Shown here in pieces: positions 1 to 64,000 of a stretch of DNA of 64,000 nucleotides. Source of the stretch: Clostridia bacterium (GTDB taxonomy: Bacteria > Bacillota > Clostridia > Oscillospirales > CAG-272); NCBI GenBank assembly GCA_017501225.1, contig JAFVXH010000006.1, positions 882 through 64,881 of the forward strand, read 5' to 3'. Within the stretch, counting starts at the first letter, position 1. Every line of letters starts with the position of its first letter. A program made the position numbers and the translations under genes. Under the pieces are notes generated by a model, which saw nothing but the letters and a program-made list of their open reading frames with translations, did no database searches and was not told the DNA's origin.

Positions 1-75
1 ATTGGTCAGGTCGGTGAGCTGACGCTTGTCGACGGCGGAGTAACAAGCTATATTTTGGATGGAGATACAGATTAA
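1..75 (+). CDS. 3' end of a CDS truncated by the window edge (IGQVGELTLVDGGVTSYILDGDTD*)
   Basis: Open frame 1 to TAA at 73-75, upstream of the next + strand gene; too short to assign. Confidence 0.35.
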   Translation: MGQVGELTLVDGGVTSYILDGDTD

Positions 76-151
76 TTCATTGCGATCGCAAGGGAGATAC
101 GACTAAAACATTGGATAAGCGCAAAGAAGAATTGGGGAGAGGACGTTTTTT

Positions 152-664
152 ATGATGGACCTATTTGAAGAATATCTGAAGCGCGGCGAGAGCGCGTGGC
201 GCACGCGTGCCTTGACCGATGAATCCATGATCGGCTGTGGGCTGACCGAGGCGCAGACCAACGTCACGCTTGCGACCTACGGTGACGCGGTCCTCAAGCT
301 TGCTCTGTGCGAGCTGCTGTTGGACAAGGTCGAGGAATTGACCATCGAAAAATCCAAATACGAAAGCGACGTATCCTTGGTGCGTGTGGCACAGCACTAC
401 CGTCTGATCCCGTACCTGACGGTCGCAAAGGGAAGCACGCTGCCAAGGGATTATCGTGTGTTTGACATAGAGCCTACCTTCAGCTACAGCAAAAAGGAAA
501 AGCTGCGCAAGTCCAACCGACGGCACAAGTACATCGCGACGGCGCTTGAGGCAGTGCTGGGAGCGATGTATCTGGATCATCGCGATTTTTCCGAGATCCT
601 CTCGGTCGTCCGGGGCTTTATGGAAATTCTGGATGCGCGTGGCGATGAGCAAACGGGGCATTGA
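152..664 (+). CDS. Stand-alone RNase III nuclease-domain protein (Mini-III-like, no dsRBD)
   Basis: LATYGDAVLK resembles the RNase III signature (LxxLGDAVL); ATALEAVLGAMYLD resembles the catalytic ATxFEAxxGxxYL helix; GGAGAGG RBS upstream. Confidence 0.75.
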   Translation: MMDLFEEYLKRGESAWRTRALTDESMIGCGLTEAQTNVTLATYGDAVLKLALCELLLDKVEELTIEKSKYESDVSLVRVAQHYRLIPYLTVAKGSTLPRDYRVFDIEPTFSYSKKEKLRKSNRRHKYIATALEAVLGAMYLDHRDFSEILSVVRGFMEILDARGDEQTGH

Positions 665-675
665 TCAATACGAAA

Positions 676-698
676 GGGAGCACCCGACGGGTGCTCCC
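676..698. terminator. Bidirectional intrinsic terminator between convergent genes
   Basis: GGGAGCACCC-gac-GGGTGCTCCC, 10-bp stem with A/T-rich flanks. Confidence 0.7.
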
Positions 699-725
699 AA
701 AATTTTGACTTCCTTGTAATTTGGA

Positions 726-1592
726 TCAGATGGTGCCGGTGACGGTGAGCGTGCTGACACCGGGGGTGACGATCTGAACACCGGTATCGGGATCCTGCGT
801 GTAGGTTGCGGCAGGAACCGTGATCTGACCCGCAACGGTTGCGAATTCACCCGTAGCATCGTTGTAGGTGTAATTTGCGGGCTCGGTCCAGGCGGCGCCG
901 TTAAAGCTGACGACGAGGTCGGAGAGCAACGGATCAAAGGTGTCCTCCACGATGGCGTTCGCCGTAGCGTCTGCCGCGGTGTTGCCGTAGTTCTGGATGA
1001 CGAAGGTATAGGTCACTCTGCCGTTTTCCGCGATCGGAATGGGCTCAATGCTCTTGATGATGGTCAGATTGGGCTCGGCAGCGGCGCGCACGGTTTCGCT
1101 GACCTCCACGGGCGTGGTGATTCCCGTTCCCGTGACGGTTGCGGTGTTGACGATGGTGCCGTCGGTTCCGAGCGGTGCAAATTCGTTCACGCTTGCCTCG
1201 TATACAAGAATGAGGTTGCTGTTTGCGGGCAGGGTGATGCCGCCAAAGCTCAGAGGCGTTGTGGACAGGACCGTCGGGGTAGGCTGCAGAACGCCGTTGA
1301 TGAACAGGCGAACCGAGCCGTCAACGTAGGTCAAGGGATAGAGCGTCGCGGGGGGAAGCAGAGGACCGAGGTCGTACGCGCCGAGATCGTCGGTGACGGT
1401 GATCCCCGAAACAGCGGTAGAACCGCTATTGACAACGCTGATCACGTAGGTGACGTCATCCCCGATGGCGTAATTGTCGGAGAGCGCCGTCTTGGATCCC
1501 GAAAGGACCTCCAGAATTTCGCCAACCGCAATATTGGAATTGATGACCGTATCGTTATAGGACAGGCGTGCCTGATTGGTAAACTGTGCCAT
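726..1592 (-). CDS. DUF11 (conserved repeat domain) beta-sandwich protein, no signal peptide
   Basis: Start refined to MAQFTNQA (ATG 1592, AAAGGAG RBS); two DUF11-like units (GDDVTYVISVVNSG..VTDDL; GRVTYTFVIQNYG..VEDTF). Confidence 0.8.
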   Translation of the reverse strand: MAQFTNQARLSYNDTVINSNIAVGEILEVLSGSKTALSDNYAIGDDVTYVISVVNSGSTAVSGITVTDDLGAYDLGPLLPPATLYPLTYVDGSVRLFINGVLQPTPTVLSTTPLSFGGITLPANSNLILVYEASVNEFAPLGTDGTIVNTATVTGTGITTPVEVSETVRAAAEPNLTIIKSIEPIPIAENGRVTYTFVIQNYGNTAADATANAIVEDTFDPLLSDLVVSFNGAAWTEPANYTYNDATGEFATVAGQITVPAATYTQDPDTGVQIVTPGVSTLTVTGTI

Positions 1593-1922
1593 GATTTTCT
1601 CCTTTCTGAAAGTGTGGGGATACGGCGCGCGACCGTACCCCCTGCTTACAGAATATGCGACTGTCTTGGATTTTGTCAAATTTTGTCAATGGGGGAAGGG
1701 GAGAACTTGAGCCTCTGCAAGTTTCCCCCGTCGGAACCTGACGGTAACGTTACCTCGGTGAAAGATTTTCTGTACCCTTTCTATAACAGTCAAAACTGCA
1801 AATATGATAGGTCAGGATCATCAGGCTGCAGAAGGAAATCGTAAATACTCATCATTTAGTGATGTAATCAAGTGTTTAAAATTCGACCCAAAAGTGAAAT
1901 GTAAATTGTATAGGGAAATAGC

Positions 1923-1951
1923 TTGACTTTTTTGAGTAACGGTGATATAAT
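1923..1951 (+). promoter_or_regulatory. sigmaA promoter of mscS
   Basis: TTGACT(1923-1928)-17 bp-TATAAT(1946-1951). Confidence 0.8.
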
Positions 1952-1985
1952 TACACAGCAAGCTAATTTCAAGGAGGCATTAAAT

Positions 1986-2801
1986 ATGGAATGGCTAAAA
2001 AATACTCTTGACATTATTGTTTCTTGGGCAACAAATACAGGATTAAAACTACTTATTGCGCTTGTTCTTATGTTTGTTTCGTTCAAGATAATCAACTGGG
2101 TTGCTAAACGGATCATAAAAAATGGTGAAAAAAAGAAACTCGATAAGACCATTGTAAAAACCATTTCGTATCTCGTTAAGATAGGCGGGAAAGTGATTGT
2201 TACGGTTTGTCTTGTCGGTTACGTTGGCATTGATACGAGTGCTATTACGGCACTGATCGCATCTTTTGGTGTTTGTATCGGACTTGCAGTAAACGGAGCC
2301 GTCTCAAATATCGCAGGAGGAGTTCTGATACTCGTTACGCGTCCCTTCAAGGTGGATGATTTTATTGAAGCGCAAGGCGTTTCCGGAACAGTTGCAGATA
2401 TCCATATGATAAGCACTAAGGTAGTTACGGGAGACAATAAGGTCGTACATATTCCCAACGGAGCGCTTGCGAACGGAAATATTATCAATTATTCCGAAAA
2501 AGAGCTTCGACGTGTTGACTTTAACTTTTCGATTGCGTACGATGCTGATTTTGATAAGGCGAGATCTGTCGTTGAAGATATTCTGAAGTCTCACGAGCTT
2601 GTACTTGATGATCCCGCGCCTTTTGTAAGAATGAGTAAGCATGCAGCTTCATCTATTGATATAGTCGCACGTGCTTGGGTAAAATCCGATGATTATTGGA
2701 CGGTAAATTTTGACGTGCTTGAAAAAGTTAAGGCTGAATTTGATAAGAACCATATCGAGATTCCCTTCGAACAGCTCGATGTTCACGTCAAAAACAATTA
2801 A
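1986..2801 (+). CDS. mscS: Small-conductance mechanosensitive channel
   Basis: Three TM segments, then GLAVNGAVSNIAGGVLILVTRPFKVDDFIE..GTV..I..ISTKVVTGDNKVVHIPNG; AGGAGG RBS before ATG 1986. Confidence 0.95.
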   Translation: MEWLKNTLDIIVSWATNTGLKLLIALVLMFVSFKIINWVAKRIIKNGEKKKLDKTIVKTISYLVKIGGKVIVTVCLVGYVGIDTSAITALIASFGVCIGLAVNGAVSNIAGGVLILVTRPFKVDDFIEAQGVSGTVADIHMISTKVVTGDNKVVHIPNGALANGNIINYSEKELRRVDFNFSIAYDADFDKARSVVEDILKSHELVLDDPAPFVRMSKHAASSIDIVARAWVKSDDYWTVNFDVLEKVKAEFDKNHIEIPFEQLDVHVKNN

Positions 2802-2804
2802 AAT

Positions 2805-2853
2805 AAGGGGGCTGTCTCAAATGCGATTTTAAGAGCCTTTGAGGCAGCCCCTT
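2805..2853. terminator. Long hairpin between mscS and the convergent tRNA-Leu transcript
   Basis: AAGGGGGCTGTCTCAAA...TTTGAGGCAGCCCCTT imperfect inverted repeat. Confidence 0.6.
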
Positions 2854-2857
2854 CCAT

Positions 2858-2878
2858 TGGTGCGGGTAAGAGGACTTG
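2858..2878 (-). repeat. Third copy of the tRNA-Leu(CAG) 3' end (21 nt, CAAGTCCTCTTACCCGCACCA)
   Basis: Plus strand TGGTGCGGGTAAGAGGACTTG is identical to 3459-3479. Confidence 0.95.
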
Positions 2879-3159
2879 GTCTCGTCGCTACGACGCAAAG
2901 CCGAGGTTTTGATTTCGGCTTTGCTTCGCTCCTCGGTCAAGCGCGGCTCTGACAGTCCACCGGACTGTCATTCACTACCGCGCCCCTTCAAGTCCTTTTG
3001 TTCTATTCGCAGCAAACAAAAGACGGCACGCTGTTGCGTACCGTCTTTTGTTTGTGAAGGAGCGATAAAAAAGATATTTTACCTTTTTAATCGATGGATT
3101 TGAACCCAAATATAATTTAATGCTTTTCGACGGAAGGAGAAAAGCTTCCTTAGCACCTT

Positions 3160-3238
3160 TTCACTATTCACTTTTACCTATTACCTAATCGACAAGTTTC
3201 GTAAGAGAAGAGTGAAAAGTGAAGAGTTAAGAGTGAAG
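3160..3238. repeat. Two mutually inverted heptamer arrays
   Basis: TTCACTA TTCACTT TTACCTA TTACCTA (3160-3187) and AGTGAAA AGTGAAG AGTTAAG AGTGAAG (3211-3238). Confidence 0.8.
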
Positions 3239-3279
3239 AAGTAAAAATCGACAAGCTTCTGTCGAAACTTGTCGATTTT

Positions 3280-3303
3280 TGGTGCGGGTAAGAGGACTTG
3301 AAC
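3280..3303 (-). repeat. Second copy of the tRNA-Leu(CAG) 3' end (24 nt, T-loop to CCA)
   Basis: Plus strand TGGTGCGGGTAAGAGGACTTGAAC is identical to 3459-3482. Confidence 0.95.
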
Positions 3304-3420
3304 GCTCCACAAGCACCGCATAAAATGCGGCAGTCATCCAAGGTTTGGTTTTCGCGGTGCTCCATAGCGAATTTTGCAAGCAAAATCCGCGCGTGAAGAA
3401 CCGTCGGCTTTTGCCAAACC

Positions 3421-3459
3421 AACAGAAAAGGGATACGCGATGCGTATCCCTTTTCTGTT
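3421..3459 (-). terminator. Intrinsic terminator right after tRNA-Leu(CAG)
   Basis: AACAGAAAAGGGATACGC-gat-GCGTATCCCTTTTCTGTT perfect stem. Confidence 0.8.
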
Positions 3460-3545
3460 GGTGCGGGTAAGAGGACTTGAACCTCCACGAAGTTGCCCCC
3501 ACTAGAACCTGAATCTAGCGCGTCTGCCAATTCCGCCATACCCGC
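3459..3545 (-). tRNA. tRNA-Leu(CAG)
   Basis: GCGGGTATGGCGGAATTGGCAGACGCGCTAGATTCAGGTTCTAGTGGGGGCAACTTCGTGGAGGTTCAAGTCCTCTTACCCGCACCA; anticodon loop TTCAGGT, long variable arm, encoded CCA; TTGACA-17-TATAAT promoter at 3601-3573. Confidence 0.98.
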
Positions 3546-3988
3546 ATGTTGATTTTGTTATCAACAAATGAGATTATACCACATCAAAATCTCTTTGTCA
3601 ATAGTATTTTTAAGTTTTTTTGGATTATTTTACAACCGAGCGCAAAGCTTCTCGCAATCTTCACTTTTTTGCCGGATTTGAAAAAATATCGATTTTTGTC
3701 AAATCTCGCAAATTCCTTGATTTATTGGAAGGGCTGTGATACCGGGTCGTCAGCGATGCGCTTCTCCAAATCGAAGCACTCCCTCAGCAACCGTAAATCC
3801 CCCCGCCCCATGTGCGTGTTCTCCGTTAAGGATCATACGCATGTAGGGCGGGGTTTTGTCTGTTTTTGGGTTTTTCGCTCCACTTTGCCATCAAAACAAG
3901 GCTTATAAAAAAACTTTTCACCACCGTATTGACAAGGAATTTTCGGTATGATATAGTGAATTTGTAATCAAAAACAAGGGGGATAAAA

Positions 3989-6499
3989 ATGATGAAAAAA
4001 CTCGTTGCCGCTTTCCTGTGTCTGATCATGCTTCTGTCGCTTTTTTCTTGCAAAAAAGGAAGCACTGAAGGTATAGACAATCCCTCAGATCCCGATGGTA
4101 GTACCGCTTTAGATACCTCCATCAACTCAAACACCAACCCTACAAGTGCAAATTACGACTCCGTGTTGCGTGTCTATCGACGTATCGTTGACAGTTATCC
4201 GATCGTCAATCAGAATCCTCGTGCGGTCGCCGCAGAGCTTGGTATTCAAGATGAAGCCGAAATAGAATCTTTCGTTGACTTATATACATCTATCCTTCTG
4301 TTTTATCCCGGCAGAGGGCAAGAGGATCGCGTATCTCCTCACTATAAGCTTGGTTGCGGATATTCTGTAAAGGACCTCAACGGCGACGGCGTGGACGAGC
4401 TTGTTTTGATGAACAAGGATTATGCTGTTATGGCGATTTTCTCGTATGCCGACGGACATCCGGTTTTGCTCGGCAATTATTGGGAAAGAAATGTTTGCTG
4501 GATAGACGGTGACGGACTGATTCACAACCATGGAAGCAGTGGAGCAGATCGTTCGACCAATGCGCTCTATCAAATTGCCGACGGTGGCGACCGCCTCGAG
4601 CTGATTGCCGAGTTCGGTACCGACGGTCACGAATGGATAGACGGGGTTGCTTACACAAAATATTACAAGGTGGTAGATGGCGAAAAGGTTTCTATCACCG
4701 AAAGTGAATGTGCCGCGTTGGTTGAGCAATACGGAAAAGCCCTCGGTTCCGTGTCGGGAGCTGAGGCGACCAAGCAATATTCCGGCATGATCTTTACCTC
4801 GCTCTATACCGAAGCCGAGATCGCTATGGAAATGTACGAGGCGGCGATCAAAGGAGAAATCTGCGTTCTGGATGAGCGCTTAGGTGAGATAAAATTGAAG
4901 AACTGCCGTTTCCCGAGTGACAACGTAAGACTTGACGAATGTGAAATCCTTACCAAAGCAATTTTAGATATGGATCAGGACGGAATCAACGAATACGTGA
5001 TTCAATCCCAAGCAAAGGATCATATCGTATTACGCTACTATGATGGCACAGTTTACAGCTATTGCTTTGACAGCAAGAATTTCTTCAATTTGAATACCGA
5101 CGGTTCTTTTTATTGGATCGATTCTTGCGAATTAGATCATTGCACGCGCGGATACAGTCAAATCGCATTTGAGGGATCATCATTCAGTATCAAAGAAATA
5201 TACAGAATCAAACAGACAAGCCCCTATGATTACGGTGACGGTACCCATGAATATTATGTGGATGGTAAGCAGATCACGCGTGAAGAATTTCGGGATTATT
5301 GTGACTCCAATTGCAGAGGCAAAACAAGAGCGATCTTCTCTCCGCTTGATATTGATACTTCGTGTGAGTATCCGATCTCTTCGGAAAAAGCCTATGAGCT
5401 TGCTTCTGAGTTTTGGGGACTTCAAAGTGGAATGGAAGAGGGGGCTGCCGGAACACGTTATGTGCTCAACATCGTTGTATTGGAAAAGCCGAATAGCGAT
5501 ACACGGTGCTACCGCATCGGTTGTCAGTACGAAGGATATACGAACCACGTAATTGACAGCTTCTACGCTCAACCTCCGACGTCCGTCAGAATACATAAGG
5601 AATTAATTGTAAATGCCATAACGGGAGCGTGTCGGGATTCTATAGACCCCGAATTCGAAGCGGAAGCTGAGGTCGCTATGGAAATGTACGAGGCGGCGAT
5701 CAAGGGAGAAATCTGCGTTGTTGATGAGCACTCGGGTGAGATCAAATTAGAAGACTGCCGTTTCCCGAATAACAACGTAAGCCTCGAAGACTATGGAAGC
5801 CTTGACAAAGCGATCCTGGATATAGACGGCGACGGGATCAACGAATACGTGATCCGGTCACCCCAAAGAGATCATATTATTATGCGTTACTATGACGGCA
5901 AGATCTACAGTTATGGCTTTGATTTCAAAAGTCTTTTCAGGCTAAATACCGACGGAACGTTTTATTGGTATTCCGACGCCGGCGATTCAACGTCCAATTT
6001 GCCAACGGTCGGTTTGAGTCAGATCACGTTTCAGGATTCCTCTATCGTCATCAGGGAAATTTACAAGTTAAAAAATGTTTGTGAATATGCAGAAGAATAT
6101 TACCTTGACGGTTGCCGAGTGACACGGGAAGAATTTTTGGGTTACTACAACAAAAGTGATAAAACCTGGGTACAATTTTCTCCTTTTGAGTTTTCGTGTC
6201 AATATCCGATAACCGCTGAGAAGGCATGGAGTATTGCGGATGATTATTTGGGAAACCCGGATGGAGGACATGACGTCGCAACGGGAAAAACATACTTTTT
6301 CAAGGTCGTCATAACCGAAAAACCAACCGATGGCTCAGAATATTACATCGTGGTTGTGCAGCAATTTTGCTTTAGCCACATCTTCGACGGTTGGCAGATC
6401 TCAAACCCGGACCCTTTATATGAATTTGAAAGATTGGCTGTCAATGCAATCACCGGTGAGTGTTGGAAGTATGTAGATCCCGTTCCCGACGGAAAATGA
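3989..6499 (+). CDS. Multi-module lipoprotein with an internal ~284-aa duplication and DxDxDG motifs
   Basis: Lipobox LFSC; module AMEMYEAAIKGEICV..CRFP..KAILD.D.DGINEYVI occurs twice, 852 nt apart (4811 and 5663); promoter TTGACA-17-TATAGT at 3929-3957. Confidence 0.85.
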   Translation: MMKKLVAAFLCLIMLLSLFSCKKGSTEGIDNPSDPDGSTALDTSINSNTNPTSANYDSVLRVYRRIVDSYPIVNQNPRAVAAELGIQDEAEIESFVDLYTSILLFYPGRGQEDRVSPHYKLGCGYSVKDLNGDGVDELVLMNKDYAVMAIFSYADGHPVLLGNYWERNVCWIDGDGLIHNHGSSGADRSTNALYQIADGGDRLELIAEFGTDGHEWIDGVAYTKYYKVVDGEKVSITESECAALVEQYGKALGSVSGAEATKQYSGMIFTSLYTEAEIAMEMYEAAIKGEICVLDERLGEIKLKNCRFPSDNVRLDECEILTKAILDMDQDGINEYVIQSQAKDHIVLRYYDGTVYSYCFDSKNFFNLNTDGSFYWIDSCELDHCTRGYSQIAFEGSSFSIKEIYRIKQTSPYDYGDGTHEYYVDGKQITREEFRDYCDSNCRGKTRAIFSPLDIDTSCEYPISSEKAYELASEFWGLQSGMEEGAAGTRYVLNIVVLEKPNSDTRCYRIGCQYEGYTNHVIDSFYAQPPTSVRIHKELIVNAITGACRDSIDPEFEAEAEVAMEMYEAAIKGEICVVDEHSGEIKLEDCRFPNNNVSLEDYGSLDKAILDIDGDGINEYVIRSPQRDHIIMRYYDGKIYSYGFDFKSLFRLNTDGTFYWYSDAGDSTSNLPTVGLSQITFQDSSIVIREIYKLKNVCEYAEEYYLDGCRVTREEFLGYYNKSDKTWVQFSPFEFSCQYPITAEKAWSIADDYLGNPDGGHDVATGKTYFFKVVITEKPTDGSEYYIVVVQQFCFSHIFDGWQISNPDPLYEFERLAVNAITGECWKYVDPVPDGK

Positions 6500-6552
6500 C
6501 GTAACCGTTCACCGATTAAAATCTATTAAAATTTAAAATTCAGGAGGTCAAA

Positions 6553-7494
6553 ATGAGAAAAACCGCAGCCCTTGTTCTTTGCCTGATGATGATCCTGTCG
6601 CTCTTTTCGTGTGATGGAAGCGGCGACCAAGGTCCTTTGCCGACCGAACCGCCCGGCACCACCGCATCTCCCACGACTGAGGCGAGCACGACCGCTCCCC
6701 CTCAGGAAAATCCGGAGCCGACTCCCGAGGATGTCCAAAATGAGCTGGCGCTGCAAGCCTACGGCGCGGCGATCAGAAACGAGATCAACGTATATTACCC
6801 GTTGCTGAACAACGATACACCGACTGAAACTTATTTTGAAAGAATATGTGGCTCGGAAAAAGGCAATCCCATGCGTCAGGCACTGGTGGATATGGACCGG
6901 GACGGAATTGAAGAATTGATCTTGAAATATGGATCCTTTTTTGTCATTCTTCATTTCGAAAATAATAAGGTGTACGGAACCGATTTTCACTTTGGTGCCA
7001 TGGAAATGATCTATACCGACGGTTCTTTTTCCTGGAGTCATACTGACGATATGTTCGGATATGAATGCGGCATCAGCCGGGTTTCGTTCGCAAACGGAAT
7101 CATGAAAGTAGAAGAGCTTTGCAGAAAAGAAGGCGATTCCAGATTTTTTATCAGCGGTGCACAGGTTACAAAGGAGCAATACGATGACTATCTGGACGGT
7201 AACGAAAGAACCCCCGTTGACTTTGCTCCTTTTGATATCTATTTCCTTGATTCCGACGCATTAAAGGCAATAGAACTCGCTTCTGAATATTGGGGGATCA
7301 AGGACGGTGACTTTGATCCCGAAAGGGGACTTAGATACCGTGTGATCTGCAAGAGAAAAATAGATGAAGGACGCTACGAGGTTTCTTTGTACCGCTTTAT
7401 CTACAATCGCTCTTACGAGCATTTTGCACTTGCCACGGTGAACGTGGACACGGGAGAAATCACGGTGGAGAAATATCCAGACGGCAAGGGGTAA
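6553..7494 (+). CDS. Lipoprotein paralogous to the repeated module of the upstream gene
   Basis: Near-identical signal peptide (LCLMMILSLFSC), Pro/Thr linker, DMDRDGIEE, AIELASEYWG, ends PDGKG; AGGAGG RBS. Confidence 0.85.
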   Translation: MRKTAALVLCLMMILSLFSCDGSGDQGPLPTEPPGTTASPTTEASTTAPPQENPEPTPEDVQNELALQAYGAAIRNEINVYYPLLNNDTPTETYFERICGSEKGNPMRQALVDMDRDGIEELILKYGSFFVILHFENNKVYGTDFHFGAMEMIYTDGSFSWSHTDDMFGYECGISRVSFANGIMKVEELCRKEGDSRFFISGAQVTKEQYDDYLDGNERTPVDFAPFDIYFLDSDALKAIELASEYWGIKDGDFDPERGLRYRVICKRKIDEGRYEVSLYRFIYNRSYEHFALATVNVDTGEITVEKYPDGKG

Positions 7495-7676
7495 GCTGTT
7501 TTCGTCCGTTCCTCATTTTGACAGAACAAGCAAAAAATAGGTCGATTTTGCGCACTTTCCGTCCTGTCATTGACAACCCGTCTTGCCTTACAGTATAATA
7601 CTTTCGTAATGTTACCGCTCCCCGACGGTGTGATGCGCCCTTGGGGAGCGCGAGTATTTTAACTGAGAGGTTTTCA

Positions 7677-9068
7677 ATGGACAAGGTGATCGCCGCTCTG
7701 AACCGAGCGCTCGGCTTTGCGTACGATAATATTTTGAGCATTGCGATGCTGGTGCTCCTGATCGCCGCGGGAATTTTTCTTACGGTCAGGACGGGCTTTT
7801 TTCAATTCAGGCGCTTTGGCTACGTGCTTAAAAACACGGTAGGGAAGCTCTTTCACAATAATCTGCATCAAAAGGATTCCGGAAGCGTCAGCCCGTTCCA
7901 GGCAGTCACGACCGCGCTTGCGGGTACGATCGGCACGGGAAGCATCGCAGGTGTTGCGACGGCACTCGTCTTAGGCGGTCCCGGCGCGGTATTCTGGATG
8001 TGGGTGAGTGCTTTGTTCGGTATGGTGACCAAGTACTCCGAGATCCTGCTCGCCTTGAAATTCCGCGAAAAGAGCGAGAGCGGGGCGAATATTGGCGGTC
8101 CTATGTATTACATCGAAAAGGGACTTGGTGTCAAGTGGCTTGCCATGCTCTTTGCCGCGTTTGCCATGATCGCCTGCATCGGTACGGGCAACGCGACGCA
8201 ATCCAACTCCATTTCGGGCGTTCTGCATCTCAATTTCGGTGTAGCCCCCTGGATCACGGGATTGATTCTGACTGTGATCGTCGCAGTGGTCATCATCGGC
8301 GGTGTCAAAAGAATCGCGACGGTCAATGAAAAGCTGGTGCCCGTCATGGCGATCTTCTTTATCATTGCCGCCGCACTTGCACTGATCTTCCACGTTGGCA
8401 GAATTCCGCATGCATTTGCTTTGATTTTCAAGGAAGCGTTCAACTTCAGATCCGCCCTTGGCGGTGTTGCGGGATACGGTATCCTGTCGGCGATGCGCTA
8501 CGGTGTGGGCAGAGGAGTGTTCTCCAACGAGGCGGGTCTTGGCAGTGCCCCCATCGCGCACTCCGCATCCAGCGCCGAGGATCCCGTCAAGCAAGGACTG
8601 TGGGGCATTTTTGAGGTGTTTATCACGACCATCATCATCTGCACCATGTCGGCGCTTGTCATTCTGACCTCGGGAATCTATTCCTCCGCCTTTGACGCAG
8701 GACTTGCTCCCGACGTCAGCGGTGCGGCGCTCAGCAGTGCCGCGTTCGAGGAGGCACTCCCGCACGTGGGCGGTATCGGGATCGCCGTTTCCACCGTCTT
8801 TTTCGCGCTCTCGACCGTGCTCGGTTGGGCGTATTACGGAGAGGTGAGTGTGGGATATCTGTTCAGGAATCACTCCAAGGTAGCGATCACGGTTTACAGA
8901 GTGATCTACGTGGCATTCGTTTTCATCGGTGCGATCGCGGAGATCAATACCGTGTGGTTGATTGCCGATTGCTTCAATGCCCTCATGGCACTGCCGAACC
9001 TGATCGCCCTGATCGCGCTTTCCGGTCTTGTCGTAAAGATCACAAGGGAGCATTTTGCGAAGAAATAA
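7677..9068 (+). CDS. Sodium:alanine/glycine symporter (AgcS/AlsT family)
   Basis: PFQAVTTALAGTIGTGSIAGVATA, GGPGAVFWMWV, GGPMYYIEKG, RGVFSNEAGLGS, LMALPNL; promoter TTGACA-18-TATAAT at 7570-7599. Confidence 0.95.
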   Translation: MDKVIAALNRALGFAYDNILSIAMLVLLIAAGIFLTVRTGFFQFRRFGYVLKNTVGKLFHNNLHQKDSGSVSPFQAVTTALAGTIGTGSIAGVATALVLGGPGAVFWMWVSALFGMVTKYSEILLALKFREKSESGANIGGPMYYIEKGLGVKWLAMLFAAFAMIACIGTGNATQSNSISGVLHLNFGVAPWITGLILTVIVAVVIIGGVKRIATVNEKLVPVMAIFFIIAAALALIFHVGRIPHAFALIFKEAFNFRSALGGVAGYGILSAMRYGVGRGVFSNEAGLGSAPIAHSASSAEDPVKQGLWGIFEVFITTIIICTMSALVILTSGIYSSAFDAGLAPDVSGAALSSAAFEEALPHVGGIGIAVSTVFFALSTVLGWAYYGEVSVGYLFRNHSKVAITVYRVIYVAFVFIGAIAEINTVWLIADCFNALMALPNLIALIALSGLVVKITREHFAKK

Positions 9069-9079
9069 ACCAAAAACAG

Positions 9080-9114
9080 CGAGCCGATTGCAAACTGCAA
9101 TCGGCTCGTTTTTT
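9080..9114. terminator. Intrinsic terminator (bidirectional)
   Basis: CGAGCCGATTGCA-aac-TGCAATCGGCTCG plus T run. Confidence 0.8.
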
Positions 9115-9148
9115 GATTTGATTTTTTACAGGTGCATTTTCTTCTCGA

Positions 9149-10018
9149 TCAGATCTCCTCGTACGTAATACGCTCCTCCTTGCCGCTTTCCAGCGCGCGC
9201 ACAATGGCGTTCATGATAAAGACGGGAGCGATGAAGGTTTCGTACGGAGTGCTTTGAGTCTTTCCCGAGAGGAGGGAGTAGAATTCCTTGAATTCCTCGT
9301 AGAACCAGTCGCCCGTGATCGGGATCGTCAGGGCATTCGCGGCGTTTTGTGCCATACGGGAGGCAAAATAGACATAGCTTCCGTTACAGAACAGCCCCAC
9401 ACAGTCATAATTTTCATAGTGGAACAGAACGTGAATGTGACCGCCGTTCTCCCTTGCCGTGACCGAGATGGGGAAGTGCCCGAAGATCTCGCATACCATC
9501 TCCACAAGGTGCTGCGCGTAGAAATAGAAGCCGCCGTAGATGCTGTCCTTCTGGTAAGGGGCGCGGACATAACCGCCGAGCGTCCTTCCACCCACCTCGT
9601 TCTGCGCCTCCAGCTTGAGCTGCTTGACCAGCGCGTCCTGCTTTAAGGACGAGCCGCCCGATACGGGAGTGCCCTTGCTCTTCAGCGCGCGCATAAGGTC
9701 AACAGCCTCATCCTCACGGATGGTGATGGGCTTATCGATGAACATCGGGATGCCGCTCGCAAGGTAGGGCTTTGCGAATTTGCAGTGGCTGTCGCCGTGA
9801 CGTGCGGTGATCACAAGACCGTCGATCTTACCGACTGCGTCCGCATAATCGGTCAATATGGGCGTGCCGAACGTTTCCTTCAGCTTTTGCGCGGCGGCAG
9901 GATCGTCGCTGTATACGCCGACGACCTCGACGTCGCGAAATTCCTCTTTTTCACCGATGCATTTCAAAAAGGCGTCCGCGTGGGAATTTTCGCAGCCCAG
10001 GATTGCAATTTTTTTCAT
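9149..10018 (-). CDS. Gfo/Idh/MocA family oxidoreductase
   Basis: N-terminal KIAILG..SHA Rossmann start, ITARHGDSH, FIDKP motif. Confidence 0.85.
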   Translation of the reverse strand: MKKIAILGCENSHADAFLKCIGEKEEFRDVEVVGVYSDDPAAAQKLKETFGTPILTDYADAVGKIDGLVITARHGDSHCKFAKPYLASGIPMFIDKPITIREDEAVDLMRALKSKGTPVSGGSSLKQDALVKQLKLEAQNEVGGRTLGGYVRAPYQKDSIYGGFYFYAQHLVEMVCEIFGHFPISVTARENGGHIHVLFHYENYDCVGLFCNGSYVYFASRMAQNAANALTIPITGDWFYEEFKEFYSLLSGKTQSTPYETFIAPVFIMNAIVRALESGKEERITYEEI

Positions 10019-10072
10019 AACGTTCTCCTCATTTTCGATCCGATGAATTGAGAAATTGCTGCCAAGGGATTC

Positions 10073-11158
10073 TCAGCCTTGGTTGACGTAGGTTCCGACC
10101 ACCTTGAATTTGTCGCAGAAGCGGTGTATCATGTTGATCATGTTCTGACCTGCCTCGCTGTGAACGTCACCCTCAAGCTCCAGGTAGAAGTAATATTGCC
10201 ACAAAAGCTCCTTCATCGGACGGCTGCGCAGGGTGCGCATATTAAAGCCGTACAGACCGATGATGTCAAGTGCCTTTGCAAGCGCGCCCGCCTCGTTTTT
10301 GACGGTAAAGAGCACGATGGAGTGAACGCCGGGATGCTCCGTCGGGGGATTGTCCGAGCGCGAGAGCACTGCAAATCGGGTGGTATTTGCTCTGCCGGAA
10401 TTGATATTGCGCTCCAGCACGGTCAGAGAAAAGATCTGTGCCGCCTCCTCGCTGGCAATTGCCGCAACGCTGACGTCGCCAAGCTCTGAAACGTACTGAG
10501 CTGCCAGCGCCGTGTTTTCGTACTCAATGGTTTTGTATCCGCGCTCACTGATGAATTTTGCGCACTGCGCAAGTGCCTGCGGATGGCTGATGACCGTCTT
10601 GATATCCTCGCTCTTTGCGCCGGGGCAGACCAGAAGATCCTGCGACACCGTAAGATCGGTCATACAGTTGACGTACAGACTGCCCGAGAAGAGCAGATCC
10701 GTCACCTGTCCCACCTCGCCGCCTACGCTGTTTTCCACGGGAAGAACGGCTGCGTCGCACTCTCCGTTCTCAACCGCACGGTAGGCGGATATAAAATCTC
10801 CGTAGGGAACGGGGAGGGCGCTGGGGAAGAGCTTTTTCGTTGCGATGTGACCGAAAGCGCCGAGTGTGCCGCTGAAGGCAACCTTCATGCCCTCGATCAA
10901 TTTGGACTGATATGCCCGTGAAATTTTTACGGTGTCGCGGATGAAATTGACGTAGTAGGAACGCAGTTCCTCGTCTTTTACCCTGGCGGCAACCGCCCGA
11001 ATGATTTCTTCCTCACGATCTGCGTCGTAGATGGGAAGTCCGTGCTCCTTTTTGTATTCGGCGATGGCTTTGACAGCCTCCATTCTTTTGCAGAACAGCT
11101 GTGCGATCTCGCTGTCAACCTCGTCTATGATCTTTCTTGCGTTGTTTAATGAATCCAT
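10073..11158 (-). CDS. pheA: Bifunctional chorismate mutase/prephenate dehydratase
   Basis: AroQ domain (LNNARKIIDEVD..LFCKRM), PDT motifs (LPVENSVGG, SHPQALAQC, NTTRF) and ACT domain (NEAGALAKAL..SRP); start at MDSLNN; promoter TTGACA-17-TACAAT at 11253-11225. Confidence 0.95.
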   Translation of the reverse strand: MDSLNNARKIIDEVDSEIAQLFCKRMEAVKAIAEYKKEHGLPIYDADREEEIIRAVAARVKDEELRSYYVNFIRDTVKISRAYQSKLIEGMKVAFSGTLGAFGHIATKKLFPSALPVPYGDFISAYRAVENGECDAAVLPVENSVGGEVGQVTDLLFSGSLYVNCMTDLTVSQDLLVCPGAKSEDIKTVISHPQALAQCAKFISERGYKTIEYENTALAAQYVSELGDVSVAAIASEEAAQIFSLTVLERNINSGRANTTRFAVLSRSDNPPTEHPGVHSIVLFTVKNEAGALAKALDIIGLYGFNMRTLRSRPMKELLWQYYFYLELEGDVHSEAGQNMINMIHRFCDKFKVVGTYVNQG

Positions 11159-11436
11159 TTCAGTTCCTCTTGAAGATAGTGTCTGCGTGTTTCCGAGAGC
11201 CCGAGGCGCGCTCGGTATGTCCATATTGTACCTCTTGACGCTGCATTTGTCAACGCCTTTTCGATTTTTTCGCCTCTCAAAGCAAACATTTTTATACTTT
11301 TCTCTTTTACTTTTCAAAAAAATATATTGACTTATTGCACAATATATAGTATAATAGCAGTGTGCAGTCATGTCAAATTGCATATACTTTTCTTGCAGTG
11401 CGCTTGCACAAATTTTACCGAAAAGAGGGCCTTACG

Positions 11437-13422
11437 ATGAAGATGACAACAAAACTTTTGCTATTGAGCCTGGCGCTCCTGACCTGCCTTGCCGTACTGT
11501 CCTCCTGTCAGGGCTCGCAGGGAGATCCTTCGGGCACTACTGCCGAATCGACTGCTCCCGACGGAGGAGCGTCGACTCCGGAATACGATATGCAATTCAC
11601 CCTCAAGGAGGACGGAACCTATGAGCTGACCCGTTGCACGGGCGTAGTCGACACGATTGAGGTGCCCGCAGAGTATCAGGGCAAGCCCGTGACCTCCATT
11701 GCCTTTGGCGCTCTTGAGGGCTACAAGGGATTAAAAGAATTGACGGTTCCTTTTGTGGGATCGGACGTTGACGGGATAGGCGGTGTGCATTTCGGATACA
11801 TCTTTGGTGCGCGCACTTATTCGCAGAATTCGACCAGTGTGCCGACCAGCCTGAAGCGTGTAAATGTTACGGGCGGTGAGCGCGTGGGATACAGCGCGTT
11901 TTACGGCTGTGTTGCGTTGGAAACCGTGATACTTCCCGAGGGGATTATCGGCATCGGTAGAAATGCGTTTTACGGATGCAGCGCGATCCAGTATACCTTT
12001 TATGAAAGCGGAAGATATCTCGGAAGCGCGCAAAACCCTTACGCAGTGTTTATGGGAACCTTCTCCGAGCAGTTTGAACGCTTCAAGCTGCACGAAGACA
12101 CCCGTGTGATCGCGCCGGGCGCATTTGAGAATCAGGAAAAACTGTTTGATATTACTTTGAACGAGGGGATCATCAGCATCGGTGACTGTGCTTTCCGGAA
12201 CTGTGAAGCCTTGACCGAAATGGTTCTTCCCGGAAGCGTTCGATTCCTTGGAAGCGACATTTTTTCGGGATGCTTCAGCTTGGAATCCGTGACACTGCCG
12301 TCGACTCTTGACGCCGTCGGCGAATATATGTTTTATGAGTGCGCAGGGCTTTCCACCGTTACGCTCCCGGCAAGTGTGGTAAGCATTGGGGAGCATGCAT
12401 TCCACGGTTGTACACTCCTGGAGGAGATCTCCCTGCCGGACGGAATTGAGGTGATTGGAGCATCTGCGTTTGAAGGATGTGTCGCACTTACCGATATTAC
12501 GTTCTCCGCTACGCTTTCGACCGTTGAGGACTCTGCGTTTGTGGGGTGCACGGCATTGACGCAGATCTCGCTTCCTGCGTCCCTTAAGAGCATTGGAGGC
12601 TTTGCGTTCCAAAATTGCACCGCGCTGACCTCCGTGTCCTTCTCTGAGGGGCTTGAGAGCATTGGCGAATCCGCCTTTATCGGATGTAAGAGTCTGCGCT
12701 CGATCTCGCTCCCTGACACCGTGACGGTGCTTGGTGCATCTGCGTTTTCGGGATGCTCTGCGCTTCATAGCGTCAAGCTTTCCGCTACACTGCCCAAGAT
12801 TGATGAAACGACCTTCTACGAGTGCACGGGCATTACGAGCATCGAGATCCCGGCTTCCATGACCGAGATCGGGGAAAAGGCGTTCTACTGCTGCTACAAG
12901 CTGGTCGAGGTGCGCAATCATTCTGCTTTGGAGCTGAAGGCAGGGGAGATGACGAACGGTTATGTTTCCTTCTATGCAAAGGACGTCCATCAGGAGGACA
13001 GCAAGATCGTTCTCGCAGAGGGTTATCTGTTCTACATGACAGACGAAGTGACCTATCTGTTGGGATACGTCGGTGATGCGACCGAGCTGATCCTTCCCGC
13101 AACCTCTCCCACGGGTGGCACCTACATGATCTATCAGTACGCGTTCTACCATGACGCAAGCATCGAGAGTGTGACGCTTCCTGCGGGAGTGTCTGAGATC
13201 GGGGACTATGCGTTCCATTCCTGCACGGCGCTGAAAAAGGTTACGTTGCCTAAGGAGATCAGCAAGATTGGCGGATTTTCCTTCTTTGGATGCAAGGCGC
13301 TGACCGAGATCGTATATCAGGATACGGTGGCGAACTGGAACAAGGTGACCAAGGGCATGGGCTGGAATATCAGCGCGGGTGCTTACGTTGTGACCTGTAC
13401 GGACGGAACCGCGAAAAAATAA
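11437..13422 (+). CDS. BspA-type leucine-rich repeat (LRR_5) surface lipoprotein
   Basis: Lipobox LSSC; many 23-aa repeats (LxxIxLPxSLxxIGxxAFxxC); promoter TTGACT-17-TATAAT at 11327-11355. Confidence 0.92.
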   Translation: MKMTTKLLLLSLALLTCLAVLSSCQGSQGDPSGTTAESTAPDGGASTPEYDMQFTLKEDGTYELTRCTGVVDTIEVPAEYQGKPVTSIAFGALEGYKGLKELTVPFVGSDVDGIGGVHFGYIFGARTYSQNSTSVPTSLKRVNVTGGERVGYSAFYGCVALETVILPEGIIGIGRNAFYGCSAIQYTFYESGRYLGSAQNPYAVFMGTFSEQFERFKLHEDTRVIAPGAFENQEKLFDITLNEGIISIGDCAFRNCEALTEMVLPGSVRFLGSDIFSGCFSLESVTLPSTLDAVGEYMFYECAGLSTVTLPASVVSIGEHAFHGCTLLEEISLPDGIEVIGASAFEGCVALTDITFSATLSTVEDSAFVGCTALTQISLPASLKSIGGFAFQNCTALTSVSFSEGLESIGESAFIGCKSLRSISLPDTVTVLGASAFSGCSALHSVKLSATLPKIDETTFYECTGITSIEIPASMTEIGEKAFYCCYKLVEVRNHSALELKAGEMTNGYVSFYAKDVHQEDSKIVLAEGYLFYMTDEVTYLLGYVGDATELILPATSPTGGTYMIYQYAFYHDASIESVTLPAGVSEIGDYAFHSCTALKKVTLPKEISKIGGFSFFGCKALTEIVYQDTVANWNKVTKGMGWNISAGAYVVTCTDGTAKK

Positions 13423-13430
13423 CAAAAAAA

Positions 13431-13466
13431 GGCAGGCTACCGTGCGGTAGCCTGCCCACTTTTTTT
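13431..13466. terminator. Bidirectional intrinsic terminator
   Basis: GGCAGGCTACC-gtgc-GGTAGCCTGCC with A run before and T run after. Confidence 0.8.
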
Positions 13467-13467
13467 G

Positions 13468-14331
13468 TCAGGATTGCTTTTTGAGCTGCTCGACGAATTT
13501 TCCGGGGCTGATGCCGTATTCGGATTTGAAGATGCGGTAAAAGGTGGTGTAGTTGTGAAAGCCGCAGGCGGTACAGACCTCGCCGGCGCTTCTGCCATCG
13601 GAAAGAAGCTCCTTTGCTTGGCTCAGACGCTTGAGCGTGACGTATCGGTAGACGCTGACGCCGATCTGCTGACTGAATTCGTGGGAAAGGTAATATTTGC
13701 TGACGAAAAATTTCTTTGCGAGAAAATCCAGCGAGAGATCCTCGCCGTAATGCTCGTTGATATAGGAAATGACGCGGTGAATCAGGCTCAGCTCCTCCAT
13801 CCTCTCCTGCAGAAGATGCTTTTGCCGTACCATGCGGTTGACCTCCACCAACAGCTGTATCAAAAGACTTTCGGCGTACGCTTGCCCACCCCAACCATCT
13901 CCGTTGGTTTCGCGATTGAGCAATTCAAAAAGCTCCGCGATGCGTCCCTGCATCATCACGTTGGAATGCAGAATGTTGACGTGATTTTGACTCGGTTGAA
14001 AGCAAGCGGTAAGATCGGCGCTCCCACGGCTGATGCTCGCAAGATACTGTCTGTCGATCCAGAGCACCATGCGCTCGTAGGTGCTTCCCTTGTGGGGAAG
14101 GGGCTGATGCAGCTGACGGGGATTGATCAGGAGCAGATCGCCCTTGCTTAGCTTGTGCCGCTGTCCCTCGACAAAATAGGTGACGTTTCCGCCAAGAAAA
14201 AAATAGATCTCGTAAAAATCGTGATGGTGGATGCTGACGGACTGCGGCTTTGTGTCGCGGTAGTGAAAGATCTCAAAGGTATTTCGCCCCATGCTCTGGC
14301 GACGGTTGAACTTTTGCGTTTGGCTTGGCAT
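13468..14331 (-). CDS. AraC family transcriptional regulator (divergent from the hexuronate operon)
   Basis: Cupin domain HHHDFYEI; C-terminal double HTH (LSLDFLAKKFFVSKYYLSHEF; CGFHNYTTFYRIFKSEYGISP); GGAGG RBS. Confidence 0.92.
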   Translation of the reverse strand: MPSQTQKFNRRQSMGRNTFEIFHYRDTKPQSVSIHHHDFYEIYFFLGGNVTYFVEGQRHKLSKGDLLLINPRQLHQPLPHKGSTYERMVLWIDRQYLASISRGSADLTACFQPSQNHVNILHSNVMMQGRIAELFELLNRETNGDGWGGQAYAESLLIQLLVEVNRMVRQKHLLQERMEELSLIHRVISYINEHYGEDLSLDFLAKKFFVSKYYLSHEFSQQIGVSVYRYVTLKRLSQAKELLSDGRSAGEVCTACGFHNYTTFYRIFKSEYGISPGKFVEQLKKQS

Positions 14332-14458
14332 CGGATCACCTCCTAAGCGTATTATACCGCAAGAAATGTAATGTGTCAAGCAATAATTGCAATAGATATT
14401 ACATTTATTTTTTGTTATAATGATATTATATCAATATAGAATATACGGAGGACGCTCT

Positions 14459-15856
14459 ATGCAATTTTTGAATGAGAACTTCTTACTCTCCAACAAGACG
14501 GCGCAAACGCTGTATCACAGCTATGCCAAGGACATGCCCATCATCGATTATCATTGTCATATCGATCCCAAGGATATCTGGGAGGATCGCAGCTTTGAGA
14601 ATCTGGCACAGCTCTGGCTTGGCGGTGACCATTACAAATGGCGTATTATGCGCGCCAACGGTGTTCCCGAGGAGTATATCACGGGGGACGCTCCCGAGCG
14701 TGAAAAATTCCAGAAATTTGCCGAGGCGCTCGCACGCTGCATCGGCAATCCCATGTACCACTGGTGCCACCTGGAGCTGAAGAATTACTTCGGATACGAG
14801 GGCGTTCTGAACGGAGAGACCGCGCAGGAGGTCTGGGATCTGACCTGCAAGAAGCTGAAGGAGGAGGGGCTGACCGCACGCAGCTTCGTGTTGAACAGCA
14901 ACGTGGAGATGATCGGTACGACGGACGATCCGACCAGCGAGCTCGACTATCACAGAATGCTGGCGCATTCGGATTTTCCCGTCAAGGTTCGGCCCAGCTT
15001 CCGTCCCGATCAGGCGCTCAATCTGCACAAGCCCACCTTCCGTGCATACATCGAGTCGCTTTCCAAGGCGGCCCACTTTGAGATCACGACCGCGAAGGAC
15101 GTTGCCAAGGCACTGACCGACACGGCGGATTTCTTCCACAGAAACGGATGCCGTGCCGCTGACCACGGACTTGATTACGTGTTCTACCGCGTAGGCACCG
15201 AGGAGGAGATCGAGGCAGCCTTTCAGAGTGCGATGGCGGGCGAGGAGGTTTCCCTCGAGGCACGTGAGAAATATCAGACCTACCTGCTTCTGCACTGCGC
15301 ACGCCAGTATCACCGTCTTGGCTGGGTGATGCAGCTTCACTTCAGCTGCATGCGCAATCCCAACACCAAGGCTTTTGCGACGCTGGGTGCCGATACCGGC
15401 TTCGATTGCGTTGCCATGACCGATAGCTGCTTCGCGTTGCGCTCGGTATTGGATGCGCTTCAGAGCGAGGAGAAGCTTCCCAAGACCATCCTTTACAGCC
15501 TGAATGCTGCCGACAATTCCTGGATCGTATCCCTGATGGGCGCATTCCAGGGCGAGGGCGTCCGCGGGAAGATCCAGCACGGCTCAGCTTGGTGGTTCAA
15601 CGATACCAAGGCAGGCATGGAGGCACAGATGATCAATCTTGCCAACATGGGAATCCTTGGCAACTTCGTCGGTATGCTGACCGACTCCAGAAGCCTGCTT
15701 AGCTATGCGCGTCACGAATACTTCCGCCGTATCCTGTGCAACCTCATCGGTACGTGGGTGGAGAATGGGGAATATCCCGCAGATATGGAGGCGCTCGGTG
15801 CACTCGTTCAGGATATCTCCTATCGCAACGCCAAGGAATACTTCGGGTTCCAATAA
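14459..15856 (+). CDS. uxaC: Glucuronate isomerase
   Basis: PIIDYHCH, DHYKWRIMR, GSAWWFND, GMLTDSRS..SY.RHEYFRRILC. Confidence 0.97.
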   Translation: MQFLNENFLLSNKTAQTLYHSYAKDMPIIDYHCHIDPKDIWEDRSFENLAQLWLGGDHYKWRIMRANGVPEEYITGDAPEREKFQKFAEALARCIGNPMYHWCHLELKNYFGYEGVLNGETAQEVWDLTCKKLKEEGLTARSFVLNSNVEMIGTTDDPTSELDYHRMLAHSDFPVKVRPSFRPDQALNLHKPTFRAYIESLSKAAHFEITTAKDVAKALTDTADFFHRNGCRAADHGLDYVFYRVGTEEEIEAAFQSAMAGEEVSLEAREKYQTYLLLHCARQYHRLGWVMQLHFSCMRNPNTKAFATLGADTGFDCVAMTDSCFALRSVLDALQSEEKLPKTILYSLNAADNSWIVSLMGAFQGEGVRGKIQHGSAWWFNDTKAGMEAQMINLANMGILGNFVGMLTDSRSLLSYARHEYFRRILCNLIGTWVENGEYPADMEALGALVQDISYRNAKEYFGFQ

Positions 15857-15907
15857 GCGATTTGTGCAAGCGCAATCAAATTCAATCAACAAAGGAGATA
15901 GATCACA

Positions 15908-16993
15908 ATGAAAATGGGTTTTCGCTGGTATGGCGAAGGAAACGACAACATCAAGCTTTCCGACATCAAGCAGATCCCGGGCGTCCAGAGCATCGTGTGG
16001 GCGTTGCACCACAAGATGCCGGGTGAGATCTGGGAGGAGCACGAGATCGCGGAGGTCAAGCGTCAGCTGGACGAGTACGGCTTCTGCATCGACGTCGTCG
16101 AATCGGTCAACGTTCACGACGACATCAAGATCGGTCTTCCCACAAGGGACGGCTACATCGAAAATTACAAGCAGACCATCCGCAACTTAAGCAAGTTCGG
16201 TGTTAAGGTCATCTGCTACAACTTCATGCCCGTCTTTGACTGGACGCGCAGCAATCTCTTTCACCCCCTGCCCGATGGCTCGACCGCACTGTTCTATGAA
16301 AAGAACATGATCCAGGACGACTACAACGCCATGGCAGATTACATTCTGGCGTTCACCGAGAAGTACAACATGTCCTTCCCGGGCTGGGAGCCTGAGCGCA
16401 TGGCAAAGCTGGACGAGCTTTTCAAGGCATACGAGGGAGTGGATCACGAAAAGCTTTGGGCAAACCTGAAATACTTCCTTGAGGCGATCATGCCGACCTG
16501 CGAGGAGTGCGACGTCAAAATGGCGATCCACATGGACGATCCGCCCTGGGATATCTTCGGTCTTCCCAGACTTCTGGTGGACGAGGCAAGCATCGACCGC
16601 TTCCTGAAGATGGTCGACAATCCCTACAACTGCTTAACACTTTGCTCGGGAAGCCTGAACGCAAATCCCGAAAACGACGTCGCCGCGATCGTACGCAAGC
16701 ACTGCGACAGAATCGCGTTTGCGCACATCCGCAACGTCAAGCATTTTGAGAACGGCGACTTCTCCGAGGCAAGCCACCGCGACTGCGACGGCGACACGGG
16801 CATCCTTGAGATCCTCAAGGCTTACCACGACGGCAATTTCCAGGGATACATCCGCCCCGACCACGGAAGACATCTGTGGGGCGAGGGTGCAGGCACCGTC
16901 CGTCCCGGATACGGTCTGTACGACCGCGCGCTCGGCATTATGTATATGCTCGGCGTATGGGATATGCTGGACCGCCTGAAGGAATCCAAATAA
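15908..16993 (+). CDS. uxuA: Mannonate dehydratase
   Basis: MKMGFRWYG, VVESVNVHDDIK, CYNFMPVFDWTRS, IRPDHGR, PGYGLYDRALG. Confidence 0.97.
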   Translation: MKMGFRWYGEGNDNIKLSDIKQIPGVQSIVWALHHKMPGEIWEEHEIAEVKRQLDEYGFCIDVVESVNVHDDIKIGLPTRDGYIENYKQTIRNLSKFGVKVICYNFMPVFDWTRSNLFHPLPDGSTALFYEKNMIQDDYNAMADYILAFTEKYNMSFPGWEPERMAKLDELFKAYEGVDHEKLWANLKYFLEAIMPTCEECDVKMAIHMDDPPWDIFGLPRLLVDEASIDRFLKMVDNPYNCLTLCSGSLNANPENDVAAIVRKHCDRIAFAHIRNVKHFENGDFSEASHRDCDGDTGILEILKAYHDGNFQGYIRPDHGRHLWGEGAGTVRPGYGLYDRALGIMYMLGVWDMLDRLKESK

Positions 16994-17023
16994 AATAACA
17001 ACATTATCACGGAGGTATTGAAA

Positions 17024-17869
17024 ATGAGTAATCTTCCTTTGAACATTGACTATACCGGCAAGGTCGTCGTTGTGACCGGTGCCGGCGGACTGATCTGCGG
17101 CGCGATGGCGCGCGCATTTGCAGAGAGCGGCGCAAAGGTCGCAGCACTCGACCTGAATGAGGATGCTGTCAAGGCTCTGGCAGCAGACCTTGAGGCACAG
17201 GGATATATCTGCAAGGGATATAAGGCAAACGTGCTGGATCCCGAGGCACTCGAGGAGGTGCACAAGGCAGTGCTTGCCGATCTTGGCGCGTGCGATATTC
17301 TGGTCAACGGTGCAGGCGGAAACAATCCCCGCGCAACCACCGACAACGAGTACCAGCACGAGGCAAAGGAGGGCGGCAAGTCCTTCTTTGATCTGGATGC
17401 CGCAGGCGTTGATTTCGTATTCAAGCTCAATTTCCAGGGAACGCTTCTTCCCACGCAGGTATTCGCAAAGGATATGGTCGCAAAGAAGAGCGGATGCATT
17501 CTGAACATTTCTTCCATGAACGCATATATCCCGCTGACCAAGATCCCCGCATATTCTGCTGCAAAAGCGGGAATTTCTAACTTTACGCAGTGGCTCGCAA
17601 CCCACTTTGCGGGCACGGGCATCCGTTGCAACGCGATCGCGCCCGGATTCTTGGTTTCCGCGCAGAACAAGGCGCTCCTCTTCAACGAGGACGGCACGCC
17701 CACCGCACGCTCTGCAAAGATCCTCAAGGGTACGCCCACCGAGCGCTTTGTGGATGCCAAGGAGCTCATCGGTGCAACGCTCTTTTTGTGCGATGACCGT
17801 TGCGCTTCCGCCATCACAGGCGTGGTTCTGCCCATCGATGCAGGCTTCTCTGCATATTCCGGTGTATAA
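17024..17869 (+). CDS. uxuB: SDR-family D-mannonate (fructuronate) oxidoreductase
   Basis: TGAGGLICG, NGAGGNNP, YSAAK catalytic motif, LTKIPAY; position between uxuA and eda. Confidence 0.85.
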   Translation: MSNLPLNIDYTGKVVVVTGAGGLICGAMARAFAESGAKVAALDLNEDAVKALAADLEAQGYICKGYKANVLDPEALEEVHKAVLADLGACDILVNGAGGNNPRATTDNEYQHEAKEGGKSFFDLDAAGVDFVFKLNFQGTLLPTQVFAKDMVAKKSGCILNISSMNAYIPLTKIPAYSAAKAGISNFTQWLATHFAGTGIRCNAIAPGFLVSAQNKALLFNEDGTPTARSAKILKGTPTERFVDAKELIGATLFLCDDRCASAITGVVLPIDAGFSAYSGV

Positions 17870-17883
17870 GGAGGGAAATACAG

Positions 17884-18513
17884 ATGAACGTTTTGGATAG
17901 ACTTGCCCGTGCGGGTGTCGTTCCCGTAGTGGTTCTGGATGATGCAAAGAACGCGGTTGCCACGGCAAACGCGATGCTTGCCGGCGGTGTGGACGTCATG
18001 GAGATCACCTTCCGTACGGCTGCCGCTCCCGAGAGCATTCGCCTCGTGGCAGAGCAGTGCCCCGACATGCTCGTGGGTGCCGGTACCGTTCTCAATCTCG
18101 AGCAGTGCAAGCTCGCGCTGGAAATGGGCGCGAAATTCATCGTTTCCCCCGGCTTTGATGCCGAGGTGGTTGCGTACTGCGTTGAGAACGGCATCACAGT
18201 CGCTCCCGGCTGCGTGACTCCCACCGAGATCATGGCAGCGATCAAATTGGGACTGAACGTCGTTAAATTCTTCCCCGCAAACGTCTACGGGGGCCTTAAC
18301 GCAATGAAGAATCTGGCGGCTCCCTTCGGACAGATCAAGTTCATGCCCACGGGCGGCGTGAACACCGCCAACATCCGTGAGTACATCGACGCACCGTTCA
18401 TTCACGCAGTCGGCGGCTCCTGGGTATGCCCCAAGGCAGAGATCGCACAAGGAAATTTTGAAAAAATTACCGCTCTGTGTGCAGAGGCACGCAAGGCAGC
18501 TTTCGGTGAATAA
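17884..18513 (+). CDS. eda: KDPG/KHG aldolase
   Basis: MEITFRT, VGAGTV, FIVSPG, KFFPA, MPTGGV, GGSW. Confidence 0.95.
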   Translation: MNVLDRLARAGVVPVVVLDDAKNAVATANAMLAGGVDVMEITFRTAAAPESIRLVAEQCPDMLVGAGTVLNLEQCKLALEMGAKFIVSPGFDAEVVAYCVENGITVAPGCVTPTEIMAAIKLGLNVVKFFPANVYGGLNAMKNLAAPFGQIKFMPTGGVNTANIREYIDAPFIHAVGGSWVCPKAEIAQGNFEKITALCAEARKAAFGE

Positions 18514-18525
18514 GGAGGAAGGATC

Positions 18526-19554
18526 ATGGCAAAGGTTGTTACATTCGGAGAATTGATGCTGCGTCTGCAGCCCTATAACTATGAGAGATTCGTGCAATGC
18601 GACCACGTCGAATTCACCTTCGGCGGAGGCGAGGCAAACGTAGCGGTTTCTCTTGCAAACTACGGAATTGATGCGGCGTACGTCACAAAGCTTCCCACCC
18701 ACGCGATCGGTCAGGCGGCTGTCAACAGCCTGCGCCGCTACGGCGTGGATACCACGAAGATCGTCCGTGGCGGCGACCGTGTCGGCATTTACTTCAACGA
18801 GAAGGGTGCTTCTCAGCGCGGAAGCGTTTGCATCTACGACAGAGCAAACTCCGCGATCGCAAGGGCAAACGTAGAGGACTTCGATTGGGAGAGCATCTTC
18901 GAGGGTGCCGAGTGGTTCCACTTCACCGGCATCACGCCCGCTCTGGGCGGAAATCTGGTTGAGATCTGCAAGCAGGCTTGCCGTGCGGCAAAGGCTCGCG
19001 GCATTAAGATCTCCTGCGACCTCAACTACCGCGGAAAGCTCTGGACCAGAGCCGAGGCACGCGAGGCAATGACCGAGCTCTGCCAGTACGTGGACGTTTG
19101 CATCTCCAACGAGGAGGACGCGAAGGACGTATTCGGAATTGAGGCAGAGGCAACCGATATTTACGCAGGCTCTCTCAACCACGAAGGTTATAAGTCCGTC
19201 GCAAAGCAGCTTGCCGACAAGTTCGGCTTTGAGAAGGTTGCGATCACCCTTCGTGAGAGCCATTCCGCCTTCGACAACGGCTGGAGCGCAATGCTCTATG
19301 ACGTGGCAAGCGGCGAGTTCTGCTTCTCCAAGAAGTACGAGCTTCACATCATTGACCGCGTTGGCGGCGGCGACAGCTTCGGCGGCGGCTTGATCTACTC
19401 GCTCCTTTCGGGCAAGTCCACGCAGGCTGCAGTCGAGTTTGCGGTTGCGGCTTCCGCGCTGAAGCACTCCATTGAGGGCGACTATAACATGGTTACGGTT
19501 GCCGAGGTAGAGAAGCTTGCGGGCGGTGACGGCTCCGGCAGAATTCAGAGATAA
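18526..19554 (+). CDS. kdgK: 2-dehydro-3-deoxygluconokinase (PfkB family)
   Basis: FGELMLRL, GGGEANVA, DLNYRGKLW, DRVGGGDSF. Confidence 0.93.
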   Translation: MAKVVTFGELMLRLQPYNYERFVQCDHVEFTFGGGEANVAVSLANYGIDAAYVTKLPTHAIGQAAVNSLRRYGVDTTKIVRGGDRVGIYFNEKGASQRGSVCIYDRANSAIARANVEDFDWESIFEGAEWFHFTGITPALGGNLVEICKQACRAAKARGIKISCDLNYRGKLWTRAEAREAMTELCQYVDVCISNEEDAKDVFGIEAEATDIYAGSLNHEGYKSVAKQLADKFGFEKVAITLRESHSAFDNGWSAMLYDVASGEFCFSKKYELHIIDRVGGGDSFGGGLIYSLLSGKSTQAAVEFAVAASALKHSIEGDYNMVTVAEVEKLAGGDGSGRIQR

Positions 19555-19643
19555 GACCGATCAAACACAGCAAAACCCAATCCCCGTGACTTTTCAAACG
19601 CGAACCCAAACATAAAAATTTAGAGTAGTAAGGAATTTTTGAA

Positions 19644-21092
19644 ATGGATAACAATTTGAAAAGCCAAAACGGAAAAAGACCGTTTGGTATCCGCGACAGT
19701 ATCGCTTATGCCGCAGGTGACCTTGGTTGCAATATGAGCTTTGCACTGAAGGGTACGATGGCATTATTCTGGACCCAGGTGATGGGACTCGGACTGTATT
19801 ATTCACTGCTTTTGGTGATCGTACAGATCTGGGATGCCATCAACGACCCTTTGATCGGCTCGATCATCGACGCCGACAGACGTCAGTATCGCAGAAATAA
19901 GTTTCTGTCCTACATTTGGTTCGGTTCAATCGGACTGATCGTAGGCGGCGCACTCTGTTTTTTGCCTTTCCCCGGTCTTGAGAACTGGGCGAAGATCATT
20001 ATCTTCATTTGCGGTTACGTGATCTGGGATGCGTTCTATACCATCGCCAACGTTCCGTACGGCTCTCTTCTGTCCCTGATCTCCAACGATCCCGCGGACA
20101 GAGCCTCTCTTTCCGCATGGCGCTCGATCGGCTCCATGATCGGCAACATGCTCCCCATGGTTATTTTGCCCTTTATCATTTACAACAAAGACGATAGCCT
20201 GAACGGCGGACGCGTGTTCCTGGCAGCGCTGATCATGGGCGTGCTTGGATTTATCTGCTTCCAGTTTATGATCCGTAACACCGAGGTCCGTGTGGATACC
20301 GAGGTCAAGCTCAACGAGGATCAGCCCAAGTTCAACGTCTTTACGGCACTCTGGAACTTCGTCAGAAACCGTCCCGCAGTCGGCGCAACGCTTGCCGCGA
20401 TGGGTATGTTCATCGGTATGCAGGGTGCTGCCACCGCCGTTTCCGTCGTGTTCCAGATCTATTTCCAGAACGCGAAGATCTCCGGTGTCGTGCAGCTTTT
20501 TGCGATGATCCCGATCCTGTTATTTACTCCTCTTGCCCGCAAGATGGTTACCAAGTACGGTAAGAAGGAGCTCTCCGTGGTTGGCGCGATCTGCTCCATC
20601 GTCGGAGGTCTCGGCCTGTTCATTATGACTCCCAGCAATACCACGCTCGACCTTGTCATCTACATCATCTGCCAGCTGATCTACAGCTTGGGCCTTGGTG
20701 TTTACTCCACGGTTTCCTGGGCAATGATGGGGGATGCGATCGACTACAACGAGTGGAAGACCGGCAAGCGCGAGGAGGGTATCGTTTATTCCATGCACTC
20801 TTTCTTCCGTAAGCTGGCACAGGGCATCGGTCCTGCCGTAGCGCTTGTGATCATGAACGCGATGGGCTACGTCAACAACGCAAAGCCCGACGCTGCAGGC
20901 AATTTCACCGAGATCGACGTCACGCTCCTTTCCTTTGACGTTGCGATCAATCTGCGCCTGCTGGTTGCGATCCTGTTCCTGGTATCGGCGCTGATGCAGT
21001 TTATCGGTCTTGCACTGGTTTACAACCTTGACAAAAAGACGCTGGCACAAATGAACCGCGAGCTTGGCCGCGACGTAACTCCTGCCGAGTAA
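19644..21092 (+). CDS. MFS glycoside-pentoside-hexuronide:cation symporter (probable glucuronide permease)
   Basis: YAAGDLG, WDAINDPLIGSIID, NVPYGSL, DAIDYNEWKTGKREEG; 12 TM. Confidence 0.9.
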   Translation: MDNNLKSQNGKRPFGIRDSIAYAAGDLGCNMSFALKGTMALFWTQVMGLGLYYSLLLVIVQIWDAINDPLIGSIIDADRRQYRRNKFLSYIWFGSIGLIVGGALCFLPFPGLENWAKIIIFICGYVIWDAFYTIANVPYGSLLSLISNDPADRASLSAWRSIGSMIGNMLPMVILPFIIYNKDDSLNGGRVFLAALIMGVLGFICFQFMIRNTEVRVDTEVKLNEDQPKFNVFTALWNFVRNRPAVGATLAAMGMFIGMQGAATAVSVVFQIYFQNAKISGVVQLFAMIPILLFTPLARKMVTKYGKKELSVVGAICSIVGGLGLFIMTPSNTTLDLVIYIICQLIYSLGLGVYSTVSWAMMGDAIDYNEWKTGKREEGIVYSMHSFFRKLAQGIGPAVALVIMNAMGYVNNAKPDAAGNFTEIDVTLLSFDVAINLRLLVAILFLVSALMQFIGLALVYNLDKKTLAQMNRELGRDVTPAE

Positions 21093-21108
21093 GAAAAAGA
21101 GGTATCAA

Positions 21109-23475
21109 ATGAGAACGATTTTAAACTTAAACCAAAATTGGCGCTTTGCAAAGGGCGCTGCAGAATTTCCGAGTGTCCGCCCCACCGAGTGGGAGGACGT
21201 GACGCTCCCGCATTCCTGGAATGCGGTGGACGGACAGGATGGCGGTAACGATTACTACCGCGGCACCTGCGTCTACACCCGCGCGCTGGACAAGGCAGAG
21301 CTTGCCGAGGGTCAGCGTCATTTCCTGGAGATCAACGGCGCGAACTCCACCTCCTGGGTCTATCTCAACGGGGAGCAGCTCGCACGCCACGACGGTGGAT
21401 ATTCCACCTATCGCGTAGACCTGACCGACAAGCTCCTGGATACCAATGAGCTTGCCATTGTCGTGGACAACTCTCCCAATCAGGAGGTCTACCCCCAGAT
21501 GGCAGACTTCACCTTCTACGGAGGACTTTACCGCAACGTCAACCTGATCTCCGTGCCCGCGACGCACTTTGATCTGACCTATTTCGGCGGCAGCGGCATT
21601 CAGGTCACTCCCGTGGTCGAAGGCAAGGATGCCAAGGTCACGGTAAAGACCTACCTGACCGATTTTGCAGAAGGGGATCAGATCCGTTACACGGTTCTGG
21701 ACGCGGACGGAAATACCGTTTGTCAGGAAACGACCGCAGAGGCTGTTTGCGACTTCACCCTGACCGACGTCACCCTCTGGAACGGAAAGAAGAATCCTTA
21801 TCTGTACCGCGCCGTCGCAACGATCTTGCGCGGTGAGGAGGAGCTGGATTCGGTCAGCGCACGCTTCGGCTGCCGCAGCTACGAGATCGATCCTGCGCGC
21901 GGATTTATCCTCAACGGTGAGGAATATCCTCTGCGCGGCGTTGCGCGCCATCAGGACAGATGGGGCTTTGGTAACGCATTGCTTCCCGAGCATCACAGAG
22001 AGGATATTGAGCTGATCTGCGAGGTCGGTGCTACCACCATCCGTCTTGCGCACTATCAGCACGATCAGTATTTCTACGATCTTTGCGATGAAAAGGGCCT
22101 TGTCATCTGGGCGGAGATCCCCTATATCTCCAAGCACATGCCCGGCGGACGTGAGAATACTATCAGCCAGATGAAGGAGCTGATCGTACAGAATTACAAC
22201 CACCCCTGTATCGTCGTTTGGGGACTCTCCAACGAGATTACCATGAACGGCGCCAAGGATCCCGATCTTCTGGACAACCACCGTGTTCTCAATGCGCTGG
22301 TCCACGAGATGGATAAGACGCGTAAGACCACGATGGCGGTCGTTTCGATGTGCGGCATGGACGAGGAGGAATATCTCACCATTCCCGATGCGGTTTCCTA
22401 CAACCACTACTTCGGTTGGTACGGTGGAGAGACCTCTATGAACGGTCCTTGGTTTGATAAGTTCCACGCAAAATATCCCAATATTCCGATCGGTTGCTCC
22501 GAGTACGGCTGCGAGGCGCTCAACTGGCATACCTCCAATCCCATGCAGGGTGACTATACAGAGGAATATCAGGCGTACTATCACGAGGAGCTGATCAAGC
22601 AGCTCTTCAGCCGCAAGTATATGTGGGCGACGCATGTCTGGAATATGTTCGACTTCGGTGCGGACGCACGCGCTGAGGGCGGCGAGAACGGACAGAACCA
22701 CAAGGGTCTTGTGACCTTTGACCGCTCCTACAAGAAGGACGCCTTCTACGCATACAAGGCTTGGCTTTCGGACGATCCCTTCGTGCACATCTGCGGAAAG
22801 CGTTACGTTGATCGCGTCGAGGATGTCACCAAGGTAACGGTATATTCCAATCTTCCCACGGTTGAGCTGTTCGCAAACGGCGAAAGCCTTGGCGTCAAGG
22901 AAGCTCCCGACCACTTCTTCTATTTCGACGTACCCAACGCAGGCGTGACTGCGCTGCGTGCGGTTGCGGGCGAGTGTGAGGATACGAGCGAGATCCGCAA
23001 GGTGGAAACCTTCAACGAGGCATACCGCTTAGTAGAGAAGGGCGCCATCCTGAACTGGTTCGACATTACGGCACCGGAAGGACGCCTGTCACTCAACAGC
23101 AAGATGGGCGAGATCATGAAAACGCTTCGCGGAAAGCTGATCCTGATGGGTCTGTTCAAGAAGCTCATGGGCGGCGCAAAGGGCGGCGCAAAGGCGGCAG
23201 GATTTGAGATCAACGAAAACATGATGCAGATGATGGAGGGCTTTACGCTTCTCCGCATGACCTCCTTGGTAGGTATGATGGACGTCACCTTTACCAAAGA
23301 GGAGCTGCTGGAGCTTAATGCAAAGCTCAACAAGATCAAGGCTCCTGCAAAGGATGGCGGCAAGGAAAAGAGCAAGCTGTTTGCAAAGATTCCGCCGTTG
23401 TACGCTTGGCTGACAGTCGGCGGCTTGGCGGCGGCTGTGCTGATCCTCCAGATCATTCTCATCGCCAACACTTAA
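21109..23475 (+). CDS. GH2 beta-glucuronidase (FMN-binding-class-like) with C-terminal hydrophobic tail
   Basis: RLAHYQH, WGLSNEI (acid/base), YNHYFGWY, CSEYG (nucleophile), NHKG (GUS NxKG motif); located in a hexuronate catabolic operon. Confidence 0.85.
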   Translation: MRTILNLNQNWRFAKGAAEFPSVRPTEWEDVTLPHSWNAVDGQDGGNDYYRGTCVYTRALDKAELAEGQRHFLEINGANSTSWVYLNGEQLARHDGGYSTYRVDLTDKLLDTNELAIVVDNSPNQEVYPQMADFTFYGGLYRNVNLISVPATHFDLTYFGGSGIQVTPVVEGKDAKVTVKTYLTDFAEGDQIRYTVLDADGNTVCQETTAEAVCDFTLTDVTLWNGKKNPYLYRAVATILRGEEELDSVSARFGCRSYEIDPARGFILNGEEYPLRGVARHQDRWGFGNALLPEHHREDIELICEVGATTIRLAHYQHDQYFYDLCDEKGLVIWAEIPYISKHMPGGRENTISQMKELIVQNYNHPCIVVWGLSNEITMNGAKDPDLLDNHRVLNALVHEMDKTRKTTMAVVSMCGMDEEEYLTIPDAVSYNHYFGWYGGETSMNGPWFDKFHAKYPNIPIGCSEYGCEALNWHTSNPMQGDYTEEYQAYYHEELIKQLFSRKYMWATHVWNMFDFGADARAEGGENGQNHKGLVTFDRSYKKDAFYAYKAWLSDDPFVHICGKRYVDRVEDVTKVTVYSNLPTVELFANGESLGVKEAPDHFFYFDVPNAGVTALRAVAGECEDTSEIRKVETFNEAYRLVEKGAILNWFDITAPEGRLSLNSKMGEIMKTLRGKLILMGLFKKLMGGAKGGAKAAGFEINENMMQMMEGFTLLRMTSLVGMMDVTFTKEELLELNAKLNKIKAPAKDGGKEKSKLFAKIPPLYAWLTVGGLAAAVLILQIILIANT

Positions 23476-23642
23476 ACAAGGAAACAACGTTCTACGTACG
23501 GGCGAGCCGTTATCGGCTCGCCCGTACCGTTTTTTCGGAGCGTCCCGCTTTTTTGCACGCTTTGCGAGCCAAAAAAGTTTTGGGGAATTTTGAAAAAAGT
23601 CTTGATTTTTACAATGGGATATGCTATAATAACTCCGTTGTC

Positions 23643-23729
23643 GCCGGTATGATGGAATTGGCAGACGTGCTGGACTCAAAATCCAGTGGTAGCGATACCG
23701 TGTCGGTTCGACCCCGACTACCGGCACCA
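23643..23729 (+). tRNA. tRNA-Leu(CAA)
   Basis: GCCGGTATGATGGAATTGGCAGACGTGCTGGACTCAAAATCCAGTGGTAGCGATACCGTGTCGGTTCGACCCCGACTACCGGCACCA; promoter TTGATT-17-TATAAT at 23602-23630; terminator 23729-23758. Confidence 0.98.
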
Positions 23730-23897
23730 AAAGCACTTGCAGATGCAAGTGCTTTTTTCTTTTTTCTATACCTTGATGAGGCATTTTCCATTGCAATGAT
23801 GCGAGCCGATGCTATCATTACCTTCAAGGTAGAATATCCATTATTGTTTTTCTTGCTTTTCTTTCGATTTTGTGGTATGATGAAATTGGTGATGACA

Positions 23898-24413
23898 ATG
23901 AAAGACAACAATGTAGGGGCGACCAGTGGTCGCCCGCAAAGAAAAAAGAACCGTTTGGAGCATTATGATTACAGCTCCTGTGGAGCATATTTTTTGACAA
24001 TCTGTACCGTGGATAGACGAAATTATTTCTGGGAAAAAGTTGGAGAGATGATAGATTGTCCGGAAGATGTTAAATTATCTCGATATGGCGACATTGTTAA
24101 TGAAGCAATTCAAAAGATCTCCTCTGTATATCCCGCATTATTGGTTGAAAATTATGTGATTATGCCAAATCATGTGCACTTGTTATTGAGGACTTGTGTC
24201 GATGAGTGCGGGCGACCACTGGTCGCCCCTACAATGTCACGGGTGGTGAATCAGTTGAAAGGATACGTTTCTAAACGAATAGGAAGCACGATTTGGCAGA
24301 AATCATTTCATGACCATATCATACGAAACATCAAGGATTATGAGGAACATATAAAATATATCTACGAAAATCCAATGCGCTGGTCTTATGATGAACTGTA
24401 TTCGGAGGAATAG
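23898..24413 (+). mobile_element. REP-associated tyrosine transposase (RAYT, IS200/Y1 HUH superfamily)
   Basis: RLEHYDYS..GAYFLTICT, YVIMPNHVHLL (HUH), WQKSFHDHIIR, YIYENP (catalytic Tyr). Confidence 0.92.
23912..24233. repeat. Perfect 27-bp inverted pair of GTAG-type REPs inside the RAYT ORF
   Basis: TGTAGGGGCGACCAGTGGTCGCCCGCA (23912-23938) and TGCGGGCGACCACTGGTCGCCCCTACA (24207-24233); each has a GGGCGACCA-n-TGGTCGCCC hairpin. Confidence 0.92.
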
Positions 24414-24455
24414 AAACAGAGAGTTTAGCATTGATTTTTTATAATAGATCGGAGA

Positions 24456-24920
24456 GTGAATGATATGAGATACGAGATGAGGAATTTGAATGAGGAAACG
24501 ATTCAAAGATTAATTGAATTGTCCCAAGCATGGGAGGCGGAAGCCTGTTCCTACGGCATCGTAGCAAACACTGCAGAGGATATTACGGAGCCGCTATGCG
24601 TTGCAATTGAAACCGATAAAATCATTGGATATATATTTGGACATTATTATGTTGTTGAGAACAAAACATCCTACATTGAAGTGGGGGAGAAATGTTTTAT
24701 GGTGGATGAACTATACGTGTTGCCCGAATACAGAAGTCAGGGCGTTGGACGGGAGCTTTTCAGGAAACTGGAGAACGAAGTCAAAGATTCTTGTGCGTAT
24801 ATCACCTTGAGTACCTCTACCAAAGATTATAAAAAGATTTTGCATTTTTATGTGGATGAGGTAGACATGGGATTTCATAGCGCGTTTTTAATTAAACCGA
24901 TGAATATTCCGCCCAATTAA
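24456..24920 (+). CDS. GNAT family N-acetyltransferase
   Basis: VDELYVLPEYRSQGVGRELF acetyl-CoA-binding motif A; HFY; start may be any of the ATGs near 24456-24477. Confidence 0.88.
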   Translation: MNDMRYEMRNLNEETIQRLIELSQAWEAEACSYGIVANTAEDITEPLCVAIETDKIIGYIFGHYYVVENKTSYIEVGEKCFMVDELYVLPEYRSQGVGRELFRKLENEVKDSCAYITLSTSTKDYKKILHFYVDEVDMGFHSAFLIKPMNIPPN

Positions 24921-25086
24921 ATAAAAAACAAAGGAACCCCGACCGAAAGCTGTCAGGGTTCCATTGTTTTACATGATACTACAAGTCCCCCTCTCCCTGA
25001 AAATGGAAGGGTGCGGCACTTGACTTTTCTTTCATAATATGGTACAATAAAATGAGAATTTTTTCAAAAGGGAGGAGGGGACCGAG

Positions 25087-28000
25087 ATGTCTTGGATGCA
25101 TGCGCCGACAAAGAAGATCGGGCTGTTTTTGCTTTGCGGAATTTTACTTCTCTCCTTCCTTTTACCAAGCGTGTTTGCAGAGCCGGAACGCGCTTCTGCA
25201 CTGGATTACGGCAATCCGCAGCTTGACAGCAACGTCAAGATAGCAGGCTCGGATCTTCTGAGCCGTCTGTACGGCATCACGCCCCTTGCGAGTGAGGCTA
25301 CCTACCTTGACGGGCAAAAGGAGCTTTCCTTCCTTTACAGCGATACCATTCCAAGGAGCATCGTTACCACGCATTATAACGGAGATGCGGGCACGCTGGA
25401 CGTCACACTCCCTGCGTATCAGTTTACCGCCAACAACGGCTTTTTGGTCATTTGGACTCCGATGCGTGCAACCATCGGGGAGGATACGAGGACGTTTGCG
25501 GTAGAAAACGGAATTTATCGCTGTCGGTTTGAAGGCCTCTTCCATACCCAGGATTACACCATGAACGTGGACTTTTCCTGGTCGGTGGAGATCCCTGCCG
25601 AGCAGGCAAAGCGATTGCTCAACGCCGCGTATTCGGCGGGCTCGATCGCGCTTTCGGAGCTTTCTGCCTACGAAGCCGAGCTTGCGACCTATCAGGCACA
25701 GCTGAAGGCGTATGAGGAGCATCAGGCCTATTTGCAGTGGTGCCGCGATTTTGAAGCGTTTGAGGCGGCGATGGAGGTCTATGAGCGCGAGAAGCAGGCA
25801 TACGACGCATACCGCACAGAATATGAAACGGTTTATCTTCCCGCTCTGGAGCGCTATCAGGCGTGGCGCGATTATTACGCTTACCTCAAATATGAGGCAG
25901 CTCTTGACGAGGGCAAATATCAGGCATATATGGCATATAAGGCGCAGGTGGATGAGGTCATCGCGGACCTTGCCGTGCTGGAATCTCTGTTTGTCAGGGA
26001 CAGCAACTACTGGACGTTTTACCCGAGCCTGATGGGGAACACCGTTACGCAGGTGGTAGAACAGAGAGAGCTGCTGCTGCTCGGCGGATGCGATCCCGTG
26101 CATATCGAGGGTGCCGCGAGCGCCACGGTAGCGCTTCGTGATTTGATGAGCGCGTACGCCGCTCTGCGTGATGCGACCTATGCCTCAGATCACGACAAAT
26201 ACACCGCGCTGTTCGCCTTTTATACCGCAAACTACGAAGCGTTGCGGGATAATTTCACCCTGCTTTACAGCTCGGTTTTTGCGATCTATCAGGTCACGGG
26301 TGTTGCGGAGGAGATGGACCGACTTGGCAGACTTGCACATTTCCAGCAGTTTGCGGGACAGCTCTACGTGACTACCACCACGCTTGACGATGCCAATCCC
26401 CGCACCGATAAGTGGAACATCAGTAAAAAATCCTTGGAAACCGTGGTCGAAGCGGTCAATATGGTTCCCGATGATAACCGCGCCAACCCTGCCACCTCCG
26501 GCGTTGCGATGCCAACGGTTGAGGTTGAGCGCGTAGAATACGTAAAGCCTATGCCTGAGCCGGATTTCCCGGATCCGGTCGAGGAGCCCGAGCCGCCGAC
26601 CGAGGTGCCTGAGCCCAAAGCACCGCAAACGGTGTCGAAGCCTCCCGAGATCGTAACCGAGGATATTGAGCATCCGGGTGACGCTCCAAGCGCGCCCTCC
26701 ATATCGACTGAGCTTCTCTCTGTCGTTGAGGACATTCGTGCAGGACGGCTTTCGGAGAGAGGCGATACGACTCTCCGTCCGCTGAGCTTTACCAAGACCG
26801 TTCCTTGCTCGGTATCGGTTCAGAATCTGATGCGCGTGACCTTCTTCGATCAGGACGGCACGACGGTTCTGGATGAGCAGCTTCTGGATTACGGCTCCCA
26901 GATCATATACCAAGGAAAATCCATTTCCTTCGTTCAGACCCCCGAGCGGGAATACCGATTCCTCGGCTGGATCGAGGCAGACGGCAGCTCTGCGGATCTG
27001 GACTCTGTGACGCGGCATATGACGCTGTACGCAAAATACGAGAGCAAGGATCGCTCCTATTGCGTGACGTGGTCGTTGGATGACCGCGCGCCTTACAGCG
27101 AGTATTACTTCTACGGACAGACACCGCGCTATCCCTTCCCGCTGGTGAAGGAATCTACCGACCGATACACCTACTCCTTCGGGGGCTGGGACAAGGAGAT
27201 CGCTCCCGTGACAGGTGACGTCACCTACTCGGGAAGCTTTCTTCCGACCGTCCGCCGCTACACTGTGACGTGGGAAATTGACGGTGTCGCCCATGAGAGC
27301 CTTTGCGAGCACGGAACCATTCCCGTCTATGGGGGAGAGAAGCCCTCCAAGGCGACCGATTCCTACCGCTATACCTTTACGGGCTGGCGCTCGGAGTTCG
27401 GGCAGCCCATCGGTACCGTGACGGGGGACGTGACCTACGAGGCGATCTTCTCCGCACTTCCGATCGCGACCGCAAAGGACGGAACGGTGTATGCCGTGAC
27501 GCAGACCGATACCACCGTCACCGTGCATGCGACGCTCCCCTCCGTGATGATCGGGGAGGCGGTCAAATTGGCAACGGAGCAGGGGAAGTCCCTGCAGATC
27601 GCGTGGGGAAATTGCACGCTTCTGCTGGATGCCGACGCTTTGTCGGCTCTGTCTGCCTCCTTCTGCCGCCGCATCGATCTGCGAGAGTCCGTCAAGGAGG
27701 GTGGCACACTGTTCTCGCTTCTGTACCTGACGAGCACGGGCAATTCGGCAGGATTTGCAACCAAAGCGACTTTGCGCCTTCATACCAAGGGCGCGGATGA
27801 TCTTGGAAATATTTTTTATCTGAAAACGGCTGACGGCGAGGAGCGGATTACGGCTTCCACGCTCTCTCTTGAAGGTGAGGTTGCGCTTTTGATGCGCCGA
27901 GGACGTCCGTTGCAGGCATCCCCCGTTGAAAAGTGCGATATTTCCGCATTGTATAAATACGCAGAGCCGGGAGAGCGCGTTTCCTTAAAGCTCCCTTGTG

Positions 28001-28548
28001 TATACGGATACGAGGTCGCGTCCGCTGAGGTAACGCTTTCTGACGGAACGAAAATCCCGGTAGACGGCTCGCTGTCCTTCATTATGCCGGACGGTGCGGT
28101 ATCGATCCGTCTGACGGTGCAAAAGGTCGTGTATACCGTTACCTTCTTGGTGGACGGTACCGTTTATCATACCGCGCAGTACTCCACGGGGGATGCGATC
28201 GTCCTCCCAACCTCTCCGAGCAAGTCCTCGGACGAAGCGTACCATTACACCTTTATGGGATGGTCCCCCTCGGTGCCGGCACTTGCGCTGGGAGAGGATC
28301 ACGAGCTGACCTACGAAGCGATTTTCTCGCAGACCTCACTGGTAGAGGAGGATCCGTACGTACAAAAGGGTCCCAACCGCCTCTTTACGGTCAATCTTCC
28401 CATTTTCCTTGGGGTGCTGACTGTCATCGCGCTCCCGCTCTGGTTTTTCCTCCTTTCGCCAAGCGCCAAGCGGCGCCGCAAGGAAAGGAAGGCGAAAAAA
28501 GCGGCGCGTGTGAATACGGACACCCCGCCGCAGAACCCTGAAACGTAA
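25087..28548 (+). CDS. Large secreted, C-terminally membrane-anchored surface protein with a Tyr/Ala-rich helix, Pro-rich segment and InlB-B/Listeria-Bacteroides-type repeats
   Basis: Signal peptide (..LPSVFA-E); repeats VTF.D.DG..YxFxGW...VTGDVTYxAxF; C-terminal TM plus RRRKERKAKK; promoter TTGACT-17-TACAAT at 25020-25048. Confidence 0.85.
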   Translation: MSWMHAPTKKIGLFLLCGILLLSFLLPSVFAEPERASALDYGNPQLDSNVKIAGSDLLSRLYGITPLASEATYLDGQKELSFLYSDTIPRSIVTTHYNGDAGTLDVTLPAYQFTANNGFLVIWTPMRATIGEDTRTFAVENGIYRCRFEGLFHTQDYTMNVDFSWSVEIPAEQAKRLLNAAYSAGSIALSELSAYEAELATYQAQLKAYEEHQAYLQWCRDFEAFEAAMEVYEREKQAYDAYRTEYETVYLPALERYQAWRDYYAYLKYEAALDEGKYQAYMAYKAQVDEVIADLAVLESLFVRDSNYWTFYPSLMGNTVTQVVEQRELLLLGGCDPVHIEGAASATVALRDLMSAYAALRDATYASDHDKYTALFAFYTANYEALRDNFTLLYSSVFAIYQVTGVAEEMDRLGRLAHFQQFAGQLYVTTTTLDDANPRTDKWNISKKSLETVVEAVNMVPDDNRANPATSGVAMPTVEVERVEYVKPMPEPDFPDPVEEPEPPTEVPEPKAPQTVSKPPEIVTEDIEHPGDAPSAPSISTELLSVVEDIRAGRLSERGDTTLRPLSFTKTVPCSVSVQNLMRVTFFDQDGTTVLDEQLLDYGSQIIYQGKSISFVQTPEREYRFLGWIEADGSSADLDSVTRHMTLYAKYESKDRSYCVTWSLDDRAPYSEYYFYGQTPRYPFPLVKESTDRYTYSFGGWDKEIAPVTGDVTYSGSFLPTVRRYTVTWEIDGVAHESLCEHGTIPVYGGEKPSKATDSYRYTFTGWRSEFGQPIGTVTGDVTYEAIFSALPIATAKDGTVYAVTQTDTTVTVHATLPSVMIGEAVKLATEQGKSLQIAWGNCTLLLDADALSALSASFCRRIDLRESVKEGGTLFSLLYLTSTGNSAGFATKATLRLHTKGADDLGNIFYLKTADGEERITASTLSLEGEVALLMRRGRPLQASPVEKCDISALYKYAEPGERVSLKLPCVYGYEVASAEVTLSDGTKIPVDGSLSFIMPDGAVSIRLTVQKVVYTVTFLVDGTVYHTAQYSTGDAIVLPTSPSKSSDEAYHYTFMGWSPSVPALALGEDHELTYEAIFSQTSLVEEDPYVQKGPNRLFTVNLPIFLGVLTVIALPLWFFLLSPSAKRRRKERKAKKAARVNTDTPPQNPET

Positions 28549-28581
28549 AAAAGCAGGAGGATCTTCCTCCTGCTTATCATC

Positions 28582-29226
28582 TTACGGTAATATCAGATCC
28601 CACGGTGCTCCCTGCGGCATCTCGGAAAATTGCATTGGCTTTTTCGTGATGGGATGCACAAAGGAGATCCGGTGACAAAAGAGCCCGATCGGGCATTTTT
28701 CACGCGCGCCGTATTTTCCGTCGCCCAGAAGGGAATGCCCGCGAGAGGCAAGCTGCACGCGGATCTGGTGCGTTCTTCCCGTTTGCAAAAGCACCGAGGC
28801 AAGGCTGATCGGTCCGTAAAGGGTTTGATCAAGCGTTTTCCTGACGGTATAGGTAAGGATCGCCTCCTTGACGCCTGCACGCGCGCGATCGGCGACAAAG
28901 CTTTTGCCTTGGCGTCGGTCATAGAACAACAGATCGCGCATCTCGCCCGCCTGCTGCTCGGGGATCCCGTGCATCAGGGCAAGGTATTCCTTTTGCATGC
29001 TGCGCTCCTGTACCTGACGGCAAAGTTCTGCGGCAGCTGCCTTGGTTTTTGCGTACAGCATCACACCGCCAACCGAGAAGTCCAGACGGTGCACGACCCC
29101 TGCGTATCCGCCGTTTTCCGCGGCAAGCAGATCGGCAAGACCGTCCTGTCGCTCGGTGGATTCCGAGGAAATATTTTGCGGCTTCACGACGACCCAAAGG
29201 GCAGCGTCCTCATAGAGAATTTTCAT
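28582..29226 (-). CDS. RluA family pseudouridine synthase
   Basis: MKILYED..VVKP, VHRLDFSVGG (catalytic Asp), LQTGRTHQIRVQL, LLGDGKYG. Confidence 0.93.
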   Translation of the reverse strand: MKILYEDAALWVVVKPQNISSESTERQDGLADLLAAENGGYAGVVHRLDFSVGGVMLYAKTKAAAAELCRQVQERSMQKEYLALMHGIPEQQAGEMRDLLFYDRRQGKSFVADRARAGVKEAILTYTVRKTLDQTLYGPISLASVLLQTGRTHQIRVQLASRGHSLLGDGKYGAREKCPIGLFCHRISFVHPITKKPMQFSEMPQGAPWDLILP

Positions 29227-29275
29227 AGAATTCCTTTCCAAAATAAACGAACGTCGAATGATAGGAGGTGACGGT

Positions 29276-30064
29276 ATGGATCAAATCGGCAGAGAGCCGG
29301 ACGTGCTGAGCGCGCAAGGCTTGCGTGACGCTCTCGGCTTCGGTGATCATGGATTGGACGTGCGTGTGTTTGATACGCTGGATTCCACCAACCGCTATGC
29401 CAAGGAGCTTGCCAAAAACGGGGAAGCGACGCACGCGTTGATCTGTGCCTCGTCCCAAACGGCAGGCAGGGGAAGAATGGGCAAAAGCTTTTACTCTCCC
29501 GACGGCAGCGGTGTCTATTTCAGCATCCTCTGTCCGTTTGAGCTCTCGAGCGCCTGCGCTACCTCGGTCACATCCGCGGCGGCGGTCGCCGTGATGCGCG
29601 CCATTCGCGCGCTGACGGGCAAGCAAACCGAGATCAAGTGGGTCAACGATCTCTACCTTGACGGCAAGAAGGTCTGCGGAATCCTCGCGGAAACGCTTCT
29701 GATGGGGAGATCCGGCTTTCTGGTGCTTGGCATCGGGATCAACTGGTATGCCGCGCCCTTTCCGACGGAGCTTTCCGAGATCGCGGGCTCTGTCGGTGCT
29801 GTGGGAGTGGCAAGAAGCACGCTGATCGCGCGCATTTACAGAGAGCTGACCCCCTATCTTTCAGATCCTTCCAATCGGGCTTGGCTGGAGGAGTATCGCG
29901 CGCACTCCGCGGTGATCGGCAAGGATATCGTATGGACCGAAAACGGCGTATCGCGAAAGGGGAGGGCTGTCGGCATTGACGACCTCGGCGGTCTTTGCGT
30001 GCAGACGGAGGACGGAGAGAGCTGTACCCTGCAATCGGGTGAGATATCGGTCCGTCTTGTGTAA
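29276..30064 (+). CDS. birA: Biotin-[acetyl-CoA-carboxylase] ligase (no N-terminal HTH)
   Basis: LDSTN, QTAGRGRMGKSFYSP, IKWVNDLY..KKVCGIL, GIGIN. Confidence 0.93.
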   Translation: MDQIGREPDVLSAQGLRDALGFGDHGLDVRVFDTLDSTNRYAKELAKNGEATHALICASSQTAGRGRMGKSFYSPDGSGVYFSILCPFELSSACATSVTSAAAVAVMRAIRALTGKQTEIKWVNDLYLDGKKVCGILAETLLMGRSGFLVLGIGINWYAAPFPTELSEIAGSVGAVGVARSTLIARIYRELTPYLSDPSNRAWLEEYRAHSAVIGKDIVWTENGVSRKGRAVGIDDLGGLCVQTEDGESCTLQSGEISVRLV

Positions 30065-30117
30065 CAAACGAAAAGGGATTGTCAACGCCGCGTCCGTAGA
30101 TCGACGCGGCGTGATTT

Positions 30118-31056
30118 TTATTGGGGATCTTCCTTTGCAAAGAGTGGGGTGGAGAGATAGCGCTCGCCCGAATCGGGCAGGATCACGGCGATGTGCTTGC
30201 CCCAAAATTCAGGACGTTTTGCAAGCTTACATGCCGCAAACAGTGCAGCTCCCGCACTGATGCCGACCAGGATCCCCTCCGATTTTGCAAAGGAGCGGGC
30301 GGCGGACATTGCCTCCTCATCCGCCACAGTAATGACCTCATCGCAAAGCTCGGTGTCCAGATTTTTGGGGATAAAGTTTGCGCCGATGCCCTGAATTCCG
30401 TGCGCTCCCGCATGCCCTTCGGAGAGCAGGGGCGAGGAGGCGGGCTCGACCGCGACGATATGGCAGTTCGGATTTTGCTCCTTGAGAAATTTTCCCACAC
30501 CTGAAAGCGTGCCTCCTGTGCCGACACCTGCAACCAGGGCATCCACGCATCCGTCAGATGCCTGCCAGATCTCAGGTCCCGTGCCCTTGTAGTGTGCCAT
30601 GGGGTTTGCGGGATTGTCGAATTGAGAGGGGATGAAGCTGTTCGGAATTTCACTTGCAAGCCTCTGTGCCTCCTCGATCGCTCCGCGCATGCCGTCCTTT
30701 CCCGGTGTTAAGACGATCTCGGCTCCGTAAGCCGCAAGAAGCTGACGGCGCTCTGTGCTCATCGAGTCTGGCATGGTCAGGATCACGCGATATCCGCGAG
30801 AAGCTCCAAGGGAGGCAAGACCGATGCCGGTGTTTCCGCTGGTCGGCTCAATGACCGTGCCACCGCGGGTGAGAAGCCCTTTTTCCTCCGCGTCGTTGAG
30901 CATAAACAGTGCCACACGGTCCTTTGCGCTGCCTGCGGGGTTGAATGCCTCCAGCTTGCAAAGCAGTGTTGCGCCGATCCCTTGTGCCTTACAAAAGGCT
31001 TGGGGGGAATACAGGGGCGTGTTGCCGATCAGTCCTTCCAGATTTGTGACGGTCAT
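30118..31056 (-). CDS. cysK: Cysteine synthase A
   Basis: IGNTPL, KLEAFNPAGSAKDR (PLP Lys), EPTSGNTGIGLA, GVGTGGT, PDSGERYLST. Confidence 0.96.
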   Translation of the reverse strand: MTVTNLEGLIGNTPLYSPQAFCKAQGIGATLLCKLEAFNPAGSAKDRVALFMLNDAEEKGLLTRGGTVIEPTSGNTGIGLASLGASRGYRVILTMPDSMSTERRQLLAAYGAEIVLTPGKDGMRGAIEEAQRLASEIPNSFIPSQFDNPANPMAHYKGTGPEIWQASDGCVDALVAGVGTGGTLSGVGKFLKEQNPNCHIVAVEPASSPLLSEGHAGAHGIQGIGANFIPKNLDTELCDEVITVADEEAMSAARSFAKSEGILVGISAGAALFAACKLAKRPEFWGKHIAVILPDSGERYLSTPLFAKEDPQ

Positions 31057-31197
31057 GGCATCCTCCTTGAAAACGTTACTACCGATATTATAGCATATTC
31101 TTTTGAAGCCTGTCAACAAAATGGAATAAAAAATACGCACGGACAACACGTCCGTGCGTATTTTTTATCGGATGCGGTGGGTTGATCCGCTCCGTGA

Positions 31198-31461
31198 TTA
31201 CTGCAATGCGTTGAGCTTTTTGGTAAACTGGCTCTTCTTGTGAGCTGCGGCGTTCTTATGGATGATTCCGTAAGCGGCTGCCTGGTCAACCTTCTTAACG
31301 GCTGCCTTATAAGCTGCCTGCGCTGCTGCCATATCACCGGAAGCCAAAGCTGCGTCGTACTTCTTGATCTCGGTCTTCATAGCAGTACGGTACATCTTGT
31401 TTTGCATGGTTTTGGTTTGAATGACCTTAACTCTCTTTTTTGCGGATTTAATGTTCGGCAT
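31198..31461 (-). CDS. rpsT: 30S ribosomal protein S20
   Basis: MPNIKSAKKRVK...GIIHKNAAAHKKS; GGGAGGTG RBS. Confidence 0.97.
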   Translation of the reverse strand: MPNIKSAKKRVKVIQTKTMQNKMYRTAMKTEIKKYDAALASGDMAAAQAAYKAAVKKVDQAAAYGIIHKNAAAHKKSQFTKKLNALQ

Positions 31462-31640
31462 CGTTTTCACCTCCCTATCAGATTTTAGCACTTGATGCTG
31501 AAGAAAAACGGCGCCTGAGAGGGTGCGCTCATATTTTCATCCATACCCATGTAGTATAGCACATCCATTTCGGAATTGCAAGAGCTTTTTTGAATTTTTT
31601 TGATATTTTTTCAAAAATATTACGTGATTTTGTGTAATTC

Positions 31641-34265
31641 TTATCGGAATGCGGTTTTTCCGTCCTCCAGATAGACCTGTGTGCGCAGGATCGAGTAGCT
31701 TTCCTTTGAAGGGTCGCCCACAAGGATCAAGCCCTTGTCCTTTGCCGCCTTGATCAGAAGCTCGGGATTGAGATGATCGGTCATGCCCGCGCGCAGAAGC
31801 ACCGTGATGCGGACGGTATCCGAGAACGCGGAGGGGTAAACCGCCTTGATGGAGCGGATTCCTTGCGTCAGGTCGATCTCCTTTTCTCCCGATTTTGTTT
31901 TCTTCATCATCGGAACGGGGGAGGTCGTAAAGAAGCTGCAAAGCTTTTGCGGCAGCATGAGCGAGGCGTTTTCCAGATGCAGGGTGATCTCGTATTTTGC
32001 CCATCCGATGTCCTGGAATTTCGTGCTCGGCTCGTATGCCTCGAGAACGTACAGCTCGTGCGTCAGCTCGCGGTTGAGGCGCTCCTTGAGCTCTGCGGGA
32101 GAGATGTCCTTTGCCAAGCGCAGATCGATGAATTCGCATTCGCTTTCGGTTCCGACCGAGAGGGGAAGACCGAAGATGACCTTCGCATGCGGATTAAAGC
32201 CCTGCGTGTACCACATCGGGATCCCCGCGCGAACCAGAACGCGCGAGATCGTGCGTTGCAGATCCAGGTGCGAGATGTACTGCAGATTTCCGACCTTGCG
32301 GAACGCGATGCGAATGGTTTTGGGCGTTTCCAACGGCTTCCAATCGGGCAGCTCGCGCACAGCAGCCTCGGCGGGAGCAGAAGCATTGGGGGCAGTTTTG
32401 CATCCCGGGCATACGGCACGCACACCGCCCAAAGCGTTGGCACCGCACGCGGAGCATTGCTCGCGGCAGTTGGGAGTCGTGCTTGCGGCATACGCCTTTT
32501 CTCTCTCGCGGAGGAAGAATTCCTTGGTCACACCGCAGTCGATGATATCCCAGGGGAGCACCTCGTCCGTGCCCCACTTCCGATTGGCGTAGAAGGCGGG
32601 ATCAATGCCCGTGCGTTCAAAGACGGAAAGCCACTTGCCATAGTCGAAATACTCGTCCCACGCATCAAAGCAAAAGCCTTCCTTCTCGGCAAGCTCCAAG
32701 GCGGCACCAAGGCGTCGGTCACCGCGTGCCAAGACCGCTTCGATGTGGGAAACACGCGCGTCGTGGTGCTGATAACGCACGTGACGGTTGGTGATCTTGG
32801 AGCTAAGGTAGGCTTGCTTCTCCTCCAACATCTTCATGGTATCCTGCGCCTCCCACTGGAAGGGAGTAAAGGGCTTGGGGATAAAGCAGGCAACGCTGAT
32901 GGTGACCTGAACCTGGCGCGCGCGGTTGCGGTTGGGATTTTGATAGTACGCCTCGGCAACCTTATCGGCAAGTGCGGCGATGCCGTCCAGATCCTCGTAG
33001 GTTTCGGTAGGAAGTCCGTTCATAAAGTAAAGCTTGACGGCGTTTTTCTTGGCGTCGAATGCCACGTTGACGGCGCGCAGCACGTCCTCCTCGCGCACGT
33101 TTTTGTTGATGACGTCGCGCAATCTTTGCGTGCCCGCCTCAGGGGCAAAGGTCAGGGAGGAGGATCGTACCGAGTCGATGCGATCCATCAGCTCCTTGCG
33201 GAAGCTGTCCACACGCAGGGAGGGGAGGGAAAGACTGACCGTGTTCTCGTCGGTCCAGGAGAGCAGACGGTCGCAAAGAGGCTCCAGCTCGGTGTAATCG
33301 CTGATGGAAAGCGAGGACAGCGAGATCTCCTCGTATCCCGTGCTTCGGTAGAGCGCTTTTGCTTGCTCATTGAGCACCTCGGGCGTTTTCTCGCGCACAG
33401 GGCGGTAGATCATGCCTGCCTGACAGAAGCGGCATCCGCGAATGCATCCGCGATAGACCTCCAGCATGATGCGGTCGTGGACGGTTTCGATATAGGGCAT
33501 GACCAGACGGTCAGGGAAGGATACCTTGTCCAGATCTTTTATGATCTGCTTGCGGACCTGCCTCGGGATATCGTCATAGAGCGGCGCGTATTCCGCGATG
33601 GTACCGTCGGGGTTGTAGCGTACCTCATACAAGGAAGGAACGTACACGCCCTGAATGGTTTTTGCCGCCTCGTGAAGGAAGCCCTTACGGGTATAGGTAC
33701 CCTCCTCCTTCATTTTGATGTATAAGCGCACGATGGAGGGGAGCATATCCTCGCCCTCACCAATGTTGAACAGATCAAAGAAATCCGCGATGGGCTCGGG
33801 ATTGTAAGCGCAGGGACCTCCGCCGATGATCAGGGGCGCGTCCTCCGCGCGGTCCTTGCTCCGCAACGGGATTCCGCTCAAGCGAAGCATATTCAGAACG
33901 TTGGTGTAGCTCATCTCGTATTGCAGCGTAAAGCCCACGAAGTCGAACTCCGAGATGGGATCACCGCTTTCCAGGGCGCAGAGGGGAAGACCGTGCTTCT
34001 TCATCTCCTCCTGCATATCCACCCACGGAGTATAGGCGCGCTCGCACCAGATGTCGGGGTGCTCGTTGAGCGACGCGTAAAGCAATCTCACACCGAGGTT
34101 GGACATGCCGATCTCATACGTATCGGGGAAGCAGAAGGCAAATCTTGCCTTGACGTCCTTTTTGTCCTTGAGCACCTGACCGTACTCTCCTCCCGCATAG
34201 CGTCCCGGCTTGGAAACGGATTTGAGGATGGTGCTGTTTGGACGGTTGGTTTGGGGTTTGCTCAT
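31641..34265 (-). CDS. TIGR03960-type B12-binding radical SAM protein fused to a TIGR03936/DUF2344 radical-SAM-linked domain
   Basis: KPGRYAGGE, FPDTYEIGMSNLG, RGCIRGCRFCQAG (CxxxCxxC), TFAPEAGTQRLR; C-terminal YISHLDL..R..G..YTQGFNPH. Confidence 0.9.
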   Translation of the reverse strand: MSKPQTNRPNSTILKSVSKPGRYAGGEYGQVLKDKKDVKARFAFCFPDTYEIGMSNLGVRLLYASLNEHPDIWCERAYTPWVDMQEEMKKHGLPLCALESGDPISEFDFVGFTLQYEMSYTNVLNMLRLSGIPLRSKDRAEDAPLIIGGGPCAYNPEPIADFFDLFNIGEGEDMLPSIVRLYIKMKEEGTYTRKGFLHEAAKTIQGVYVPSLYEVRYNPDGTIAEYAPLYDDIPRQVRKQIIKDLDKVSFPDRLVMPYIETVHDRIMLEVYRGCIRGCRFCQAGMIYRPVREKTPEVLNEQAKALYRSTGYEEISLSSLSISDYTELEPLCDRLLSWTDENTVSLSLPSLRVDSFRKELMDRIDSVRSSSLTFAPEAGTQRLRDVINKNVREEDVLRAVNVAFDAKKNAVKLYFMNGLPTETYEDLDGIAALADKVAEAYYQNPNRNRARQVQVTISVACFIPKPFTPFQWEAQDTMKMLEEKQAYLSSKITNRHVRYQHHDARVSHIEAVLARGDRRLGAALELAEKEGFCFDAWDEYFDYGKWLSVFERTGIDPAFYANRKWGTDEVLPWDIIDCGVTKEFFLREREKAYAASTTPNCREQCSACGANALGGVRAVCPGCKTAPNASAPAEAAVRELPDWKPLETPKTIRIAFRKVGNLQYISHLDLQRTISRVLVRAGIPMWYTQGFNPHAKVIFGLPLSVGTESECEFIDLRLAKDISPAELKERLNRELTHELYVLEAYEPSTKFQDIGWAKYEITLHLENASLMLPQKLCSFFTTSPVPMMKKTKSGEKEIDLTQGIRSIKAVYPSAFSDTVRITVLLRAGMTDHLNPELLIKAAKDKGLILVGDPSKESYSILRTQVYLEDGKTAFR

Positions 34266-34326
34266 GAGATAGTCCTTTCTATACAAGCCAAACGCCTACC
34301 TTACGTAGGCGCTTGGAGCGTGTCGG

Positions 34327-37300
34327 TTATTTTTTCAGATAGAGCCTTGAGCGGTTGAGCTCGGTGTGTGAAGCGATGACGCCCACCAAAGTCCAGAATG
34401 CCTGATAGAGCACGATGGCAAGAATTCCAAGCATGTGTCCGTATCCAAGGAATGCGAGCAGCCCGGATGCTAAGAACGCAAGGATCGAGGAGATCACCTG
34501 CATCCGCATGCCAAAGCGGTGAACGGAGTGGATTCCGTTTGCGGCGGCAAGCACGCAGACCAGATCCTCCTCCGACTGTGTCGCGACGGCACCCGTGTCG
34601 ACCAGCTCCGCATCGGTCTTTTCCTCGTGATTTGCGGGATGGATGACGTGGATCGGATCGGTGTCCTCCCCGCAAAGAGCGAGCAGGAACGCGTCGTTCA
34701 GGGAAGGATTGTAGGTTCTGATCGCGACTGCGGTATTCTGATAGGACAGACGCTCGATGATGCTTTCAAATTCCTCCTTGACGGCATATTGGATCTCGTA
34801 GCGGAGCTTGATGCGTCCGTTGATGGCAACGTACAGAACGCTGACGTCCTTGGGGCGAGCGAGCGCCTGATCGGTGCTTTCCTTCGGCACCTTGATGCCG
34901 TTGCGAAGCAGGAAGGCGGCATCGCCGGCGAGAACGTGGGTATTGGTGTTGACGATTGCCTCAATTCCGCCCTCCGTTACGCGGACGATGGAGATGGGCG
35001 CATCGGCAAGGGGCCCCTTTGGAGGTGTTGCGATCTGACCCAGGGTTCCTCCCAGCTTACAGAACAAATGAGAAGCGATCTGCAGATCCTCCCCAAAGCC
35101 GTCACCGCGGGAGAGGAAGCTCTGCGTGTGGATCTTGGCAACCAGCAGGTCGGTATCGTCGAATATCACGGTATTTTTCTGCGAATATTCGCAAACCGCC
35201 TCCTCCCCGAGCAGGGTTGCCTTGCGCGTTGCGAGCAGTCTGTTTGCCAAAAACAGAGGGTAGAAATAATTGAACACCGCTCCTACGGGCGCGCAAAGAA
35301 GGACCAGCTTCATAAACAGGGAGAGAGATGCGAAGAAATCTCTTTGATAAACCGCGTAGGAGAATGCGAGCACGATGGAGAAGGCAAGCATCAGAATCAG
35401 CGTGACCGCGAACAGACGCACAGAGTCTCCCATGCTGTTGAAGCGGCGGAAGAAGCCGACACATTCCTTTGCGGGATGCACGCGGTAATGCGCCTCACCC
35501 GTTCCGTCATGGATCAGCTTGACGATCTTATTGCCCTGACGGAGCTTTTTCTTGCGGGGAGGAGCGGGCTCCAGCACCCATTTGCTTTCCTGAGAGGTCA
35601 GGAGCTGTGCCGCCGAAAGCTCACAGCAGAAGCGCAGGACGTCGCACAGCGCAGTGACGAGAAGCGTACAAAGCGCCAGGAAATTGGCGGGGAAGAGCGT
35701 CACGCTTGCGGGAACAAAGAGGGCGGCGATATCGTAAAGAAGCACAAGCGGAAGTAGCAGCGCGCTGACCGAGTACGGATTGGGCGCGAATTTGAGCAGC
35801 TGACGGATGCCCGCATTGAGCTGACGGTAGGAGAATGCCACGCCTACACCAAGGAGAAGGATCGCCAAAATCGGCAAGAGATAGGGATATGCGGTATCGT
35901 AAGCGACAAGTCTGCCTCCGACGAGCGTGGGGAATTCACAAAAGACAGCCAACAGAGTGACAAGAGAGGTCAGAACCGTGCGGATCAGGAGGATCTTCTT
36001 GTCATGCGAGTAGGCGGCAAGAATTTTCTCGCGGTTGTGTGTCCCCACGTTTTCCTCACCGCGATAGCCGATTGCGGTGCGGTAGTGCTTGTAATGCGTC
36101 TGACTCTTGCGGCGCAGATGCTCGTAGCGAAGCTGCTTGAGATCCTCGGAGCCGACGATGCGACCAAGCTCGTTTTCATAGCCTAATTCCATCACAAGTG
36201 CGATGTCATCCTCATCCAGTCCGCTGCGCTTCGTGATGCGCTCGTGGAGCGTCAAGGTGGAGTCAGGTGCTTCCTCGGCAGGACGCTCGGGGAGCTTCTT
36301 ATGCTGTTTTCTTGGGGTGGGTGCGGCGTTCGGCTCGGCGGTAGCGGCTTGCTCCGCGAAAGCCTTCTGTGCGGACTCTGCGGCGGGCTGCTCCGGTACG
36401 ACCTCGTCCAGAACCTCCTCCAGCGCTTCCTCTGCAGAGGGCAGAGCTTCTTTTTGGATCTCTACCGGCGTTTCTTGCTTTTTCACCACGCGGCGCTTTC
36501 CCGGGGTCGGGCGGGGCAGAGGCTTGGATGACGTTGCGGTCATCACGGTATCCTGCATCTTGCCCGATTCCTGCGGGGGATGTACCACCACGCGGGGGGG
36601 CGATGCCTTTGCGACCGAGGACGCCGCTGCTTTTTCTTCGGTTGTCGTTTGTTTGCTCATAGCCGTATTGCTTTTCCCCCCGATGCGGATCGGCACCTGA
36701 GAGGAAAACTCCTTTGAAGACTGTGGCGCATCCCCTCCACGCGTCACGCCTTTGGGCGATATCACGATGGGGCTTTGCGGCTCGTATGCGGGCGGACGAA
36801 TGACGATGGCGTCCCCCTGCTTTTCAAATTTCTTTTGTTCTGCGGGTGCGGTTTTCGTTTCTTTGGAAGTGATGCTCTCCGAGACCGGTGATTCTTCCGC
36901 AATCACATCTTCTATGATCGGTTCTTCAACGATCGGTTCTTCAACGATCGGTTCTTCAACGATCGGTTCTTCAACGATCGGTTCTTCAACGATCGGTTCC
37001 TCAACGGGAGGTGCCTTGGACTTTTCCTTTTTTGTGGGAGCCTTGCGCTTGCGCGCGGGCTTTTCGACCACGGGAGCGAGCTCCTCGGCAGATTTCTCGA
37101 CAAGCTCGGGATTGACCTCCTCGACGGGCTTTGCGACGGGTTCTCCGACAGATCCCTCGATAGATTCCTCAACGGGCATCTCTGCGGGTTCGGCATGCTC
37201 CTCAATCCCCTCTGCCACGCCTTCTTCAATCGACTCCTCAACGAGCTCCTCTATCTGTTCGGATTTCTCGGGAATCGGTGCGGAAGCGACCTTTTTCGAT

Positions 37301-37503
37301 GCCGTTTTTTTGTTTTTTTTGGAGGGCTTTTGCTCACCCTCGGCGGATGCCAGCGCCGTGCGGAGCTTGTCCGCAAGCTCGTCGTCGGTTTCCGTCCGTG
37401 TTGCCTTTTTTGCGGATTCCTTTTTCGGAGAATCCCCAAGGTAGGAAGCGCGCAGCTTTTTGAGGATATCGGATATTTTATTTTGCTCCTGTCCGGATTT
37501 CAT
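34327..37503 (-). CDS. Membrane protein resembling a degenerate P1B-type ATPase with a ~430-aa low-complexity N-terminus
   Basis: LLGEEAVCEYSQKNTVIFDDTDLL aligns with GEALExLxxVDTVVFDKTGTLT; VLYVAING..AVKEE..IERL..TAVAIRTYNP aligns with the P domain; about 8 TM. Confidence 0.7.
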   Translation of the reverse strand: MKSGQEQNKISDILKKLRASYLGDSPKKESAKKATRTETDDELADKLRTALASAEGEQKPSKKNKKTASKKVASAPIPEKSEQIEELVEESIEEGVAEGIEEHAEPAEMPVEESIEGSVGEPVAKPVEEVNPELVEKSAEELAPVVEKPARKRKAPTKKEKSKAPPVEEPIVEEPIVEEPIVEEPIVEEPIVEEPIIEDVIAEESPVSESITSKETKTAPAEQKKFEKQGDAIVIRPPAYEPQSPIVISPKGVTRGGDAPQSSKEFSSQVPIRIGGKSNTAMSKQTTTEEKAAASSVAKASPPRVVVHPPQESGKMQDTVMTATSSKPLPRPTPGKRRVVKKQETPVEIQKEALPSAEEALEEVLDEVVPEQPAAESAQKAFAEQAATAEPNAAPTPRKQHKKLPERPAEEAPDSTLTLHERITKRSGLDEDDIALVMELGYENELGRIVGSEDLKQLRYEHLRRKSQTHYKHYRTAIGYRGEENVGTHNREKILAAYSHDKKILLIRTVLTSLVTLLAVFCEFPTLVGGRLVAYDTAYPYLLPILAILLLGVGVAFSYRQLNAGIRQLLKFAPNPYSVSALLLPLVLLYDIAALFVPASVTLFPANFLALCTLLVTALCDVLRFCCELSAAQLLTSQESKWVLEPAPPRKKKLRQGNKIVKLIHDGTGEAHYRVHPAKECVGFFRRFNSMGDSVRLFAVTLILMLAFSIVLAFSYAVYQRDFFASLSLFMKLVLLCAPVGAVFNYFYPLFLANRLLATRKATLLGEEAVCEYSQKNTVIFDDTDLLVAKIHTQSFLSRGDGFGEDLQIASHLFCKLGGTLGQIATPPKGPLADAPISIVRVTEGGIEAIVNTNTHVLAGDAAFLLRNGIKVPKESTDQALARPKDVSVLYVAINGRIKLRYEIQYAVKEEFESIIERLSYQNTAVAIRTYNPSLNDAFLLALCGEDTDPIHVIHPANHEEKTDAELVDTGAVATQSEEDLVCVLAAANGIHSVHRFGMRMQVISSILAFLASGLLAFLGYGHMLGILAIVLYQAFWTLVGVIASHTELNRSRLYLKK
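36922..36996. repeat. Five exact tandem copies of a 15-bp unit (EEPIV)n
   Basis: TTCTTCAACGATCGG x5 with degenerate flanking copies. Confidence 0.95.
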
Positions 37504-37521
37504 GGGGCTCTCCTTTCACAT

Positions 37522-38439
37522 TTATTTTGGGTTGTGATGCTGATGCGCCACGTGTGCCAAGAAAATGGCGGCGGCGGTGGAAACGTTAAAGGAATTGACC
37601 TTTCCGTACATCTGAATGGATACGATGCCGTCGCAGGTCTTCTTGACCAGCTGGGAAACACCGTCCCCCTCACTGCCAAGCACGATGGCGCAGGGACCGC
37701 GGAAATCGGTCTGATACAGATCCTGACCGCCTGCCTCCGCGGCATAGGTCCAGACGCCCGCCTTTTTGAGCTGCTCGACGGTGCTTGCGATGTTGGCGAC
37801 CTTTGCGATGGCGAGATGCTCGATGGCTCCCGCCGATGCCTTGGATACCAAGGGGGTAAGACCTACTGCACGACGCTTCGGGATGATCAGTCCGTGCGCT
37901 CCGCAGCACTCGGCACAGCGGATGATGGCACCGAGATTATAGGGATCGGTGACACCGTCGCAAATGACGATCAGAGGTGCCTCGCCCCGCTCCTGCGCGA
38001 TGGCAAGGATATCCTCGACCGAGCAGTATTCCTTTTCGGCGGCAAACGCGATCACCCCCTGATGCGGAGCATACCCCGCAAGGGCGTCCAGCTTGGGCTT
38101 TTCGGTTTCGATGACGGGAATGCCGCGCTCGATCGCCTGCGCGACAAGGGCTACGATCGAGCCCGTGCGCTCACCGCGCTGAACCAGCAGCTTGTCCACG
38201 TCGCGCTCGGTACGAAGCAGCTCACGAACGGCGTTCCGTCCGATGATGGCGCCGTTTTCGTATTCGCCGTGGATGCTCTCGGAGGACGCGGCGTCCTTTT
38301 GCTGAATGGGTGCCTCTTTTTTTGGAGCGCGGGGAGGATGCTTTTCAAATTTGCGGTCCTTTCCCGCACCGCGGCGAAGCTCACCCGAGGATGTATGTTT
38401 TTTGCCGTAAAATTCTTTTTTTGACTTTTCCTGTTCCAT
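37522..38439 (-). CDS. rlmB: 23S rRNA (Gm2251) 2'-O-methyltransferase, TrmH/SpoU family
   Basis: IIGRNAVRE, HQGVIA, DGVTDPYNLGAIIR, KASAGA, LGSEGDGV, SFNVSTAA; start could be 38478. Confidence 0.92.
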   Translation of the reverse strand: MEQEKSKKEFYGKKHTSSGELRRGAGKDRKFEKHPPRAPKKEAPIQQKDAASSESIHGEYENGAIIGRNAVRELLRTERDVDKLLVQRGERTGSIVALVAQAIERGIPVIETEKPKLDALAGYAPHQGVIAFAAEKEYCSVEDILAIAQERGEAPLIVICDGVTDPYNLGAIIRCAECCGAHGLIIPKRRAVGLTPLVSKASAGAIEHLAIAKVANIASTVEQLKKAGVWTYAAEAGGQDLYQTDFRGPCAIVLGSEGDGVSQLVKKTCDGIVSIQMYGKVNSFNVSTAAAIFLAHVAHQHHNPK

Positions 38440-38726
38440 GGATGTCGGGCAGTCCTTTCCGTTTTTTTGGAAATCCAATCATATTACCCATATTATAACA
38501 TAAAAATTTCGGTTTGTATATAATATTTTTGCAAATATTCGGCGCAGAGGGCGGATTTTTGCTCGACAGAATTCGAAATGATGCGCAAAATGGGACGCGC
38601 GAGGGCAAAACGTGTTGAAACAGATCCTTTTTCGCTTACGGTGTGGAGTTACGAAAAAAATTGAAAAAAACAGAAAAAAAGGCTTGACAACCGAAAATCG
38701 GTGTGGTATGATATATAGGTCAGCAC

Positions 38727-38819
38727 GGAGAGATGGCTGAGCTGGTCTAAGGCGCACGACTGGAAATCGTGTGTTCGGCTAATAACCGACCGGGAGTTCG
38801 AATCTCCCTCTCTCCGCCA
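38727..38819 (+). tRNA. tRNA-Ser(GGA)
   Basis: GGAGAGATGGCTGAGCTGGTCTAAGGCGCACGACTGGAAATCGTGTGTTCGGCTAATAACCGACCGGGAGTTCGAATCTCCCTCTCTCCGCCA; promoter TTGACA-17-TATGAT at 38684-38712; terminator 38820-38860. Confidence 0.98.
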
Positions 38820-38995
38820 AAAACAAAGGCATCACCCAACAGGGAGGTGCCTTTGTTTTTGATGGAGAGCCGGTTGCGAGAATGCCCCGCATTTGCCAAA
38901 TGACAGAATGAGATCTTGGTATACAAAAGGGGCAAATGCACACGAGCAGAGGCGGACAGGACACCGCCGTCGCGCCGCAGGCGTGCTGCGAAGTT

Positions 38996-39022
38996 GAGTT
39001 CAGAATCTCCCTCTCTCCGCCA
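38996..39022 (+). repeat. Second copy of the tRNA-Ser 3' end with a 1-nt insertion in the T loop
   Basis: GAGTTCAGAATCTCCCTCTCTCCGCCA versus GAGTTCGAATCTCCCTCTCTCCGCCA. Confidence 0.93.
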
Positions 39023-39056
39023 AAAAATCCAACTCTAAGGAGTTGGATTTTTTCAT

Positions 39057-39245
39057 TTGTGCCGAGGGCACAACATCATTTGACCGGAGGTCAACATCGT
39101 TTCGGAGCGAGAAGTTGCTTCGCAACCTCGCGAGAACATCATTGCCGTGTTACGGCACAAATGAACGATGTTGCGACAAGTCGCAAATGATGTGCTTCGC
39201 AATGATGTGATGCTTCGCATCAATGAAGTTGCGCTCCGCGCAAAC
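39057..39245. other. Branched palindromic element (AACATCAT / ATGATGT units, each followed by a short hairpin)
   Basis: AACATC(A/G)T at 39072, 39093, 39135; complementary A(C/T)GA(T/A)GT at 39166, 39187, 39202, 39223; internal hairpins such as TTGACC-gga-GGTCAA and TGCGAC-aa-GTCGCA. Confidence 0.75.
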
Positions 39246-39382
39246 GGAAAGCGGGCGGTGCCTTTGTTTTTTGTGGAAAGAAGCACACGATGAAGAGCTC
39301 CGCGAATTGTCGCTTGCGGCAATTACGCCATAGCGTGCGCATAGATAAATAAGGGATTAAGGGCGCACGGTCGCGCACGCTT

Positions 39383-39402
39383 GAGTTCCGAATCTCCCAT
39401 CT
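39383..39402 (+). repeat. Third, degenerate copy of the tRNA-Ser 3' end
   Basis: GAGTTCCGAATCTCCCATCT, with an extra base at the same T-loop position as copy 2. Confidence 0.7.
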
Positions 39403-39496
39403 AAATGCTTTTCTCATCCATAAGTGCAATGCTTGATCCATACAGAAATAACGATTAAAAATTTTCTCTTTTTTGGATTTTTTTCGAAAAAAGTAC

Positions 39497-39551
39497 TTGA
39501 CAAATACTGTTTTGTGGTGTAAAATACGATAGTAGTTAGCAGCGGCTAACT
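39497..39551 (+). promoter_or_regulatory. feo promoter and putative DtxR/IdeR-type operator
   Basis: TTGACA-17-TAAAAT (39497-39525), then AGTTAGC-agcg-GCTAACT (39534-39551). Confidence 0.7.
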
Positions 39552-39597
39552 CTATTGGAGAAGCTGCTCATCCAAAACAGGCAGAAGGGAAAAACAA

Positions 39598-39819
39598 ATG
39601 AAAACATTAGGGGACGTTCGGGTAGGAGAACGCGTCAAGGTCGTCAAGCTGCACGGCGAGGGCGCGTTGCGTCGAAGAATCATGGATATGGGGATTACCA
39701 AGGGCGTGGAGATCTACGTGCGCAAGGTAGCCCCCCTGGGAGATCCGATTGAAATGACGTTGCGCGGATACGAGCTTTCCATGCGTAAGGATGACGCGCA
39801 AATGGTCGAGGTAGAGTGA
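39598..39819 (+). CDS. feoA: Ferrous iron transport protein A
   Basis: LRRRIMDMGITKG..VRKVAPLGDPIE..LRGYELSMRK. Confidence 0.96.
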   Translation: MKTLGDVRVGERVKVVKLHGEGALRRRIMDMGITKGVEIYVRKVAPLGDPIEMTLRGYELSMRKDDAQMVEVE

Positions 39820-39866
39820 TCCCACTTTTATGATCGGGAGAGCTCTCCTCTTTATTTCGACGAAAT

Positions 39867-39884
39867 GGTTAGCCTCGGCTAACC
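39867..39884. promoter_or_regulatory. Second GTTAGC-N4-GCTAAC palindrome between feoA and feoB
   Basis: GGTTAGC-ctcg-GCTAACC. Confidence 0.6.
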
Positions 39885-39907
39885 GAATGCAATAGACAGA
39901 AAGGAAC

Positions 39908-42073
39908 ATGGCAATGGATATCAAAATTGCTTTGGTTGGAAATCCGAACTGTGGCAAAACCACGCTCTTCAATGCGCTCACGGGGTCCAATCAGTACGTT
40001 GGAAACTGGCCCGGTGTGACGGTGGAAAAGAAGGAGGGAAGGCTCAAGCGGCACGATGACGTGATCATCACGGACCTTCCGGGAATTTATTCGCTTTCTC
40101 CCTACACTGCGGAGGAGGTCGTGGCGCGTGACTATCTGGTCAAGGAGCGTCCCGATGCCATTCTGAACATTGTGGACGGTACCAATCTTGAGCGCAATCT
40201 CTATCTGACGACACAGCTGACCGAGATGGGAATTCCCGTGGTGATCGCCATCAACATGATGGACGTGGTCGAAAAGCGGGGAGATCACATTGATATTACC
40301 CGCCTTTCCAAGGGGCTCGGGTGTCGGATCGTCGAGATCTCGGCGCTCAAGAGTACGGGTATTCACGAGGCGGCAGAGCTCGCCATCGAGGCGGCACAAG
40401 GCAAGAGAAACACGCCAAGACATATTTTTTCGGGTAGCGTTGAGCATGCCATCGCGCACGTCGAGGAGGCGCTTGTGCACGACATGCCGGAGGAAAAGCA
40501 GCGCTGGTATGCCATCAAGCTCTTTGAGCGTGACGCACGCGTCCTGGAGGAGCTTGCGGTCAGCGAGGAAAAGCGCATGCACATCGAGCGTGACATCCGA
40601 GAGGTGGAGGAGCTGATGGAGGATGACGCGGAGGCGATCATCACCAACGAGCGCTATCTTTATATTACCAATCTGCTTTCGACCTGCTATCAGAAAAAAA
40701 CGCAGGGTATGACGCTTTCGGATAAGATCGACAGCGTGCTGACGCACCGTGTGTTTGCACTTCCGATCTTTGCGGGAATGATGTTTCTGGTTTACGCCAT
40801 TGCGATGGGCTCGTGGCCCATCTCCATCGGTACCATCGGCACCGACTGGGCAAACGACGTCCTGTTCGGTGAGTGGGTCCCCGCACTGTTTGATAAGCTT
40901 TTGCTTGGCGCGGACGGAGCTCCGATTGTGGCGGGCTGGCTTTACGACCTGATCCAGAACGGCATCGTCGCAGGCGTTGGTGCGGTTTTGGGATTCGTTC
41001 CGCAGATGCTGATCCTGTTTTTGCTGCTCTCCATTCTGGAGGACTGCGGATACATGTCGCGCATCGCCTTTATTATGGACCGCATCTTCCGCAGATTCGG
41101 ACTGTCCGGAAAATCCTTTATTCCCATGCTCGTGGCAACCGGATGCGGCGTTCCCGGTATTATGGCAAGCCGTACCATCGAGCAGGAGAACGATCGTCGC
41201 ATGACCATCATTACCACAGGCTTTATCCCGTGCGGTGCCAAGATGCCTATCGTAGGACTTTTTGCGGGCGCGGTGTTCGGAAATTCTCCCTTGGTGGCGA
41301 CCTCGGCGTTCTTTATCGGCATTGCCGCCGTTGCCGTTTCGGGAATCATCCTCAAAAAGTTCAAGGCGTTCTCGGGTGAGCCCTCTCCCTTTGTGATGGA
41401 GCTGCCTGCCTATCACGCCCCCGTGCCGAGCAACGTTCTGCGTGCGACCTGGGAGCGCGGATGGGACTTTATCAAGCGCGCGGGAACGGTGATCCTCGTT
41501 TCCTCCATCGTGCTTTGGTTCTTGCAGAATTACGGCTTTACCAACGGCGCCTTCGGTGCTGTGACGGATAACAATCACTCTCTGCTTGCGGTGGCGAGCA
41601 AGGCGATCTCCTGGATCTTCTATCCCATCGGCTGGATGGGTGAGATGGCTTGGAAGGCGACCGTTGCTACCTTTACGGGTCTGATCGCAAAGGAGGAGAT
41701 CGTCATGACGCTGGAAACGCTGTACCAGAATGCGGGAACGGATCTGGAAAGCGCGATCCGCGTGGATTTCGGAGCATTGACGACCTACAGCTTTATGATC
41801 TTCAACCTGCTCTGCGCACCCTGCTTTGCGGCGATCGGAGCCATCAAGCGTGAGATGAACAGCTGGAAGTGGACGGCGTTTACGCTGACCTATATGACGG
41901 GCTTTGCGTATCTGATCTCGATGATCGTCTATCAGATTGGCGGACTGTTTACGGGGGAGACGACCTTTGGCGTTTTTACCGTGATCGCAACCGTTCTTCT
42001 TTGCGTGCTGCTGTACCTGCTGTTTTGCGAAAACAAATATCAGACCGCCAACGGACAAAGGAAGGCGGAATAA
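39908..42073 (+). CDS. feoB: Ferrous iron transport protein B
   Basis: GNPNCGKTTLFNALTG, GNWPGVTVE, DLPGIYSL, NMMD; gate motifs GCGVP, PCGAK, FVMELP. Confidence 0.97.
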   Translation: MAMDIKIALVGNPNCGKTTLFNALTGSNQYVGNWPGVTVEKKEGRLKRHDDVIITDLPGIYSLSPYTAEEVVARDYLVKERPDAILNIVDGTNLERNLYLTTQLTEMGIPVVIAINMMDVVEKRGDHIDITRLSKGLGCRIVEISALKSTGIHEAAELAIEAAQGKRNTPRHIFSGSVEHAIAHVEEALVHDMPEEKQRWYAIKLFERDARVLEELAVSEEKRMHIERDIREVEELMEDDAEAIITNERYLYITNLLSTCYQKKTQGMTLSDKIDSVLTHRVFALPIFAGMMFLVYAIAMGSWPISIGTIGTDWANDVLFGEWVPALFDKLLLGADGAPIVAGWLYDLIQNGIVAGVGAVLGFVPQMLILFLLLSILEDCGYMSRIAFIMDRIFRRFGLSGKSFIPMLVATGCGVPGIMASRTIEQENDRRMTIITTGFIPCGAKMPIVGLFAGAVFGNSPLVATSAFFIGIAAVAVSGIILKKFKAFSGEPSPFVMELPAYHAPVPSNVLRATWERGWDFIKRAGTVILVSSIVLWFLQNYGFTNGAFGAVTDNNHSLLAVASKAISWIFYPIGWMGEMAWKATVATFTGLIAKEEIVMTLETLYQNAGTDLESAIRVDFGALTTYSFMIFNLLCAPCFAAIGAIKREMNSWKWTAFTLTYMTGFAYLISMIVYQIGGLFTGETTFGVFTVIATVLLCVLLYLLFCENKYQTANGQRKAE

Positions 42074-42105
42074 TATCTAATCTCAATCAGAAAGGAGAGA
42101 ACACG

Positions 42106-42267
42106 ATGCCAACGATTTTGGTTTCCGCGGCGTTGATCCTCATCGTCGGAGCAATCGTCTTTGGATGGATCCGTAACAAAAAGAACGGAAAAAGCTCGTG
42201 CTGCTCCTCCTGCGCGGGCTGCTCGATGGCAGAGCTTTGCCACAAGAAAAAGAAGGATACCGAATAA
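42106..42267 (+). CDS. FeoB-associated Cys-rich membrane protein
   Basis: N-terminal TM plus CCSSCAGCSMAELC; AGAAAGGAG RBS; directly after feoB. Confidence 0.85.
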   Translation: MPTILVSAALILIVGAIVFGWIRNKKNGKSSCCSSCAGCSMAELCHKKKKDTE

Positions 42268-42379
42268 AAAAGGAACGGGGAAGGGCACAGCGCTTTGGGG
42301 CGTGCGCTTCCCCGATATTTTTTCAGAGAAAAATGCAAAAAAACTATTGACAAGGGAAAGGCATGCGTGCTATACTGTA

Positions 42380-42666
42380 TCAAACCGTTGATGCGGAGAT
42401 CACGCCGACGACGACCTTACAGAGAGCCCGCGATGCTGGAAATCGGGTAGGAAACGAATCGGCAAATGGACCGCGGAGGGCGCAGTCAAAGGAAAAACCG
42501 TTTTCCGAGTATTCTGCGACGCAAGACCTGCGTTACGGGCTAGGATATATCAGTATCCAAAAAGAGCACAGCATGGGCTGTGAAGCAAGGTGGCACCGCG
42601 AATCGGGATCTGTCCCATTTCGTCCTTGACAGAAGAAAGGATTCTGTCGGGGACTTTTTGTTTTTC
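42380..42666 (+). promoter_or_regulatory. T-box riboswitch, Trp specifier
   Basis: AGAGAG box, GCTG-GAA distal loop, specifier TGG at 42467-42469, T-box AAGGTGGCACCGCG at 42587-42600, terminator with T run; promoter TTGACA-18-TATACT at 42347-42376. Confidence 0.88.
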
Positions 42667-42765
42667 GACGGAAAAAGGAGAGCGACATGAAACGATGGCG
42701 ATGGCGATCTGCAAAAAATCACAAGACGAAATTTGAACATCAAACGCATTACGGAGGAAACGGTT

Positions 42766-43983
42766 ATGAAATTTAACAATATTGATTTTGATACATATTT
42801 TAAGCACTATCCCGATGAAAACGGCTATTTCGGCAAATACGGCGGCGCGTACATCTCTCCTGAATTGAAGGTCGCGATGGACGAGATCACCGAGGCGTAT
42901 TTCACCATCTGCAAGTCCTCAAAGTTCATCGGAGAGCTGCGTAAGATCCGAAAGGAGTTCCAGGGAAGACCGACACCGATCTCCTATCTGGAGCGACTCT
43001 CGACCAGCCTTGGAAACGTACAGCTTTACGTCAAGCGCGAGGACCTGAACCACACGGGTGCGCACAAGCTCAATCACTGCATGGGCGAGGCATTGCTTGC
43101 AAAGTATATGGGCAAAAAGAAGGTCATCGCCGAAACGGGCGCGGGACAGCACGGCGTAGCTCTTGCCACGGCTGCGGCTTATTTCGGTCTGGAATGCGAC
43201 ATTTACATGGGCTCTGTGGATATCAAAAAGCAGGCTCCGAACGTCGCGCGCATGAAGATCCTCGGTGCGAACGTCATTGAGGTCACGCACGGCCTTGCAA
43301 CCTTAAAGGAGGCGGTGGATGCCGCGTTCGAGGCGTACGCAAAGGAGTATAAGACCGCGATCTATTGCATCGGCTCGGTTTTGGGGCCGCACCCTTTCCC
43401 GATGATGGTGCGCGATTTCCAGAGCGTGGTCGGAATCGAGGCGCGTGAGCAGTTCCTCGGTATGACGGGTGAGCTCCCCGACGCGGTGGTCGCGTGCGTG
43501 GGCGGCGGCTCGAACGCCATGGGCATGTTCTCGGGCTTTTTGAACGACGCGGTGGATATTTACGGCGTCGAGCCCTTGGGCAGAGGCTCGGCACTGGGCG
43601 ATCACGCGGCAAGCCTTACCTACGGCGAGGAGGGCATCATGCACGGCTTTAACAGCATCATGCTCAAGGATGAGAACGGTGAGCCCGCTCCCGTGTATTC
43701 GGTGGCGAGCGGCTTGGATTACCCCTCGTCGGGTCCCGAGCACGCCTTTTTGCACGACCTTGGCAGAGTCAAGTATGACGTGATCTCGGATGAGGAAACG
43801 GTGGACGCGTTCTTTACACTTTCCCGTCTTGAGGGGATCATTCCCGCCATCGAAAGCGCACACGCGGTCGCGTACGGCATCAAGCTTGCAAAGACGCTCA
43901 AGAAGGGCTCTGTCCTGATCTGTCTGTCGGGCAGAGGCGATAAGGATATGGACTTTATCATCGACAAATACGGAATTCGCTAA
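42766..43983 (+). CDS. trpB: Tryptophan synthase beta chain (stand-alone)
   Basis: [22 protein letters not shown] (PLP Lys), [43 protein letters not shown]. Confidence 0.96.
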
Positions 43984-43997
43984 ACCGCAATGGATCA

Positions 43998-44036
43998 AAA
44001 CGCCCCCGTGCAGAGAATGCACGGGGGCGTTTGTTT
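43998..44036. terminator. Bidirectional intrinsic terminator
   Basis: AAACGCCCCCGTGCA-gagaa-TGCACGGGGGCGTTT. Confidence 0.82.
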
Positions 44037-44037
44037 G

Positions 44038-46638
44038 TTATACCCGGTTTTCCTCGCGGCAGACCATGTAGATGATCTGATACCGCTGAGCAAGGGTGGA
44101 CAGCATGGACTTTGCCGCTGTCAGACGGCGGTCGTCCAGATTGACGAAGGGATCGTCCAAAAGAAGCAGGGGAGCCTCGCCGTCCGCGTAAAGCGCATCT
44201 GCAAGGGAGAGGCGGATGCAAAAGCGTACCGCATCCCGCCAGCCCTGGCTGAAGCTTTCCATCGTATGCGTTTTTCCTCCGTCGCGGAGCTGAACCTCGA
44301 ATTTGGTGTTCATCACGGACTGGGGGGCGTCCTCGCCCACCAGATCGCGAAGGAAGCCTTCGAAGGATGCTTGCATGCTACCAAGATAGCGCACCGAGAG
44401 CGCGTCCTTTGCTTCCTGCAAAAGGCGTTGGGTTTCCTGAATGGTCTTGTAATTCCGATTGTATTCGGCAAGTCGCTCGTCCTCGTGCGCCAAGCGTTCT
44501 TTTACGTAAGGAATGGTATCGGTATCCTGCTCCAACCGCTCGAGCAAGCCCTTTTGCGTTGCGATCTCCTCTTGCAGGTCGTGGATTTTGACCAGCAAAG
44601 ATTTTTCCTGCGCTTCCAGAGCTGCATAGCTGTCGGTGGCTTCCTCGTGCCGATCATCCAGGTGCTTGTCCAGAACAAATTGACGCAGCTCCTCGGATGC
44701 CTTTGCGATCTCCGCACCGAGGCGTATGTATTCGCGGACGCTTTCCTCGATGACGCGGATGCGCTCGCTGACGTGCGTGGGGGCTTCGGGACGGTAGCGC
44801 TTGAGGAAGGGGAGTAGCTCTCTTTGCAGATCCTCCTTGTCAGCAACTGCCGCCGCGAGCTCCTCCTTTTGGCGGAATGCCGCCCTTGCCAGAGCGTGAT
44901 ATTGCGCCACGTCACGCCTTAAATCGTTGAGGACTGTGATGGGAGAATCCGTGCGCGCATCGGCATCCCGATAAAGGGTCAGCCGCTCGAGCAGGCGTGC
45001 GCTGACGTCCTCTATGCGTGCGTTGACGCCCAAAAGCTCCTCGGCAAGCTGTGACGCACGGTCCGCCTGACTGCGTACCTTGCTGACCAGTAAGGAAAAA
45101 TTGCTGACGTCACGCGCAAGATCCTCGCTTGGCGTCACGCCGTAGGCGAGCAACAGATTTCTGATTTCCGCGCGCGCACTGTCCTCGGTTTTTTTGAGCT
45201 TCTGCGCGGATTGCATCAGGGCGTTTTGCTGCTCGGTCTGCTTTTTGCGGTGTGACGAATGCGCAAAGAAACAGATGCCGCCGACGATCACGCAGAGGAT
45301 CCCTCCGATGAGGGATGGAAGGAAGATCGCGGTCTTTGCGAATACGGCACACAGAACCAGAAGCAGAACGCCGATCACAAGGAACAGAACCGAAAAGATT
45401 GCAAGAGGAGAGGTGGGACGCTTTTCCGCGGCGCGTAAGGTAAGCCTTGCGCCTTCCTTGTGCGCGTCCTCCGATGCGCGAAGCAATTCAAAGGCGCGGT
45501 CCAGCGTTTTTTGCGTGGGGAGGCGGTCGGTATGGACCGCGGGAAGCTTTTTTTGCTCCTCCTTGATCGCATCCTTGCGCGAGGTGAGCGTCATTTGCTC
45601 ACGGACGAGGGCGTCCAAGGAGTCGAGCTGCTCCGCCGACGGGATCCCGTTTGCGAATTTTCCTCGCAGCTGCTCCAATTGCGCGGCATCGGGGATGGGA
45701 GCCTCCAGTGCGCTTGCCTTGGTGCGTGCCGCGGATAGCTGCTCGTACAGCGCGCGAGCCTTGGCGCATTCCGCCTCACTCGGAGGAGAGCCCATAAAAT
45801 CATGTTCGATTTGTGCGCGTCGGTTTTTCTTTTCGTTCAGGGCGCTTGTCATCCGAGCTTTCTGCTCCTGCAGAGCAGCGCGCTCACGCGCAAGACTTGC
45901 CTTCTTTTGCTGCTGACGGATCGCTTCTGCTTCAAGCTTGAGCGCGCCAAGCTCTTTTTCCCGCTCCTTCAGGCGTGCCTCCTGATCATGCTGTGCCTGC
46001 AAGCGCATTTGCAGACGCTCCAATTCGCGCTCCAATGCCGCCTTTTCCTGCTCTGCCTCCGCAATGGCACCTCTGCCACCCGTCAGAACGTAGAATTTTC
46101 TGCGCTTTTCCAAAGCGGACAGCGCGTCCTCGTAGGTGTCGATATCGTCCACCGCGTCCAAAAGGCTCCCAAGGCGTGAGGCGATGCTCGCGGTGCTGCT
46201 CTTTTCGGAGATCTCACGCTGAGAAAGATAGGTGCTGCGCTCAAAGCCCTCGGCGTTGATGCCGAACAGCTCCTCGCCCAGAGCCGCGGAATAGGCGGTT
46301 GACGGCAGCTTTGTATCCAAATCAAAGAGGGCAAAGCTGTCCCCCGATTCCTTTGCGCCAAAGTAGCGTTCTACACGGAACGAGCCTTTTTTGGTCTGAA
46401 ATTCCATCGAGCCGCCAAAGGCACCGCCCTGCCAGGGGGCGTATTTTTTGCGCTCGTTGAGGTCAAGATTTTGCTTGGTGGTGGCAGGAAGACCGTAGAG
46501 CATTGCCTTGATAAACACGGCAAGCGTGCTCTTTCCCCAGCCGTTTTCCTGACAAAGGAGATTGAGTCCGTCCGTCAGCTCCATGCTGTAATTTTGAAGC
46601 GTTCCGAAATTGTCGACGTGTAAGCGAAGAATTTTCAC
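44038..46638 (-). CDS. YhaN/SbcC-like SMC-type AAA ATPase with a central TM hairpin
   Basis: Walker A ENGWGKST, long coiled coils, signature FSQG, Walker B LLLLDDPF; two hydrophobic helices mid-protein. Confidence 0.88.
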   Translation of the reverse strand: MKILRLHVDNFGTLQNYSMELTDGLNLLCQENGWGKSTLAVFIKAMLYGLPATTKQNLDLNERKKYAPWQGGAFGGSMEFQTKKGSFRVERYFGAKESGDSFALFDLDTKLPSTAYSAALGEELFGINAEGFERSTYLSQREISEKSSTASIASRLGSLLDAVDDIDTYEDALSALEKRRKFYVLTGGRGAIAEAEQEKAALERELERLQMRLQAQHDQEARLKEREKELGALKLEAEAIRQQQKKASLARERAALQEQKARMTSALNEKKNRRAQIEHDFMGSPPSEAECAKARALYEQLSAARTKASALEAPIPDAAQLEQLRGKFANGIPSAEQLDSLDALVREQMTLTSRKDAIKEEQKKLPAVHTDRLPTQKTLDRAFELLRASEDAHKEGARLTLRAAEKRPTSPLAIFSVLFLVIGVLLLVLCAVFAKTAIFLPSLIGGILCVIVGGICFFAHSSHRKKQTEQQNALMQSAQKLKKTEDSARAEIRNLLLAYGVTPSEDLARDVSNFSLLVSKVRSQADRASQLAEELLGVNARIEDVSARLLERLTLYRDADARTDSPITVLNDLRRDVAQYHALARAAFRQKEELAAAVADKEDLQRELLPFLKRYRPEAPTHVSERIRVIEESVREYIRLGAEIAKASEELRQFVLDKHLDDRHEEATDSYAALEAQEKSLLVKIHDLQEEIATQKGLLERLEQDTDTIPYVKERLAHEDERLAEYNRNYKTIQETQRLLQEAKDALSVRYLGSMQASFEGFLRDLVGEDAPQSVMNTKFEVQLRDGGKTHTMESFSQGWRDAVRFCIRLSLADALYADGEAPLLLLDDPFVNLDDRRLTAAKSMLSTLAQRYQIIYMVCREENRV

Positions 46639-47699
46639 AGTCCCAGCTCCTCTCCCGTCAGGGCGGCAAAGCCGCAGGCAATGACGCGCTCTTTTTCTTC
46701 CGCGGAAAGGCTTGAGGCAAGCACGCGGCGTACAAACTCGCCGCGCAGGGAAACGTCGTGCGCATAATCCTTAGGATCGATCTGCATGCGGCTCTCGTCC
46801 CGAAGCTTCGCAAAATAAAACCGTTCGCCCAGGATCTGTGTCAGATGGCGCAGATCCTTTTGCAGGCCAGGATCGCTCTCGCCCCGCAGGATCACCTTGA
46901 CCAGATCGTCGGACGCAAGGGTGGCGACCGATGAGAGGAGTTTGTTCTCCAGCTCCAGATGCGAGGTGATTCCGCTGATATCGCAAAGCACGGTGTGCAG
47001 GGTGCGTCTTGCGATGGGGAAGAACGTATGCTGAAGCCGCTTGCCGTCGATCTCGAGCAGCACGTATCCCTTTGGCCCGCACTCGTCAAAGCCGCGCCCC
47101 TCAAGGCAACCGGAATAGCAGGCGGTGCAGCGTTTGTCGATGGCTGCCGTGCGATATTCGTGCAGATGTCCGAGCGCTACGTAGTCGATATGCTTGTTTT
47201 TGAGCAGCGGAAAGCGTATGATATCCTCTTTTTTTGCGCCTCGGCTTTTCGATTCCTGACCGTGAAGCAAAAGGATGTTGACGCGCTCGGGATTCAGGGA
47301 AAGGGCTTCGAGATCGGGGGATTCGCTTCCCGTGACGGTGACGCCGTCAAGCTCGTAGGAGGTCCACTCCTTGCCGAAGGTATACAGATTGCTCGGCTTT
47401 TCCTCGGTCGAAAGCAGGGCATTCCCCAGATCGTGATTGCCCGCAAGATAGAAAAAGGAAAGATTTGGATACGAGCGGATCAGATCCAGCACGTAGCGTT
47501 CGGTTTTTTTGGTGATATGGGTGCTGTCAAACAGATCGCCCGCAATCAGGATCGCGCGCACGCCGATGTCATCGGCGGTTTTGACCAAGCGCCCGAAGGT
47601 AGAGAGGATCTCATTTTTCCGCTCCTTTGCCTGCTCTGCACCGAGATTTGCCTCCATGGGGGAATCCAGATGCAGATCCGCGATGTGGATCAGCTTCAT
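46635..47699 (-). CDS. YhaO/SbcD(Mre11)-like metallophosphoesterase DNA-repair nuclease
   Basis: IHIADLHLD, IAGDLFD, AGNHD, LLLHG, ALGHLH, YSGCLEGRGFDE; overlaps the ATPase start. Confidence 0.9.
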   Translation of the reverse strand: MKLIHIADLHLDSPMEANLGAEQAKERKNEILSTFGRLVKTADDIGVRAILIAGDLFDSTHITKKTERYVLDLIRSYPNLSFFYLAGNHDLGNALLSTEEKPSNLYTFGKEWTSYELDGVTVTGSESPDLEALSLNPERVNILLLHGQESKSRGAKKEDIIRFPLLKNKHIDYVALGHLHEYRTAAIDKRCTACYSGCLEGRGFDECGPKGYVLLEIDGKRLQHTFFPIARRTLHTVLCDISGITSHLELENKLLSSVATLASDDLVKVILRGESDPGLQKDLRHLTQILGERFYFAKLRDESRMQIDPKDYAHDVSLRGEFVRRVLASSLSAEEKERVIACGFAALTGEELGL

Positions 47700-47872
47700 T
47701 CGGTCACGTCCTTTCCTTTTTATGTGTCTATATTGAGTATATCATAGCTTTTGCAAAAACGCAAGATGAAAGCTGTCGCTTTTTTTACAGAAAAAGGATT
47801 TTTCTTACGCTTGACAAGACGCGCTCTTTCGGGTATGATAGTGGTAGAGCATTCACCAAAGGAGGTTGACGT

Positions 47873-49030
47873 ATGGATCCAAATAAAACGGCGGCAAAAT
47901 CCGTCGGGCTGTATCTGCATATCCCGTTTTGCCGCAGCAAGTGTCTGTACTGTGATTTTTGCTCCTTTGTAGGCAAGGATGAGGAGAAGATGCGACTCTA
48001 TACCGCCGCGCTCTGCCGTGATCTTGCGCAATACGCGCCCCGTTTGCGGGATCATACGGTGGACACGGTCTATTTCGGAGGAGGAACGCCGACGCTGCTG
48101 CCTCCGGCGCTGCTTGCGTCGGTGCTGGACTGCGTGTTTTCGCATTACTTGATATCGGCGGACGCCGAGATCACGGCGGAATGCAACCCCGCGACGGCAG
48201 ACGAAGCCGCGTTTTCCGTCTTGCGACGCGCGGGATTTAACCGCTTGAGTATCGGTGTGCAGAGTGCCAATTCCGACGAACTTCGCGCCATCGGAAGGAG
48301 GCATCGCTTTTCCGATGCCGAGAGGACGGTATGGCAGGCAAAACGCGCGGGCTTTGACAACCTATCTGCCGACGTGATGTTCGGACTTCCGTTGCAGACG
48401 AAGGAGAGCTATCTGCATACGCTGGAGCAGGTCTGCGCGCTCCCCGTGACGCATCTTTCGGCATATGCCCTGACCTTGGAGGAGGGGACCCCTCTTTGCC
48501 GTCTTGTGGATGAAGGACGCGTTCAGATCCCTGATGAGGAGGAAACCGAGGCGATGTACTTCGGAGGGATCGAGTATCTGAAGTCCCGAGGCTTGGCGCA
48601 ATACGAGATCAGCAATTTTGCGCGCGCGGGGTATGAGTCGCGCCACAATCTCAAATACTGGTATGGGCACCCTTACCTCGGTCTTGGCGTCGCGGCTCAT
48701 TCCGATCTTTTTGGTGAGCGTTTTGGGAATTCTTATGAGATCGACGCATATATTAGTGGGGAAGACGTTACCGAGGAAAGATCGCGCCCCGATGAAAGGG
48801 AACGCAAAAACGAATACCTGATGCTCCGTCTGCGCCTTTGCGAGGGCATCGACGAGGGGGAATTTTCCGATCTGTTCGGCGCTTCGTTCTGGGAAAGCTA
48901 CAAGGAGTGCCTGACTCCGTATCTGGAGCGGGGATATCTGATACGCAAGGACGGCAGATGCGCGATGACGCCGAGAGGCTTTTACATCAGCAATCATATT
49001 CTCTCCGATCTGTTGGATTTTCCGGACTGA
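47873..49030 (+). CDS. hemW: Radical SAM heme chaperone
   Basis: GLYLHIPFCRSKCLYCDF, YFGGGTP, RLSIGVQS, YEISNFA, HNLKYW. Confidence 0.92.
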   Translation: MDPNKTAAKSVGLYLHIPFCRSKCLYCDFCSFVGKDEEKMRLYTAALCRDLAQYAPRLRDHTVDTVYFGGGTPTLLPPALLASVLDCVFSHYLISADAEITAECNPATADEAAFSVLRRAGFNRLSIGVQSANSDELRAIGRRHRFSDAERTVWQAKRAGFDNLSADVMFGLPLQTKESYLHTLEQVCALPVTHLSAYALTLEEGTPLCRLVDEGRVQIPDEEETEAMYFGGIEYLKSRGLAQYEISNFARAGYESRHNLKYWYGHPYLGLGVAAHSDLFGERFGNSYEIDAYISGEDVTEERSRPDERERKNEYLMLRLRLCEGIDEGEFSDLFGASFWESYKECLTPYLERGYLIRKDGRCAMTPRGFYISNHILSDLLDFPD

Positions 49031-49127
49031 TTTTGTGCCGAAGACAAAAATCTCTTGACATTCAAGTGCGTATCGTGTAAAATAAAAGTGCAAAACCAAT
49101 ACTATGAAAGTATAAGAGGGAAAGAAA

Positions 49128-49436
49128 ATGGATACAAATCAGAATGAGCGTGAATTTTTTACGTTGACCGATGAGGACGGCAAGGAGCTGGAATTTGAGC
49201 TGATCGGCGTTGGAGAGGTCAAGGGAAAGACCTACTATGCCATGATCCCCGCAGACGGCACCTCCACCGACGAAGACGGTCAAAGCTTCTGCGAGTACGT
49301 CATTTTGCGTGTGGAAACCGATGAGAACGGCGAGGGCTCGCTTGTGACCATCGACGATGACGACGAGTTTGATGACGTTGCCGATTACTTCGACGACATG
49401 TTCTCCGAGGAGATCGACTACGACACGCAGGCGTAA
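49128..49436 (+). CDS. DUF1292 domain protein
   Basis: TLTDEDGKELEFE..YYAMIP..ILRVE..TIDDDDEFDDVADYF; promoter TTGACA-17-TAAAAT at 49055-49083. Confidence 0.88.
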   Translation: MDTNQNEREFFTLTDEDGKELEFELIGVGEVKGKTYYAMIPADGTSTDEDGQSFCEYVILRVETDENGEGSLVTIDDDDEFDDVADYFDDMFSEEIDYDTQA

Positions 49437-49450
49437 CACTGTTTGCACAC

Positions 49451-49660
49451 AACCTGCCGTGTGCGTGATGCTTGGCGATATAAACCCACAACTGAACAAA
49501 GGAGTCTGACGATGCCGACGGTTTGCAGACCTCCCGTACGCGAGATTTCGATTGACTTGTCTCGACCGCGTGCGGACGTTGGGAGCAGTAAAGTCGCACG
49601 GAGGACACCGCCCTGGATAGACAGGGTTTCAACTTCCCAGGCACACGGCTCGGTGGGGCT
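49451..49660 (+). ncRNA. ssrS: Probable 6S RNA
   Basis: Closing stem GCCGTGTGC/GCACACGGC; Firmicutes 6S-like motifs in order (CCTG..GTGxGT, GACC, TGGGAGC, CACC, GGGTTxCAA, ACGGC, GGGG); about 210 nt; strong terminator at 49680-49721. Confidence 0.6.
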
Positions 49661-50051
49661 TTGAACCATCACACAATTGAATCAGCGGCGGCTATCCCGA
49701 GATAGCCGCCGCTGATTTTTTCGTTTTTCAACGCTGTCTTAATAAATTTGTAGATTTTTCGTGCTTTGCGTGAACGGATCGGGATCTGTACGGACAAATT
49801 CTGCCCGCTTGTCCGAAAAAATGCGCAAAATTACAAAAAAAGAAAGTTTTTTTATAAAAAATGGAAAAATGTACTTGACAAATGACAAAATGCGTGATAA
49901 AATAGTAAACTGCATTATAATCGCTCATACTGCGTTCCGGCAAGGTAAAAAAGCAAATTGTATGACAGCCGTTTGCGAAAAAAAGGGACGTTGTTTGGGC
50001 ACGGAAGTATTCCGGAGTGTTATCAATTCATTGAATGGAGTGATTGAATTA

Positions 50052-53978
<3,927 letters not shown>

Positions 53979-54101
53979 AATGATCCGGTCGTGGGAGGGA
54001 ATTTCCTCCCACGGCGGGAAACCGTAAATTCAAGCATGAGTTTACCGTTGCGGCATTGATTGACAGTGCAACGCAATGCAAGAAGCATATAGAAAGGGTT
54101 C

Positions 54102-57719
<3,618 letters not shown>

Positions 57720-57736
57720 TTGAATTTCAAACAAAT

Positions 57737-57770
57737 AGCCGCCGCAATCAAACGATTGCGGCGGCTTTGT
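57737..57770. terminator. Bidirectional terminator between rpoC and the convergent operon
   Basis: AGCCGCCGCAATC-aaac-GATTGCGGCGGCT. Confidence 0.82.
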
Positions 57771-57789
57771 TATGCGGTTTTCAGTTGTA

Positions 57790-58332
57790 TCAATGCTTGC
57801 CGTTCAGCCCGAAGCGCTTTTTCAGGCGGTAGAGGTAAAAGGTGATCAGACGCGTAATGGCAAGGTCGTAGACTAAGAAGCAAGCCAACGCTATGACGTA
57901 GGTGACCAAGAGCATCCAGCGCTGTGTGCCGAAGTCGATCAGATTGGGGAATATCCAATAAAAGACGAGATAGATCAGGACGATCCCGACGTGAAAGACA
58001 CCGAGCTTACAAAGGAAGGAAAAGACGCGCGGCAGACGTTCCAGATACGCCTTCAGGATGGGGTAGTAGCCAAGAAAAAGAGTATAGAACACGGCAGGCG
58101 TTTTTTGCACGGGCAACAGGAAGGAGAGCACCGCCGTTGCGAAAAAGACGCCCCACGGATAAAAGCCGCCCATCTCGATCATGGCGTAAACGCACAGGAG
58201 CGAGGCAAGCCCTGCCGCTGTCAGATCCAGCACGTCGATCAGAGATCCGAGCGAGATGAAGATCACGCCAAGGGCGGTGAGCATCGCGCACACGGTCAGA
58301 TATTTGGTTTTGACGGATTGATGTTTTCTCAT
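57790..58332 (-). CDS. Conserved integral membrane protein (5-6 TM; ECF S-component-like size)
   Basis: Hydrophobic throughout; AMLTALG N-terminal helix, LGYYPILKAYLE; third gene of the operon. Confidence 0.75.
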   Translation of the reverse strand: MRKHQSVKTKYLTVCAMLTALGVIFISLGSLIDVLDLTAAGLASLLCVYAMIEMGGFYPWGVFFATAVLSFLLPVQKTPAVFYTLFLGYYPILKAYLERLPRVFSFLCKLGVFHVGIVLIYLVFYWIFPNLIDFGTQRWMLLVTYVIALACFLVYDLAITRLITFYLYRLKKRFGLNGKH

Positions 58333-58350
58333 CCAAGCTTCCTTTCGGGA

Positions 58351-58965
58351 TCAGCAACAGCCGATCAGGTCGCCGCCCATGCATTCACAGCAGCAGTCGG
58401 CACACATAAGCCCTGTGCAGATGTCGCAGACACCGACCGAGGAGGACGCCGTATTGTATCCGCGTCCGTAGCCGGTGAATTGCTGCTGCAGCCGTTCCTT
58501 TGCCATGCGGTATTCGCTGTTTTGCGGATCCATGGCGCAGGCTTGCTCAAAGAGTCTTTGGGCATCCAGATGATATCCGCGCTTGAGCAGGACGCAGCCC
58601 ATCAGGAAATGCCATTCGGCAGTTTGCTCCTCACGCGGGATCGAGTTGAGAATGCGCTCCGCCTCAAAGATCTGGTTGCGGTTGATCAAATGGCGTACGT
58701 TTGCATAGCGTGCGTCGCCACTTCCTGTGCTGCCGGGGTTTCCCGTAAAGGAGGAATTGCTGCTGCTTCCTTTCCCGGAACGCATCTTCTGGATCTCCTC
58801 GTACGCGGCGTTGATTTCCTTCATCTTTTCGCCCGCCAGATCGGCAAGATCGCTGTCTACGTATTTATCGGGGTGATATTTTCTCGCCAGATCCCGATAT
58901 GCACGCTTGATTTCTTCATCGCTGGCATCGGGAGATACGCCGAGAATCTGATAGGGTGTTTTCAT
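58351..58965 (-). CDS. J-domain protein with TPR segment and Cys-rich C-terminal tail
   Basis: [27 protein letters not shown] (HPD); [19 protein letters not shown]-like; tail [25 protein letters not shown]. Confidence 0.9.
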
Positions 58966-58973
58966 TTTGCGTT

Positions 58974-59867
58974 TCACCTTTCGGAGTCAGTTTGTTTGGT
59001 CCGACGCTTCTTTTTGCAGGTCGGAAAGAGGGCGCTCTGCGCCGCCTTGGGAAGCCCTAAGTAGAGGATATTTGCAAGGATTTCCTGAATTTCGGGATGT
59101 GCTGGAGGATCGATGAGCAAAAACGCCTTTTCCGCGTCGCTAAGATGTGCCACCAGTGCGTGCTGAACGAGCTCCTTTTCGGATTGCTCAAGGGAATTGC
59201 CGAACTGTGCGGCGTAAGGATTGAAGCGCCCCTTTTTGCAGTCCTCCTCGAGATCGTTTGCCGCGTCGAGCAGATAGATCCAGCGCCCGACGGCGTCGCC
59301 GATATTTCCCGCGAGTCGCGCGTCGGTGCCCTCAAGCCCTTCTGCGAATACCGCACGCATGAGTGCCCCGAAATAGGAGGCGGGGAGCTCGATACTGTCA
59401 TTCGGTTCCGCCTCAAACGCGGAGAGGGCAGAGAGCTGCTCCGCGATCTGCGCATCCAGCTCGGGATGCCTTTTTTTCGCCTTGCGGTAGGCAGATACCA
59501 AAAACGGACGGGCAAGCAGGGCACGGAGCTTTTTCAATCCGCTCTCATCCTTGCAGTCGTCCAAGAGCTTTTGGTAGCTCAAAAGTGCCGAGGCGTCGGC
59601 ACAGTAGGCAAGCGTGGGGGAGTTCATCACCGCCTTGCGCTTTCGGATCCAATGCAGGGGGCACCGCTTTTTTTTGACGGTCAGTGTTTCCTTGGAAAGC
59701 GCGATGCGCACGGCTGCTAAGAATACAAAATCATAGCTGAGCGTCATGCGGGAGCATTGCCCCGTGCATTTGCCCATGCTTTTGCAAAGCCCGCAATAGA
59801 GCGCGCGATAGCATTCATATTCACGCAGTCGCAGCTCCTGCGAATCGATGCGGACGTATCCCAGCAT
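58974..59867 (-). CDS. DUF5685 family protein
   Basis: [30 protein letters not shown]-terminus; LLDDCKDE and [11 protein letters not shown]; GGAGG RBS. Confidence 0.8.
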
Positions 59868-60064
59868 GCAAGCATCCTCCTTTTTGGAAACAATACCCAT
59901 ACTACTATCATACCCCATTTATTTGTCAATTGCAAGAAGATTTTGTGTATTTTTCGCAAACACGGACAAAAAGCACCGTTTTTTGCTTTGTGTACCGACT
60001 CTTGACACATCTGGCGTTTTGTGGTATACTGATGGGGAAGGATTGGAATTGGGAGGATGATGGA

Positions 60065-61855
60065 ATGAAGGAAAAAATCAAGCAAATTTTTTCTTTGGAG
60101 AGCGTGATCTGCCGTCTGTTTGCATCGTGGTTCTGCTTCCACGCCATGCGGATGCTGGAGGGAAAGGGCTTTGAAACGGTCAAGGCGGGGGCTGACGTAT
60201 CCTTCGGTGAGCTTTTCCTGATCGGCGCATTCTTTTTCGTATTATACAGTCTGCTTGCGTATTTTCTCCCGACCTATCCGACCGATACGTGGGGGATGCT
60301 GCTGGGCTCAAGCATTTGCGCGTTTGTCTGGATCTTCAAATACGGAAACGCTTCCAACCATATCCTTTTGACGCTGGCGGTCGTGCTTGCCTACGCGATG
60401 ATGATCGTCTACGTGGTGCGCCGTAACCTGGGGTGGCTCGAAAAATGGGATCCCAAAACACGCATTGTTGTGATCTGCGCCGCCTTGTTTGCCGTTTCCG
60501 GGTGTGTGATCCTTTCCGTGATCACCTGCCTGCGATACAAGACCTTCTCCAGCCCCAACTTTGACTTCGGACTGTTTTGCAACATGTTCTCCAACATGAG
60601 AAAAACGGGACTTCCGCTGATCACCAGCGAGCGTGACACGCTTCTCTCGCACTTCGCGGTGCATATCTCTCCGATCTTTTATCTGCTCCTTCCATTCTAT
60701 TACGTTTTTCCCTCACCCATGACCTTGCAGATCGGGCAAGCGGTGATTTTGATGGCGGGTGTGATTCCCGTCGTACTGCTGGCAAGGCATTATAAGCTCG
60801 GAAGCAAAGCCACCGTTCTGCTTTCCCTGATCTATTGCGCGTATCCCGTGCTGACAACGGGATGCTTTTATGACATCCACGAGAATTGCTTCTTGCCGTT
60901 CTTCCTTCTCTGGACCTTCTATTTCTTTGAAAAAGAGAAATGGATCCCAATGTACCTCTCGGCGTTCTGCGTTCTGATGGTCAAGGAGGATGCCGCGATC
61001 TTTTTGGCGATCTTTGCCGTATACGTCATTCTCTCTCGCAAAAAATATCTGCACGGTGGGATCTTAGCGGCGGCATCGGTCGGGTATTTCCTGCTCGCAA
61101 CGCACCTGATCAACACCTACGGTGACGGGGTTCTGAGCAACCGCTTCGATAACCTGATCCCCGATGCGGAAAGCGGAATCTTCGGCATCGTCAAGGTAGG
61201 GCTTACCAATCCCGGATTTTTCCTGACGCAGCTCTTTACCGAGGGCGACGGCGGATGGGATAAGATCGTTTATTTTCTGCTGCTCCTTTTGCCGCTCGGC
61301 TTTTTGCCGTTCTGCACCAAGAGGGCATCGCGCTGGCTGCTGCTCGCGCCCATGCTGCTCAACTTTCTCTCCTATTACCAGTATCTCTATCATCCCAATT
61401 TCCAATACAGCTTTGGCATCATCGCGTTTTTGATGTATGCGGCGGTGCAGAACGTAGCAGAGCTGAAGGCTCCTACGAGAAGAACGCTGCTTTCCATCGG
61501 TGCCGCGGCTGGCTGCTGTCTGTATATCTTCTCCGTTTTACCCTCGCTGGACTCCTACGTCACACGCTGGCAGGAGGGTAAGGAGCAGTATGTGGAGATG
61601 AAGCAGACGCTGGAGGCATTGGACGAGCGCGCGTCGCTCAACGTTTCTACCTTCCTTTTGGCACACGTTGCAGATCACGACGTGGTTTACGAGGTTGGAT
61701 ATCACGGCGATAAGCCTGACGTGGATTTCGTGGTGCTGGATAAGCGCTATTCCTACCGCTCCACCATGTTCAATTACACCAAGGCAGGATACACGGTATA
61801 TCAGGAAACCGACTATATTCTGATTTTGCAAAAGGGAAGCGACGCTCACGCGTGA
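60065..61855 (+). CDS. DUF2079-domain polytopic membrane protein (GT-C-like)
   Basis: FDFGLF..SHFAVHISPI..PFY..P..TLQIGQA; YDIHENC; VKED; extra N-terminal TMs. Confidence 0.78.
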   Translation: MKEKIKQIFSLESVICRLFASWFCFHAMRMLEGKGFETVKAGADVSFGELFLIGAFFFVLYSLLAYFLPTYPTDTWGMLLGSSICAFVWIFKYGNASNHILLTLAVVLAYAMMIVYVVRRNLGWLEKWDPKTRIVVICAALFAVSGCVILSVITCLRYKTFSSPNFDFGLFCNMFSNMRKTGLPLITSERDTLLSHFAVHISPIFYLLLPFYYVFPSPMTLQIGQAVILMAGVIPVVLLARHYKLGSKATVLLSLIYCAYPVLTTGCFYDIHENCFLPFFLLWTFYFFEKEKWIPMYLSAFCVLMVKEDAAIFLAIFAVYVILSRKKYLHGGILAAASVGYFLLATHLINTYGDGVLSNRFDNLIPDAESGIFGIVKVGLTNPGFFLTQLFTEGDGGWDKIVYFLLLLLPLGFLPFCTKRASRWLLLAPMLLNFLSYYQYLYHPNFQYSFGIIAFLMYAAVQNVAELKAPTRRTLLSIGAAAGCCLYIFSVLPSLDSYVTRWQEGKEQYVEMKQTLEALDERASLNVSTFLLAHVADHDVVYEVGYHGDKPDVDFVVLDKRYSYRSTMFNYTKAGYTVYQETDYILILQKGSDAHA

Positions 61856-61869
61856 CCCTGTCAAATAAG

Positions 61870-61899
61870 AAACGCCCGCATCACGTGATGCGGGCGTTT
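61870..61899. terminator. Bidirectional intrinsic terminator
   Basis: AAACGCCCGCATCA-cg-TGATGCGGGCGTTT. Confidence 0.8.
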
Positions 61900-61917
61900 C
61901 TTTATTTTCTTTGCACG

Positions 61918-62451
61918 TCAATCAAGCAGATCGAAGATCGCGCGGCGTACCGCTGCCTTTTTCTTGTTCTTGGAATGCTTCTTGGCGGCTCTGACCGTCA
62001 GTCCTCCGAGGATGCAAACGGCTACCACGGGGATGAGGACCTTGCCAACCTTTTTTGCTGTCGAGACGTCCTTCTTGGAAAGGGGCAATATCTTCTTGCG
62101 AGGTGCCTGCGCGGGCGTTTCTTCGCGTGCTGCCTGCGCCTCCAGCGCCATCAGCTCTGCGGCAATGCGCTCAGCCTCGCTGGCATCGGCAATCGCCTGC
62201 GCTTCCATCAAACGGAATTCCAGATCCTCCTGCTTCTCGGCGTAGTCGCCAAACGCAAGCAGAATCCCTGCGACGATCACGATCAACAGCGCGCCCCCCG
62301 CGGTGATGGCAAGATACTGCCATTCAAACGGAAGATTGAGAACCTCGGGCATACAAAGCACGCAATATGTAATGGAGCTCAGAATAAAAGCGAGCCATCC
62401 AATGGTAAATATCACCTTTGCAGCGGTGCGGAATTTTACTGATTTCATCAT
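61918..62451 (-). CDS. Hypothetical membrane protein (2 TM, acidic Ala-rich helix, third TM, basic tail)
   Basis: GGAGGAG RBS, hydrophobicity pattern, terminator downstream. Confidence 0.7.
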   Translation of the reverse strand: MMKSVKFRTAAKVIFTIGWLAFILSSITYCVLCMPEVLNLPFEWQYLAITAGGALLIVIVAGILLAFGDYAEKQEDLEFRLMEAQAIADASEAERIAAELMALEAQAAREETPAQAPRKKILPLSKKDVSTAKKVGKVLIPVVAVCILGGLTVRAAKKHSKNKKKAAVRRAIFDLLD

Positions 62452-62582
62452 AACTCCTCCCTTTCATGATAATCTGCTATCATAATCATACCACGAAAAG
62501 GGCTCCGTGTCAACAGCAGAGCAAAAAAATTCACATTCATTTTCAAAAAAAGGGGAAACGGCGGGGCATAGGTCGATGCGTG

Positions 62583-63287
62583 TCAGTCGATGGACAGGAC
62601 GAACACTACGTGGGGAAGCGAGTGGAACTTTTCCAGCTTTTCCTCGGGGCTGACCTTCGCGGGGATGCGGATCAGGGTTTCGACGCCGACGTAGGATCCC
62701 GTATTGCTGCGGGCGGGTGTGACCTGAACCTCCTTGGCGGAGAACTGGGTTTTTAAGGTGTTGATGGTTTCCTGCACGGCATCGACACCGTCGATCTCCA
62801 GATAGACGAACATCTTCTGGCGCTTGAGATTGAGCAGATGCTCAAGGCTGGAGCCAAACGTAAAGGCGAATACGATGGCAGTGGCGGTGATAAACGCGCC
62901 GAAGTAGAAGCCGAATCCGACGGCAAGACCGATGGCAGCGGTTGCCCAGAGTCCTGCGGCGGTGGTAAGTCCGGTGATCTGAGAATTTCCTTTTTTGAGC
63001 AGAATGGTTCCCGCACCAAGGAAACCGACACCGCTCATGACCTGCGCGGAGATGCGTGCCACATCCGTGGCGATTCCGAGCTCAAGCGTCAGGTACAGAC
63101 CGACCAGAGCGGTCAGGGCTGCTCCGAGAGATACCAGCATGTGCGTGCGCAGACCCGCGGCACGCCCGTGAAACTCACGCTCGATTCCGACAAGTCCACC
63201 TGCCAGGGCGGCAAGGAAAATGCGCAACAGCGTTGATACGAGGTTAAAGTCCTTGAGATATTCGTAAGCGTCTACTAAAAAATCCAC
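62583..63287 (-). CDS. MgtC/SapB family membrane protein
   Basis: LAGGLVGIERE..AAGLRTHMLVSLGA, RISAQVMSGVGFLGAGTI, GLTTAAGLW. Confidence 0.93.
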   Translation of the reverse strand: MDFLVDAYEYLKDFNLVSTLLRIFLAALAGGLVGIEREFHGRAAGLRTHMLVSLGAALTALVGLYLTLELGIATDVARISAQVMSGVGFLGAGTILLKKGNSQITGLTTAAGLWATAAIGLAVGFGFYFGAFITATAIVFAFTFGSSLEHLLNLKRQKMFVYLEIDGVDAVQETINTLKTQFSAKEVQVTPARSNTGSYVGVETLIRIPAKVSPEEKLEKFHSLPHVVFVLSID

Positions 63288-63535
63288 GTCGTTCTTCCTC
63301 CCAAATACATTTTATAATTGATTATTATAGCACAAAGAGTGGGGGATGTCAACACTGTTTTTTAGCATTTTTGCCTATTTTTTTAGCAAAAGAGATGCAA
63401 AAGTATGAAAAAAGAAGGGTGCGTTTTTGATTTCCTATTGCAATTATATGCGATTGATGATACAATAGAGAGCGGTGAGTGTTTTTGATCCGCACCGAAT
63501 ATCCGTGCCGGGCGCACGGCGAAAAGGAGAGGCTT

Positions 63536-63880
63536 ATGCCGTTTATCGATACCAAATTGAATTTTCCGCTCAGCGAGGAAAAGGAGGCTGCTCTTAAGGC
63601 AAAGCTTGGGGAGGCGATCGCGGTCTTTCCCGGGAAGAACGAATACTGGCTGATGCTCAATTTCAGCGACAGCTGCCGCATGTGGTTCCGCGGACACAAC
63701 AGCTTTCCGATCGCGATGGTAGAGGTCAAGCTGTTCGGAGCACCTAAGGCAGAGCACTGCCAAGCGATGACGCGCGAGATCTGCCGCATCTTCGGAGAGG
63801 AGCTTGCGCTTCCCGCTGACCGTATCTACGTCGAGTACAGCCACACCGATCAGTGGGGTTGGAATGGGGAGAATTTTTAA
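63536..63880 (+). CDS. MIF/phenylpyruvate tautomerase-related protein
   Basis: N-terminal MP (Pro-1), PGKNEYWLM, RIYVEY..WGWNGENF; promoter TTGCAA-17-TACAAT at 63438-63466. Confidence 0.85.
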   Translation: MPFIDTKLNFPLSEEKEAALKAKLGEAIAVFPGKNEYWLMLNFSDSCRMWFRGHNSFPIAMVEVKLFGAPKAEHCQAMTREICRIFGEELALPADRIYVEYSHTDQWGWNGENF

Positions 63881-64000
63881 GAATTTTTCTCTTTGAGGAA
63901 CCGTTTGCCGTTTTTTTCTGTAAAATGTGCAAACGATGGCTGTTTTTGTGTATTTTGAAGGGTGCTTTTCAAGAGAAAATCATCCAAAAATCCTTGTTTT

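Follow-up and report, generated by a model that had tools for sequence, protein, structure and literature searches.

The 3' ends of tRNA genes are classical landing sites for islands. Behind the tyrT gene of E. coli lie the rtT repeats, the history of which reportedly runs through Egan and Landy in 1978, Rossi in 1981, and Boesl and Kersten in 1991, and the purpose of which, to our knowledge, has been unsettled since about 1980. In the E. coli tyrT/tyrV region, which we checked in NC_000913, a 19-nt tail of the tRNA gene (AATCCTTCCCCCACCACCA) that begins mid T loop is repeated at 178-nt intervals, and the annotation given to the repeat region is that of the small RNA RttR. This locus (tyrT/rtT; RF00391) resembles those described here in that units, ~178 nt long in E. 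coli, lie behind a tRNA gene, each of them ending in a tRNA tail from the mid T loop and encoding no protein of known function. By contrast, the tandem units of E. coli are nearly identical to one another and lack a terminator behind each tail, whereas the units described here are mostly unrelated to one another, have their own terminators, and carry an extra base in most pseudo T loops.

A second type of arrangement has been defined as the cis-mobilizable element (CIME) (PMC5704250). Similarly to our units, CIMEs are tail-flanked segments that lack genes for integration or transfer and stand in tandem behind a tRNA 3' end with the newer elements nearest the gene; however, those known are decayed ICEs or IMEs on the kilobase scale, while our units are 145-200 nt long, have a conserved fold, and contain no gene traces, and no parent was found for them. 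In Dehalococcoides, tandem islands at ssrA have a 20-bp repeat starting in the mid T loop and the CcrB-like serine recombinase DsiB, and some members are integrase-less and CIME-like (PMC3146451). As in our arrays, many elements stand in tandem, with an element-side conserved motif just upstream of the repeat, and the repeat boundary is that of an island with three serine recombinases at tRNA-Met in the genome analysed here; however, the ssrA islands are 10-30 kb in size and use one target gene (ssrA), whereas here tiny units lie behind many tRNAs. A literature search for the element sequences returned nothing relevant.

We analysed a stretch of 64,000 nt (the window; positions in it are prefixed w) of contig JAFVXH010000006.1 (882 to 64,881, forward strand) in assembly GCA_017501225.1, which stems from an uncultured gut Clostridia bacterium (Oscillospirales; CAG-272). 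ARAGORN and Rfam agree on three tRNA genes in the window, i.e. tRNA-Leu(CAG) (w3459..3545, minus strand), tRNA-Leu(CAA) (w23643-23729, plus strand; w23643..23756 including its terminator), and tRNA-Ser(GGA) (w38727..38819, plus strand). A consensus promoter is predicted for tRNA-Leu(CAG) (TTGACA-17-TATAAT at w3573-3601) and a promoter for tRNA-Ser(GGA) (w38684-38712), the terminator arms of which extend to w38869. At the gathering threshold, Rfam matched only tRNAs in the whole window, and at E≤1 it matched nothing beyond tRNAs at the two tail-repeat loci; specifically, RF00391 had no match in the window at the gathering threshold or at either locus at E≤1.

A repeat search confirmed two extra copies of the respective T-loop-to-CCA end behind both tRNA-Leu(CAG) and tRNA-Ser(GGA), as proposed in the first-pass annotation. 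The Leu(CAG) 3' end is present three times (w3453-3479, w3274-3300 and w2852-2878; spacing 179 and 422 nt) with the common core TGGTGCGGGTAAGAGGACTTG. The Ser(GGA) end is present as an exact 24-nt pair (w38800-38823 and w39003-39026) and a degenerate third copy (w39381-39398). The chance expectation for an exact match of 21-24 nt inside 600 nt is ~1e-10. Every tail copy at the two loci stops at CCA, with an A-run/T-run hairpin of its own behind it. No tail copy was found in this search downstream of tRNA-Leu(CAA), which is followed by its terminator and, 170 nt on, by a RAYT-like gene.

Behind tRNA-Leu(CAG), on the minus strand, the array begins with the terminator hairpin T(ACAG) (w3418..3462), a perfect 21-bp stem that begins within ACCA and that is present 5' of the body of the first unit, S1, in four species. 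S1 (w3303..3420) is predicted to form a three-way junction from P1 (CTTCAC/GTGGAG), H1 (GCGGATTTTGCTTGCAAAATTCGC), and H2 (GAGCACCGCG..CGCGGTGCTT), and is followed by the second tail copy (w3280..3303), in which a pseudo T arm that has gained one base leads into the acceptor 3' strand and CCA. Next to it lies a palindromic element, CTTCACT (w3121..3280), in which a hairpin a/a' directly against the CCA is followed by (CTTCACT)n, a second complement of a (a''), (AGTAATA/AGTGAAN)n, and the hairpin GCTTTTC..GAAAAGC. An extension (w3013..3120) that matches the start of contig C16 at 96% contains the T-loop-like GGGTTCAAATCC, AAAATATCTTTTTT, and a hairpin at w3013-3054. The body of unit 3 (w2879..3012), which has a homologue behind tRNA-Leu(CAG) in the related genome G023, contains, besides a degenerate inverted tail (AAAAGGACTTGAA), the nested hairpin GCGCGG..GACAGTCC..GGACTGTC..CCGCGC. 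The array ends with the third tail copy and the last terminator (w2805..2878; tail at w2858-2878, CCAAGTCCTCTTACCCGCACCA), after which comes a gene for an MscS-type channel. Units 1-3 are mutually unrelated. The ORFs listed across w3174-3539 are putative and overlap the tRNA gene and the repeats.

The array behind tRNA-Ser(GGA), on the plus strand, starts with a body (w38861..38997) that is single-copy in the genome, followed by the second tail copy with its own terminator (w38998..39053; terminator at w39022-39053). This tail reads GTTC-A-GAATCTCCCTCTCTCCGCCA, i.e. it has an extra A in the T loop. Then comes the 'zipper' element (w39052..39245), which is composed of AACATCATT motifs with small side hairpins. 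By inspection and repeat search, the last segment (w39253..39402) comprises a repeat of the right arm of the first Ser terminator (w39253-39280), an S2-like body (GCCATAGCGTGCGC..GCGCACGC) closed by GAGCTC/GAGTTC, and the degenerate third tail (TTGAGTTC-C-GAATCTCCCATC).

The spacers are, in line with the first-pass annotation, short units that are made from tRNA 3'-end copies and lie in tandem; they are protein-less and recur at other tRNA genes. A genome scan detected tail fragments behind ~13 of the 40 tRNA genes and behind the tmRNA gene, and the tail copies of Pro, Ala, Leu(TAG), Leu(CAG), Ser(GGA), Lys, Met, and tmRNA run from a single start point in the T loop to CCA. As for att repeats and CIMEs, direct repeats of 20-27 nt, from the mid T loop to CCA, are present at a minimum of eight tRNAs, and direct inspection of the stretches between the repeats (143-422 nt) revealed no integration or transfer gene. 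The spacers are built from three kinds of component, i.e. three-way-junction units, the CTTCACT 7-mer palindromic family, and the 'zipper' family. In a unit, a tail copy and a private terminator accompany a body that folds into a three-way junction, and this one architecture, with its narrow size range (143-203 nt), is common to units at at least eight different tRNAs. The 3' end of the body is half of a pseudo T arm (..TTG-RR-GTTC), usually with one extra base. A strong terminator separates the tRNA from every unit, and no promoter was detected inside the units at the two window loci.

Each body is single-copy in the genome and most arrays are heterogeneous; the Leu(TAG) array contains two homologous bodies. 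At tRNA-Ala and tmRNA, the same body core is present behind both genes (86% over 73 nt), in each case with the tail of the local gene. At the Trp and Gly loci, units flank a gene as cargo (unit-gene-unit). Distal tail copies are degenerate. The possibility that the 5' part of the bodies is a decayed cognate tail was rejected, because the rank of the cognate tail is random, with the exception of Trp, Gly, and Gln(TTG), where inverted tails are clear.

At the orthologous tRNA-Leu(CAG) loci of 30 genomes of the genus, we found 0, 1 or 2 units each, and the order of S1 and S3 is reversed between G069 and G068 (85% and 78% identity). S1 is not a dispersed repeat, as it is single-copy and found solely at tRNA-Leu(CAG) across 78 genomes. 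The tRNA and S1 together keep 86-90% identity across species (79% in G077) whose flanks can no longer be aligned; S1 is far better conserved than its surroundings. Three genomes (G005, G066 and G074) have recombinase-free islets of 0.9-2.9 kb, delimited by tRNA-Leu(CAG) on one side and a 54-nt repeat on the other, in line with cassettes that carry cargo. The number and kind of units vary between species. Within the species, not a letter differs at either window locus among the 3-4 conspecific metagenome contigs, an outcome that the first-pass annotation had named as speaking against mobile units. Thus, these 3-4 contigs give no sign of present-day mobility.

In an alignment of S1 from eight related sequences, the predicted fold is paired in 95% of cells compared to 38-61% when the partners are slid, and, in this small sample, four pairs have compensatory changes. 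Moreover, the G-U pairs of the S1 fold are compatible with the sense strand only, and the closing helices are cognate-specific (permutation p=0.0004). As judged from sequence in a small sample of eight related copies, the bodies are shown to be under selection for a predicted fold on the tRNA-sense strand. This fold could be that of an rtT-like read-through RNA or of a recombination site; the strong conservation and covariation of S1 are equally compatible with a resident functional RNA and a mobile element.

Unlike the bodies, the CTTCACT and zipper families are dispersed and multi-copy with internal inverted arrays, and in relatives the zipper family occurs behind terminators, both that of tRNA-Gln and those of other genes. 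When the families were examined as MITEs, no target duplication and no comparable empty site was found for either; a site downstream of groEL in G000 was considered as an empty site for CTTCACT together with a four-helix-bundle module and was rejected since the sequence differs there. The two are probably unrelated families of terminator-associated palindromic repeats that came to occupy the same gene-free tails in addition to the units.

As stated in the first-pass annotation, the window is clear of integrases as far as examined, but the genome has recombinase genes elsewhere, i.e. four matches to tyrosine recombinases and four genes for serine recombinases, three of which are large. A tyrosine integrase is encoded on contig C8. 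At tRNA-Met, three consecutive serine recombinase genes (518, 303 and 545 aa; contig C9) end 286 nt before a tail fragment that starts at the same mid-T-loop point as in the short units; the end of contig C9 and the start of C19 do not overlap, and the link of this island to tRNA-Met therefore rests on comparison with G003. At tRNA-Asn, a 527-aa serine recombinase (contig C19) ends on a tail repeat, and tRNA-Pro(GGG) is followed by an island with a tyrosine integrase. These three islands are stacked at the tRNA 3' ends in front of older short units, and make the earlier suggestion of an integrase elsewhere as mobilizer plausible. They lie beside the units and not around them; none of the short units has a recombinase linked to it, and BLAST and genome searches yielded neither a full-length parent nor a larger element with a unit body in it. 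An origin from a retro-element or of the casposon kind seems unlikely as the genome has neither a reverse transcriptase (PF00078) nor Cas1.

We favour, at a probability of about 0.5, the reading that the tail copies are direct repeats bounding small integrase-less cassettes stacked at the tRNA T loop, similar to CIME remnants and with the anatomy of tyrT/rtT. With each cassette would come a new tail spanning the mid T loop to CCA, an intrinsic terminator of its own, by which the tRNA gene would stay intact, and a three-way-junction body of ~100 nt ending in a pseudo T-arm half. The older tail would be moved outward and then decay. Cassettes may be gained, lost and shuffled via recombination at the tail repeats by a recombinase acting in trans, most likely a serine or tyrosine recombinase of the larger tRNA islands in the same genome, or, alternatively, by homologous exchange between tails. 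A crossover in the T loop needs an element that already carries the right tail, and jumps of the Ala-to-tmRNA type are therefore difficult to account for unless a further step is assumed. The additional base that recurs in the pseudo T loop is not what standard serine or tyrosine recombination predicts, and it speaks against cassettes.

The first-pass annotation saw in the hairpin-rich spacers REP-like substrates that are cut and spread as ssDNA by the tRNA-linked RAYT, a Y1 HUH enzyme. The gene behind tRNA-Leu(CAA) (w23898..24413, plus strand) is indeed RAYT-like, with visible HVH and YIYENP motifs, although its protein scores below the cut-offs of NF047646 (E=1e-18, 67.6 bits; cut-off 80 bits) and PF01797 (21.7 bits; cut-off 23), and its ORF contains an inverted pair of the RAYT's own GTAG-REPs (w23908-23938 and w24207-24237). 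As in REP, BIME and REPIN systems, short palindromic extragenic repeats thus coexist with a RAYT-like gene and a GTAG-REP family in this genome. However, this REP (GTAG + GGGCGACCNNNGGTCGCCC) is present at ~9 loci in the genome and at none of the tRNA spacers, and the GTAG-foot hairpin is absent from the tRNA units, CTTCACT, and the zipper, the unit hairpins being other sequences; the REP-like material noted 3' of all three tRNAs consequently holds loosely, as hairpins at Leu(CAG) and Ser(GGA), but not as this REP family. Moreover, the RAYT, found in 25 of 61 genomes of the genus, adjoins a tRNA in one of 20 loci and does not co-occur with the units, which are present in the RAYT-less genomes G044 (94% complete), G021 (95%), G069 and G065; similarly, it is present in 10 of 18 genomes with CTTCACT and in two of six without. 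Finally, we know of no Y1 transposition (IS200/IS605, REP/RAYT) that produces direct repeats of 20-27 nt. Together, the RAYT and its REPs form a system of their own, unlinked to the tRNA-tail units, and mobilization by the RAYT is largely refuted and highly improbable.

Two other explanations dispense with cassettes. In one, the units are resident, rtT-like RNAs, i.e. distal parts of tRNA operons that arose by local duplication and unequal crossing-over between tails, are transcribed through the terminators, are cut free at the tRNA-like tail by the enzymes of tRNA processing, and are kept for an RNA function with no site-specific recombinase. The RttR-like anatomy, the locus-bound, single-copy S1 that outlasts its flanks, its compensatory changes and sense-strand G-U pairs, the invariance among the 3-4 conspecific contigs, and the two homologous bodies at Leu(TAG) all agree with such RNAs, and we regard them as possible, if somewhat unlikely: every unit stands behind a strong terminator and has no internal promoter, most arrays are heterogeneous rather than duplicated, the order is reversed between species, one core occurs at both tRNA-Ala and tmRNA, units flank cargo genes, and neither RF00391 nor another Rfam family matches. 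In the other, the units are neutral scars, i.e. the residue of large integrase-bearing islands that were almost wholly deleted, with neither function nor mobility of their own. Such scars would account for the degenerate distal tails, the recombinase islands in front of older units at tRNA-Met, tRNA-Asn, and tRNA-Pro(GGG), and the lack of polymorphism among the 3-4 conspecific contigs; however, they are quite improbable given one architecture of 143-203 nt at eight or more tRNAs, bodies that covary and stay conserved next to diverged flanks, 5' parts that are not decayed cognate tails, and the absence of integrase or cargo-gene fragments from all units.

Irrespective of whether the units are integrase-less cassettes, the anatomy of tyrT/rtT is found here at about one third of the tRNA genes, as modular units that have conserved folds and vary from species to species. 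For annotation, tail copies, orphan terminators, and hairpin ladders behind tRNAs can be read as defined modules and not as REPs or a RAYT system. If the units are mobile or produce RNA, they would offer a tractable route to the purpose of tRNA-tail repeats and to how integrase-less DNA stacks at tRNA genes. A bolder version of the cassette reading, which we advance as doubtful, is that the units form their own class of miniature site-specific cassettes that rewrite the ends of tRNA genes through the fresh tail and terminator they carry in, with the conserved three-way-junction body as the working part, i.e. an attC-like folded recombination site or an rtT-like RNA. If so, the arrays would record in their order one acquisition after another, and would be common in gut Clostridia and also outside them.

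Three tRNA genes were predicted in the window by both ARAGORN and Rfam. tRNA-Leu(CAG) (window positions 3545-3459, minus strand) is followed on its 3' side, on the same strand, by a terminator hairpin with a 21-bp perfect stem. Next come a spacer of 118 nt and the tRNA 3' end from mid T loop to CCA (the tail) in a second copy, ..GGAG-C-GTTCAAGTCCTCTTACCCGCACCA; then another hairpin, ~400 nt of spacer, and a third tail copy, CCAAGTCCTCTTACCCGCACCA, with a last hairpin. Behind tRNA-Ser(GGA) lie, in order, a terminator, a 137-nt spacer, an exact 24-nt tail copy whose T loop has one extra A, a second terminator, a ~330-nt spacer and a degenerate third tail. No tail copy was found at tRNA-Leu(CAA), which has a terminator alone, with a RAYT-like gene (REP-associated tyrosine transposase) 170 nt further on. 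Exact repeats of 21-24 nt a few hundred bases apart are far beyond chance; thus, the first-pass annotation was right that tRNA-Leu(CAG) and tRNA-Ser(GGA) are each followed by two extra tail copies.

Copies of the 3' end were sought for each of the 40 tRNA genes in the genome around the window (G000; 1.74 Mb, 23 contigs). Direct tail copies were also detected 143-203 nt downstream of tRNA-Pro(TGG), Ala(GGC) and Leu(TAG), tail fragments for tRNA-Gln(CTG), Met, Asn, Pro(GGG) and Arg(CCG), and inverted copies just beyond the terminator at tRNA-Gly(CCC), Trp and Gln(TTG), so that about one-third of the tRNA genes is affected; the tmRNA gene likewise has a unit (tail copy, terminator and folded body) downstream. 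All direct copies start after the TTC of the T loop and end at CCA. At a contig start (G000:C8:1-160), tRNA-Gln(CTG) and its terminator are followed by a perfect inverted copy of that tRNA's end; the palindrome may be genuine or may have arisen by fold-back during assembly of the contig end.

The spacers are a mixture of three element kinds: S units and two palindromic repeat families, the CTTCACT element and the zipper. An S unit (143-203 nt) consists of a tail copy with a private A-run/T-run terminator and then a ~100-nt body with hairpins H1 and H2, the tip of H2 being variable; its right end, ..TTG-RR-GTTC, is conserved, and a single extra base usually precedes the next tail. Minimum-free-energy folding of the bodies at Ala, tmRNA, Pro (two loci), Ser unit 2 and Lys gives a three-way junction in which GRRCYY...RRGTTC is the closing helix, and cognate heads and tails pair better than non-cognate ones (permutation p=0.0004). 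From eight orthologues of S1, the body type of unit 1 at tRNA-Leu(CAG), we obtained the helices P1 and H2; 95% of cells are paired compared to 38-61% with slid partners, compensatory changes occur at four pairs, and invariant G-U pairs are compatible with the tRNA-sense strand only. With a small sample of related sequences, this support for the fold is moderate evidence.

The CTTCACT element (window positions 3121-3280) comprises, in this order, hairpin a/a' directly next to CCA, repeated CTTCACT heptamers, a'' (which again complements a), an opposed array of AGTAATA/AGTGAAN, and a hairpin GCTTTTC..GAAAAGC. It has 11 loci in the window's genome. Searches of that genome and 40 relatives found it in 28 of the 41 (27 of them relatives) and in 10 of the order's 17 genera, also outside tRNA sites, e.g. 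behind the groEL terminator in the relative G001. The a hairpins differ among six subfamilies, and in every one a'' follows a'; on average, cognate pairs have a longest common string of 9.8 nt and non-cognate pairs one of 5.1 nt. In two genomes, the element heads a 0.6-kb module (G000:C9:18518-19114, i.e. 719-1316 of extracted locus L013, and 1452-2026 of locus L006) with a promoter (TTGAAA-17-TATAAT) and a 23S-IVS-type four-helix-bundle gene (PF05635). The module is 82% identical across two contexts, behind tRNA-Tyr in G000 and behind the groEL terminator in G001, and has the appearance of a small gene cassette that is mobile. In locus L014 (G020:C13:12000-24182), two inverted ~470-nt blocks, each a CTTCACT element, a tRNA-Lys unit and a CTTCACT element, enclose 9 kb with a TetR-type regulator and a 2522-aa leucine-rich-repeat surface protein. 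In the zipper (window positions 39052-39245; relatives in loci L103-L107), AACATCATT motifs alternate with 4-7-bp hairpins and the second half is mirrored. It is dispersed in relatives in up to seven copies, always starting directly after a terminator T run, twice behind tRNA-Gln genes and otherwise behind other genes.

Orthologous tRNA-Leu(CAG) loci of different species carry 0, 1 or 2 units with at least three body types. The order of S1 and S3 is reversed between G069 and G068 (85% and 78% identity), evidence that favours the joining of separate modules over descent from a single array. Behind tRNA-Ala and behind tmRNA lies a common body core (86% over 73 nt), with the local tail each time. 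At the Trp and Gly loci (G000:C16:9650-10960 and G000:C11:10750-12100), two units flank a gene for a small membrane protein of 172-177 aa without a Pfam match. Within the window's species, however, all metagenome contigs spanning either window locus were letter-identical, which gives no sign of current mobility. In three relatives, recombinase-less islets of 0.9-2.9 kb lie between tRNA-Leu(CAG) and a 54-nt repeat that spans anticodon loop to CCA and has a conserved junction motif. Loci L076 (G066:C38) and L081 (G007:C17) contain, ~130 nt upstream of tRNA-Leu(CAG), copies of its 5' half (bases 1-39). These copies are joined to GATGTCACCTCGGTGA, which is the motif TCACCGAGGT of other species' 54-nt 3' repeats in inverse form, and point to a putative second recombination system at the anticodon loop.

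Neither reverse transcriptase nor Cas1 was found in the genome. The tRNA-Met island (G000:C9:28800-34529) encodes a MazF-like protein and three consecutive serine recombinases (518, 303 and 545 aa); the trio ends 286 nt ahead of a tRNA-Met tail fragment starting mid T loop, at the place of which G003 has an intact tRNA-Met. The 5.9-kb tRNA-Asn island (G000:C19:36400-42900) ends with a 527-aa serine recombinase whose stop codon overlaps the tail repeat AGGGGGAGCCA; beyond the island lie an older S-like unit and a CTTCACT element. Relative to the gene, a pseudo 3' half of tRNA-Asn on the same contig (G000:C19:~36700-36760, minus strand) has one inserted hairpin, three insertions of a single base and zero substitutions, which is unusual for neutral decay. 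Extra single bases are seen in the pseudo T loop of most units. Behind tRNA-Pro(GGG) lies a tyrosine integrase gene; the presumed far end of its island is in front of an S unit.

The islands at tRNA-Met, Asn and Pro(GGG) show the accretion pattern described at tRNA genes for cis-mobilizable elements (CIMEs; PMC5704250). A close parallel to the recombinase islands is provided by the Dehalococcoides ssrA islands, where the 20-bp repeat starts mid T loop, the serine recombinase is CcrB-like and some members lack an integrase (PMC3146451). In E. coli (NC_000913), copies of a 19-nt tRNA-Tyr tail, which begins mid T loop, lie behind tyrV at 178-nt intervals, in a region annotated as the small RNA RttR. 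The anatomy of these tyrT repeats is the same as that of the units; however, the units are heterogeneous and have private terminators and an extra T-loop base. They have no Rfam similarity.

That the units are a RAYT system, as the first-pass annotation had considered, is very improbable. The RAYT-like protein (window positions 23898-24413) resembles REP-associated tyrosine transposases, scoring under both curated cut-offs, and its gene adjoins a tRNA in the window's genome; however, this adjacency holds at only 1 of 20 loci, the gene occurs in 25 of 61 genomes of the genus, and units are present in RAYT-less genomes of 94-95% completeness. Moreover, its REP (GTAG + GGGCGACCNNNGGTCGCCC) has ~9 genomic loci, none in a tRNA spacer; these include an inverted pair inside the ORF (23908-23938 and 24207-24237). 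Close relatives (L057-L067) also have a REP pair within the gene, 171 nt apart versus 299 here. Across genomes, no association with the CTTCACT element was found (RAYT in 10 of 18 genomes with and 2 of 6 without it).

Neutral scars, left by large integrase-bearing islands, are an improbable explanation as well. S1 is single-copy and bound to tRNA-Leu(CAG) (7 strong matches in 78 genomes), tRNA, terminator and S1 together keep 86-90% identity between species (79% in G077) while the flanks are no longer alignable, pairs have changed in a compensatory manner, and decayed cognate tails do not account for the bodies' 5' parts. Judged by these comparisons, we would say that the units are more than scars. 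Somewhat less doubtful, if still unlikely, is that they are resident rtT-like RNAs; a strong terminator separates the tRNA from each unit and no promoter was found inside units, and any unit RNA must thus stem from read-through. We favour, at roughly even odds (0.5), mini-cassettes without an integrase that are stacked at the T loop and whose bodies are under selection for a fold. From the first-pass annotation, non-autonomous, tail-built, stacked elements are retained and RAYT mobilisation is dropped; action of a recombinase encoded elsewhere in the genome is plausible, given the serine and tyrosine recombinases at tRNA genes. We would class the units as a variant of tyrT/rtT repeats and CIME-type accretion, both known kinds.

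Follow-up and report, generated by a model that had tools for sequence, protein, structure and literature searches.

A tRNA-Leu(CAG) gene of a Clostridia bacterium is followed by stacked non-coding modules that carry copies of the tRNA 3' end

RESULTS

Copies of the tRNA 3' end at the tRNA-Leu(CAG) locus

A tRNA-Leu(CAG) gene of an uncultured Clostridia bacterium is followed, on its own strand, by three modules in a row, each of which has a terminator of its own; they are non-coding, with lengths of 140-230 nt, and the first and the last of them end in an exact copy of the tRNA's 3' end. The arrangement is real and ordinary for the genus, and it represents a poorly understood kind of element that is a variant of the tRNA-linked repeats (TLRs). 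Units of this kind share a common anatomy, are linked to tRNA genes, match the local tRNA at their ends, covary in their stems, differ in copy number between species and are found nested with other repeat families. The window referred to here is the whole stretch of DNA analysed, 64,000 nt of contig C3 (GCA_017501225.1 JAFVXH010000006.1:882-64881), and positions are counted from its first letter. The features of the locus are listed in Table 1.

The promoter of the tRNA gene is the sole one of consensus grade in the region. The last 21 nt of the tRNA, CAAGTCCTCTTACCCGCACCA, occur exactly three times, all on the minus strand, and chance predicts no extra copy; elsewhere in the genome (1.74 Mb) none was found. 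Exact identity covers 24 nt in the proximal copy, where the similarity extends to 34 nt once one inserted C is allowed (GTGGAG-C-GTTCAAG), while the distal copy is exact over 21 nt. Both stop at CCA, and a strong hairpin with a T-run stands behind each. The two exact extra copies and the terminator-like stem of each, as put forward in the preliminary description, are thereby confirmed.

Chance resemblance, or an artefact in the assembly of this 23-contig MAG, is a highly improbable source of the copies. Several contigs (C10, C14/C15, C16 and C8) do end inside such repeats, a sign that assemblers have difficulty with them, but CAAGTCCTCTTACCCGCACCA was matched in none of 100 shuffles, and the same unit architecture recurs in dozens of independent MAGs from different studies. 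Moreover, an independent MAG of the genus (G002) carries the tRNA, the first unit and its copy at 90% identity with a different inserted base (A, not C), and two or more copies of the 21-mer are present in 16 of the 45 genus genomes that hold it.

The 661-nt region of the locus folds much more strongly than shuffled sequence (z = -13). Spacer ORFs of 121 and 75 aa lack a Pfam match and one of them overlaps the tRNA gene, and a protein-coding reading of the spacers was rejected. The earlier view that the spacers encode nothing plausible holds insofar as no credible ORF is present, but they are not anonymous, being repeat families that recur in the genome and in its relatives. Terminator Y is common to this locus and to a convergent MscS-like gene (positions 1923-2801, plus strand).

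Table 1. Features of the tRNA-Leu(CAG) locus, in window coordinates
Feature	Position	Strand	Remarks
Promoter of tRNA-Leu(CAG)	3573-3601	-	TTGACA, 17 nt, TG-TATAAT; consensus match at 12/12 positions
tRNA-Leu(CAG) gene	3459-3545	-	CCA encoded; ARAGORN and Rfam tRNA, 53.5 bits
CAAGTCCTCTTACCCGCACCA occurrences	3459-3479, 3280-3300, 2858-2878	-	exact match; the first is tRNA-Leu(CAG) itself
Terminator T0	3418-3462	-	45-nt palindrome; outer pairs formed by the tRNA's own ACCA and downstream TGGT
Module 1	3280-3417	-	tRNA-linked unit of 'Leu-1' type
Module 1, hairpin H1	3367-3390	-	UAU linker behind
Module 1, stem H2	3354-3362 paired with 3311-3319	-
Module 1, end piece S1	3280-3313	-	GTGGAG-C-GTTCAAGTCCTCTTACCCGCACCA; 3280-3303 is the exact 24-nt copy
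Module 2	3055-3279	-	'family A' repeat, directly after CCA of copy 1
Module 2, own terminator	3244-3279	-
Module 2, 7-mer repeats	3203-3242	-	TTCACTN
Module 2, second copy of terminator 3' arm	3187-3201	-
Module 2, complementary 7-mers	3154-3186	-
Module 2, hairpin	3122-3145	-
Module 2, generic T-arm-like piece	3095-3108	-	TGGGTTCAAATCCA
Module 2, tail hairpin	3064-3092	-
Terminator X	3013-3054	-	19-bp stem with A-run and T-run; part of older module 3
Module 3	2858-3012	-	tRNA-linked unit of 'Leu-2' type, behind terminator X
Module 3, inverted copy of tRNA 3' end	2985-3012	-	degenerate
Module 3, nested hairpin	2941-2984	-	GTAG-type, REP-like
Module 3, hairpins	2895-2924 and 2884-2894	-
Module 3, tRNA copy in end piece S2	2858-2878	-	exact 21-nt copy
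Terminator Y	2800-2853	-	long hairpin and T-run

Three separate modules

Both extra copies of the tRNA-Leu(CAG) end are the 3' end pieces ('S' modules) of modules of the tRNA-linked-repeat type. Module 1 is a divergent unit whose parts follow the same order as in the common unit of the genus. Homologues lie behind tRNA-Leu(CAG) in G002, G014, G193 and G005, and stem H2 covaries among them (GCACCGC/GCGGTGC versus CGCCGCG/CGCGGCG). The T-stem of the tRNA itself differs in G014 (GAAGG/CCTTT), and the same change is seen in both of its downstream copies.

Module 2 belongs to family A, a repeat that begins right after the CCA of tRNA-Ser(CGA) (contig C18), tRNA-Arg(CCG), tRNA-Tyr and tRNA-Cys, and also right after the CCA of two tRNA-end copies; at least six different tRNAs or tRNA-end copies thus have it exactly behind their CCA. 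The occurrence at tRNA-Arg(CCG) (C10/C16) shows 92% identity, and copies with 89-92% identity are found in another family of the order. The terminator stem varies among copies, and the internal copy of its arm always agrees with the stem of the same element. In the copy at C4:259933 the 7-mer block is missing, as is one arm copy.

A homologue of module 3 stands directly behind tRNA-Leu(CAG) in G023 (L006), where the end copy has diverged (CAAATCCCCTTACTCACACCA), and the hairpin at 2932-2989 has many occurrences in relatives. Family A appears to be an insertion between two older units at this locus.

Repeat units behind other tRNA genes of the genome

All 40 tRNA genes of the genome (95.5% complete) were checked for downstream copies of their ends. 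Hairpin-rich units of 110-140 nt were found just after the terminator of at least 15 of the 40. Exact copies of the 3' end stand 125-185 nt downstream of tRNA-Pro(TGG), Leu(CAG), Ser(GGA), Ala(GGC) and Leu(TAG), and roughly a dozen more tRNAs have a degenerate direct copy that ends ~140-170 nt downstream and scores above the shuffle controls. The degenerate direct copies are often accompanied by an inverted copy ~35-65 nt downstream, directly behind the terminator.

The 3' strand of the T-stem and the acceptor strand in these end copies are those of the local tRNA. The 5' side of the T-arm carries extra bases, most often a single A or T behind TTC, and TT takes the place of the first two bases of the T-stem. 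About 88 nt are duplicated behind tRNA-Ala (tRNA end, terminator and the A piece, for which see below). A 5' strand complementary to the acceptor strand is present in some units (Ser, Gly) and in none of the Leu, Ala and Pro units, and a tRNA mimic with an acceptor stem was therefore dropped as a general reading.

Anatomy and folding of the common unit

The common unit consists, in order, of a terminator, an A piece, hairpin H1, a UAU-type linker, stem H2, TT, a T-arm-like hairpin and the tRNA 3' strand. The A piece is antisense to the T-arm of the local tRNA (for example GAATCGAACCC), sometimes to the acceptor strand too, and in some loci to the entire tRNA end, as at tRNA-Gly(CCC) (TGGAGCAGATGACGGG, 16/16 match). 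H1 is highly variable in sequence and yet forms a nearly perfect palindrome, and H2 takes the form RCGTGCG...CGCACGY around a variable interior, its strands being swapped in the unit at tRNA-Glu(TTC). The T-arm-like hairpin has an 8-nt loop, usually with one extra A/T after TTC, and is continued directly by the 3' strand of the local T-stem, the acceptor strand and CCA, all copied exactly.

In minimum-energy folds, most of the units folded adopt a three-way junction closed by pairing of the A piece with the T-arm-like hairpin. A hammerhead-like core in this junction was rejected on inspection by eye, the conserved core motifs being absent across the units. Across 98 distinct sequences, pairing in H2 and the T-arm stem amounts to 97% and 121 double changes occur, a level that none of 500 shuffles attained. 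The A piece supplies a complement to the inserted loop base in 44 units; in 29 the base is bulged. The pairs of H1 comprise 765 Watson-Crick, 5 G-T, 10 A-C and 9 others; the pattern is strand-symmetric and without G-U excess, and G-U pairs are few in H2 and the T-arm as well. Some H1 loops differ solely by inversion of the centre (AA versus TT), as DNA palindromes would.

Distribution within the genus and the order

The motif CGCACGYTTGRGTTCWGAWYC occurs almost exclusively in MAGs of uncultured gut Eubacteriales, Clostridia and Oscillospiraceae. A tRNA gene lies upstream on the same strand in 33 of the 55 occurrences in fetched loci, at a distance of 124-148 nt for the first unit and ~295-612 nt for later units of an array, more where DNA has been inserted. 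When genomes of the genus were searched with covariance model R1, built on the commonest unit type, 37 of 41 had units (1-15 each), and this genome had 15; in a sample of 141 genomes of the order that includes this one, only two others matched. The Leu-type units are too divergent for detection by R1; their putative place in the R1 superfamily is suggested by the shared order of parts and by H2 covariation in only five sequences.

A same-strand tRNA was found upstream of 69 of the 98 unique units within the fetched DNA. Eleven kinds of tRNA have this upstream role for the 98 units, to which this genome adds Met, Pro and Glu(CTC). The units are always on the strand of the tRNA and at a fixed offset: the first starts 47-62 nt after the tRNA (47 units) and the second at ~205-234 nt.

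Unit ends match the local tRNA while unit bodies turn over

The T-loop of a unit equals that of the local tRNA (TTCGAAT, TTCGATT, TTCGAGT, TTCGACT or TTCAAAT) plus the inserted base. Past the T-loop, the identity is exact for 3-23 nt, and once for 56 nt through the whole terminator, and then stops abruptly. An exact copy of at least 15 nt is carried by 20 of the 69 tRNA-linked units; many units have just 3-10 nt of the tRNA strand, without CCA. The tracts that run beyond CCA into the terminator point to duplication of DNA rather than to selection on a tRNA-like RNA end. In one MAG, the tandem units at tRNA-Gly all carry the same truncated copy, which indicates that these tRNA-Gly arrays grew by local duplication and not by repeated integration.

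The bodies of units at the same kind of tRNA are 62% identical between species, versus 58% across kinds, and the best cross-kind pairs reach 75-82%. A tree of the units has 29 changes of tRNA kind, compared with a minimum of 10 and ~44 in shuffles. Although the changes are fewer than in the shuffles, the body identities rule out a strict vertical lineage for each tRNA. Together with the tree, they indicate that the bodies turn over or change place, whereas the ends are retained or renewed so as to fit the neighbouring tRNA.

The strand-symmetric, near-perfect pairing and the identity tracts that enter terminators favour constraint or copying at the level of DNA. We hold with moderate confidence that the units are non-autonomous, DNA-level repeat modules that multiply by recombination with the tRNA T-arm, and in manner they are most likely akin to MITEs, REPs or folded att sites. 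On this model the units would become established and increase in number on the 3' side of tRNA genes through recombination, or template switching, between the T-arm of the tRNA and the T-arm-like end of the unit. Each event would leave a hybrid end composed of a unit-specific 5' half and the exact 3' end of the tRNA, sometimes with the terminator too, and unequal exchange between repeats could then give rise to tandem arrays. The recombination mechanism, an enzyme behind the units and the absence of a function as RNA are inferred.

Several points speak against the DNA-level reading. Near-perfect Watson-Crick pairing could also arise in young or strongly selected RNA, and the model does not explain mechanistically why the A piece and the 5' half of the T-stem both match the local tRNA.

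Variation among relatives and larger inserts

With one mismatch allowed, the 21-mer of tRNA-Leu(CAG) is present in 45 of 61 genus genomes, once in 29 of them and two to four times in the other 16. The spacing between copies is mostly 170-200 nt, with further values of 335 nt and 0.9-8.8 kb, and the number and content of the modules vary between species of the genus. In several species tRNA-Leu(CAG) is followed by inserts of 0.9-9 kb, gene-bearing where examined, which end in a tRNA copy of at least 50 nt that starts in the anticodon loop, beside a conserved CACCGAGGT...TTACC motif. Two inserts of 3-4 kb that were scanned for ORFs contained genes, with no integrase among them. Mobile-element-like or island-like genes lie right behind the tRNA or its copy in G002 and G009. 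The tRNA-Leu(CAG) gene thus also serves larger, cassette-like inserts in the genus; the copies at 3280-3303 and 2858-2878 belong to a short class limited to the T-arm. Because the flanks differ between species, the comparison yielded no clean pair of empty and filled sites that would define a target duplication, which also counts against the DNA-level reading.

Elements that integrate at tRNA genes are classically recognised by direct repeats of a tRNA 3' end whose boundary falls in the T-loop. The copies could accordingly be attL/attR-type scars of serial insertions by a tyrosine integrase at the tRNA 3' end, in which case the spacers would be remains of decayed islands or integrase-less, CIME-like elements moved in trans. 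Direct repeats of the 3' part of tRNA-Leu(CAG) with a T-loop boundary do bracket the insert; the larger inserts with their long tRNA copies and the genes seen in G002 and G009 point the same way, and an integrase adjoins tRNA-Pro(GGG) on contig C8 of this genome. We nevertheless consider such scars an unlikely origin. The copies at tRNA-Leu(CAG) are short (21-34 nt, T-arm only) and have neither the anticodon-loop start nor the arm motif, no integrase (PF00589) is encoded on C3, the contig of the locus, or in the 3-4-kb inserts checked in relatives, and homologous units at 11 or more kinds of tRNA are unlike the work of one site-specific integrase. Nor would an A piece, a fixed offset or the tandem duplication of truncated copies be expected, and body identity does not track the kind of tRNA.

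The resemblance to tRNA-integrating islands, prophages, ICEs and CIMEs therefore lies in the direct repeats, the loop boundary, the tandem stacking and the functional proximal tRNA. The units differ from islands and CIMEs in that they hold no integrase or other gene, measure 140-230 nt, occur at many kinds of tRNA, carry an inverted copy (the A piece) each and have truncated copies duplicated in tandem. Serial small insertions behind the tRNA, as proposed earlier, fit the three stacked modules and their variation in number and content; a classical, integrase-served att site is unsupported, since the modules are short and non-coding, C3 has no integrase and homologous units lie at a fixed offset from a minimum of 11-14 kinds of tRNA.

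Candidate enzymes

The genome has four tyrosine recombinase genes, two of them Xer-like by size, and PF00589 matches are confined to contigs C18, C8 and C2. A retro-element/PBS idea was rejected because the assembly (95.5% complete) yielded no reverse transcriptase. The sole Y1-like gene of the genome (HUH/RAYT-like, weak; 23898-24413) has its own, different GTAG repeats and no link to the units, and HUH/RAYT mobilisation was rejected. A search of the genome for a parent transposase element of the units returned none, and that no enzyme could be assigned to the units is a further point against the DNA-level reading.

Relation to the tRNA-linked repeats of E. coli

Of known systems, the TLRs of E. 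coli come closest to the units. E. coli has 22 of them in ten loci, 1-5 per locus, behind tRNA or rRNA genes, and over their last 18-19 bp they match the 3' terminus of the upstream gene without a difference (PMC8144298). The literature on them includes Egan & Landy 1978 and Rudd 1999, and covers RtT/rttR of tyrT-tyrV and RrA/B/F of the rrn operons; since 1978 they have been without known function except for RrA/B/F, which are read-through transcripts between two terminators that are processed and bind Hfq and CsrA (PMC8144298). In the tyrV array of E. coli K-12 we find three 178-bp units, each of which ends in AATCCTTCCCCCACCACCA and carries an antisense piece, GGGGAAGGAT, and a T-arm-like piece, AAGGTTCGAC. 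An antisense piece of the tRNA end and a T-arm-like piece are likewise present in the Clostridia units.

The similarity goes further. [quoted passage not shown] The Clostridia units thus share with TLRs the defining features of position, end identity and units per locus, without homology to RtT. The Rfam model of RtT (RF00391) matched nowhere at E<=1 when run over the region, four loci with units and the genome as a whole, whereas E. coli, as the control, was positive; other Rfam matches in the region and the four loci were tRNA and chance matches only. Unlike TLRs, the Clostridia units are 110-140 nt long, form a three-way junction, have a T-arm-like hairpin that abuts the copy, usually with one extra base, and stand behind a far greater proportion of the tRNA genes. 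One Clostridia locus holds a stack of several unrelated families, among them the 7-mer-repeat element, and the host is an uncultured gut Clostridia/Oscillospiraceae-like genus and not an enterobacterium.

This kinship raises the possibility, which we regard as real though not probable, that the units are small RNA genes of the TLR type, transcribed from the tRNA promoter by read-through past the first terminator. The shared T-arm/acceptor/CCA ending suggests that such an RNA might be cut or trimmed by the tRNA 3'-end machinery, and it could act as a regulator or sponge, the A piece possibly pairing with its own tRNA, or the tRNA precursor, at the T-arm. The hallmarks set out above are those of TLRs, with an antisense piece in the tyrV units too, and RrA/B/F are transcribed, processed and bind Hfq and CsrA (PMC8144298). 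At the tRNA-Leu(CAG) locus the tRNA promoter is the only good one, each unit lies on the tRNA strand at a fixed offset with a second terminator after it, the stems covary strongly, and the family is kept in 37 of the 41 genus genomes. Against a small RNA stand the lack of G-U enrichment (5 G-T versus 10 A-C in H1, few in H2 and the T-arm), the continuation of tRNA identity through the terminator in some cases, the many units in which the tRNA strand amounts to just 3-10 nt and CCA is missing, the fast turnover of the bodies to ~60% identity and the lack of any Rfam match, RtT included. For the processed tRNA-like RNA array put forward in the preliminary description, the inconsistent acceptor pairing and helix statistics that look strand-symmetric rather than RNA-like are unfavourable, and the processed RNAs of E. 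coli TLRs, which are built alike (PMC8144298), are favourable. As a point to be set against the DNA-level reading in its turn, the fixed strand, fixed offset and second terminator fit a read-through small RNA like RrA/B/F (PMC8144298).

Relation to other mobile and repeated elements

The DNA-level reading finds parallels in two further groups of elements. As in the attP of CTX-phi/IMEX (XerCD) and in attC, two inverted copies of a site lie ~90 nt apart and can fold into a hairpin that mimics a duplex target. Bulged bases, a hybrid end (half element, half exact target), a branched tip, tandem arrays and, in relatives, occasional cargo between the repeats complete the likeness to IMEX/attC, which is one of design only: the target here is the T-arm of a tRNA instead of dif or attI. 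Genes of phages or of replication were not found. With MITEs, REPs and BIMEs, the units have in common that they are small, non-coding, hairpin-rich and multi-copy, with inverted-repeat ends, and that they are intergenic near terminators and break assemblies. They differ in that their ends, the inverted and covarying A and S pieces, vary with the neighbouring tRNA and no fixed short target duplication was seen; as regards REPs, the RAYT-like gene of this genome has different GTAG repeats. A search of the literature on tRNA-downstream repeats, MITEs at tRNA genes and CIME accretion yielded nothing specific.

It is conceivable, although rather doubtful, that the Clostridia units and the E. coli TLRs are products of one undescribed general process in which ends are written from the T-arm/acceptor strand of the neighbouring tRNA. 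Such a process might employ a folded single-strand hairpin and host recombinases, or programmed template switching. If this were true, tRNA-anchored arrays able to hold cargo would amount to an integron-like capture platform without an integrase of its own.

The genus offers a richer data set for these questions, with hundreds of units at a dozen or more kinds of tRNA, ends that track the local tRNA, a conserved three-way junction, an invariant position of the extra base, tandem arrays and nested families. It makes testable how a copy of a tRNA end arises beside the gene, and whether what results is a DNA element or an RNA, which in turn has a bearing on the way tRNA genes turn into hot spots for foreign DNA. 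In practical terms, the repeats break metagenome assemblies at tRNA genes, and the partial tRNA copies of the units can pass for the att scars of islands.

Larger inserts downstream of tRNA-Leu(CAG) in relatives

Inserts of 0.9–9 kb were observed downstream of tRNA-Leu(CAG) at five loci fetched from relatives (L099, L100, L101, L103 and L006, in genomes G190, G198, G200, G005 and G023), and these look like cassettes. Each is terminated by a tRNA copy of at least 50 nt that begins in the anticodon loop, and a conserved CACCGAGGT...TTACC motif adjoins this end copy. The two inserts scanned for open reading frames encode an M48-like peptidase and a BspA-type LRR protein, and no integrase was found in either. 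In the window, two large open reading frames lie near the tRNA-Leu(CAG) promoter; neither has a Pfam match.

Coordinates of the features described in this section (G000, source genome; L041, locus in a relative)
Feature	Sequence	Position
GTAG-type hairpin	window	2941-2984
ORF, 836 aa	window	3989-6499
ORF, 313 aa	window	6553-7494
RAYT-like gene	window	23898-24413
tRNA-Ser(GGA) locus with two units	window	38727-39402
tRNA-Gln(CTG)	G000 C8	1-154
Tyrosine integrase locus	G000 C8	31623-33087
Further tRNA-Gln(CTG) 3' end copies	G000 C4	263900-264364
Cargo in tRNA-Gly array	L041	2720-4160

GTAG-type repeats

Within module 3, the older 'Leu-2' type unit behind tRNA-Leu(CAG), is a nested hairpin of the GTAG type, GGCGCGGTAGTGAATGACAGTCCGGTGGACTGTCAGAGCCGCGC. 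Relatives, some of them from other families of the order, contain many copies of it at 82–95% identity, and it has the appearance of an independent REP-like repeat located within the module. A RAYT-like gene with a weak Y1 transposase match is situated approximately 170 nt downstream of tRNA-Leu(CAA), and its reading frame contains two inverted GTAGGGGCGACC...GGTCGCCCCTAC repeats. Similar GTAG repeats are found in one MAG, at locus L041. There, a cargo of approximately 1.4 kb splits the hairpin of the terminator that separates two tRNA-Gly units, and is now bracketed by the two arms of that terminator; it contains a GTAG repeat together with a gene for a membrane protein and an ABC ATPase fragment.

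Repeats and elements at other tRNAs

Downstream of tRNA-Ser(GGA) are two tRNA-linked units of the same kind as at other tRNAs, separated by a hairpin-rich element of approximately 190 nt. Their end pieces, the 3' parts carrying the copy of the local tRNA end, are TTGAGTTCaGAATCTCCC... and TTGAGTTCcGAATCTCCC. The covariance model of the commonest unit type in the genus (R1) gives the second of these units a score of 84.8 bits.

In the source genome, the ends of many contigs lie within tRNA-linked repeats. Behind tRNA-Gln(CTG), itself at a contig end, come its terminator and a copy of the tRNA's 3' part in inverted orientation, and more copies of the 3' end of this tRNA are present at another contig end. 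Close to a contig end, tRNA-Pro(GGG) has a gene for a 423-aa tyrosine integrase approximately 800 nt downstream of it, and this locus is probably a genuine integrated element.

Follow-up and report, generated by a model that had tools for sequence, protein, structure and literature searches.

The gene at the centre of this analysis, found in a window of 64,000 nucleotides (the whole stretch of DNA that was analysed), is probably a RAYT gene of the subclass 2.4 type that carries its cognate REP hairpins inside its own coding sequence, where they are kept as targets at the level of DNA. Two inverted arms lie within the open reading frame (23908-23938 and 24207-24237, 31 nt each and 30/31 complementary) and enclose a perfect inverted core of 27 nt (23912-23938 / 24207-24233). 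Inverted-repeat and ORF analysis bears out in every detail a preliminary description of this DNA, which had noted two perfectly inverted 27-bp GTAG-REPs 268 nt apart that encode VGATSGRP and GRPLVAPT. Each arm is composed of GTAG, an 8-bp G+C stem and a 3-nt loop (GTAGGGGCGACCAGTGGTCGCCC), and folds as single-stranded DNA with an energy of -10 kcal/mol (z about -4). The two REPs, here termed REP-N and REP-2, are the same 23-mer, a sequence with 0 occurrences in 100 shuffles of the window. The arms bracket the HUH codons but not the codon of the catalytic Tyr154, as had also been described (Table 1). REP-N starts 15 nt after the start codon, which is placed upstream of this element because a conserved P-x-RKKNRL follows the REP and no in-frame start codon is found between them.

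The identification of the gene as a RAYT stands. The NCBIfam model NF047646 (REP_Tyr_transpos) matches the 171-aa protein with an E-value of 1e-18 and a score of 67.6 bits, below its cutoff of 80 bits, and the match to Pfam Y1_Tnp is weak (21.7 against a threshold of 23). The E. coli TnpA_REP (4ER8) is matched by the family profile (E 4e-9) and is also the top fold match of the AlphaFold model of the window protein (pLDDT 80; TM 0.57-0.59), followed by IS200/IS605 TnpA transposases. The protein combines a HUH motif with a catalytic Tyr in Y-I-x-x-N-P on a single-domain Y1 fold, and Y154, I155, N158 and P159 are invariant in alignment A1. There is one RAYT match in the whole assembly (1.74 Mb, 95.5% complete), and the gene is therefore single-copy, in keeping with the single or few copies per genome that separate RAYTs from IS200/IS605 elements. 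The latter are defined by multiple copies and by a tnpA gene lying between left- and right-end hairpins of the same strand; here the hairpins of a single-copy gene are inside it and on opposite strands. A genome-wide family of GTAG-footed REPs accompanies the gene. Extragenic REPs flanking the gene, the mark of a REPtron, were absent, with no REP match in its flanks within the window. Taken together, the gene can be regarded as RAYT-like. In its upstream region, a 16-nt stretch of the 5' part of the tRNA-Leu(CAA) gene (GGTATGATGGAATTGG, 23646-23661) recurs with 15/16 identity at 23874-23889, just before the RAYT start.

Table 1. Coordinates of the RAYT-like gene, its REPs and associated features in the window.
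Feature	Position	Strand	Remarks
tRNA-Leu(CAA) and terminator-like hairpin	23643..23756	+	upstream context of the gene; ARAGORN; inverted repeat I3 at 23729-23756
RAYT / TnpA_REP-like gene	23898..24413	+	ORF of 171 aa plus stop
REP-N (N-terminal REP, non-canonical position)	23913..23935	+	encodes VGATSGRP, residues 6-13
REP-1 site (decayed canonical upstream REP)	24039..24061	+	now encodes VGEMIDCP
HUH motif codons (His-Val-His, HVH)	24171..24179	+	H92 and H94 invariant in alignment A1; aligned with HUH strand of 4ER8
REP-2 (canonical post-HUH REP)	24210..24232	- (GTAG on minus)	encodes GRPLVAPT, residues 105-112
Catalytic Tyr codon (Y154 of YIYENP)	24357..24359	+	outside the REP-bracketed segment; aligned to YIYINP of 4ER8

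The in-gene elements are genuine REPs of the host genome, as the preliminary description had assumed. The pattern GTAGGGG[AC]G-N9-C[GT][CT]CC occurs 25 times in the genome, twice in the RAYT gene and 23 times elsewhere, and the 23 free copies share the design GTAGGGGCG-NNC-nnn-GNN-CGCCC, followed by GC or GT. Their stems are compensated, with GACC, GAAC/GTTC, GTGC and GATC variants, and many form convergent doublets 2 nt apart. Free copies with the GACC stem differ from the in-gene 23-mer in the loop. Several free copies lie under open frames of 200-600 codons in a crude open-frame test. Two free GACC-stem REPs (C6:97842-97884 and C10:42715-42757) may belong to a larger repeat unit, since about 20 nt of their 5' flank (aaacgt[a/g]acgtccatc[c/t]tat) is shared; the C6 copy is under an open frame of 608 codons near a contig end. 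In the window genome (G000) the most abundant free REPs are doublets with GAAC/GTTC stems (C4:66983-67030, C9:25022-25069, C17:49090-49137, C22:88381-88428 and others), stems unlike those of the in-gene REPs; the assembly contains no second RAYT as a possible partner of these doublets. The idea that free doublets are internally deleted, MITE-like copies of the REP-bracketed segment was rejected for the window genome, where the flanks of the 23 free REPs share only the GC or GT after the stem and nothing derived from the gene. Of eight other genomes checked, six have free REPs that match the in-gene variant and its state at a C/T site of the stem, and these often constitute the dominant family. 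The remaining two (G002 and G008) have no free copy of this variant, which is found only in the gene, and there both in-gene copies are perfect and identical.

The same arrangement recurs across a large family. The protein collection holds 1193 close homologs, and a library at 50% identity yields 18,484 representatives at E ≤ 0.001, with 158 at E ≤ 1e-30. From Clostridia MAGs (Oscillospiraceae, Acutalibacteraceae, Christensenellales and others), 80 loci with 48-74% identity were fetched. Measured upstream from the Trp codon of WQKSFHDH, nearly all of these have a plus-strand REP at about 255 nt and a minus-strand REP at exactly 84 nt. Both REPs are found at these two fixed codon positions in 61-62 of about 71 homologs, where they encode VGAxxxRP (residues 48-55, before the HUH motif) and GRxxxAPT (directly after the HUH strand); the minus-strand copy, equivalent to REP-2, is at -84 nt in 71 homolog genes. 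Some homolog loci also carry flanking REPs. The preliminary description had suggested looking in homologs for REP-derived peptides at the two positions occupied in the window. This expectation is confirmed in that REP peptides are conserved together with nucleotide-level palindromy, and the homologs do not show peptides conserved without it, which had been named as part of what would refute the idea. It fails in that only the post-HUH site (GRPxVAPT) is universal, and its universal partner is at residues 48-55 and not at the N-terminus.

Decayed copies are seen in the window (REP-1) and in L037, L043 and L072. In the wider family, roughly one in two of the 50%-identity representatives has no recognisable REP peptides at these loops; in such REP-less relatives the loop is of similar length and ends in P-[TS]-[ILV]-S. 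A tree of 110 representatives at 50% identity resolves gain and loss of in-gene REPs poorly (113 usable columns, 6 starred branches, and 29 state changes with only 2 forced). Tandem REP-derived peptides or other inserts of 15-30 residues occur at the same two loops in P0136, P0132, P0153, L022, L014 and L019, and these loops act as repeated insertion sites. RAYT paralogs of one genome can have different in-gene REPs, as in L019 and L059 on one contig and L015 and L041 in one MAG. Another locus, L026, has a second REP pair 2.8 kb upstream of its RAYT gene (-3065 and -2894 nt relative to the WQK Trp codon). Its stems are those of the in-gene pair, as is the start-to-start spacing of 171 nt, and it probably represents a tandem paralog, whole or fragmentary. 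A close homolog that is otherwise intact (L006) has the conserved Lys of KQLKG replaced by an in-frame TAA (the codon before GIVSKQ), representing a pseudogene or a sequencing error.

The window gene itself departs from the family layout at its upstream site. In homologs the REP-1 site, at -255 nt from the WQK Trp codon, reads GTAGGGGCGATCATTGATCGCCC (VGAIIDRP) or variants of it; the window sequence GTTGGAGAGATGATAGATTGTCC is identical to the REP of its clade at 16/23 positions and its fold is gone (0 kcal/mol). An exact copy of the downstream REP, REP-N, is instead found 126 nt upstream of this site in codons 6-13, at -381 from the WQK Trp codon, a position occupied among the 80 loci only in L002. 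At the peptide level this copy is also seen in a few close homologs, and it occurs only in a small subclade. The place of the decayed REP-1 as the plus-strand member of the pair thus seems to have been filled by the N-terminal copy, and the window spacing is 268 nt, against the 148 nt of the family, because the plus-strand REP is the N-terminal copy and the canonical one has decayed. Two orders of events may account for this turnover: gain followed by decay, or decay followed by gain.

All three positions fall in loops or disordered parts of the model. The REP-N peptide belongs to the disordered N-terminus (pLDDT below 50), and the canonical upstream site to the loop that follows strand beta1; the downstream site is in the loop between the HUH strand (92-99) and the helix 113-128, where E. 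coli TnpA_REP is gapped in the HMMER alignment. The next helix aligns, in the sequence alignment to 4ER8, with the helix of E. coli TnpA_REP bearing R78 and K82, residues that contact the hairpin in the 4ER8 structure (PMC3479197).

Conservation at the two fixed sites extends to the nucleotides. Among 71 genes, the entropy at fourfold sites in the REP codons is 0.11 bit for V48, 0.30 for G49, 0.0 for A50, 0.0 for A110 and 0.11 for P111, in comparison with 1.6-2.0 bit at 23 other conserved codons; synonymous sites are frozen in the REP codons and saturated elsewhere in the gene. The middle residues vary only as codon-complementary pairs (T/G, I/D, S/A, C/A, P/G, R/A, N/V and H/V). Stems change by compensatory pairs and are Watson-Crick except for four isolated cells in about 1,100 and a recurrent G·T at stem pair 3, which lies on the GTAG strand whatever the orientation of the REP (29/66 REP-1 and 30/71 REP-2). 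For REP-2 the GTAG strand is the antisense strand, and the mRNA would have an A·C mismatch where this variant has G·T. It is thus on the strand of the REP itself that the structure is preserved, as in free REPs, which argues for an entity maintained at the level of DNA.

The two copies within a gene also change together. Their 23-mers differ at 1.39 positions on average, compared with 3.83 ± 0.17 for shuffled partners (62 genes; 0/10,000 shuffles as low), a test that ignores relatedness among the genes. The C/T site of the G·T pair is synonymous at both sites and its state agrees between copies in 59/61 genes, and at least nine distinct stem cores are common to both sites of a gene (GACC, GATC, GAGC, GTGC, GCCC, GCGC, GAAC, GCAC and GGCC, plus AGGAT). 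The pair is identical in 19/62 genes. In 22/62 the stems of the two sites differ, implying that a perfect long-range duplex is not what is being kept. Per base, loops disagree between copies 3.4 times as often as stems (0.169 against about 0.05). Additionally, in genes without the canonical plus-strand REP, another plus-strand REP is found 345-620 nt upstream of the WQK Trp codon in 5/9, the window gene being one of the five, against 3/60 in genes that keep it (Fisher p = 5e-4, again ignoring relatedness). This is a hint that a REP pair is needed in the gene, a lead from nine related genes and not a proof. The in-gene copies are live members of the REP population of the genome and not relics.

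These observations suggest a model in which the encoded octapeptides would be passengers in loops of the protein, and DNA would be the entity that is kept, with a GTAG-footed hairpin on either strand that could be bound by the enzyme in single-stranded form. This mode of binding is proposed by analogy with the E. coli TnpA_REP, which binds its REP in this form. The in-gene REPs would be the enzyme's own putative recognition hairpins, maintained in cis, and enzyme and target would travel as one inseparable heritable unit, an internal REPtron. Selection for recognition, conversion between REP copies or a combination of the two could keep the copies uniform. Autoregulation of the gene by self-targeting, as suggested in the preliminary description, is possible. 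A stronger form of this proposal holds that the in-gene pair is a required cis element of a self-contained replicator, not a tolerated insertion, that its hairpins, one per DNA strand on either side of the HUH segment, are under selection for recognition by the enzyme that the pair helps to encode, and that a copy that is lost is replaced, as in the window; we put this forward tentatively, as a possibility with the balance against it. If it were true, the specificity of the enzyme and its target would co-evolve inside one 500-bp gene, and the gene would be the master copy of its REP family.

Alternatively, the REPs may be passive passengers, old insertions in two tolerant surface loops that have no role and remain REP-like only through overwriting by conversion from a free copy or from the partner copy. 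This reading, which we consider rather unlikely, is close to that of the authors who described comparable insertions in tnpA_REP genes of subclass 2.4 and regarded them as probably harmless, a peripheral extension that hardly affects activity (PMC6006769). It agrees with the location of the sites in loops of the model, with the extra REPs found in tandem at the same loops in P0136, P0132, P0153 and L022, as at an insertion hot spot, and with the decayed copies (REP-1 of the window, L037, L043 and L072) and the many relatives without REPs. Indeed, the synonymous freeze and the concordance of the copies could both arise from repeated gene conversion without any benefit. However, conversion by itself would need to be so frequent that synonymous sites stay at 0-0.3 bit while the proteins diverge by more than 50%. 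Moreover, in G002 and G008 the in-gene copies are perfect and identical even though no free donor exists, and loss of the canonical plus-strand copy coincides with the presence of another one upstream.

Control at the level of mRNA is an improbable explanation. Here the hairpins, or a duplex between the two REPs, would throttle translation or create an RNase III site, such that the nuclease remains scarce, and in the window gene a hairpin at codon 6 would hinder initiation. The minimum-free-energy fold of 23880-24260 does pair the REPs as a 27-bp duplex (-129 kcal/mol, z -6.4), the concordance of the copies, including that at the synonymous C/T site (59/61), preserves such a duplex, and REP-N is only 15 nt past the start codon. 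However, the common G·T of the post-HUH REP becomes an A·C mismatch in the mRNA hairpin, placing the structure on the GTAG strand and not on the sense strand. The different stems in 22/62 genes would break the long duplex, loops are discordant 3.4 times as often as stems per base, and free REPs share the design without having any such role.

Inversion, excision or module swapping of the segment between the REPs had also been envisaged, and has found no support. A switch of this kind, in which the enzyme or host recombination inverts or deletes the HUH-encoding segment so that the gene is turned off or modules are exchanged, is very improbable. Inverted repeats of 27-31 nt can support inversion, and one RAYT pseudogene, L056 (SVSV01000041.1), has lost 23 nt (about -61 to -40 nt relative to the WQK Trp codon), with the deletion starting precisely at the CTAC foot of its post-HUH REP. 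However, the 61-62 homologs with both sites all have them in the same orientation with the segment intact, no inverted or deleted variant other than L056 is seen among the 80 loci, and an inverted segment would break the reading frame without yielding any obvious alternative product. The deletion in L056, which also has a 10-nt deletion in its HUH codons, may be a cleavage footprint next to the REP or an ordinary deletion.

Finally, conservation of VGAxxxRP and GRxxxAPT for protein function only, with DNA palindromy as a by-product, would fit the invariance of G105, R106, A110, P111 and T112 in alignment A1, the P-[TS]-[ILV]-S kept at the end of the same loop in REP-less relatives and the alignment of the following helix with the hairpin-contacting helix (R78, K82) of E. 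coli TnpA_REP (PMC3479197), but is rejected on the frozen synonymous third positions and on the variation of the three middle residues only in codon-complementary pairs, with the same 23-mers also occurring as free REPs.

The proposed maintenance of cognate hairpins as DNA targets within the gene touches on two open questions, the long-term matching of RAYTs and REPs and the cellular role of RAYTs. A gut-Clostridia family with target hairpins in the enzyme's own frame offers a compact test system, in which recoding the two octapeptide-coding hairpins while leaving the protein unchanged would separate effects of the protein from those of the DNA.

Several known systems share parts of this arrangement. 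The E. coli TnpA_REP (yafM/rayT) REPtron also pairs a single-copy Y1 HUH enzyme with genome-wide GTAG-footed hairpins, and its structure 4ER8 is the best match of the window protein in both sequence and fold. The E. coli gene is flanked by REP/BIME elements (Nunvar 2010; Ton-Hoang 2012; structure 4ER8, Messing 2012, PMC3479197), and its product binds the hairpin and the 5' GTAG as single-stranded DNA (Messing 2012, PMC3479197). In contrast, the REPs in the window are inside the reading frame and none flank the gene, their stem is short (8 bp), perfect and without the bulge that E. coli recognition needs, and the window protein has no inhibitory C-terminal tail.

REPINs (Bertels and Rainey 2011, PMC3116915) resemble the in-gene arrangement in that two inverted REPs form one unit, and free doublets with spacers of 2-46 nt are present in the window genome and in related genomes. 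However, 148 nt of essential coding sequence (268 nt in the window) lie between the two in-gene REPs. A REPIN is a repeated unit with a short spacer, whereas the in-gene pair of the window occurs once with a coding spacer of 268 nt, and the genomes checked showed no mobilised version of the pair together with its spacer. Intragenic REPs and the Rickettsia palindromic elements, RPEs (Di Nocera et al. 2013, PMC3733652), are likewise short palindromes translated in frame, adding 8-30 residues in tolerant loops. Their hosts, however, are unrelated genes, often involved in DNA repair, and the sites are mostly non-conserved; in the present case the repeats sit in the gene for the very enzyme presumed to act on them, at sites conserved in a large family.

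The closest parallel is provided by the in-frame REPs reported inside tnpA_REP genes of subclass 2.4 (Quentin, Siguier, Chandler and Fichant 2018, BMC Genomics 19:475, PMC6006769). This subclass has the motifs NH[IFV]H, WQ and YIxNNP and corresponds to RAYT group 4 of Bertels et al. 2017 (PMC6006769; PMC5581495). Its inserts keep the frame and as a rule occupy the beta3-alphaC loop, between HUH and Y, in a region highly variable in length and sequence, and its main hosts are Cyanobacteria and Bacteroidetes (PMC6006769). Judged by its motifs and not by the authors' HMM, the window gene fits this subclass: it has NHVH, WQK and YIYENP (homologs have YIDNNP, YIENNP, YIYENP and many YIxNNP), no conserved C-terminal extension and long GTAG-footed REPs, and REP-2 keeps the frame and sits between the HUH and Tyr motifs, in the loop following the HUH strand. 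A scattered distribution across phyla is a further shared feature. The gut Clostridia family differs in having two fixed sites, one of them before the HUH motif, always in opposite orientation, and in the frozen synonymous positions, compensatory stems and concerted change of these sites; the window gene differs further by its extra N-terminal site and its decayed canonical one. Searches of the literature on RAYTs, REPINs and Clostridia and for the REP-encoded peptides found no Clostridia-specific description, and the two fixed opposite sites, the synonymous freeze, the strand-specific G·T, the concerted change and the turnover in the window were not found in PMC6006769 or in the other literature searched. 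The layout, treated as unreported in the preliminary description, was thus already published in 2018 (PMC6006769). The twist specific to the window, decay of the canonical site and its replacement by an N-terminal copy with the same sequence as the downstream REP, is modest, and the gene is a well-documented new example of a known layout, to which it adds evidence of constraint on the DNA hairpins themselves.

Follow-up and report, generated by a model that had tools for sequence, protein, structure and literature searches.

Exclusively behind its tRNA-type genes, a genome of gut Clostridia carries short modules without any gene, which share one architecture, show an invariable anomaly in the copied T loop, and have two tRNA-derived pieces, x′ and NNN, that co-vary with the local tRNA. 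The repeating period reads [x, terminator, x′, two hairpins, TT-NNN-TTC-N], and the next x comes directly after it. Here x is tRNA positions 57-76, the terminator is a locus-specific hairpin, x′ is an inverted copy of the 3′ part of the tRNA, and NNN is tRNA positions 51-53; the best-preserved piece of x′ is its inner part, GAA followed by the reverse complement of NNN, or GAA+rc(NNN). How can such a sequence come to stand in register behind so many tRNA genes? We give roughly an even chance to the answer that these are miniature non-autonomous integrative modules, which enter a tRNA gene at the T loop and regenerate the tRNA.

tRNA genes are classic landing sites of mobile DNA, and the users of such sites are, to our knowledge, kilobase-scale elements with an integrase of their own. 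A gene-less module of about 200 nt at most tRNA loci of a gut Clostridia genus, with an invariant one-base anomaly at the presumed crossover, is of another kind, and no published description of it was found in full-text searches of the literature or in Rfam. If mobile, the modules would be among the smallest site-specific elements known and would show how an attachment site gets re-matched to new targets; if they serve the host, they would be an unrecognised layer of tRNA-locus organisation. Either way, they have practical consequences: they give rise to pseudo-tRNA tails, interrupt assemblies at tRNA loci, and may pass for the scars of islands when genomic islands are predicted.

The tRNA-Ser(GGA) locus of the window

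The window is the whole 64,000-nt stretch of DNA that was analysed, and the features of this locus lie on its plus strand. An intact tRNA-Ser(GGA) gene with an encoded CCA occupies 38727-38819 (ARAGORN; Rfam RF00005, 55.4 bits), and its positions 57-76, the x of the locus, are at 38800-38819. The terminator tA, AAAACAAAGGCATCACCC-AACA-GGGAGGTGCCTTTGTTTTT at 38820-38860, has a stem that reaches outward, leftward into the end of the tRNA and rightward into x′, and forms inverted repeat I1 (arms 38810-38837 and 38842-38869, 86% complementary). The x′ of unit 1, TGATGGAGAG at 38860-38869, is an inverted copy of the tRNA 3′ end CTCTCCGCCA and matches it at 8/10 positions; the equivalent x′ is perfect over 14-16 nt in the relatives L003, L012 and L026. 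The core of unit 1 at 38870-38993 is hairpin-rich and non-coding, ends in ...CGCCGCAGGCGTGCTGCGAAG, and is provisionally called 'type B', a grouping based on three loci only; ends like those of this core are seen in L003 (Ser-GGA) and L029 (Ser-GCT). The right end of the unit at 38994-39002 consists of TT, GAG (identical to tRNA positions 51-53), TTC and an extra A at 39002, after which an exact direct copy of x, CCA included, stands at 39003-39022. This copy belongs to an exact 24-nt direct repeat (D3, 38800-38823 = 39003-39026), and is read as the displaced former 3′ end of the tRNA. A second terminator, tB, follows at 39022-39053 (AAAAAATCCAACTC-TAAG-GAGTTGGATTTTTT; I5, with 14-nt arms that are 100% complementary).

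Between units 1 and 2, at 39054-39250, lies a 'zipper' of nested inverted repeats, a separate repeat family dispersed in the genus, with multiple copies in G004, G018, G023 and G036. Partial copies of it are also present in this genome, G000 (C8:15323, C10:43780 and C16:53786), and the tRNA-Ser genes in L008 and L011 are trailed by hairpin arrays similar to it. Unit 2 starts at 39253-39272 with the right arm only of a tA-like terminator, GGGCGGTGCCTTTGTTTTTT, which is part of the 28-nt repeat D2 (38842-38869 and 39253-39280, 86% identity). Its x′ at 39272-39301 is decayed and reads TGTGGAAAGAAG...GATGAAGAGCTC, where the tRNA-derived expectation is TGGCGGAGAGAG...GATTCGAACTC; the inner GAGCTC has one mismatch to GAA+rc(GAG). 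The core at 39302-39381 is of type A by covariance model R1 and alignment A1, with hairpin 1, GCGAATTGTCGC-TTGC-GGCAATTACGC, at about 39302-39328 and hairpin 2, AGCGTGCGC...GCGCACGCT, at 39332-39381, and the R1 match extends over 39286-39397 of the window (100.5 bits, E 1.2e-23). The right end at 39381-39389 consists of TT, GAG, TTC and an extra C at 39389, and leads into a decayed copy x*, at 39390-39398, which reads GAATCTCCC and then diverges with ATCT (D5). The unit as a whole is decayed, and folds no better than shuffled sequence (z = -0.16).

A preliminary description of this locus had pointed out what the two units have in common, and the pieces that it named are there. The terminator right arm GGTGCCTTTGTTTTT occurs exactly at 38846 and 39257, and the shared right end TTGAGTTC-N-GAATCTCCC is found in two exact copies, one at 38994-39011 with A as N (39002) and one at 39381-39398 with C as N (39389), against 0 occurrences of either expected from dinucleotide-preserving shuffles. 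The real tRNA reads GGGAGTTCGAATCTCCC, and both copies have one extra base in the T loop, as had been stated, which lies between C56 and R57; the interiors of the two units are indeed unrelated in sequence. The left-end word that it listed, (A/G)TGGA(G/A)AG, turns out to be the reverse complement of the tRNA's own CTCTCCGCCA, and gives with the terminator a 28-nt inverted repeat (I1, I2). Its interpretation of a shared generating process holds; what it overlooked is that the left end derives from the tRNA end by inversion, that unit 2 is one of a conserved hairpin family, and that the units stack in register. Another candidate, a tRNA mimic with a Ser acceptor stem, found no support: the 'GGAGAG' start is the inverted copy, which also pairs with the CCA and is decayed in other units, and x′ is too decayed to make an acceptor stem. 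ARAGORN called no tRNA inside the units, and Rfam 15, when searched with the window and five well-preserved loci, matched genuine tRNAs and tmRNA alone.

Extent and variation of the modules

The genome G000 (1.74 Mb in 23 contigs, 95.5% complete) has 40 ARAGORN tRNA genes plus tmRNA, and each tRNA tail was compared with its own downstream flank. At 15 tRNA-type genes, direct tail copies begin 120-180 nt past the tRNA end, with scores of 12-24, where the 95th percentile of the null is 10-12. Three more genes, Gln-TTG, Arg-CCT and Trp, were recognised by inspection, with an x′ that is perfect over up to 16 nt, which brings the number of tRNA-type genes with modules to at least 18. The genes concerned include tmRNA, His, Arg-ACG, Ala, Val, Glu-CTC, Glu-TTC, Gly-CCC, Trp, Gln-TTG and Arg-CCT, and modules stand behind more than half of the evaluable tRNA-type loci. 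In tRNA operons (Met-Glu and Gly-Arg-His) they are found at the last gene only. The size of a module is about 150-250 nt, typically 200 nt, with no ORF in the units inspected, and local duplication within arrays is seen at L051, L018, C22 and C15.

The type A core reads GCAAATTGCCGCyTGCGGCAATT..ATAGCGTGCGC-(25-35 nt)-GCGCACGCTT. Model R1 finds it 12 times in G000, 11 times beside a tRNA-type gene and once at a contig edge, and in 36 of the 41 genomes from the genus, none of which has more than 15 copies; among 151 genomes across the order, only three have matches, G000 included. The carriers are metagenome-assembled genomes of uncultured gut and caecal Clostridia, Eubacteriales or Oscillospiraceae. 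About 60 further type A copies were collected, and every one with enough flank stands behind the tail of a tRNA or tmRNA; in about 40 loci the right arm lies at +127 to +144 nt.

Is the disruption of the T loop systematic, as the preliminary description had proposed to test? The junctions were collected from 48 distinct type A units with an identified neighbour, which belong to 12 different genes (Glu-TTC, Lys, Arg-ACG, Val-CAC, Gly-CCC, Ala, Ser-GCT, Ser-GGA, Ser-CGA, His, Glu-CTC and tmRNA), and the native 7-nt loop is present in none of them (0/48). One extra base follows TTC in 43 (T 25, A 16, C 2), two extra bases in two, and the remaining three are too diverged for strict alignment, with +1 by eye. 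Architecture and anomaly are thus shared by a large number of tRNA and tmRNA loci, both in this genome and in others of the genus, and a common process does generate the junctions. In L049, L055, L056 and L060, the extra base is the sole difference from the tRNA across 26 nt, and the pseudo T arm is kept even where the acceptor part has decayed. NNN is identical to positions 51-53 of the local tRNA in 46 of the 48 units. Co-variation of x′ was scored by a motif count; shuffled generic local alignment proved too weak. GAA+rc(NNN) just before hairpin 1 is exact in 14 of 27 units and has at most one mismatch in 22 of 27, and the non-cognate motif scored 0/54. The data favour the view that the extra base is a fixed part of the right end of the module (TT-NNN-TTC-N) rather than a random scar.

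Other core families follow the same rule or a near variant of it: His has +A, Trp +T, Met (C18) +T, Glu-TTC (C5) +A, Leu-CAG +C at positions 52/53, Leu-TAG +TT and Pro +2, and Gly-CCC and Ser-GCT in G000 have a mismatched stem instead. At tRNA-Leu(CAG) in the window (2858-3545, minus strand), there are two further exact tail copies, the first with +C between positions 52 and 53 and the second with the 5′ half of the T loop replaced. Another family linked to tRNA tails is also seen there, at about 3100-3280 (minus strand) of the window, and again at C9:28900-29060 and at the contig end of C4 in G000. Its parts are, in order, a terminator, several CTTCACT-like heptamers in a row, the terminator arm for a third time and then GTAATAGGTAA..GTGAATAGTGAAAAGG, and it follows tail copies of Leu-CAG, Met and Gln-CTG.

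Well-preserved units are predicted to fold into a three-way junction (z-scores -3.3 to -5.5), in the basal stem of which the inner x′ would pair with NNN-TTC-(N)-RAATC; the extra base is bulged in three of four preserved units in the predicted fold, and is mirrored in the x′ of some units (G000 Arg, L018a). Pairing in hairpin 1 is maintained across many different sequences, and hairpin 2, with 9 bp, is conserved in sequence and is strand-swapped at Glu-TTC on C5. The outer x′ is often badly decayed in units with a perfect x.

Comparison of related genomes, which the preliminary description had called for, reveals differences of whole periods. HGM12691 and RGIG3976 (G176) differ reciprocally by one period at two loci. 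At tRNA-Arg(ACG), L040 has one extra period next to the tRNA, with an unrelated terminator, in comparison with L043, and behind this period stand, intact, the 3′ end and the terminator found behind the tRNA in L043; at tRNA-Ala(GGC) it is the other genome that has the extra period (L087 versus L035). Whole periods with their own terminators have thus come or gone in register with x, and each such difference may be a gain or a loss by x-x recombination. A simple tandem duplication of a single segment, which had been named as what would overturn the idea of a common mechanism, is rejected by the unrelated cores of units 1 and 2 and by the unrelated terminators of the extra periods. Content and copy number of the arrays vary between close relatives, and tRNA-Ser(GGA) has no module in relatives L004-L006. 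A single metagenome scan for polymorphism at the exact tRNA-Ser(GGA) locus gave one contig (L046), with the same tRNA in a different neighbourhood and no module.

Two other arrangements were seen beside such arrays. In L032 (G017:C68:1400-12200), a 9.6-kb carbohydrate-use cluster (ROK regulators, GH2, GH28, SIS and a GDSL lipase) downstream of tRNA-Ser(GCT) has on either side a type A unit with x and terminator, in nearly the same sequence both times, and contains no integrase. In G000, contig C8 begins with a perfect fold-back palindrome centred on the terminator of tRNA-Gln(CTG) (C8:1-160), most likely an assembly artefact at the hairpin.

Possible origins of the modules

How might a period come in? 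If the modules are integrative, a period would insert itself in register into the tRNA gene, at the T loop or immediately 3′ of it, and would give the tRNA a new 3′ end and terminator, while the former 3′ end and terminator would be pushed downstream. Arrays would then be built by repeated entry together with local duplication and deletion. The extra base would be the last base of the module's own right end and not a product of decay, and it abuts the left side of the tRNA-identical block, so that it always goes along with the displaced copy and is kept out of the working tRNA. Both the form of the mobile intermediate and the enzyme we infer: a candidate intermediate may be a small circle or a folded single strand in which x′ is paired with x, by analogy with attC and CTXphi sites. 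Models that need a long x′/x duplex are weakened by the decay of the outer x′ in units with a perfect x. Alternatively, DNA taken up by the cell might be exchanged through homologous recombination, with the conserved tRNA as the anchor. A point against the integrative reading is that one core family at 12 tRNA-type genes needs re-matching of x and x′ to each target. The nearest relatives of a core are mostly found at the same tRNA in other genomes (0.82-0.91), so re-matching to a new target looks rare; the exception is one clear cross-target pair of cores within G000, Ala and tmRNA (0.83).

No recombinase tied to the modules was found in G000, where four tyrosine-recombinase matches could not be linked to them, and searches for a free or circular copy, or one borne by a phage, plasmid or viral contig, gave no matches. 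An attP origin from phages, plasmids or viruses was rejected on the same searches of phages, plasmids and viral contigs, and reverse transcription or tRNA-primed copying was rejected as G000, at its 95.5% completeness, has no RVT_1 match. Elements with large serine recombinases that target T loops do exist in G000 and in the genus, which speaks for the integrative reading; no link from them to the modules could be made. One such element, with two large serine recombinases, sits in the T loop of tRNA-Met on different contigs of G000, at C19:1-1763 (attL) and C9:29063-33362 (attR at C9:29063, GGGCAATGAAAAATCCCACCCCCGCAACCC), and a partial inverted T-arm copy lies about 150 nt after the tRNA.

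A bolder form of the integrative reading is tentative and rather doubtful. The modules might be a hitherto unrecognised, gene-less class of mobile elements defined by their fold, with an attachment site built from the tail of the host tRNA. On single-stranded DNA, the pairing of x′ to either the direct copy or the T arm of the tRNA gene would recreate and mark the crossover point, the extra base would be an extrahelical nucleotide that determines strand or direction, and the element could be re-aimed at any tRNA or tmRNA sharing T-arm bases 51-56.

The prevalence and conservation of the modules could equally reflect host function. We deem it unlikely, if worth serious attention, that they are structured DNA or RNA maintained by the host downstream of highly expressed tRNA genes. 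They might back up the terminator in a BIME-like manner, control topology or insulate; they might act as read-through RNA whose x′ pairs with the tRNA 3′ half, or as a decoy landing pad for T-loop-targeting elements; and the pseudo T loop of 8 nt would be retained to prevent treatment of the copy as a tRNA arm. Such a role would suit the occupation of more than half of the evaluable loci, and cores at the same tRNA are 82-90% identical between genomes next to completely diverged terminators. Likewise, the pseudo T arm outlasts the acceptor part, and in L031 a serine-recombinase element sits inside the x copy of a unit and not in the tRNA. The pairing of the hairpins also survives sequence change, but template switching can keep hairpins paired without selection, which counts against a host role (PMC8794818). 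Moreover, there is no space for a promoter between the T-run of the terminator and x′, no Rfam family matches, and many copies are clearly decaying, unit 2 of the window included. The variation in copy number and array content among close relatives, and the module-free tRNA-Ser(GGA) genes in L004-L006 and L046, also speak against maintenance by the host.

Could the modules have arisen just where they stand? Template switching at terminator and T-arm hairpins, quasi-palindrome extension, duplication of the tandem-inversion type and unequal crossing-over might make such arrays without any discrete mobile unit, and extension and homogenisation of arms through template switching are documented (PMC13100816, PMC8604942, PMC8794818), in favour of such an origin. 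Perfect palindromes of x, terminator and x′ are indeed found (L003, L012 and L026; Gly-CCC, Trp and Gln-TTG in G000), also as a solo palindrome without a core (L010/L027), in some arrays a core is flanked on either side by duplicates of terminator and x′ (Ala in G000; L024; L025), and the mirroring of the extra base of x by the x′ of some units (G000 Arg, L018a) points in the same direction. Still, we regard a purely local origin as improbable: it cannot make the unrelated new terminators of the extra periods in L040 and L087, it cannot put one conserved core family behind 12 different genes, and from it one would not predict that +1 is universal and confined to one position.

A direct repeat of a tRNA tail starting in the T loop is the classic signature of attR. 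The modules might accordingly be ordinary att-site scars, left by large integrase-bearing islands or prophages in tRNA-Ser that were then almost wholly deleted, and it is true that their direct repeats resemble attR and that real serine-recombinase elements use tRNA T loops here, as at tRNA-Met. However, independent deletions would not give the same size, two hairpins, a TT-NNN-TTC-N end and a fixed x′ each time, and similarity to phages, plasmids or viral contigs was not detected, so this reading is already disfavoured and appears very improbable to us.

Barely credible is single-strand HUH transposition, by which REP- or PATE-like modules would be moved by the RAYT beside tRNA-Leu(CAA) or by an IS200/IS605 TnpA, with the inner x′ as a guide that pairs with NNNTTC, and with the target cut behind TTC and the element behind TTCN. 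It would account for the extra base, the lack of a duplicated target, the use of one strand throughout and the co-variation of NNN, a hairpin does stand about 9-10 nt before the module end, which is the geometry of IS608, and the window does contain a RAYT-like gene that has HUH and YxxxNP motifs. Yet RAYT is found in 18 of the 41 genomes of the genus versus modules in 36, genomes rich in modules (G017 with 15, G005 with 12, G024 with 11 and G021 with 7) have no RAYT, RAYT is widespread in the order as a whole, in which type A hardly occurs, and it has GTAG-type REPs of its own. In addition, the best Y1_Tnp match in G000 has 19.7 bits, below the Pfam cut-off of 23, the left and right hairpins are dissimilar, and the cores are never found at other GTTC sites. 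RAYT was thus rejected as the mobilising enzyme, as its distribution does not follow that of the modules. The RAYT-like gene itself is at 23898-24413 (plus strand) of the window, directly after tRNA-Leu(CAA), and has HVH and YIYENP motifs (Y1_Tnp, 19.7 bits); its frame contains two inverted copies of a GTAG-type REP, GTAGGGGCGACCAGTGGTCGCCC, at about 23913-23937 and 24211-24236, and the same type of REP is seen elsewhere in G000 and in L043.

Comparison with known systems

If the modules are integrative, to which of the known systems do they come near? Integrases of the tyrosine and large serine types that carry islands and prophages into tRNA and tmRNA genes reportedly fall into classes by the sublocation of integration between the T loop and the 3′ end, as Williams is said to have described in 2002. 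As with these elements, the tRNA is regenerated, the displaced 3′ end makes a direct repeat from the T loop on, and elements stack. An intact tRNA with a direct repeat on the far side is found in the window (38800-38823 = 39003-39026) and at 15 or more loci of G000, and polymorphism, as gain or loss, is bounded at the repeat (L040/L043 and L087/L035). Unlike these elements, the modules measure about 200 nt, have neither an integrase nor any other gene, possess an inverted tail copy, two conserved hairpins and one core family at 12 or more genes, and showed no related phage, plasmid or viral sequence. CIMEs are cis-mobilisable, att-flanked remnants without recombination genes, described for streptococcal ICEs. 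They too are gene-poor, with att-like repeats at the 3′ end of a conserved gene, tandem accretion and presumably an enzyme acting in trans, but they are kilobase-scale derivatives of identifiable ICEs, whereas the modules are conserved miniatures for which no parent was detected.

REP and BIME arrays, and REPINs with RAYT, resemble the modules in their alternating inverted repeats with two kinds of conserved linker, in their position downstream of genes, in tandem arrangement and in hairpins. In contrast to them, the 'REP' of a module is the tail of each tRNA and thus locus-specific, only tRNA-type genes are used, and there is no correlation with RAYT; a dispersed shared REP with a 5′ GTAG is absent, and type A stands beside tRNA-type genes only, with tRNA-specific arms. 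As for the PATEs of IS200/IS605, hairpins 1 and 2 and the terminator are mutually unlike, and Y1_Tnp stays below the cut-off. There remain the folded single-strand recombination sites, attC of integrons and CTXphi attP(+), to which the resemblance is one of form only. No IntI was identified and no dif-like site is evident for the modules, the bulge is absent in some units and the outer stem is often decayed; within this limit, the modules and these sites seem to have in common an imperfect palindrome whose fold recreates a duplex site, an extrahelical base (in the modules a predicted one), strand specificity, and a structure that is better conserved than its sequence.

What the first reader, a model, noticed from the sequence alone, without database searches (positions are those of the whole stretch)
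57790..59867. DUF5685 - J-domain/TPR/Cys-tail - membrane protein operon: possible uncharacterised lipid or protein modification system
Seen: three tightly coupled genes (8- and 18-bp gaps) under one promoter (TTGCAA-17-TATGAT). DUF5685 has two Asp-rich helical motifs ([19 protein letters not shown]) plus YCGLC and CPLH. The co-chaperone has an intact HPD and 9 Cys in its last 25 residues, ending in -CC. Established: paired DDxxD-like motifs typify class I isoprenoid synthases (FPP, squalene and terpene synthases), and J-domain plus cysteine string recalls lipidated eukaryotic cysteine-string protein. Inference: a prenyl-diphosphate-using enzyme with a dedicated DnaK-recruiting, metal-binding or lipidated partner and a membrane component. 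Direct prenylation of the tail is speculative because known protein prenyltransferases have a different fold.
Basis: partly seen in the sequence, partly recalled or inferred. Interest (0 to 1): 0.68.

Follow-up and report, generated by a model that had tools for sequence, protein, structure and literature searches.

The report
Prenyl-enzyme-like protein with cysteine-tailed co-chaperone
A three-gene operon conserved across gut Clostridia pairs an unstudied enzyme shaped like a prenyl-lipid synthase with a DnaK co-chaperone that ends in a string of cysteines and a small membrane protein; it may lipid-anchor a chaperone at the bacterial membrane, which nobody has tested.

Summary
Three minus-strand genes lie at 59867-57790 with 8- and 18-nt gaps: DUF5685, a J-domain/TPR protein with 9 Cys in its last 25 residues ending -CC, and a 180-aa membrane protein. 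A 13-bp terminator hairpin follows.

- **Fold.** The AlphaFold2 model (pLDDT 94.5) gives only trans-prenyl-diphosphate synthases and MoeN5 as its top 50 PDB fold matches. These matches are weak (best E 2.7e-3).
- **Asp motifs.** D103/D107 and D201/D205/D209 are 95-100% conserved. They align with the two Asp-rich motifs of squalene/phytoene synthases.
- **Co-occurrence.** The order DUF5685, J, membrane gene holds in 68 of 73 genome loci with room to judge. All 24 sampled genomes with the membrane protein also have DUF5685.

In distant lineages DUF5685 is fused to a Cys tail. It also sits beside dedicated polyprenyl synthetase, Hsp70 and GrpE genes.

Best reading (about 0.4): a prenyl-diphosphate-using enzyme S-prenylates the Cys tail, which tethers a DnaK-recruiting co-chaperone at the membrane. 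No biochemistry exists.

This scan has met the same module at least eight times on other DNA. The literature holds one passing mention of DUF5685.

The parts
59907..59935 (-). Sigma-70-like promoter candidate TTGCAA-17-TATGAT
   Evidence: Consensus scan gives 9/12 matches. The number of such sites in the region is not above the shuffled expectation. Plausible only.
58974..59867 (-). DUF5685 protein, 297 aa. Predicted class I isoprenoid-synthase fold with an N-terminal three-Cys site (C25, C28, C69) and Asp motifs D103-x3-D107 and D201-x3-D205-x3-D209.
   Evidence: Pfam PF18937 E=4e-71. AF2 pLDDT 94.5. Foldseek top 50 are all prenyl-diphosphate synthases or MoeN5. hhalign to SQS_PSY P=7.6e-4 with both motifs aligned. 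Conservation.
58351..58965 (-). J-domain / TPR / Cys-tail co-chaperone, 204 aa. It is the only J-protein in this genome besides DnaJ.
   Evidence: DnaJ PF00226 E=1.4e-17 and TPR_19/TPR_2. HPD present. The own genome has 1 DnaK and 2 J-domain genes.
58792..58956 (-). J-domain (residues 4-58) with HPD
   Evidence: Pfam DnaJ matches residues 4-58. 70 of 72 complete homologues keep HPD.
58519..58725 (-). TPR region (about residues 81-149)
   Evidence: Pfam TPR_19 at 81-119 and TPR_2 at 116-149. The TPR plus tail survives without a J-domain in one lineage.
58354..58428 (-). Cysteine-rich C-terminal tail [25 protein letters not shown] (9 Cys in 25 residues)
   Evidence: The consensus C-D-x-C-x2[19 protein letters not shown] is essentially invariant in 37 homologues. 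Other lineages have other Cys-rich tails.
57790..58332 (-). Small polytopic membrane protein, 180 aa, seven predicted helices. Weakly resembles ECF S components and DUF2232.
   Evidence: AF2 pLDDT 93.6. Foldseek top 4 are RibU, but weak: E 0.5-1, TM about 0.5. Six of 63 family members hit DUF2232 and 2 hit ECF_trnsprt. Strong homologues occur only in genomes that also have DUF5685, 24 of 24.
57737..57766 (.). Intrinsic-terminator hairpin (13-bp stem, 9 GC pairs), usable from both strands. It ends this operon and the convergent rpoC.
   Evidence: Sequence.

Best explanation
The operon encodes a membrane-tethering module for the Hsp70 system.

DUF5685 is an all-helical enzyme of the class I isoprenoid-synthase fold. 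Through Mg2+ held by its two Asp motifs it binds a prenyl diphosphate made by the cell's single polyprenyl synthetase, and ionises it. The acceptor is proposed to be one or more thiols of the cysteine-rich C-terminal tail of the protein encoded 8 nt downstream. The three invariant cysteines of DUF5685 may hold a metal that activates the thiol.

The lipidated tail would then hold the J/TPR protein at the membrane beside the small polytopic membrane protein encoded 18 nt further on. The J-domain (HPD intact) would recruit the genome's only DnaK to that site.

Shown here (from sequence comparison and structure prediction only): the gene order and its conservation; the predicted fold and motif conservation; the fusion of DUF5685 with Cys tails; and the neighbourhood links to polyprenyl synthetase, Hsp70 and GrpE.

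Inferred: prenyl-diphosphate binding, S-prenylation of the tail, membrane anchoring, and the role of the membrane protein.
For: Fold and motifs:
- The AF2 model has pLDDT 94.5.
- All top 50 PDB fold matches are GGPP, FPP, OPP or SPP synthases or MoeN5, with TM up to 0.62.
- D103, D107, D201, D205 and D209 are 95-100% conserved, together with R/K195. They are kept in the most divergent members.
- hhalign places them on the two Asp-rich motifs of SQS/PSY (P=7.6e-4, 154 columns). This is as strong as the polyprenyl_synt against SQS_PSY control, P=1.5e-3.

Isoprenoid link by neighbourhood:
- A polyprenyl_synt gene sits in the DUF5685 cluster in four divergent arrangements: L112, L113/L116/L117, L166/L167 and L168.

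Tail link:
- A Cys-tailed protein follows DUF5685 in 28 of 30 phylum-sample loci and 78 of 80 genome loci.
- The Cys tail is fused to DUF5685 itself in L112 and L169.
- It occurs on a TPR protein without a J-domain in L118, L120 and L121.
- It occurs on a Zn-ribbon protein in L168.
- Cys spacing varies between lineages while Cys density and position at the C-terminus are kept. This fits a lipidation string better than a fixed metal site.

Hsp70 link:
- HPD is intact here.
- Dedicated Hsp70 and GrpE genes lie in the cluster elsewhere.

Precedent:
- ComQ, PalQ and the ChrPC P domain are isoprenoid-synthase-fold enzymes that prenylate a peptide; for ComQ/ComX and StheQ/StheX the peptide gene is the cognate partner (PMC13290415, PMC10853753).
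Against: - No biochemical datum exists for any member.
- The Foldseek E-values are weak (2.7e-3 at best) and rest on a predicted model.
- The profile comparison with polyprenyl synthetases is not significant (P=0.15).
- Neither the Pfam SQS_PSY model nor the polyprenyl_synt model detects the protein.
- All characterised isoprenoid-synthase-like peptide prenyltransferases modify tryptophan, not cysteine (PMC13290415).
- One lineage (L113, L116, L117, L166) has DUF5685 with Hsp70, polyprenyl synthetase and a membrane protein but no Cys-tailed protein in the cluster. The tail therefore cannot be the only substrate.
- An acidic, Cys-dense tail (DCCCEC) and three invariant Cys in the enzyme would also suit metal or Fe-S binding.
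- Enzyme-substrate fusions are unusual.
Confidence: 0.4

Rival explanations
1. Metal or iron-sulfur partnership. The Cys tail is a metal- or cluster-binding module. With DnaK recruited by the J-domain, it loads or maintains a metal site on DUF5685 formed by its three invariant cysteines. This would be analogous to HscB/HscA acting on IscU. DUF5685 would then be a metalloenzyme acting on an isoprenoid lipid, and the tail would not be its substrate.
For: - DUF5685 has exactly three invariant Cys (C25, C28, C69) with a variable fourth position, H or N. Three Cys with an open fourth position is a pattern known from clusters or zinc sites with one open ligand (general knowledge, not tested here).
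- The tail is rich in Asp/Glu plus Cys: DCCCEC..GGD.
- The family is found in anaerobes, namely Clostridia, and in the Thermotoga control genome.
- A thioredoxin gene precedes a DUF5685-Cys-tail fusion in L169.
- Fusion of tail and enzyme suits a cofactor module.
Against: - Cys spacing in the tails is not conserved between lineages. That is unusual for a defined metal centre.
- Some tails are hydrophobic and membrane-like (LCxxLCxxxLCC).
- C28 is Ala in one divergent fused member.
- This reading gives no role to the obligatory membrane partner.
Confidence: 0.2
2. Lipid-metabolic enzyme. DUF5685 converts a prenyl diphosphate into a membrane isoprenoid or prenol. The chemistry could be head-to-head condensation, hydrolysis as by the squalene-synthase-like phosphatase YisP, or cyclisation. 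The small membrane protein would bind or move that lipid. The Cys-tailed J-protein would be an assembly or regulatory factor that brings the soluble enzyme to the membrane.
For: - The closest sequence-profile similarity is to SQS/PSY.
- Polyprenyl synthetase genes are adjacent in four arrangements.
- In one genus the membrane protein is unlinked from DUF5685. There it is translationally coupled to a Glycos_transf_4 (MraY/WecA-type) enzyme that uses polyprenyl phosphate.
- One lineage lacks a Cys tail altogether.
- CDP-alcohol phosphatidyltransferase lies just upstream in 8 of 80 loci.
Against: - It does not explain why a Cys-rich tail follows or is fused to DUF5685 in nearly all lineages.
- It does not explain why Hsp70, J and GrpE genes, which are protein-handling machinery, recur in the cluster.
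- The neighbours beyond the trio are otherwise variable housekeeping genes.
Confidence: 0.2
3. Non-catalytic scaffold. DUF5685 keeps the isoprenoid-synthase fold only as a binding module, either for a lipid or for the Cys tail. The trio would be a structural membrane complex that is a client or adaptor of DnaK.
For: - There is no significant sequence match to any characterised enzyme family.
- Conserved basic residues for diphosphate binding are few: R/K195, K76 and R40.
Against: - Near-invariance of five acidic residues in the two canonical metal-binding positions across thousands of sequences is typical of active enzymes.
- Dedicated polyprenyl synthetase genes nearby argue for substrate supply.
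Confidence: 0.1

Closest known systems
ComQ/ComX of Bacillus and relatives (PalQ, StheQ/StheX, ChrPC P domain): trans-isoprenyl-diphosphate-synthase-like peptide prenyltransferases
   Same: An all-helical isoprenoid-synthase-fold enzyme with two Asp-rich motifs is encoded directly beside the polypeptide it is proposed to modify. The donor would be a prenyl diphosphate from primary metabolism (PMC13290415, PMC10853753).
   Different: - The known enzymes all prenylate tryptophan in short secreted peptides. Here the conserved candidate acceptor is a cysteine string on an intracellular co-chaperone.
- DUF5685 has an extra N-terminal three-Cys element.
- It is no closer to ComQ-type polyprenyl synthetases than chance by profile comparison with polyprenyl_synt.
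- Activity is untested.
Squalene/phytoene synthase family (Pfam SQS_PSY; for example CrtM, and the phosphatase YisP)
   Same: Similar size (about 280-300 aa). Two DxxxD-type Asp-rich motifs at matching positions. The segment D-x3-D-x3-G-x-(Y/F)-N-P after the second motif resembles RDxxEDxxxGRxYxP. hhalign gives P=7.6e-4 over 154 columns.
   Different: - It is not detected by the SQS_PSY model.
- HH probability is only 25%.
- It carries a Cys site and a beta-hairpin not reported for that family, as far as I know (not checked here).
- It is partnered with a J-protein and a membrane protein, which I do not know for any SQS/PSY (from memory, not checked here).
Eukaryotic lipidated J-proteins: cysteine-string protein DNAJC5 (palmitoylated) and farnesylated DNAJA/Ydj1
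   Same: An N-terminal J-domain with HPD, a linker, then a dense cysteine string used (there) for lipid anchoring to membranes. The resemblance in architecture and proposed logic rests on established knowledge and the reviews found.
   Different: - No sequence homology of the string can be claimed.
- The eukaryotic modifying enzymes (DHHC acyltransferases, alpha/alpha-barrel farnesyltransferase) have other folds.
- The tail here ends -CC with no CaaX box.
- The bacterial protein has a TPR region.
Membrane-anchored bacterial J-proteins (E. coli DjlA with DnaK; DjlB/DjlC with HscC)
   Same: A specialised J-protein that would localise Hsp70 activity to the inner membrane. In some relatives the module carries its own Hsp70 paralogue, as HscC does.
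   Different: Those proteins are anchored by ordinary transmembrane helices. They have no enzyme partner and no cysteine string. This comparison rests on recalled knowledge and was not tested here.
ECF-transporter S components (RibU) and DUF2232 (YybS-like) membrane proteins
   Same: The membrane protein's model best matches RibU. A few family members hit DUF2232 or ECF_trnsprt. A DUF2232-like protein sits in the divergent Hsp70/polyprenyl-synthetase clusters.
   Different: - The matches are weak: Foldseek E 0.5-1, and hhalign to the DUF2232-like protein P=0.008.
- The window's own protein has no Pfam hit even at E=1.
- No EcfT/EcfA link was examined.

Membership tests
Pfam DUF5685 (PF18937) | Score above the family's gathering threshold over the full model | tested here: met
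   240 bits against a cut-off of 26.7, model positions 1-269 of 272. One copy in the genome.
Class I isoprenoid synthase superfamily (terpenoid synthase fold) | All-alpha isoprenoid-synthase fold | tested here: met
   AF2 model pLDDT 94.5, pTM 0.91. The 50 best PDB matches are all prenyl-diphosphate synthases or MoeN5, with prob 0.94-1.00 and TM 0.29-0.62, but E only 2.7e-3 to 3e-2. Based on prediction, not an experimental structure.
Class I isoprenoid synthase superfamily (terpenoid synthase fold) | Two conserved Asp-rich metal-binding motifs at the C-terminal ends of two helices | tested here: met
   D103 100%, D107 99%, D201 100%, D205 100%, D209 95% in 81 sequences. They lie at the ends of helices 84-107 and 180-204/206-211. 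They align with both Asp-rich motifs of SQS/PSY and, non-significantly, with FARM and SARM of polyprenyl synthetases.
Class I isoprenoid synthase superfamily (terpenoid synthase fold) | Mg2+-dependent binding and ionisation of a prenyl diphosphate | not testable with these tools
   Needs an enzyme assay. Only indirect support exists: polyprenyl_synt genes lie adjacent in four divergent arrangements.
Squalene/phytoene synthase family (PF00494) | Detection by the family model | tested here: not met
   No SQS_PSY hit at E<=0.01. Only remote profile similarity, HH probability 25%. Not filed as a member.
Polyprenyl synthetase family (PF00348), which includes ComQ-type enzymes | Detection by the family model or a significant profile match | tested here: not met
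   No Pfam hit. hhalign P=0.15.
trans-IDS-like peptide prenyltransferases (ComQ, PalQ, ChrPC-P) | Tryptophan acceptor in the neighbouring peptide | tested here: not met
   The tails have no conserved Trp. The conserved residues are Cys. The literature states that all characterised members target Trp.
J-domain proteins | J-domain with an HPD tripeptide | tested here: met
   PF00226 at 64 bits against a cut-off of 27.8, residues 4-58. HPD is present. 70 of 72 complete homologues keep it.
Canonical (type I) DnaJ | Full-length match with zinc-finger and C-terminal client-binding domains | tested here: not met
   TIGR02349 scores 59 bits against a cut-off of 377, and only the J-domain matches. The genome's true DnaJ lies next to DnaK on another contig.
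Cysteine-string proteins (DNAJC5-like) | S-acylated cysteine string that anchors the J-protein to membranes | not testable with these tools
   The architecture is alike (J-domain followed by a Cys string). The modification and localisation need experiments.
ECF S component / DUF2232 membrane proteins | Family-model hit or a clear fold match | tested here: inconclusive
   The window protein has no hit at E<=1. Six of 63 relatives hit DUF2232 and 2 of 63 hit ECF_trnsprt. Foldseek's best match is RibU at E=0.5, TM about 0.5.
Known anti-phage defence systems (PADLOC) | Any component matching a defence model | tested here: not met
   No hits for the three proteins.

The most novel reading that the evidence does not exclude
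Bacteria have their own protein S-prenylation system. A class I isoprenoid-synthase-fold enzyme (DUF5685), unrelated in fold to eukaryotic protein prenyltransferases, would attach prenyl groups to a C-terminal cysteine string of a J-domain co-chaperone. This would create a lipid-anchored Hsp70 recruiter at the cytoplasmic membrane: a bacterial counterpart of farnesylated Ydj1 and of cysteine-string protein.
Probability: 0.3. Interest if true: 0.9.

Novelty: new variant of a known kind. Interest (0 to 1): 0.7.

Why it matters
Cysteine prenylation of proteins is regarded as eukaryotic. The bacterial enzymes of this fold known to modify peptides all act on tryptophan in secreted peptides (PMC13290415).

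A widespread module would extend that picture. The DUF5685 profile finds 6612 sequence clusters at 50% identity. In this module such an enzyme is locked to a cysteine-string co-chaperone and a membrane protein. If the proposed chemistry holds, it would add a new bacterial post-translational modification and a new way of placing DnaK at the membrane. It would also give a function to three unannotated gene families that are common in gut Clostridia.

Even if the tail turns out to bind metal instead, a J-protein dedicated to an isoprenoid-type enzyme would be new. The hypothesis is directly testable with recombinant proteins and mass spectrometry.

Tried and rejected
- **Profile search of DUF5685 against all PDB sequences.** It returned only designed helical repeat proteins at E>=0.007, so there is no solved relative.
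- **NCBIfam and PADLOC.** NCBIfam gave no family for DUF5685 or the membrane protein. PADLOC gave nothing for any of the three.
- **hhalign of DUF5685 against polyprenyl synthetases.** Not significant (P=0.15), although the motifs line up.
- **The search for related loci with the diverse alignment A1.** It failed for lack of a conserved stretch. The narrower A2 worked.
- **A clean rule linking tail type to membrane partner.** In the 30-locus sample the DCCCEC..GGDLI..CC tail always came with the membrane gene. Most of the hydrophobic LCxxLCxxxLCC tails came instead with a two-helix Zn-ribbon protein. In the 80-locus set the membrane gene also accompanies many other Cys-tail variants. Only the weaker statement is kept.
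- **Wider neighbourhood.** Nothing beyond the trio is conserved in more than 23 of 80 loci. What recurs is an ABC exporter, UvrB, PgsA-like, MutS2 and IspH-S1.
- **Homology of the membrane protein to the DUF2232-like protein of the divergent clusters.** Suggestive only, P=0.008.
- **Model coordinates.** These could not be inspected, so the geometry of the Asp motifs and of the Cys site is inferred from secondary structure only.
- **Both structure-prediction jobs were spent on single proteins.** No complex could be modelled.
Full report
**1. What is in the window**

Three genes lie head to tail on the minus strand:
- DUF5685, 59867-58974, 297 aa
- a J-domain/TPR protein, 58965-58351, 204 aa
- a membrane protein, 58332-57790, 180 aa

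The gaps between them are 8 and 18 nt. Each start has a purine-rich ribosome-binding stretch.

Pfam assigns the first protein to DUF5685 (240 bits against a cut-off of 26.7). It assigns the second a DnaJ domain (E=1.4e-17) plus TPR repeats. It assigns the third nothing. NCBIfam matches only the J-domain and scores far below the DnaJ cut-off.

HPD is intact. The last 25 residues, [25 protein letters not shown], hold nine cysteines.

The proposed promoter TTGCAA-17-TATGAT is there (59935-59907). It is only a 9/12 match in a region where such matches are not above chance. A strong 13-bp hairpin at 57766-57737 ends the operon and faces the convergent rpoBC genes. A DUF2079 membrane-protein gene diverges upstream.

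The genome is a 1.74-Mb, 95.5%-complete Clostridia assembly. It has:
- one DnaK with DnaJ beside it, and only one further J-protein, the one in this operon
- one polyprenyl synthetase
- no SQS/PSY gene

**2. Is the trio real**

In an even sample of 401 genomes of the phylum, 48 carry DUF5685. In 28 of the 30 best loci a J-protein with a Cys-rich C-terminus follows directly on the same strand. One of the two exceptions is cut by a contig end.

In 80 further genome loci:
- 78 have the J-protein.
- 68 have all three genes in the same order and strand.
- 7 of the rest end right after the J gene.
- The membrane gene is therefore present in 68 of the 73 loci with room to judge.

Nothing else in the neighbourhood is conserved in more than 23 of 80 loci.

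Across the 401 genomes, strong matches to the membrane protein occur in 24 genomes. All 24 also have DUF5685, and none of the 353 genomes without DUF5685 has one. Related genomes are not independent, so this is not a statistical test. The pattern has no exception.

The DUF5685 profile finds 6612 clusters at 50% identity in the large protein library.

**3. What DUF5685 looks like**

An alignment of 81 sequences gives a confident AlphaFold2 model (pLDDT 94.5, pTM 0.91). It is an all-helical bundle with one beta-hairpin at residues 63-81.

All 50 best fold matches in the PDB are trans-prenyl-diphosphate synthases (GGPP, FPP, octaprenyl, solanesyl, heptaprenyl) or the prenyltransferase MoeN5. Probabilities are 0.94 to 1.00 and TM-scores reach 0.62. 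E-values are only 2.7e-3 and weaker.

Invariant or nearly invariant residues are:
- G3, Y4, Y24
- C25, C28, C69
- D103, D107, E152, D160
- G194, R/K195, Y198
- D201, A202, D205, D209
- N216, N266, G271

The first motif is therefore D-x3-D, because the second Asp of the window's 'DD' is not conserved. The second motif is D-x3-D-x3-D. Both sit at the C-terminal ends of long helices.

A local profile-profile comparison with a squalene/phytoene synthase alignment gives P=7.6e-4 over 154 columns and puts both motifs on the two Asp-rich motifs of that family. The same tool gives P=1.5e-3 for polyprenyl synthetases against SQS/PSY, two families accepted as related. The comparison with polyprenyl synthetases is not significant (P=0.15), although the motifs fall on FARM and SARM.

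No PDB sequence is a detectable relative.

The His of 'CPLH' is His in 62% and Asn in 33% of sequences. The metal-like site therefore has three fixed cysteines and a variable fourth position.

**4. Distant relatives**

These were the most informative, because the same parts appear in different arrangements.

- **Fusions.** In one genome the Cys-rich tail is fused to the C-terminus of DUF5685. It is followed by a small protein, a polyprenyl synthetase and a Peptidase_A24-like membrane protein (L112). A second fusion carries 31 cysteines and sits after a thioredoxin gene (L169).
- **Tail without a J-domain.** In one genus the partner is a 123-aa TPR protein with the same tail but no J-domain (L118, L120, L121).
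- **Dedicated Hsp70 system.** In another lineage the cluster is GrpE, Hsp70, a 228-aa protein, Hsp70, polyprenyl synthetase and a DUF2232-like membrane protein. This set is convergent with DUF5685 and a 158-aa protein, and there is no Cys tail (L113, L116, L117, L166, L167).
- **Ubiquitin-like neighbours.** In one assembly a polyprenyl synthetase, then a TPR-like/Zn-ribbon protein ending ...CCGWIGVGLVGLFCCGVIESGGC, then DUF5685 follow a ubiquitin-like/E1/JAB/E2 gene set (L168).
- **Zn-ribbon partner.** In 8 of the 10 loci of the phylum sample whose J-protein tails are hydrophobic (LCxxLCxxxLCC and variants), the membrane partner is instead a roughly 135-aa two-helix protein with a C-terminal zinc ribbon. 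At least one of these loci has an Hsp70 gene just upstream.

The recurring parts are therefore DUF5685, a C-terminal cysteine string, a component of the Hsp70 system, a small membrane protein and, where a dedicated one exists, a polyprenyl synthetase.

**5. The membrane protein**

Its model is confident (pLDDT 93.6, seven helices). The only coherent fold matches are to RibU, an ECF-transporter S component, and they are weak (E 0.5-1, TM about 0.5).

Six of 63 family members hit DUF2232 and two hit ECF_trnsprt. The window's own protein hits nothing. Similarity to the DUF2232-like protein of the divergent clusters is only suggestive (P=0.008).

In one genus the membrane gene is about 0.4-0.7 Mb away from DUF5685. 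There it overlaps the start of a Glycos_transf_4 (MraY/WecA-type) gene, whose product uses polyprenyl phosphate.

**6. Mechanism**

The best-supported chain has four steps:
1. DUF5685 binds a prenyl diphosphate through Mg2+ on its Asp motifs.
2. It transfers the prenyl group to thiols of the cysteine string.
3. The lipidated tail holds the J/TPR protein at the membrane next to the small membrane protein.
4. The J-domain brings in DnaK.

The first step rests on predicted fold, motif conservation and the neighbouring polyprenyl synthetase genes. The second rests on adjacency, on fusions and on the precedent of ComQ-type enzymes, which have this fold and prenylate a partner peptide (PMC13290415, PMC10853753). 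It also rests on the observation that Cys spacing drifts between lineages while Cys density and C-terminal position are kept.

Three points count against the chain:
- All known enzymes of this kind act on tryptophan.
- One lineage has no Cys tail in its cluster.
- The acidic, Cys-dense tail together with three invariant cysteines in the enzyme would equally suit a metal or iron-sulfur role.

I put the full chain at about 0.4, and the narrower claim that DUF5685 handles a prenyl diphosphate at about 0.65-0.7. Rivals are a metal or cluster partnership (0.2), a lipid-making enzyme with a lipid-binding membrane partner (0.2) and a non-catalytic scaffold (0.1).

**7. Relation to what is known**

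The library holds a single paper that names DUF5685, in a list of domains. It holds none on bacterial cysteine-string J-proteins. PADLOC has no model for any of the three proteins.

This scan had already noted the same module on at least eight other genomes. Those notes reached the same reading: isoprenoid-synthase-like fold, a cysteine-tailed J-protein, sometimes its own Hsp70, sometimes a zinc-ribbon membrane protein, sometimes a fused tail. I reached the fold, the synteny, the fusions and the ComQ analogy from my own calls before reading them. From them I took the names PalQ, ChrPC and StheQ, which I then checked in the literature.

- the profile match to SQS/PSY with a control
- dedicated polyprenyl synthetase genes in four divergent arrangements
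- the exception-free genome-level co-occurrence of the membrane protein with DUF5685
- its coupling to a polyprenyl-phosphate transferase in one genus
- the ubiquitin-like neighbours in one assembly

**8. Limits**

Everything rests on sequence comparison and predicted structures. Model coordinates could not be inspected and no complex could be predicted.

Noticed in passing
window 59930-61855 (+): A DUF2079 predicted membrane protein (PF09852, E=3e-47) is transcribed divergently from the operon. The listed ORF starts at a TTG, and the real start may lie further in. It has its own strong promoter-like site at 60002-60030 (11/12).
   Followed up: no
window 61918-62451 (-) and 62583-63287 (-): A 177-aa protein with one or two membrane helices and a charged Ala/Glu-rich middle has only a faint PepSY_TM hit. 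It is followed by an MgtC/SapB family protein (E=3e-36).
   Followed up: no
window 57737-57766: One 13-bp GC-rich hairpin serves as terminator for both the convergent rpoC (stop at 57719) and the membrane-protein gene (stop at 57790).
   Followed up: partly
L171 3100-4586 (G261, a genus where the membrane gene is unlinked): The homologue of the operon's membrane protein overlaps the start of a Glycos_transf_4 (MraY/WecA-type, polyprenyl-phosphate-using) gene. A CheR gene lies upstream and a GerM-like gene lies downstream.
   Followed up: partly
L168 1-6906 (GCA_009771505.1 contig): A YukD ubiquitin-like protein, ThiF E1, JAB and UQ_con E2 gene set lies directly upstream of polyprenyl synthetase, a Zn-ribbon/Cys-tail protein and DUF5685. 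A weak JAB/LysM protein also precedes DUF5685 in L113.
   Followed up: no
L112 888-8868 (G165): The DUF5685-Cys-tail fusion cluster is flanked by the hydrogenase maturation genes hypF on one side and hypE and hypD on the other.
   Followed up: no
L024, L026, L027 (genus g186): Here the Cys-tailed partner is only 138-154 aa and lacks the HPD tripeptide. The J-domain function has therefore been lost or reduced, while the tail and the membrane gene are kept.
   Followed up: partly
L166 1-1042 and 4748-5332: Group II intron reverse transcriptase/maturase fragments lie near the DUF5685 cluster in a metagenome contig.
   Followed up: no
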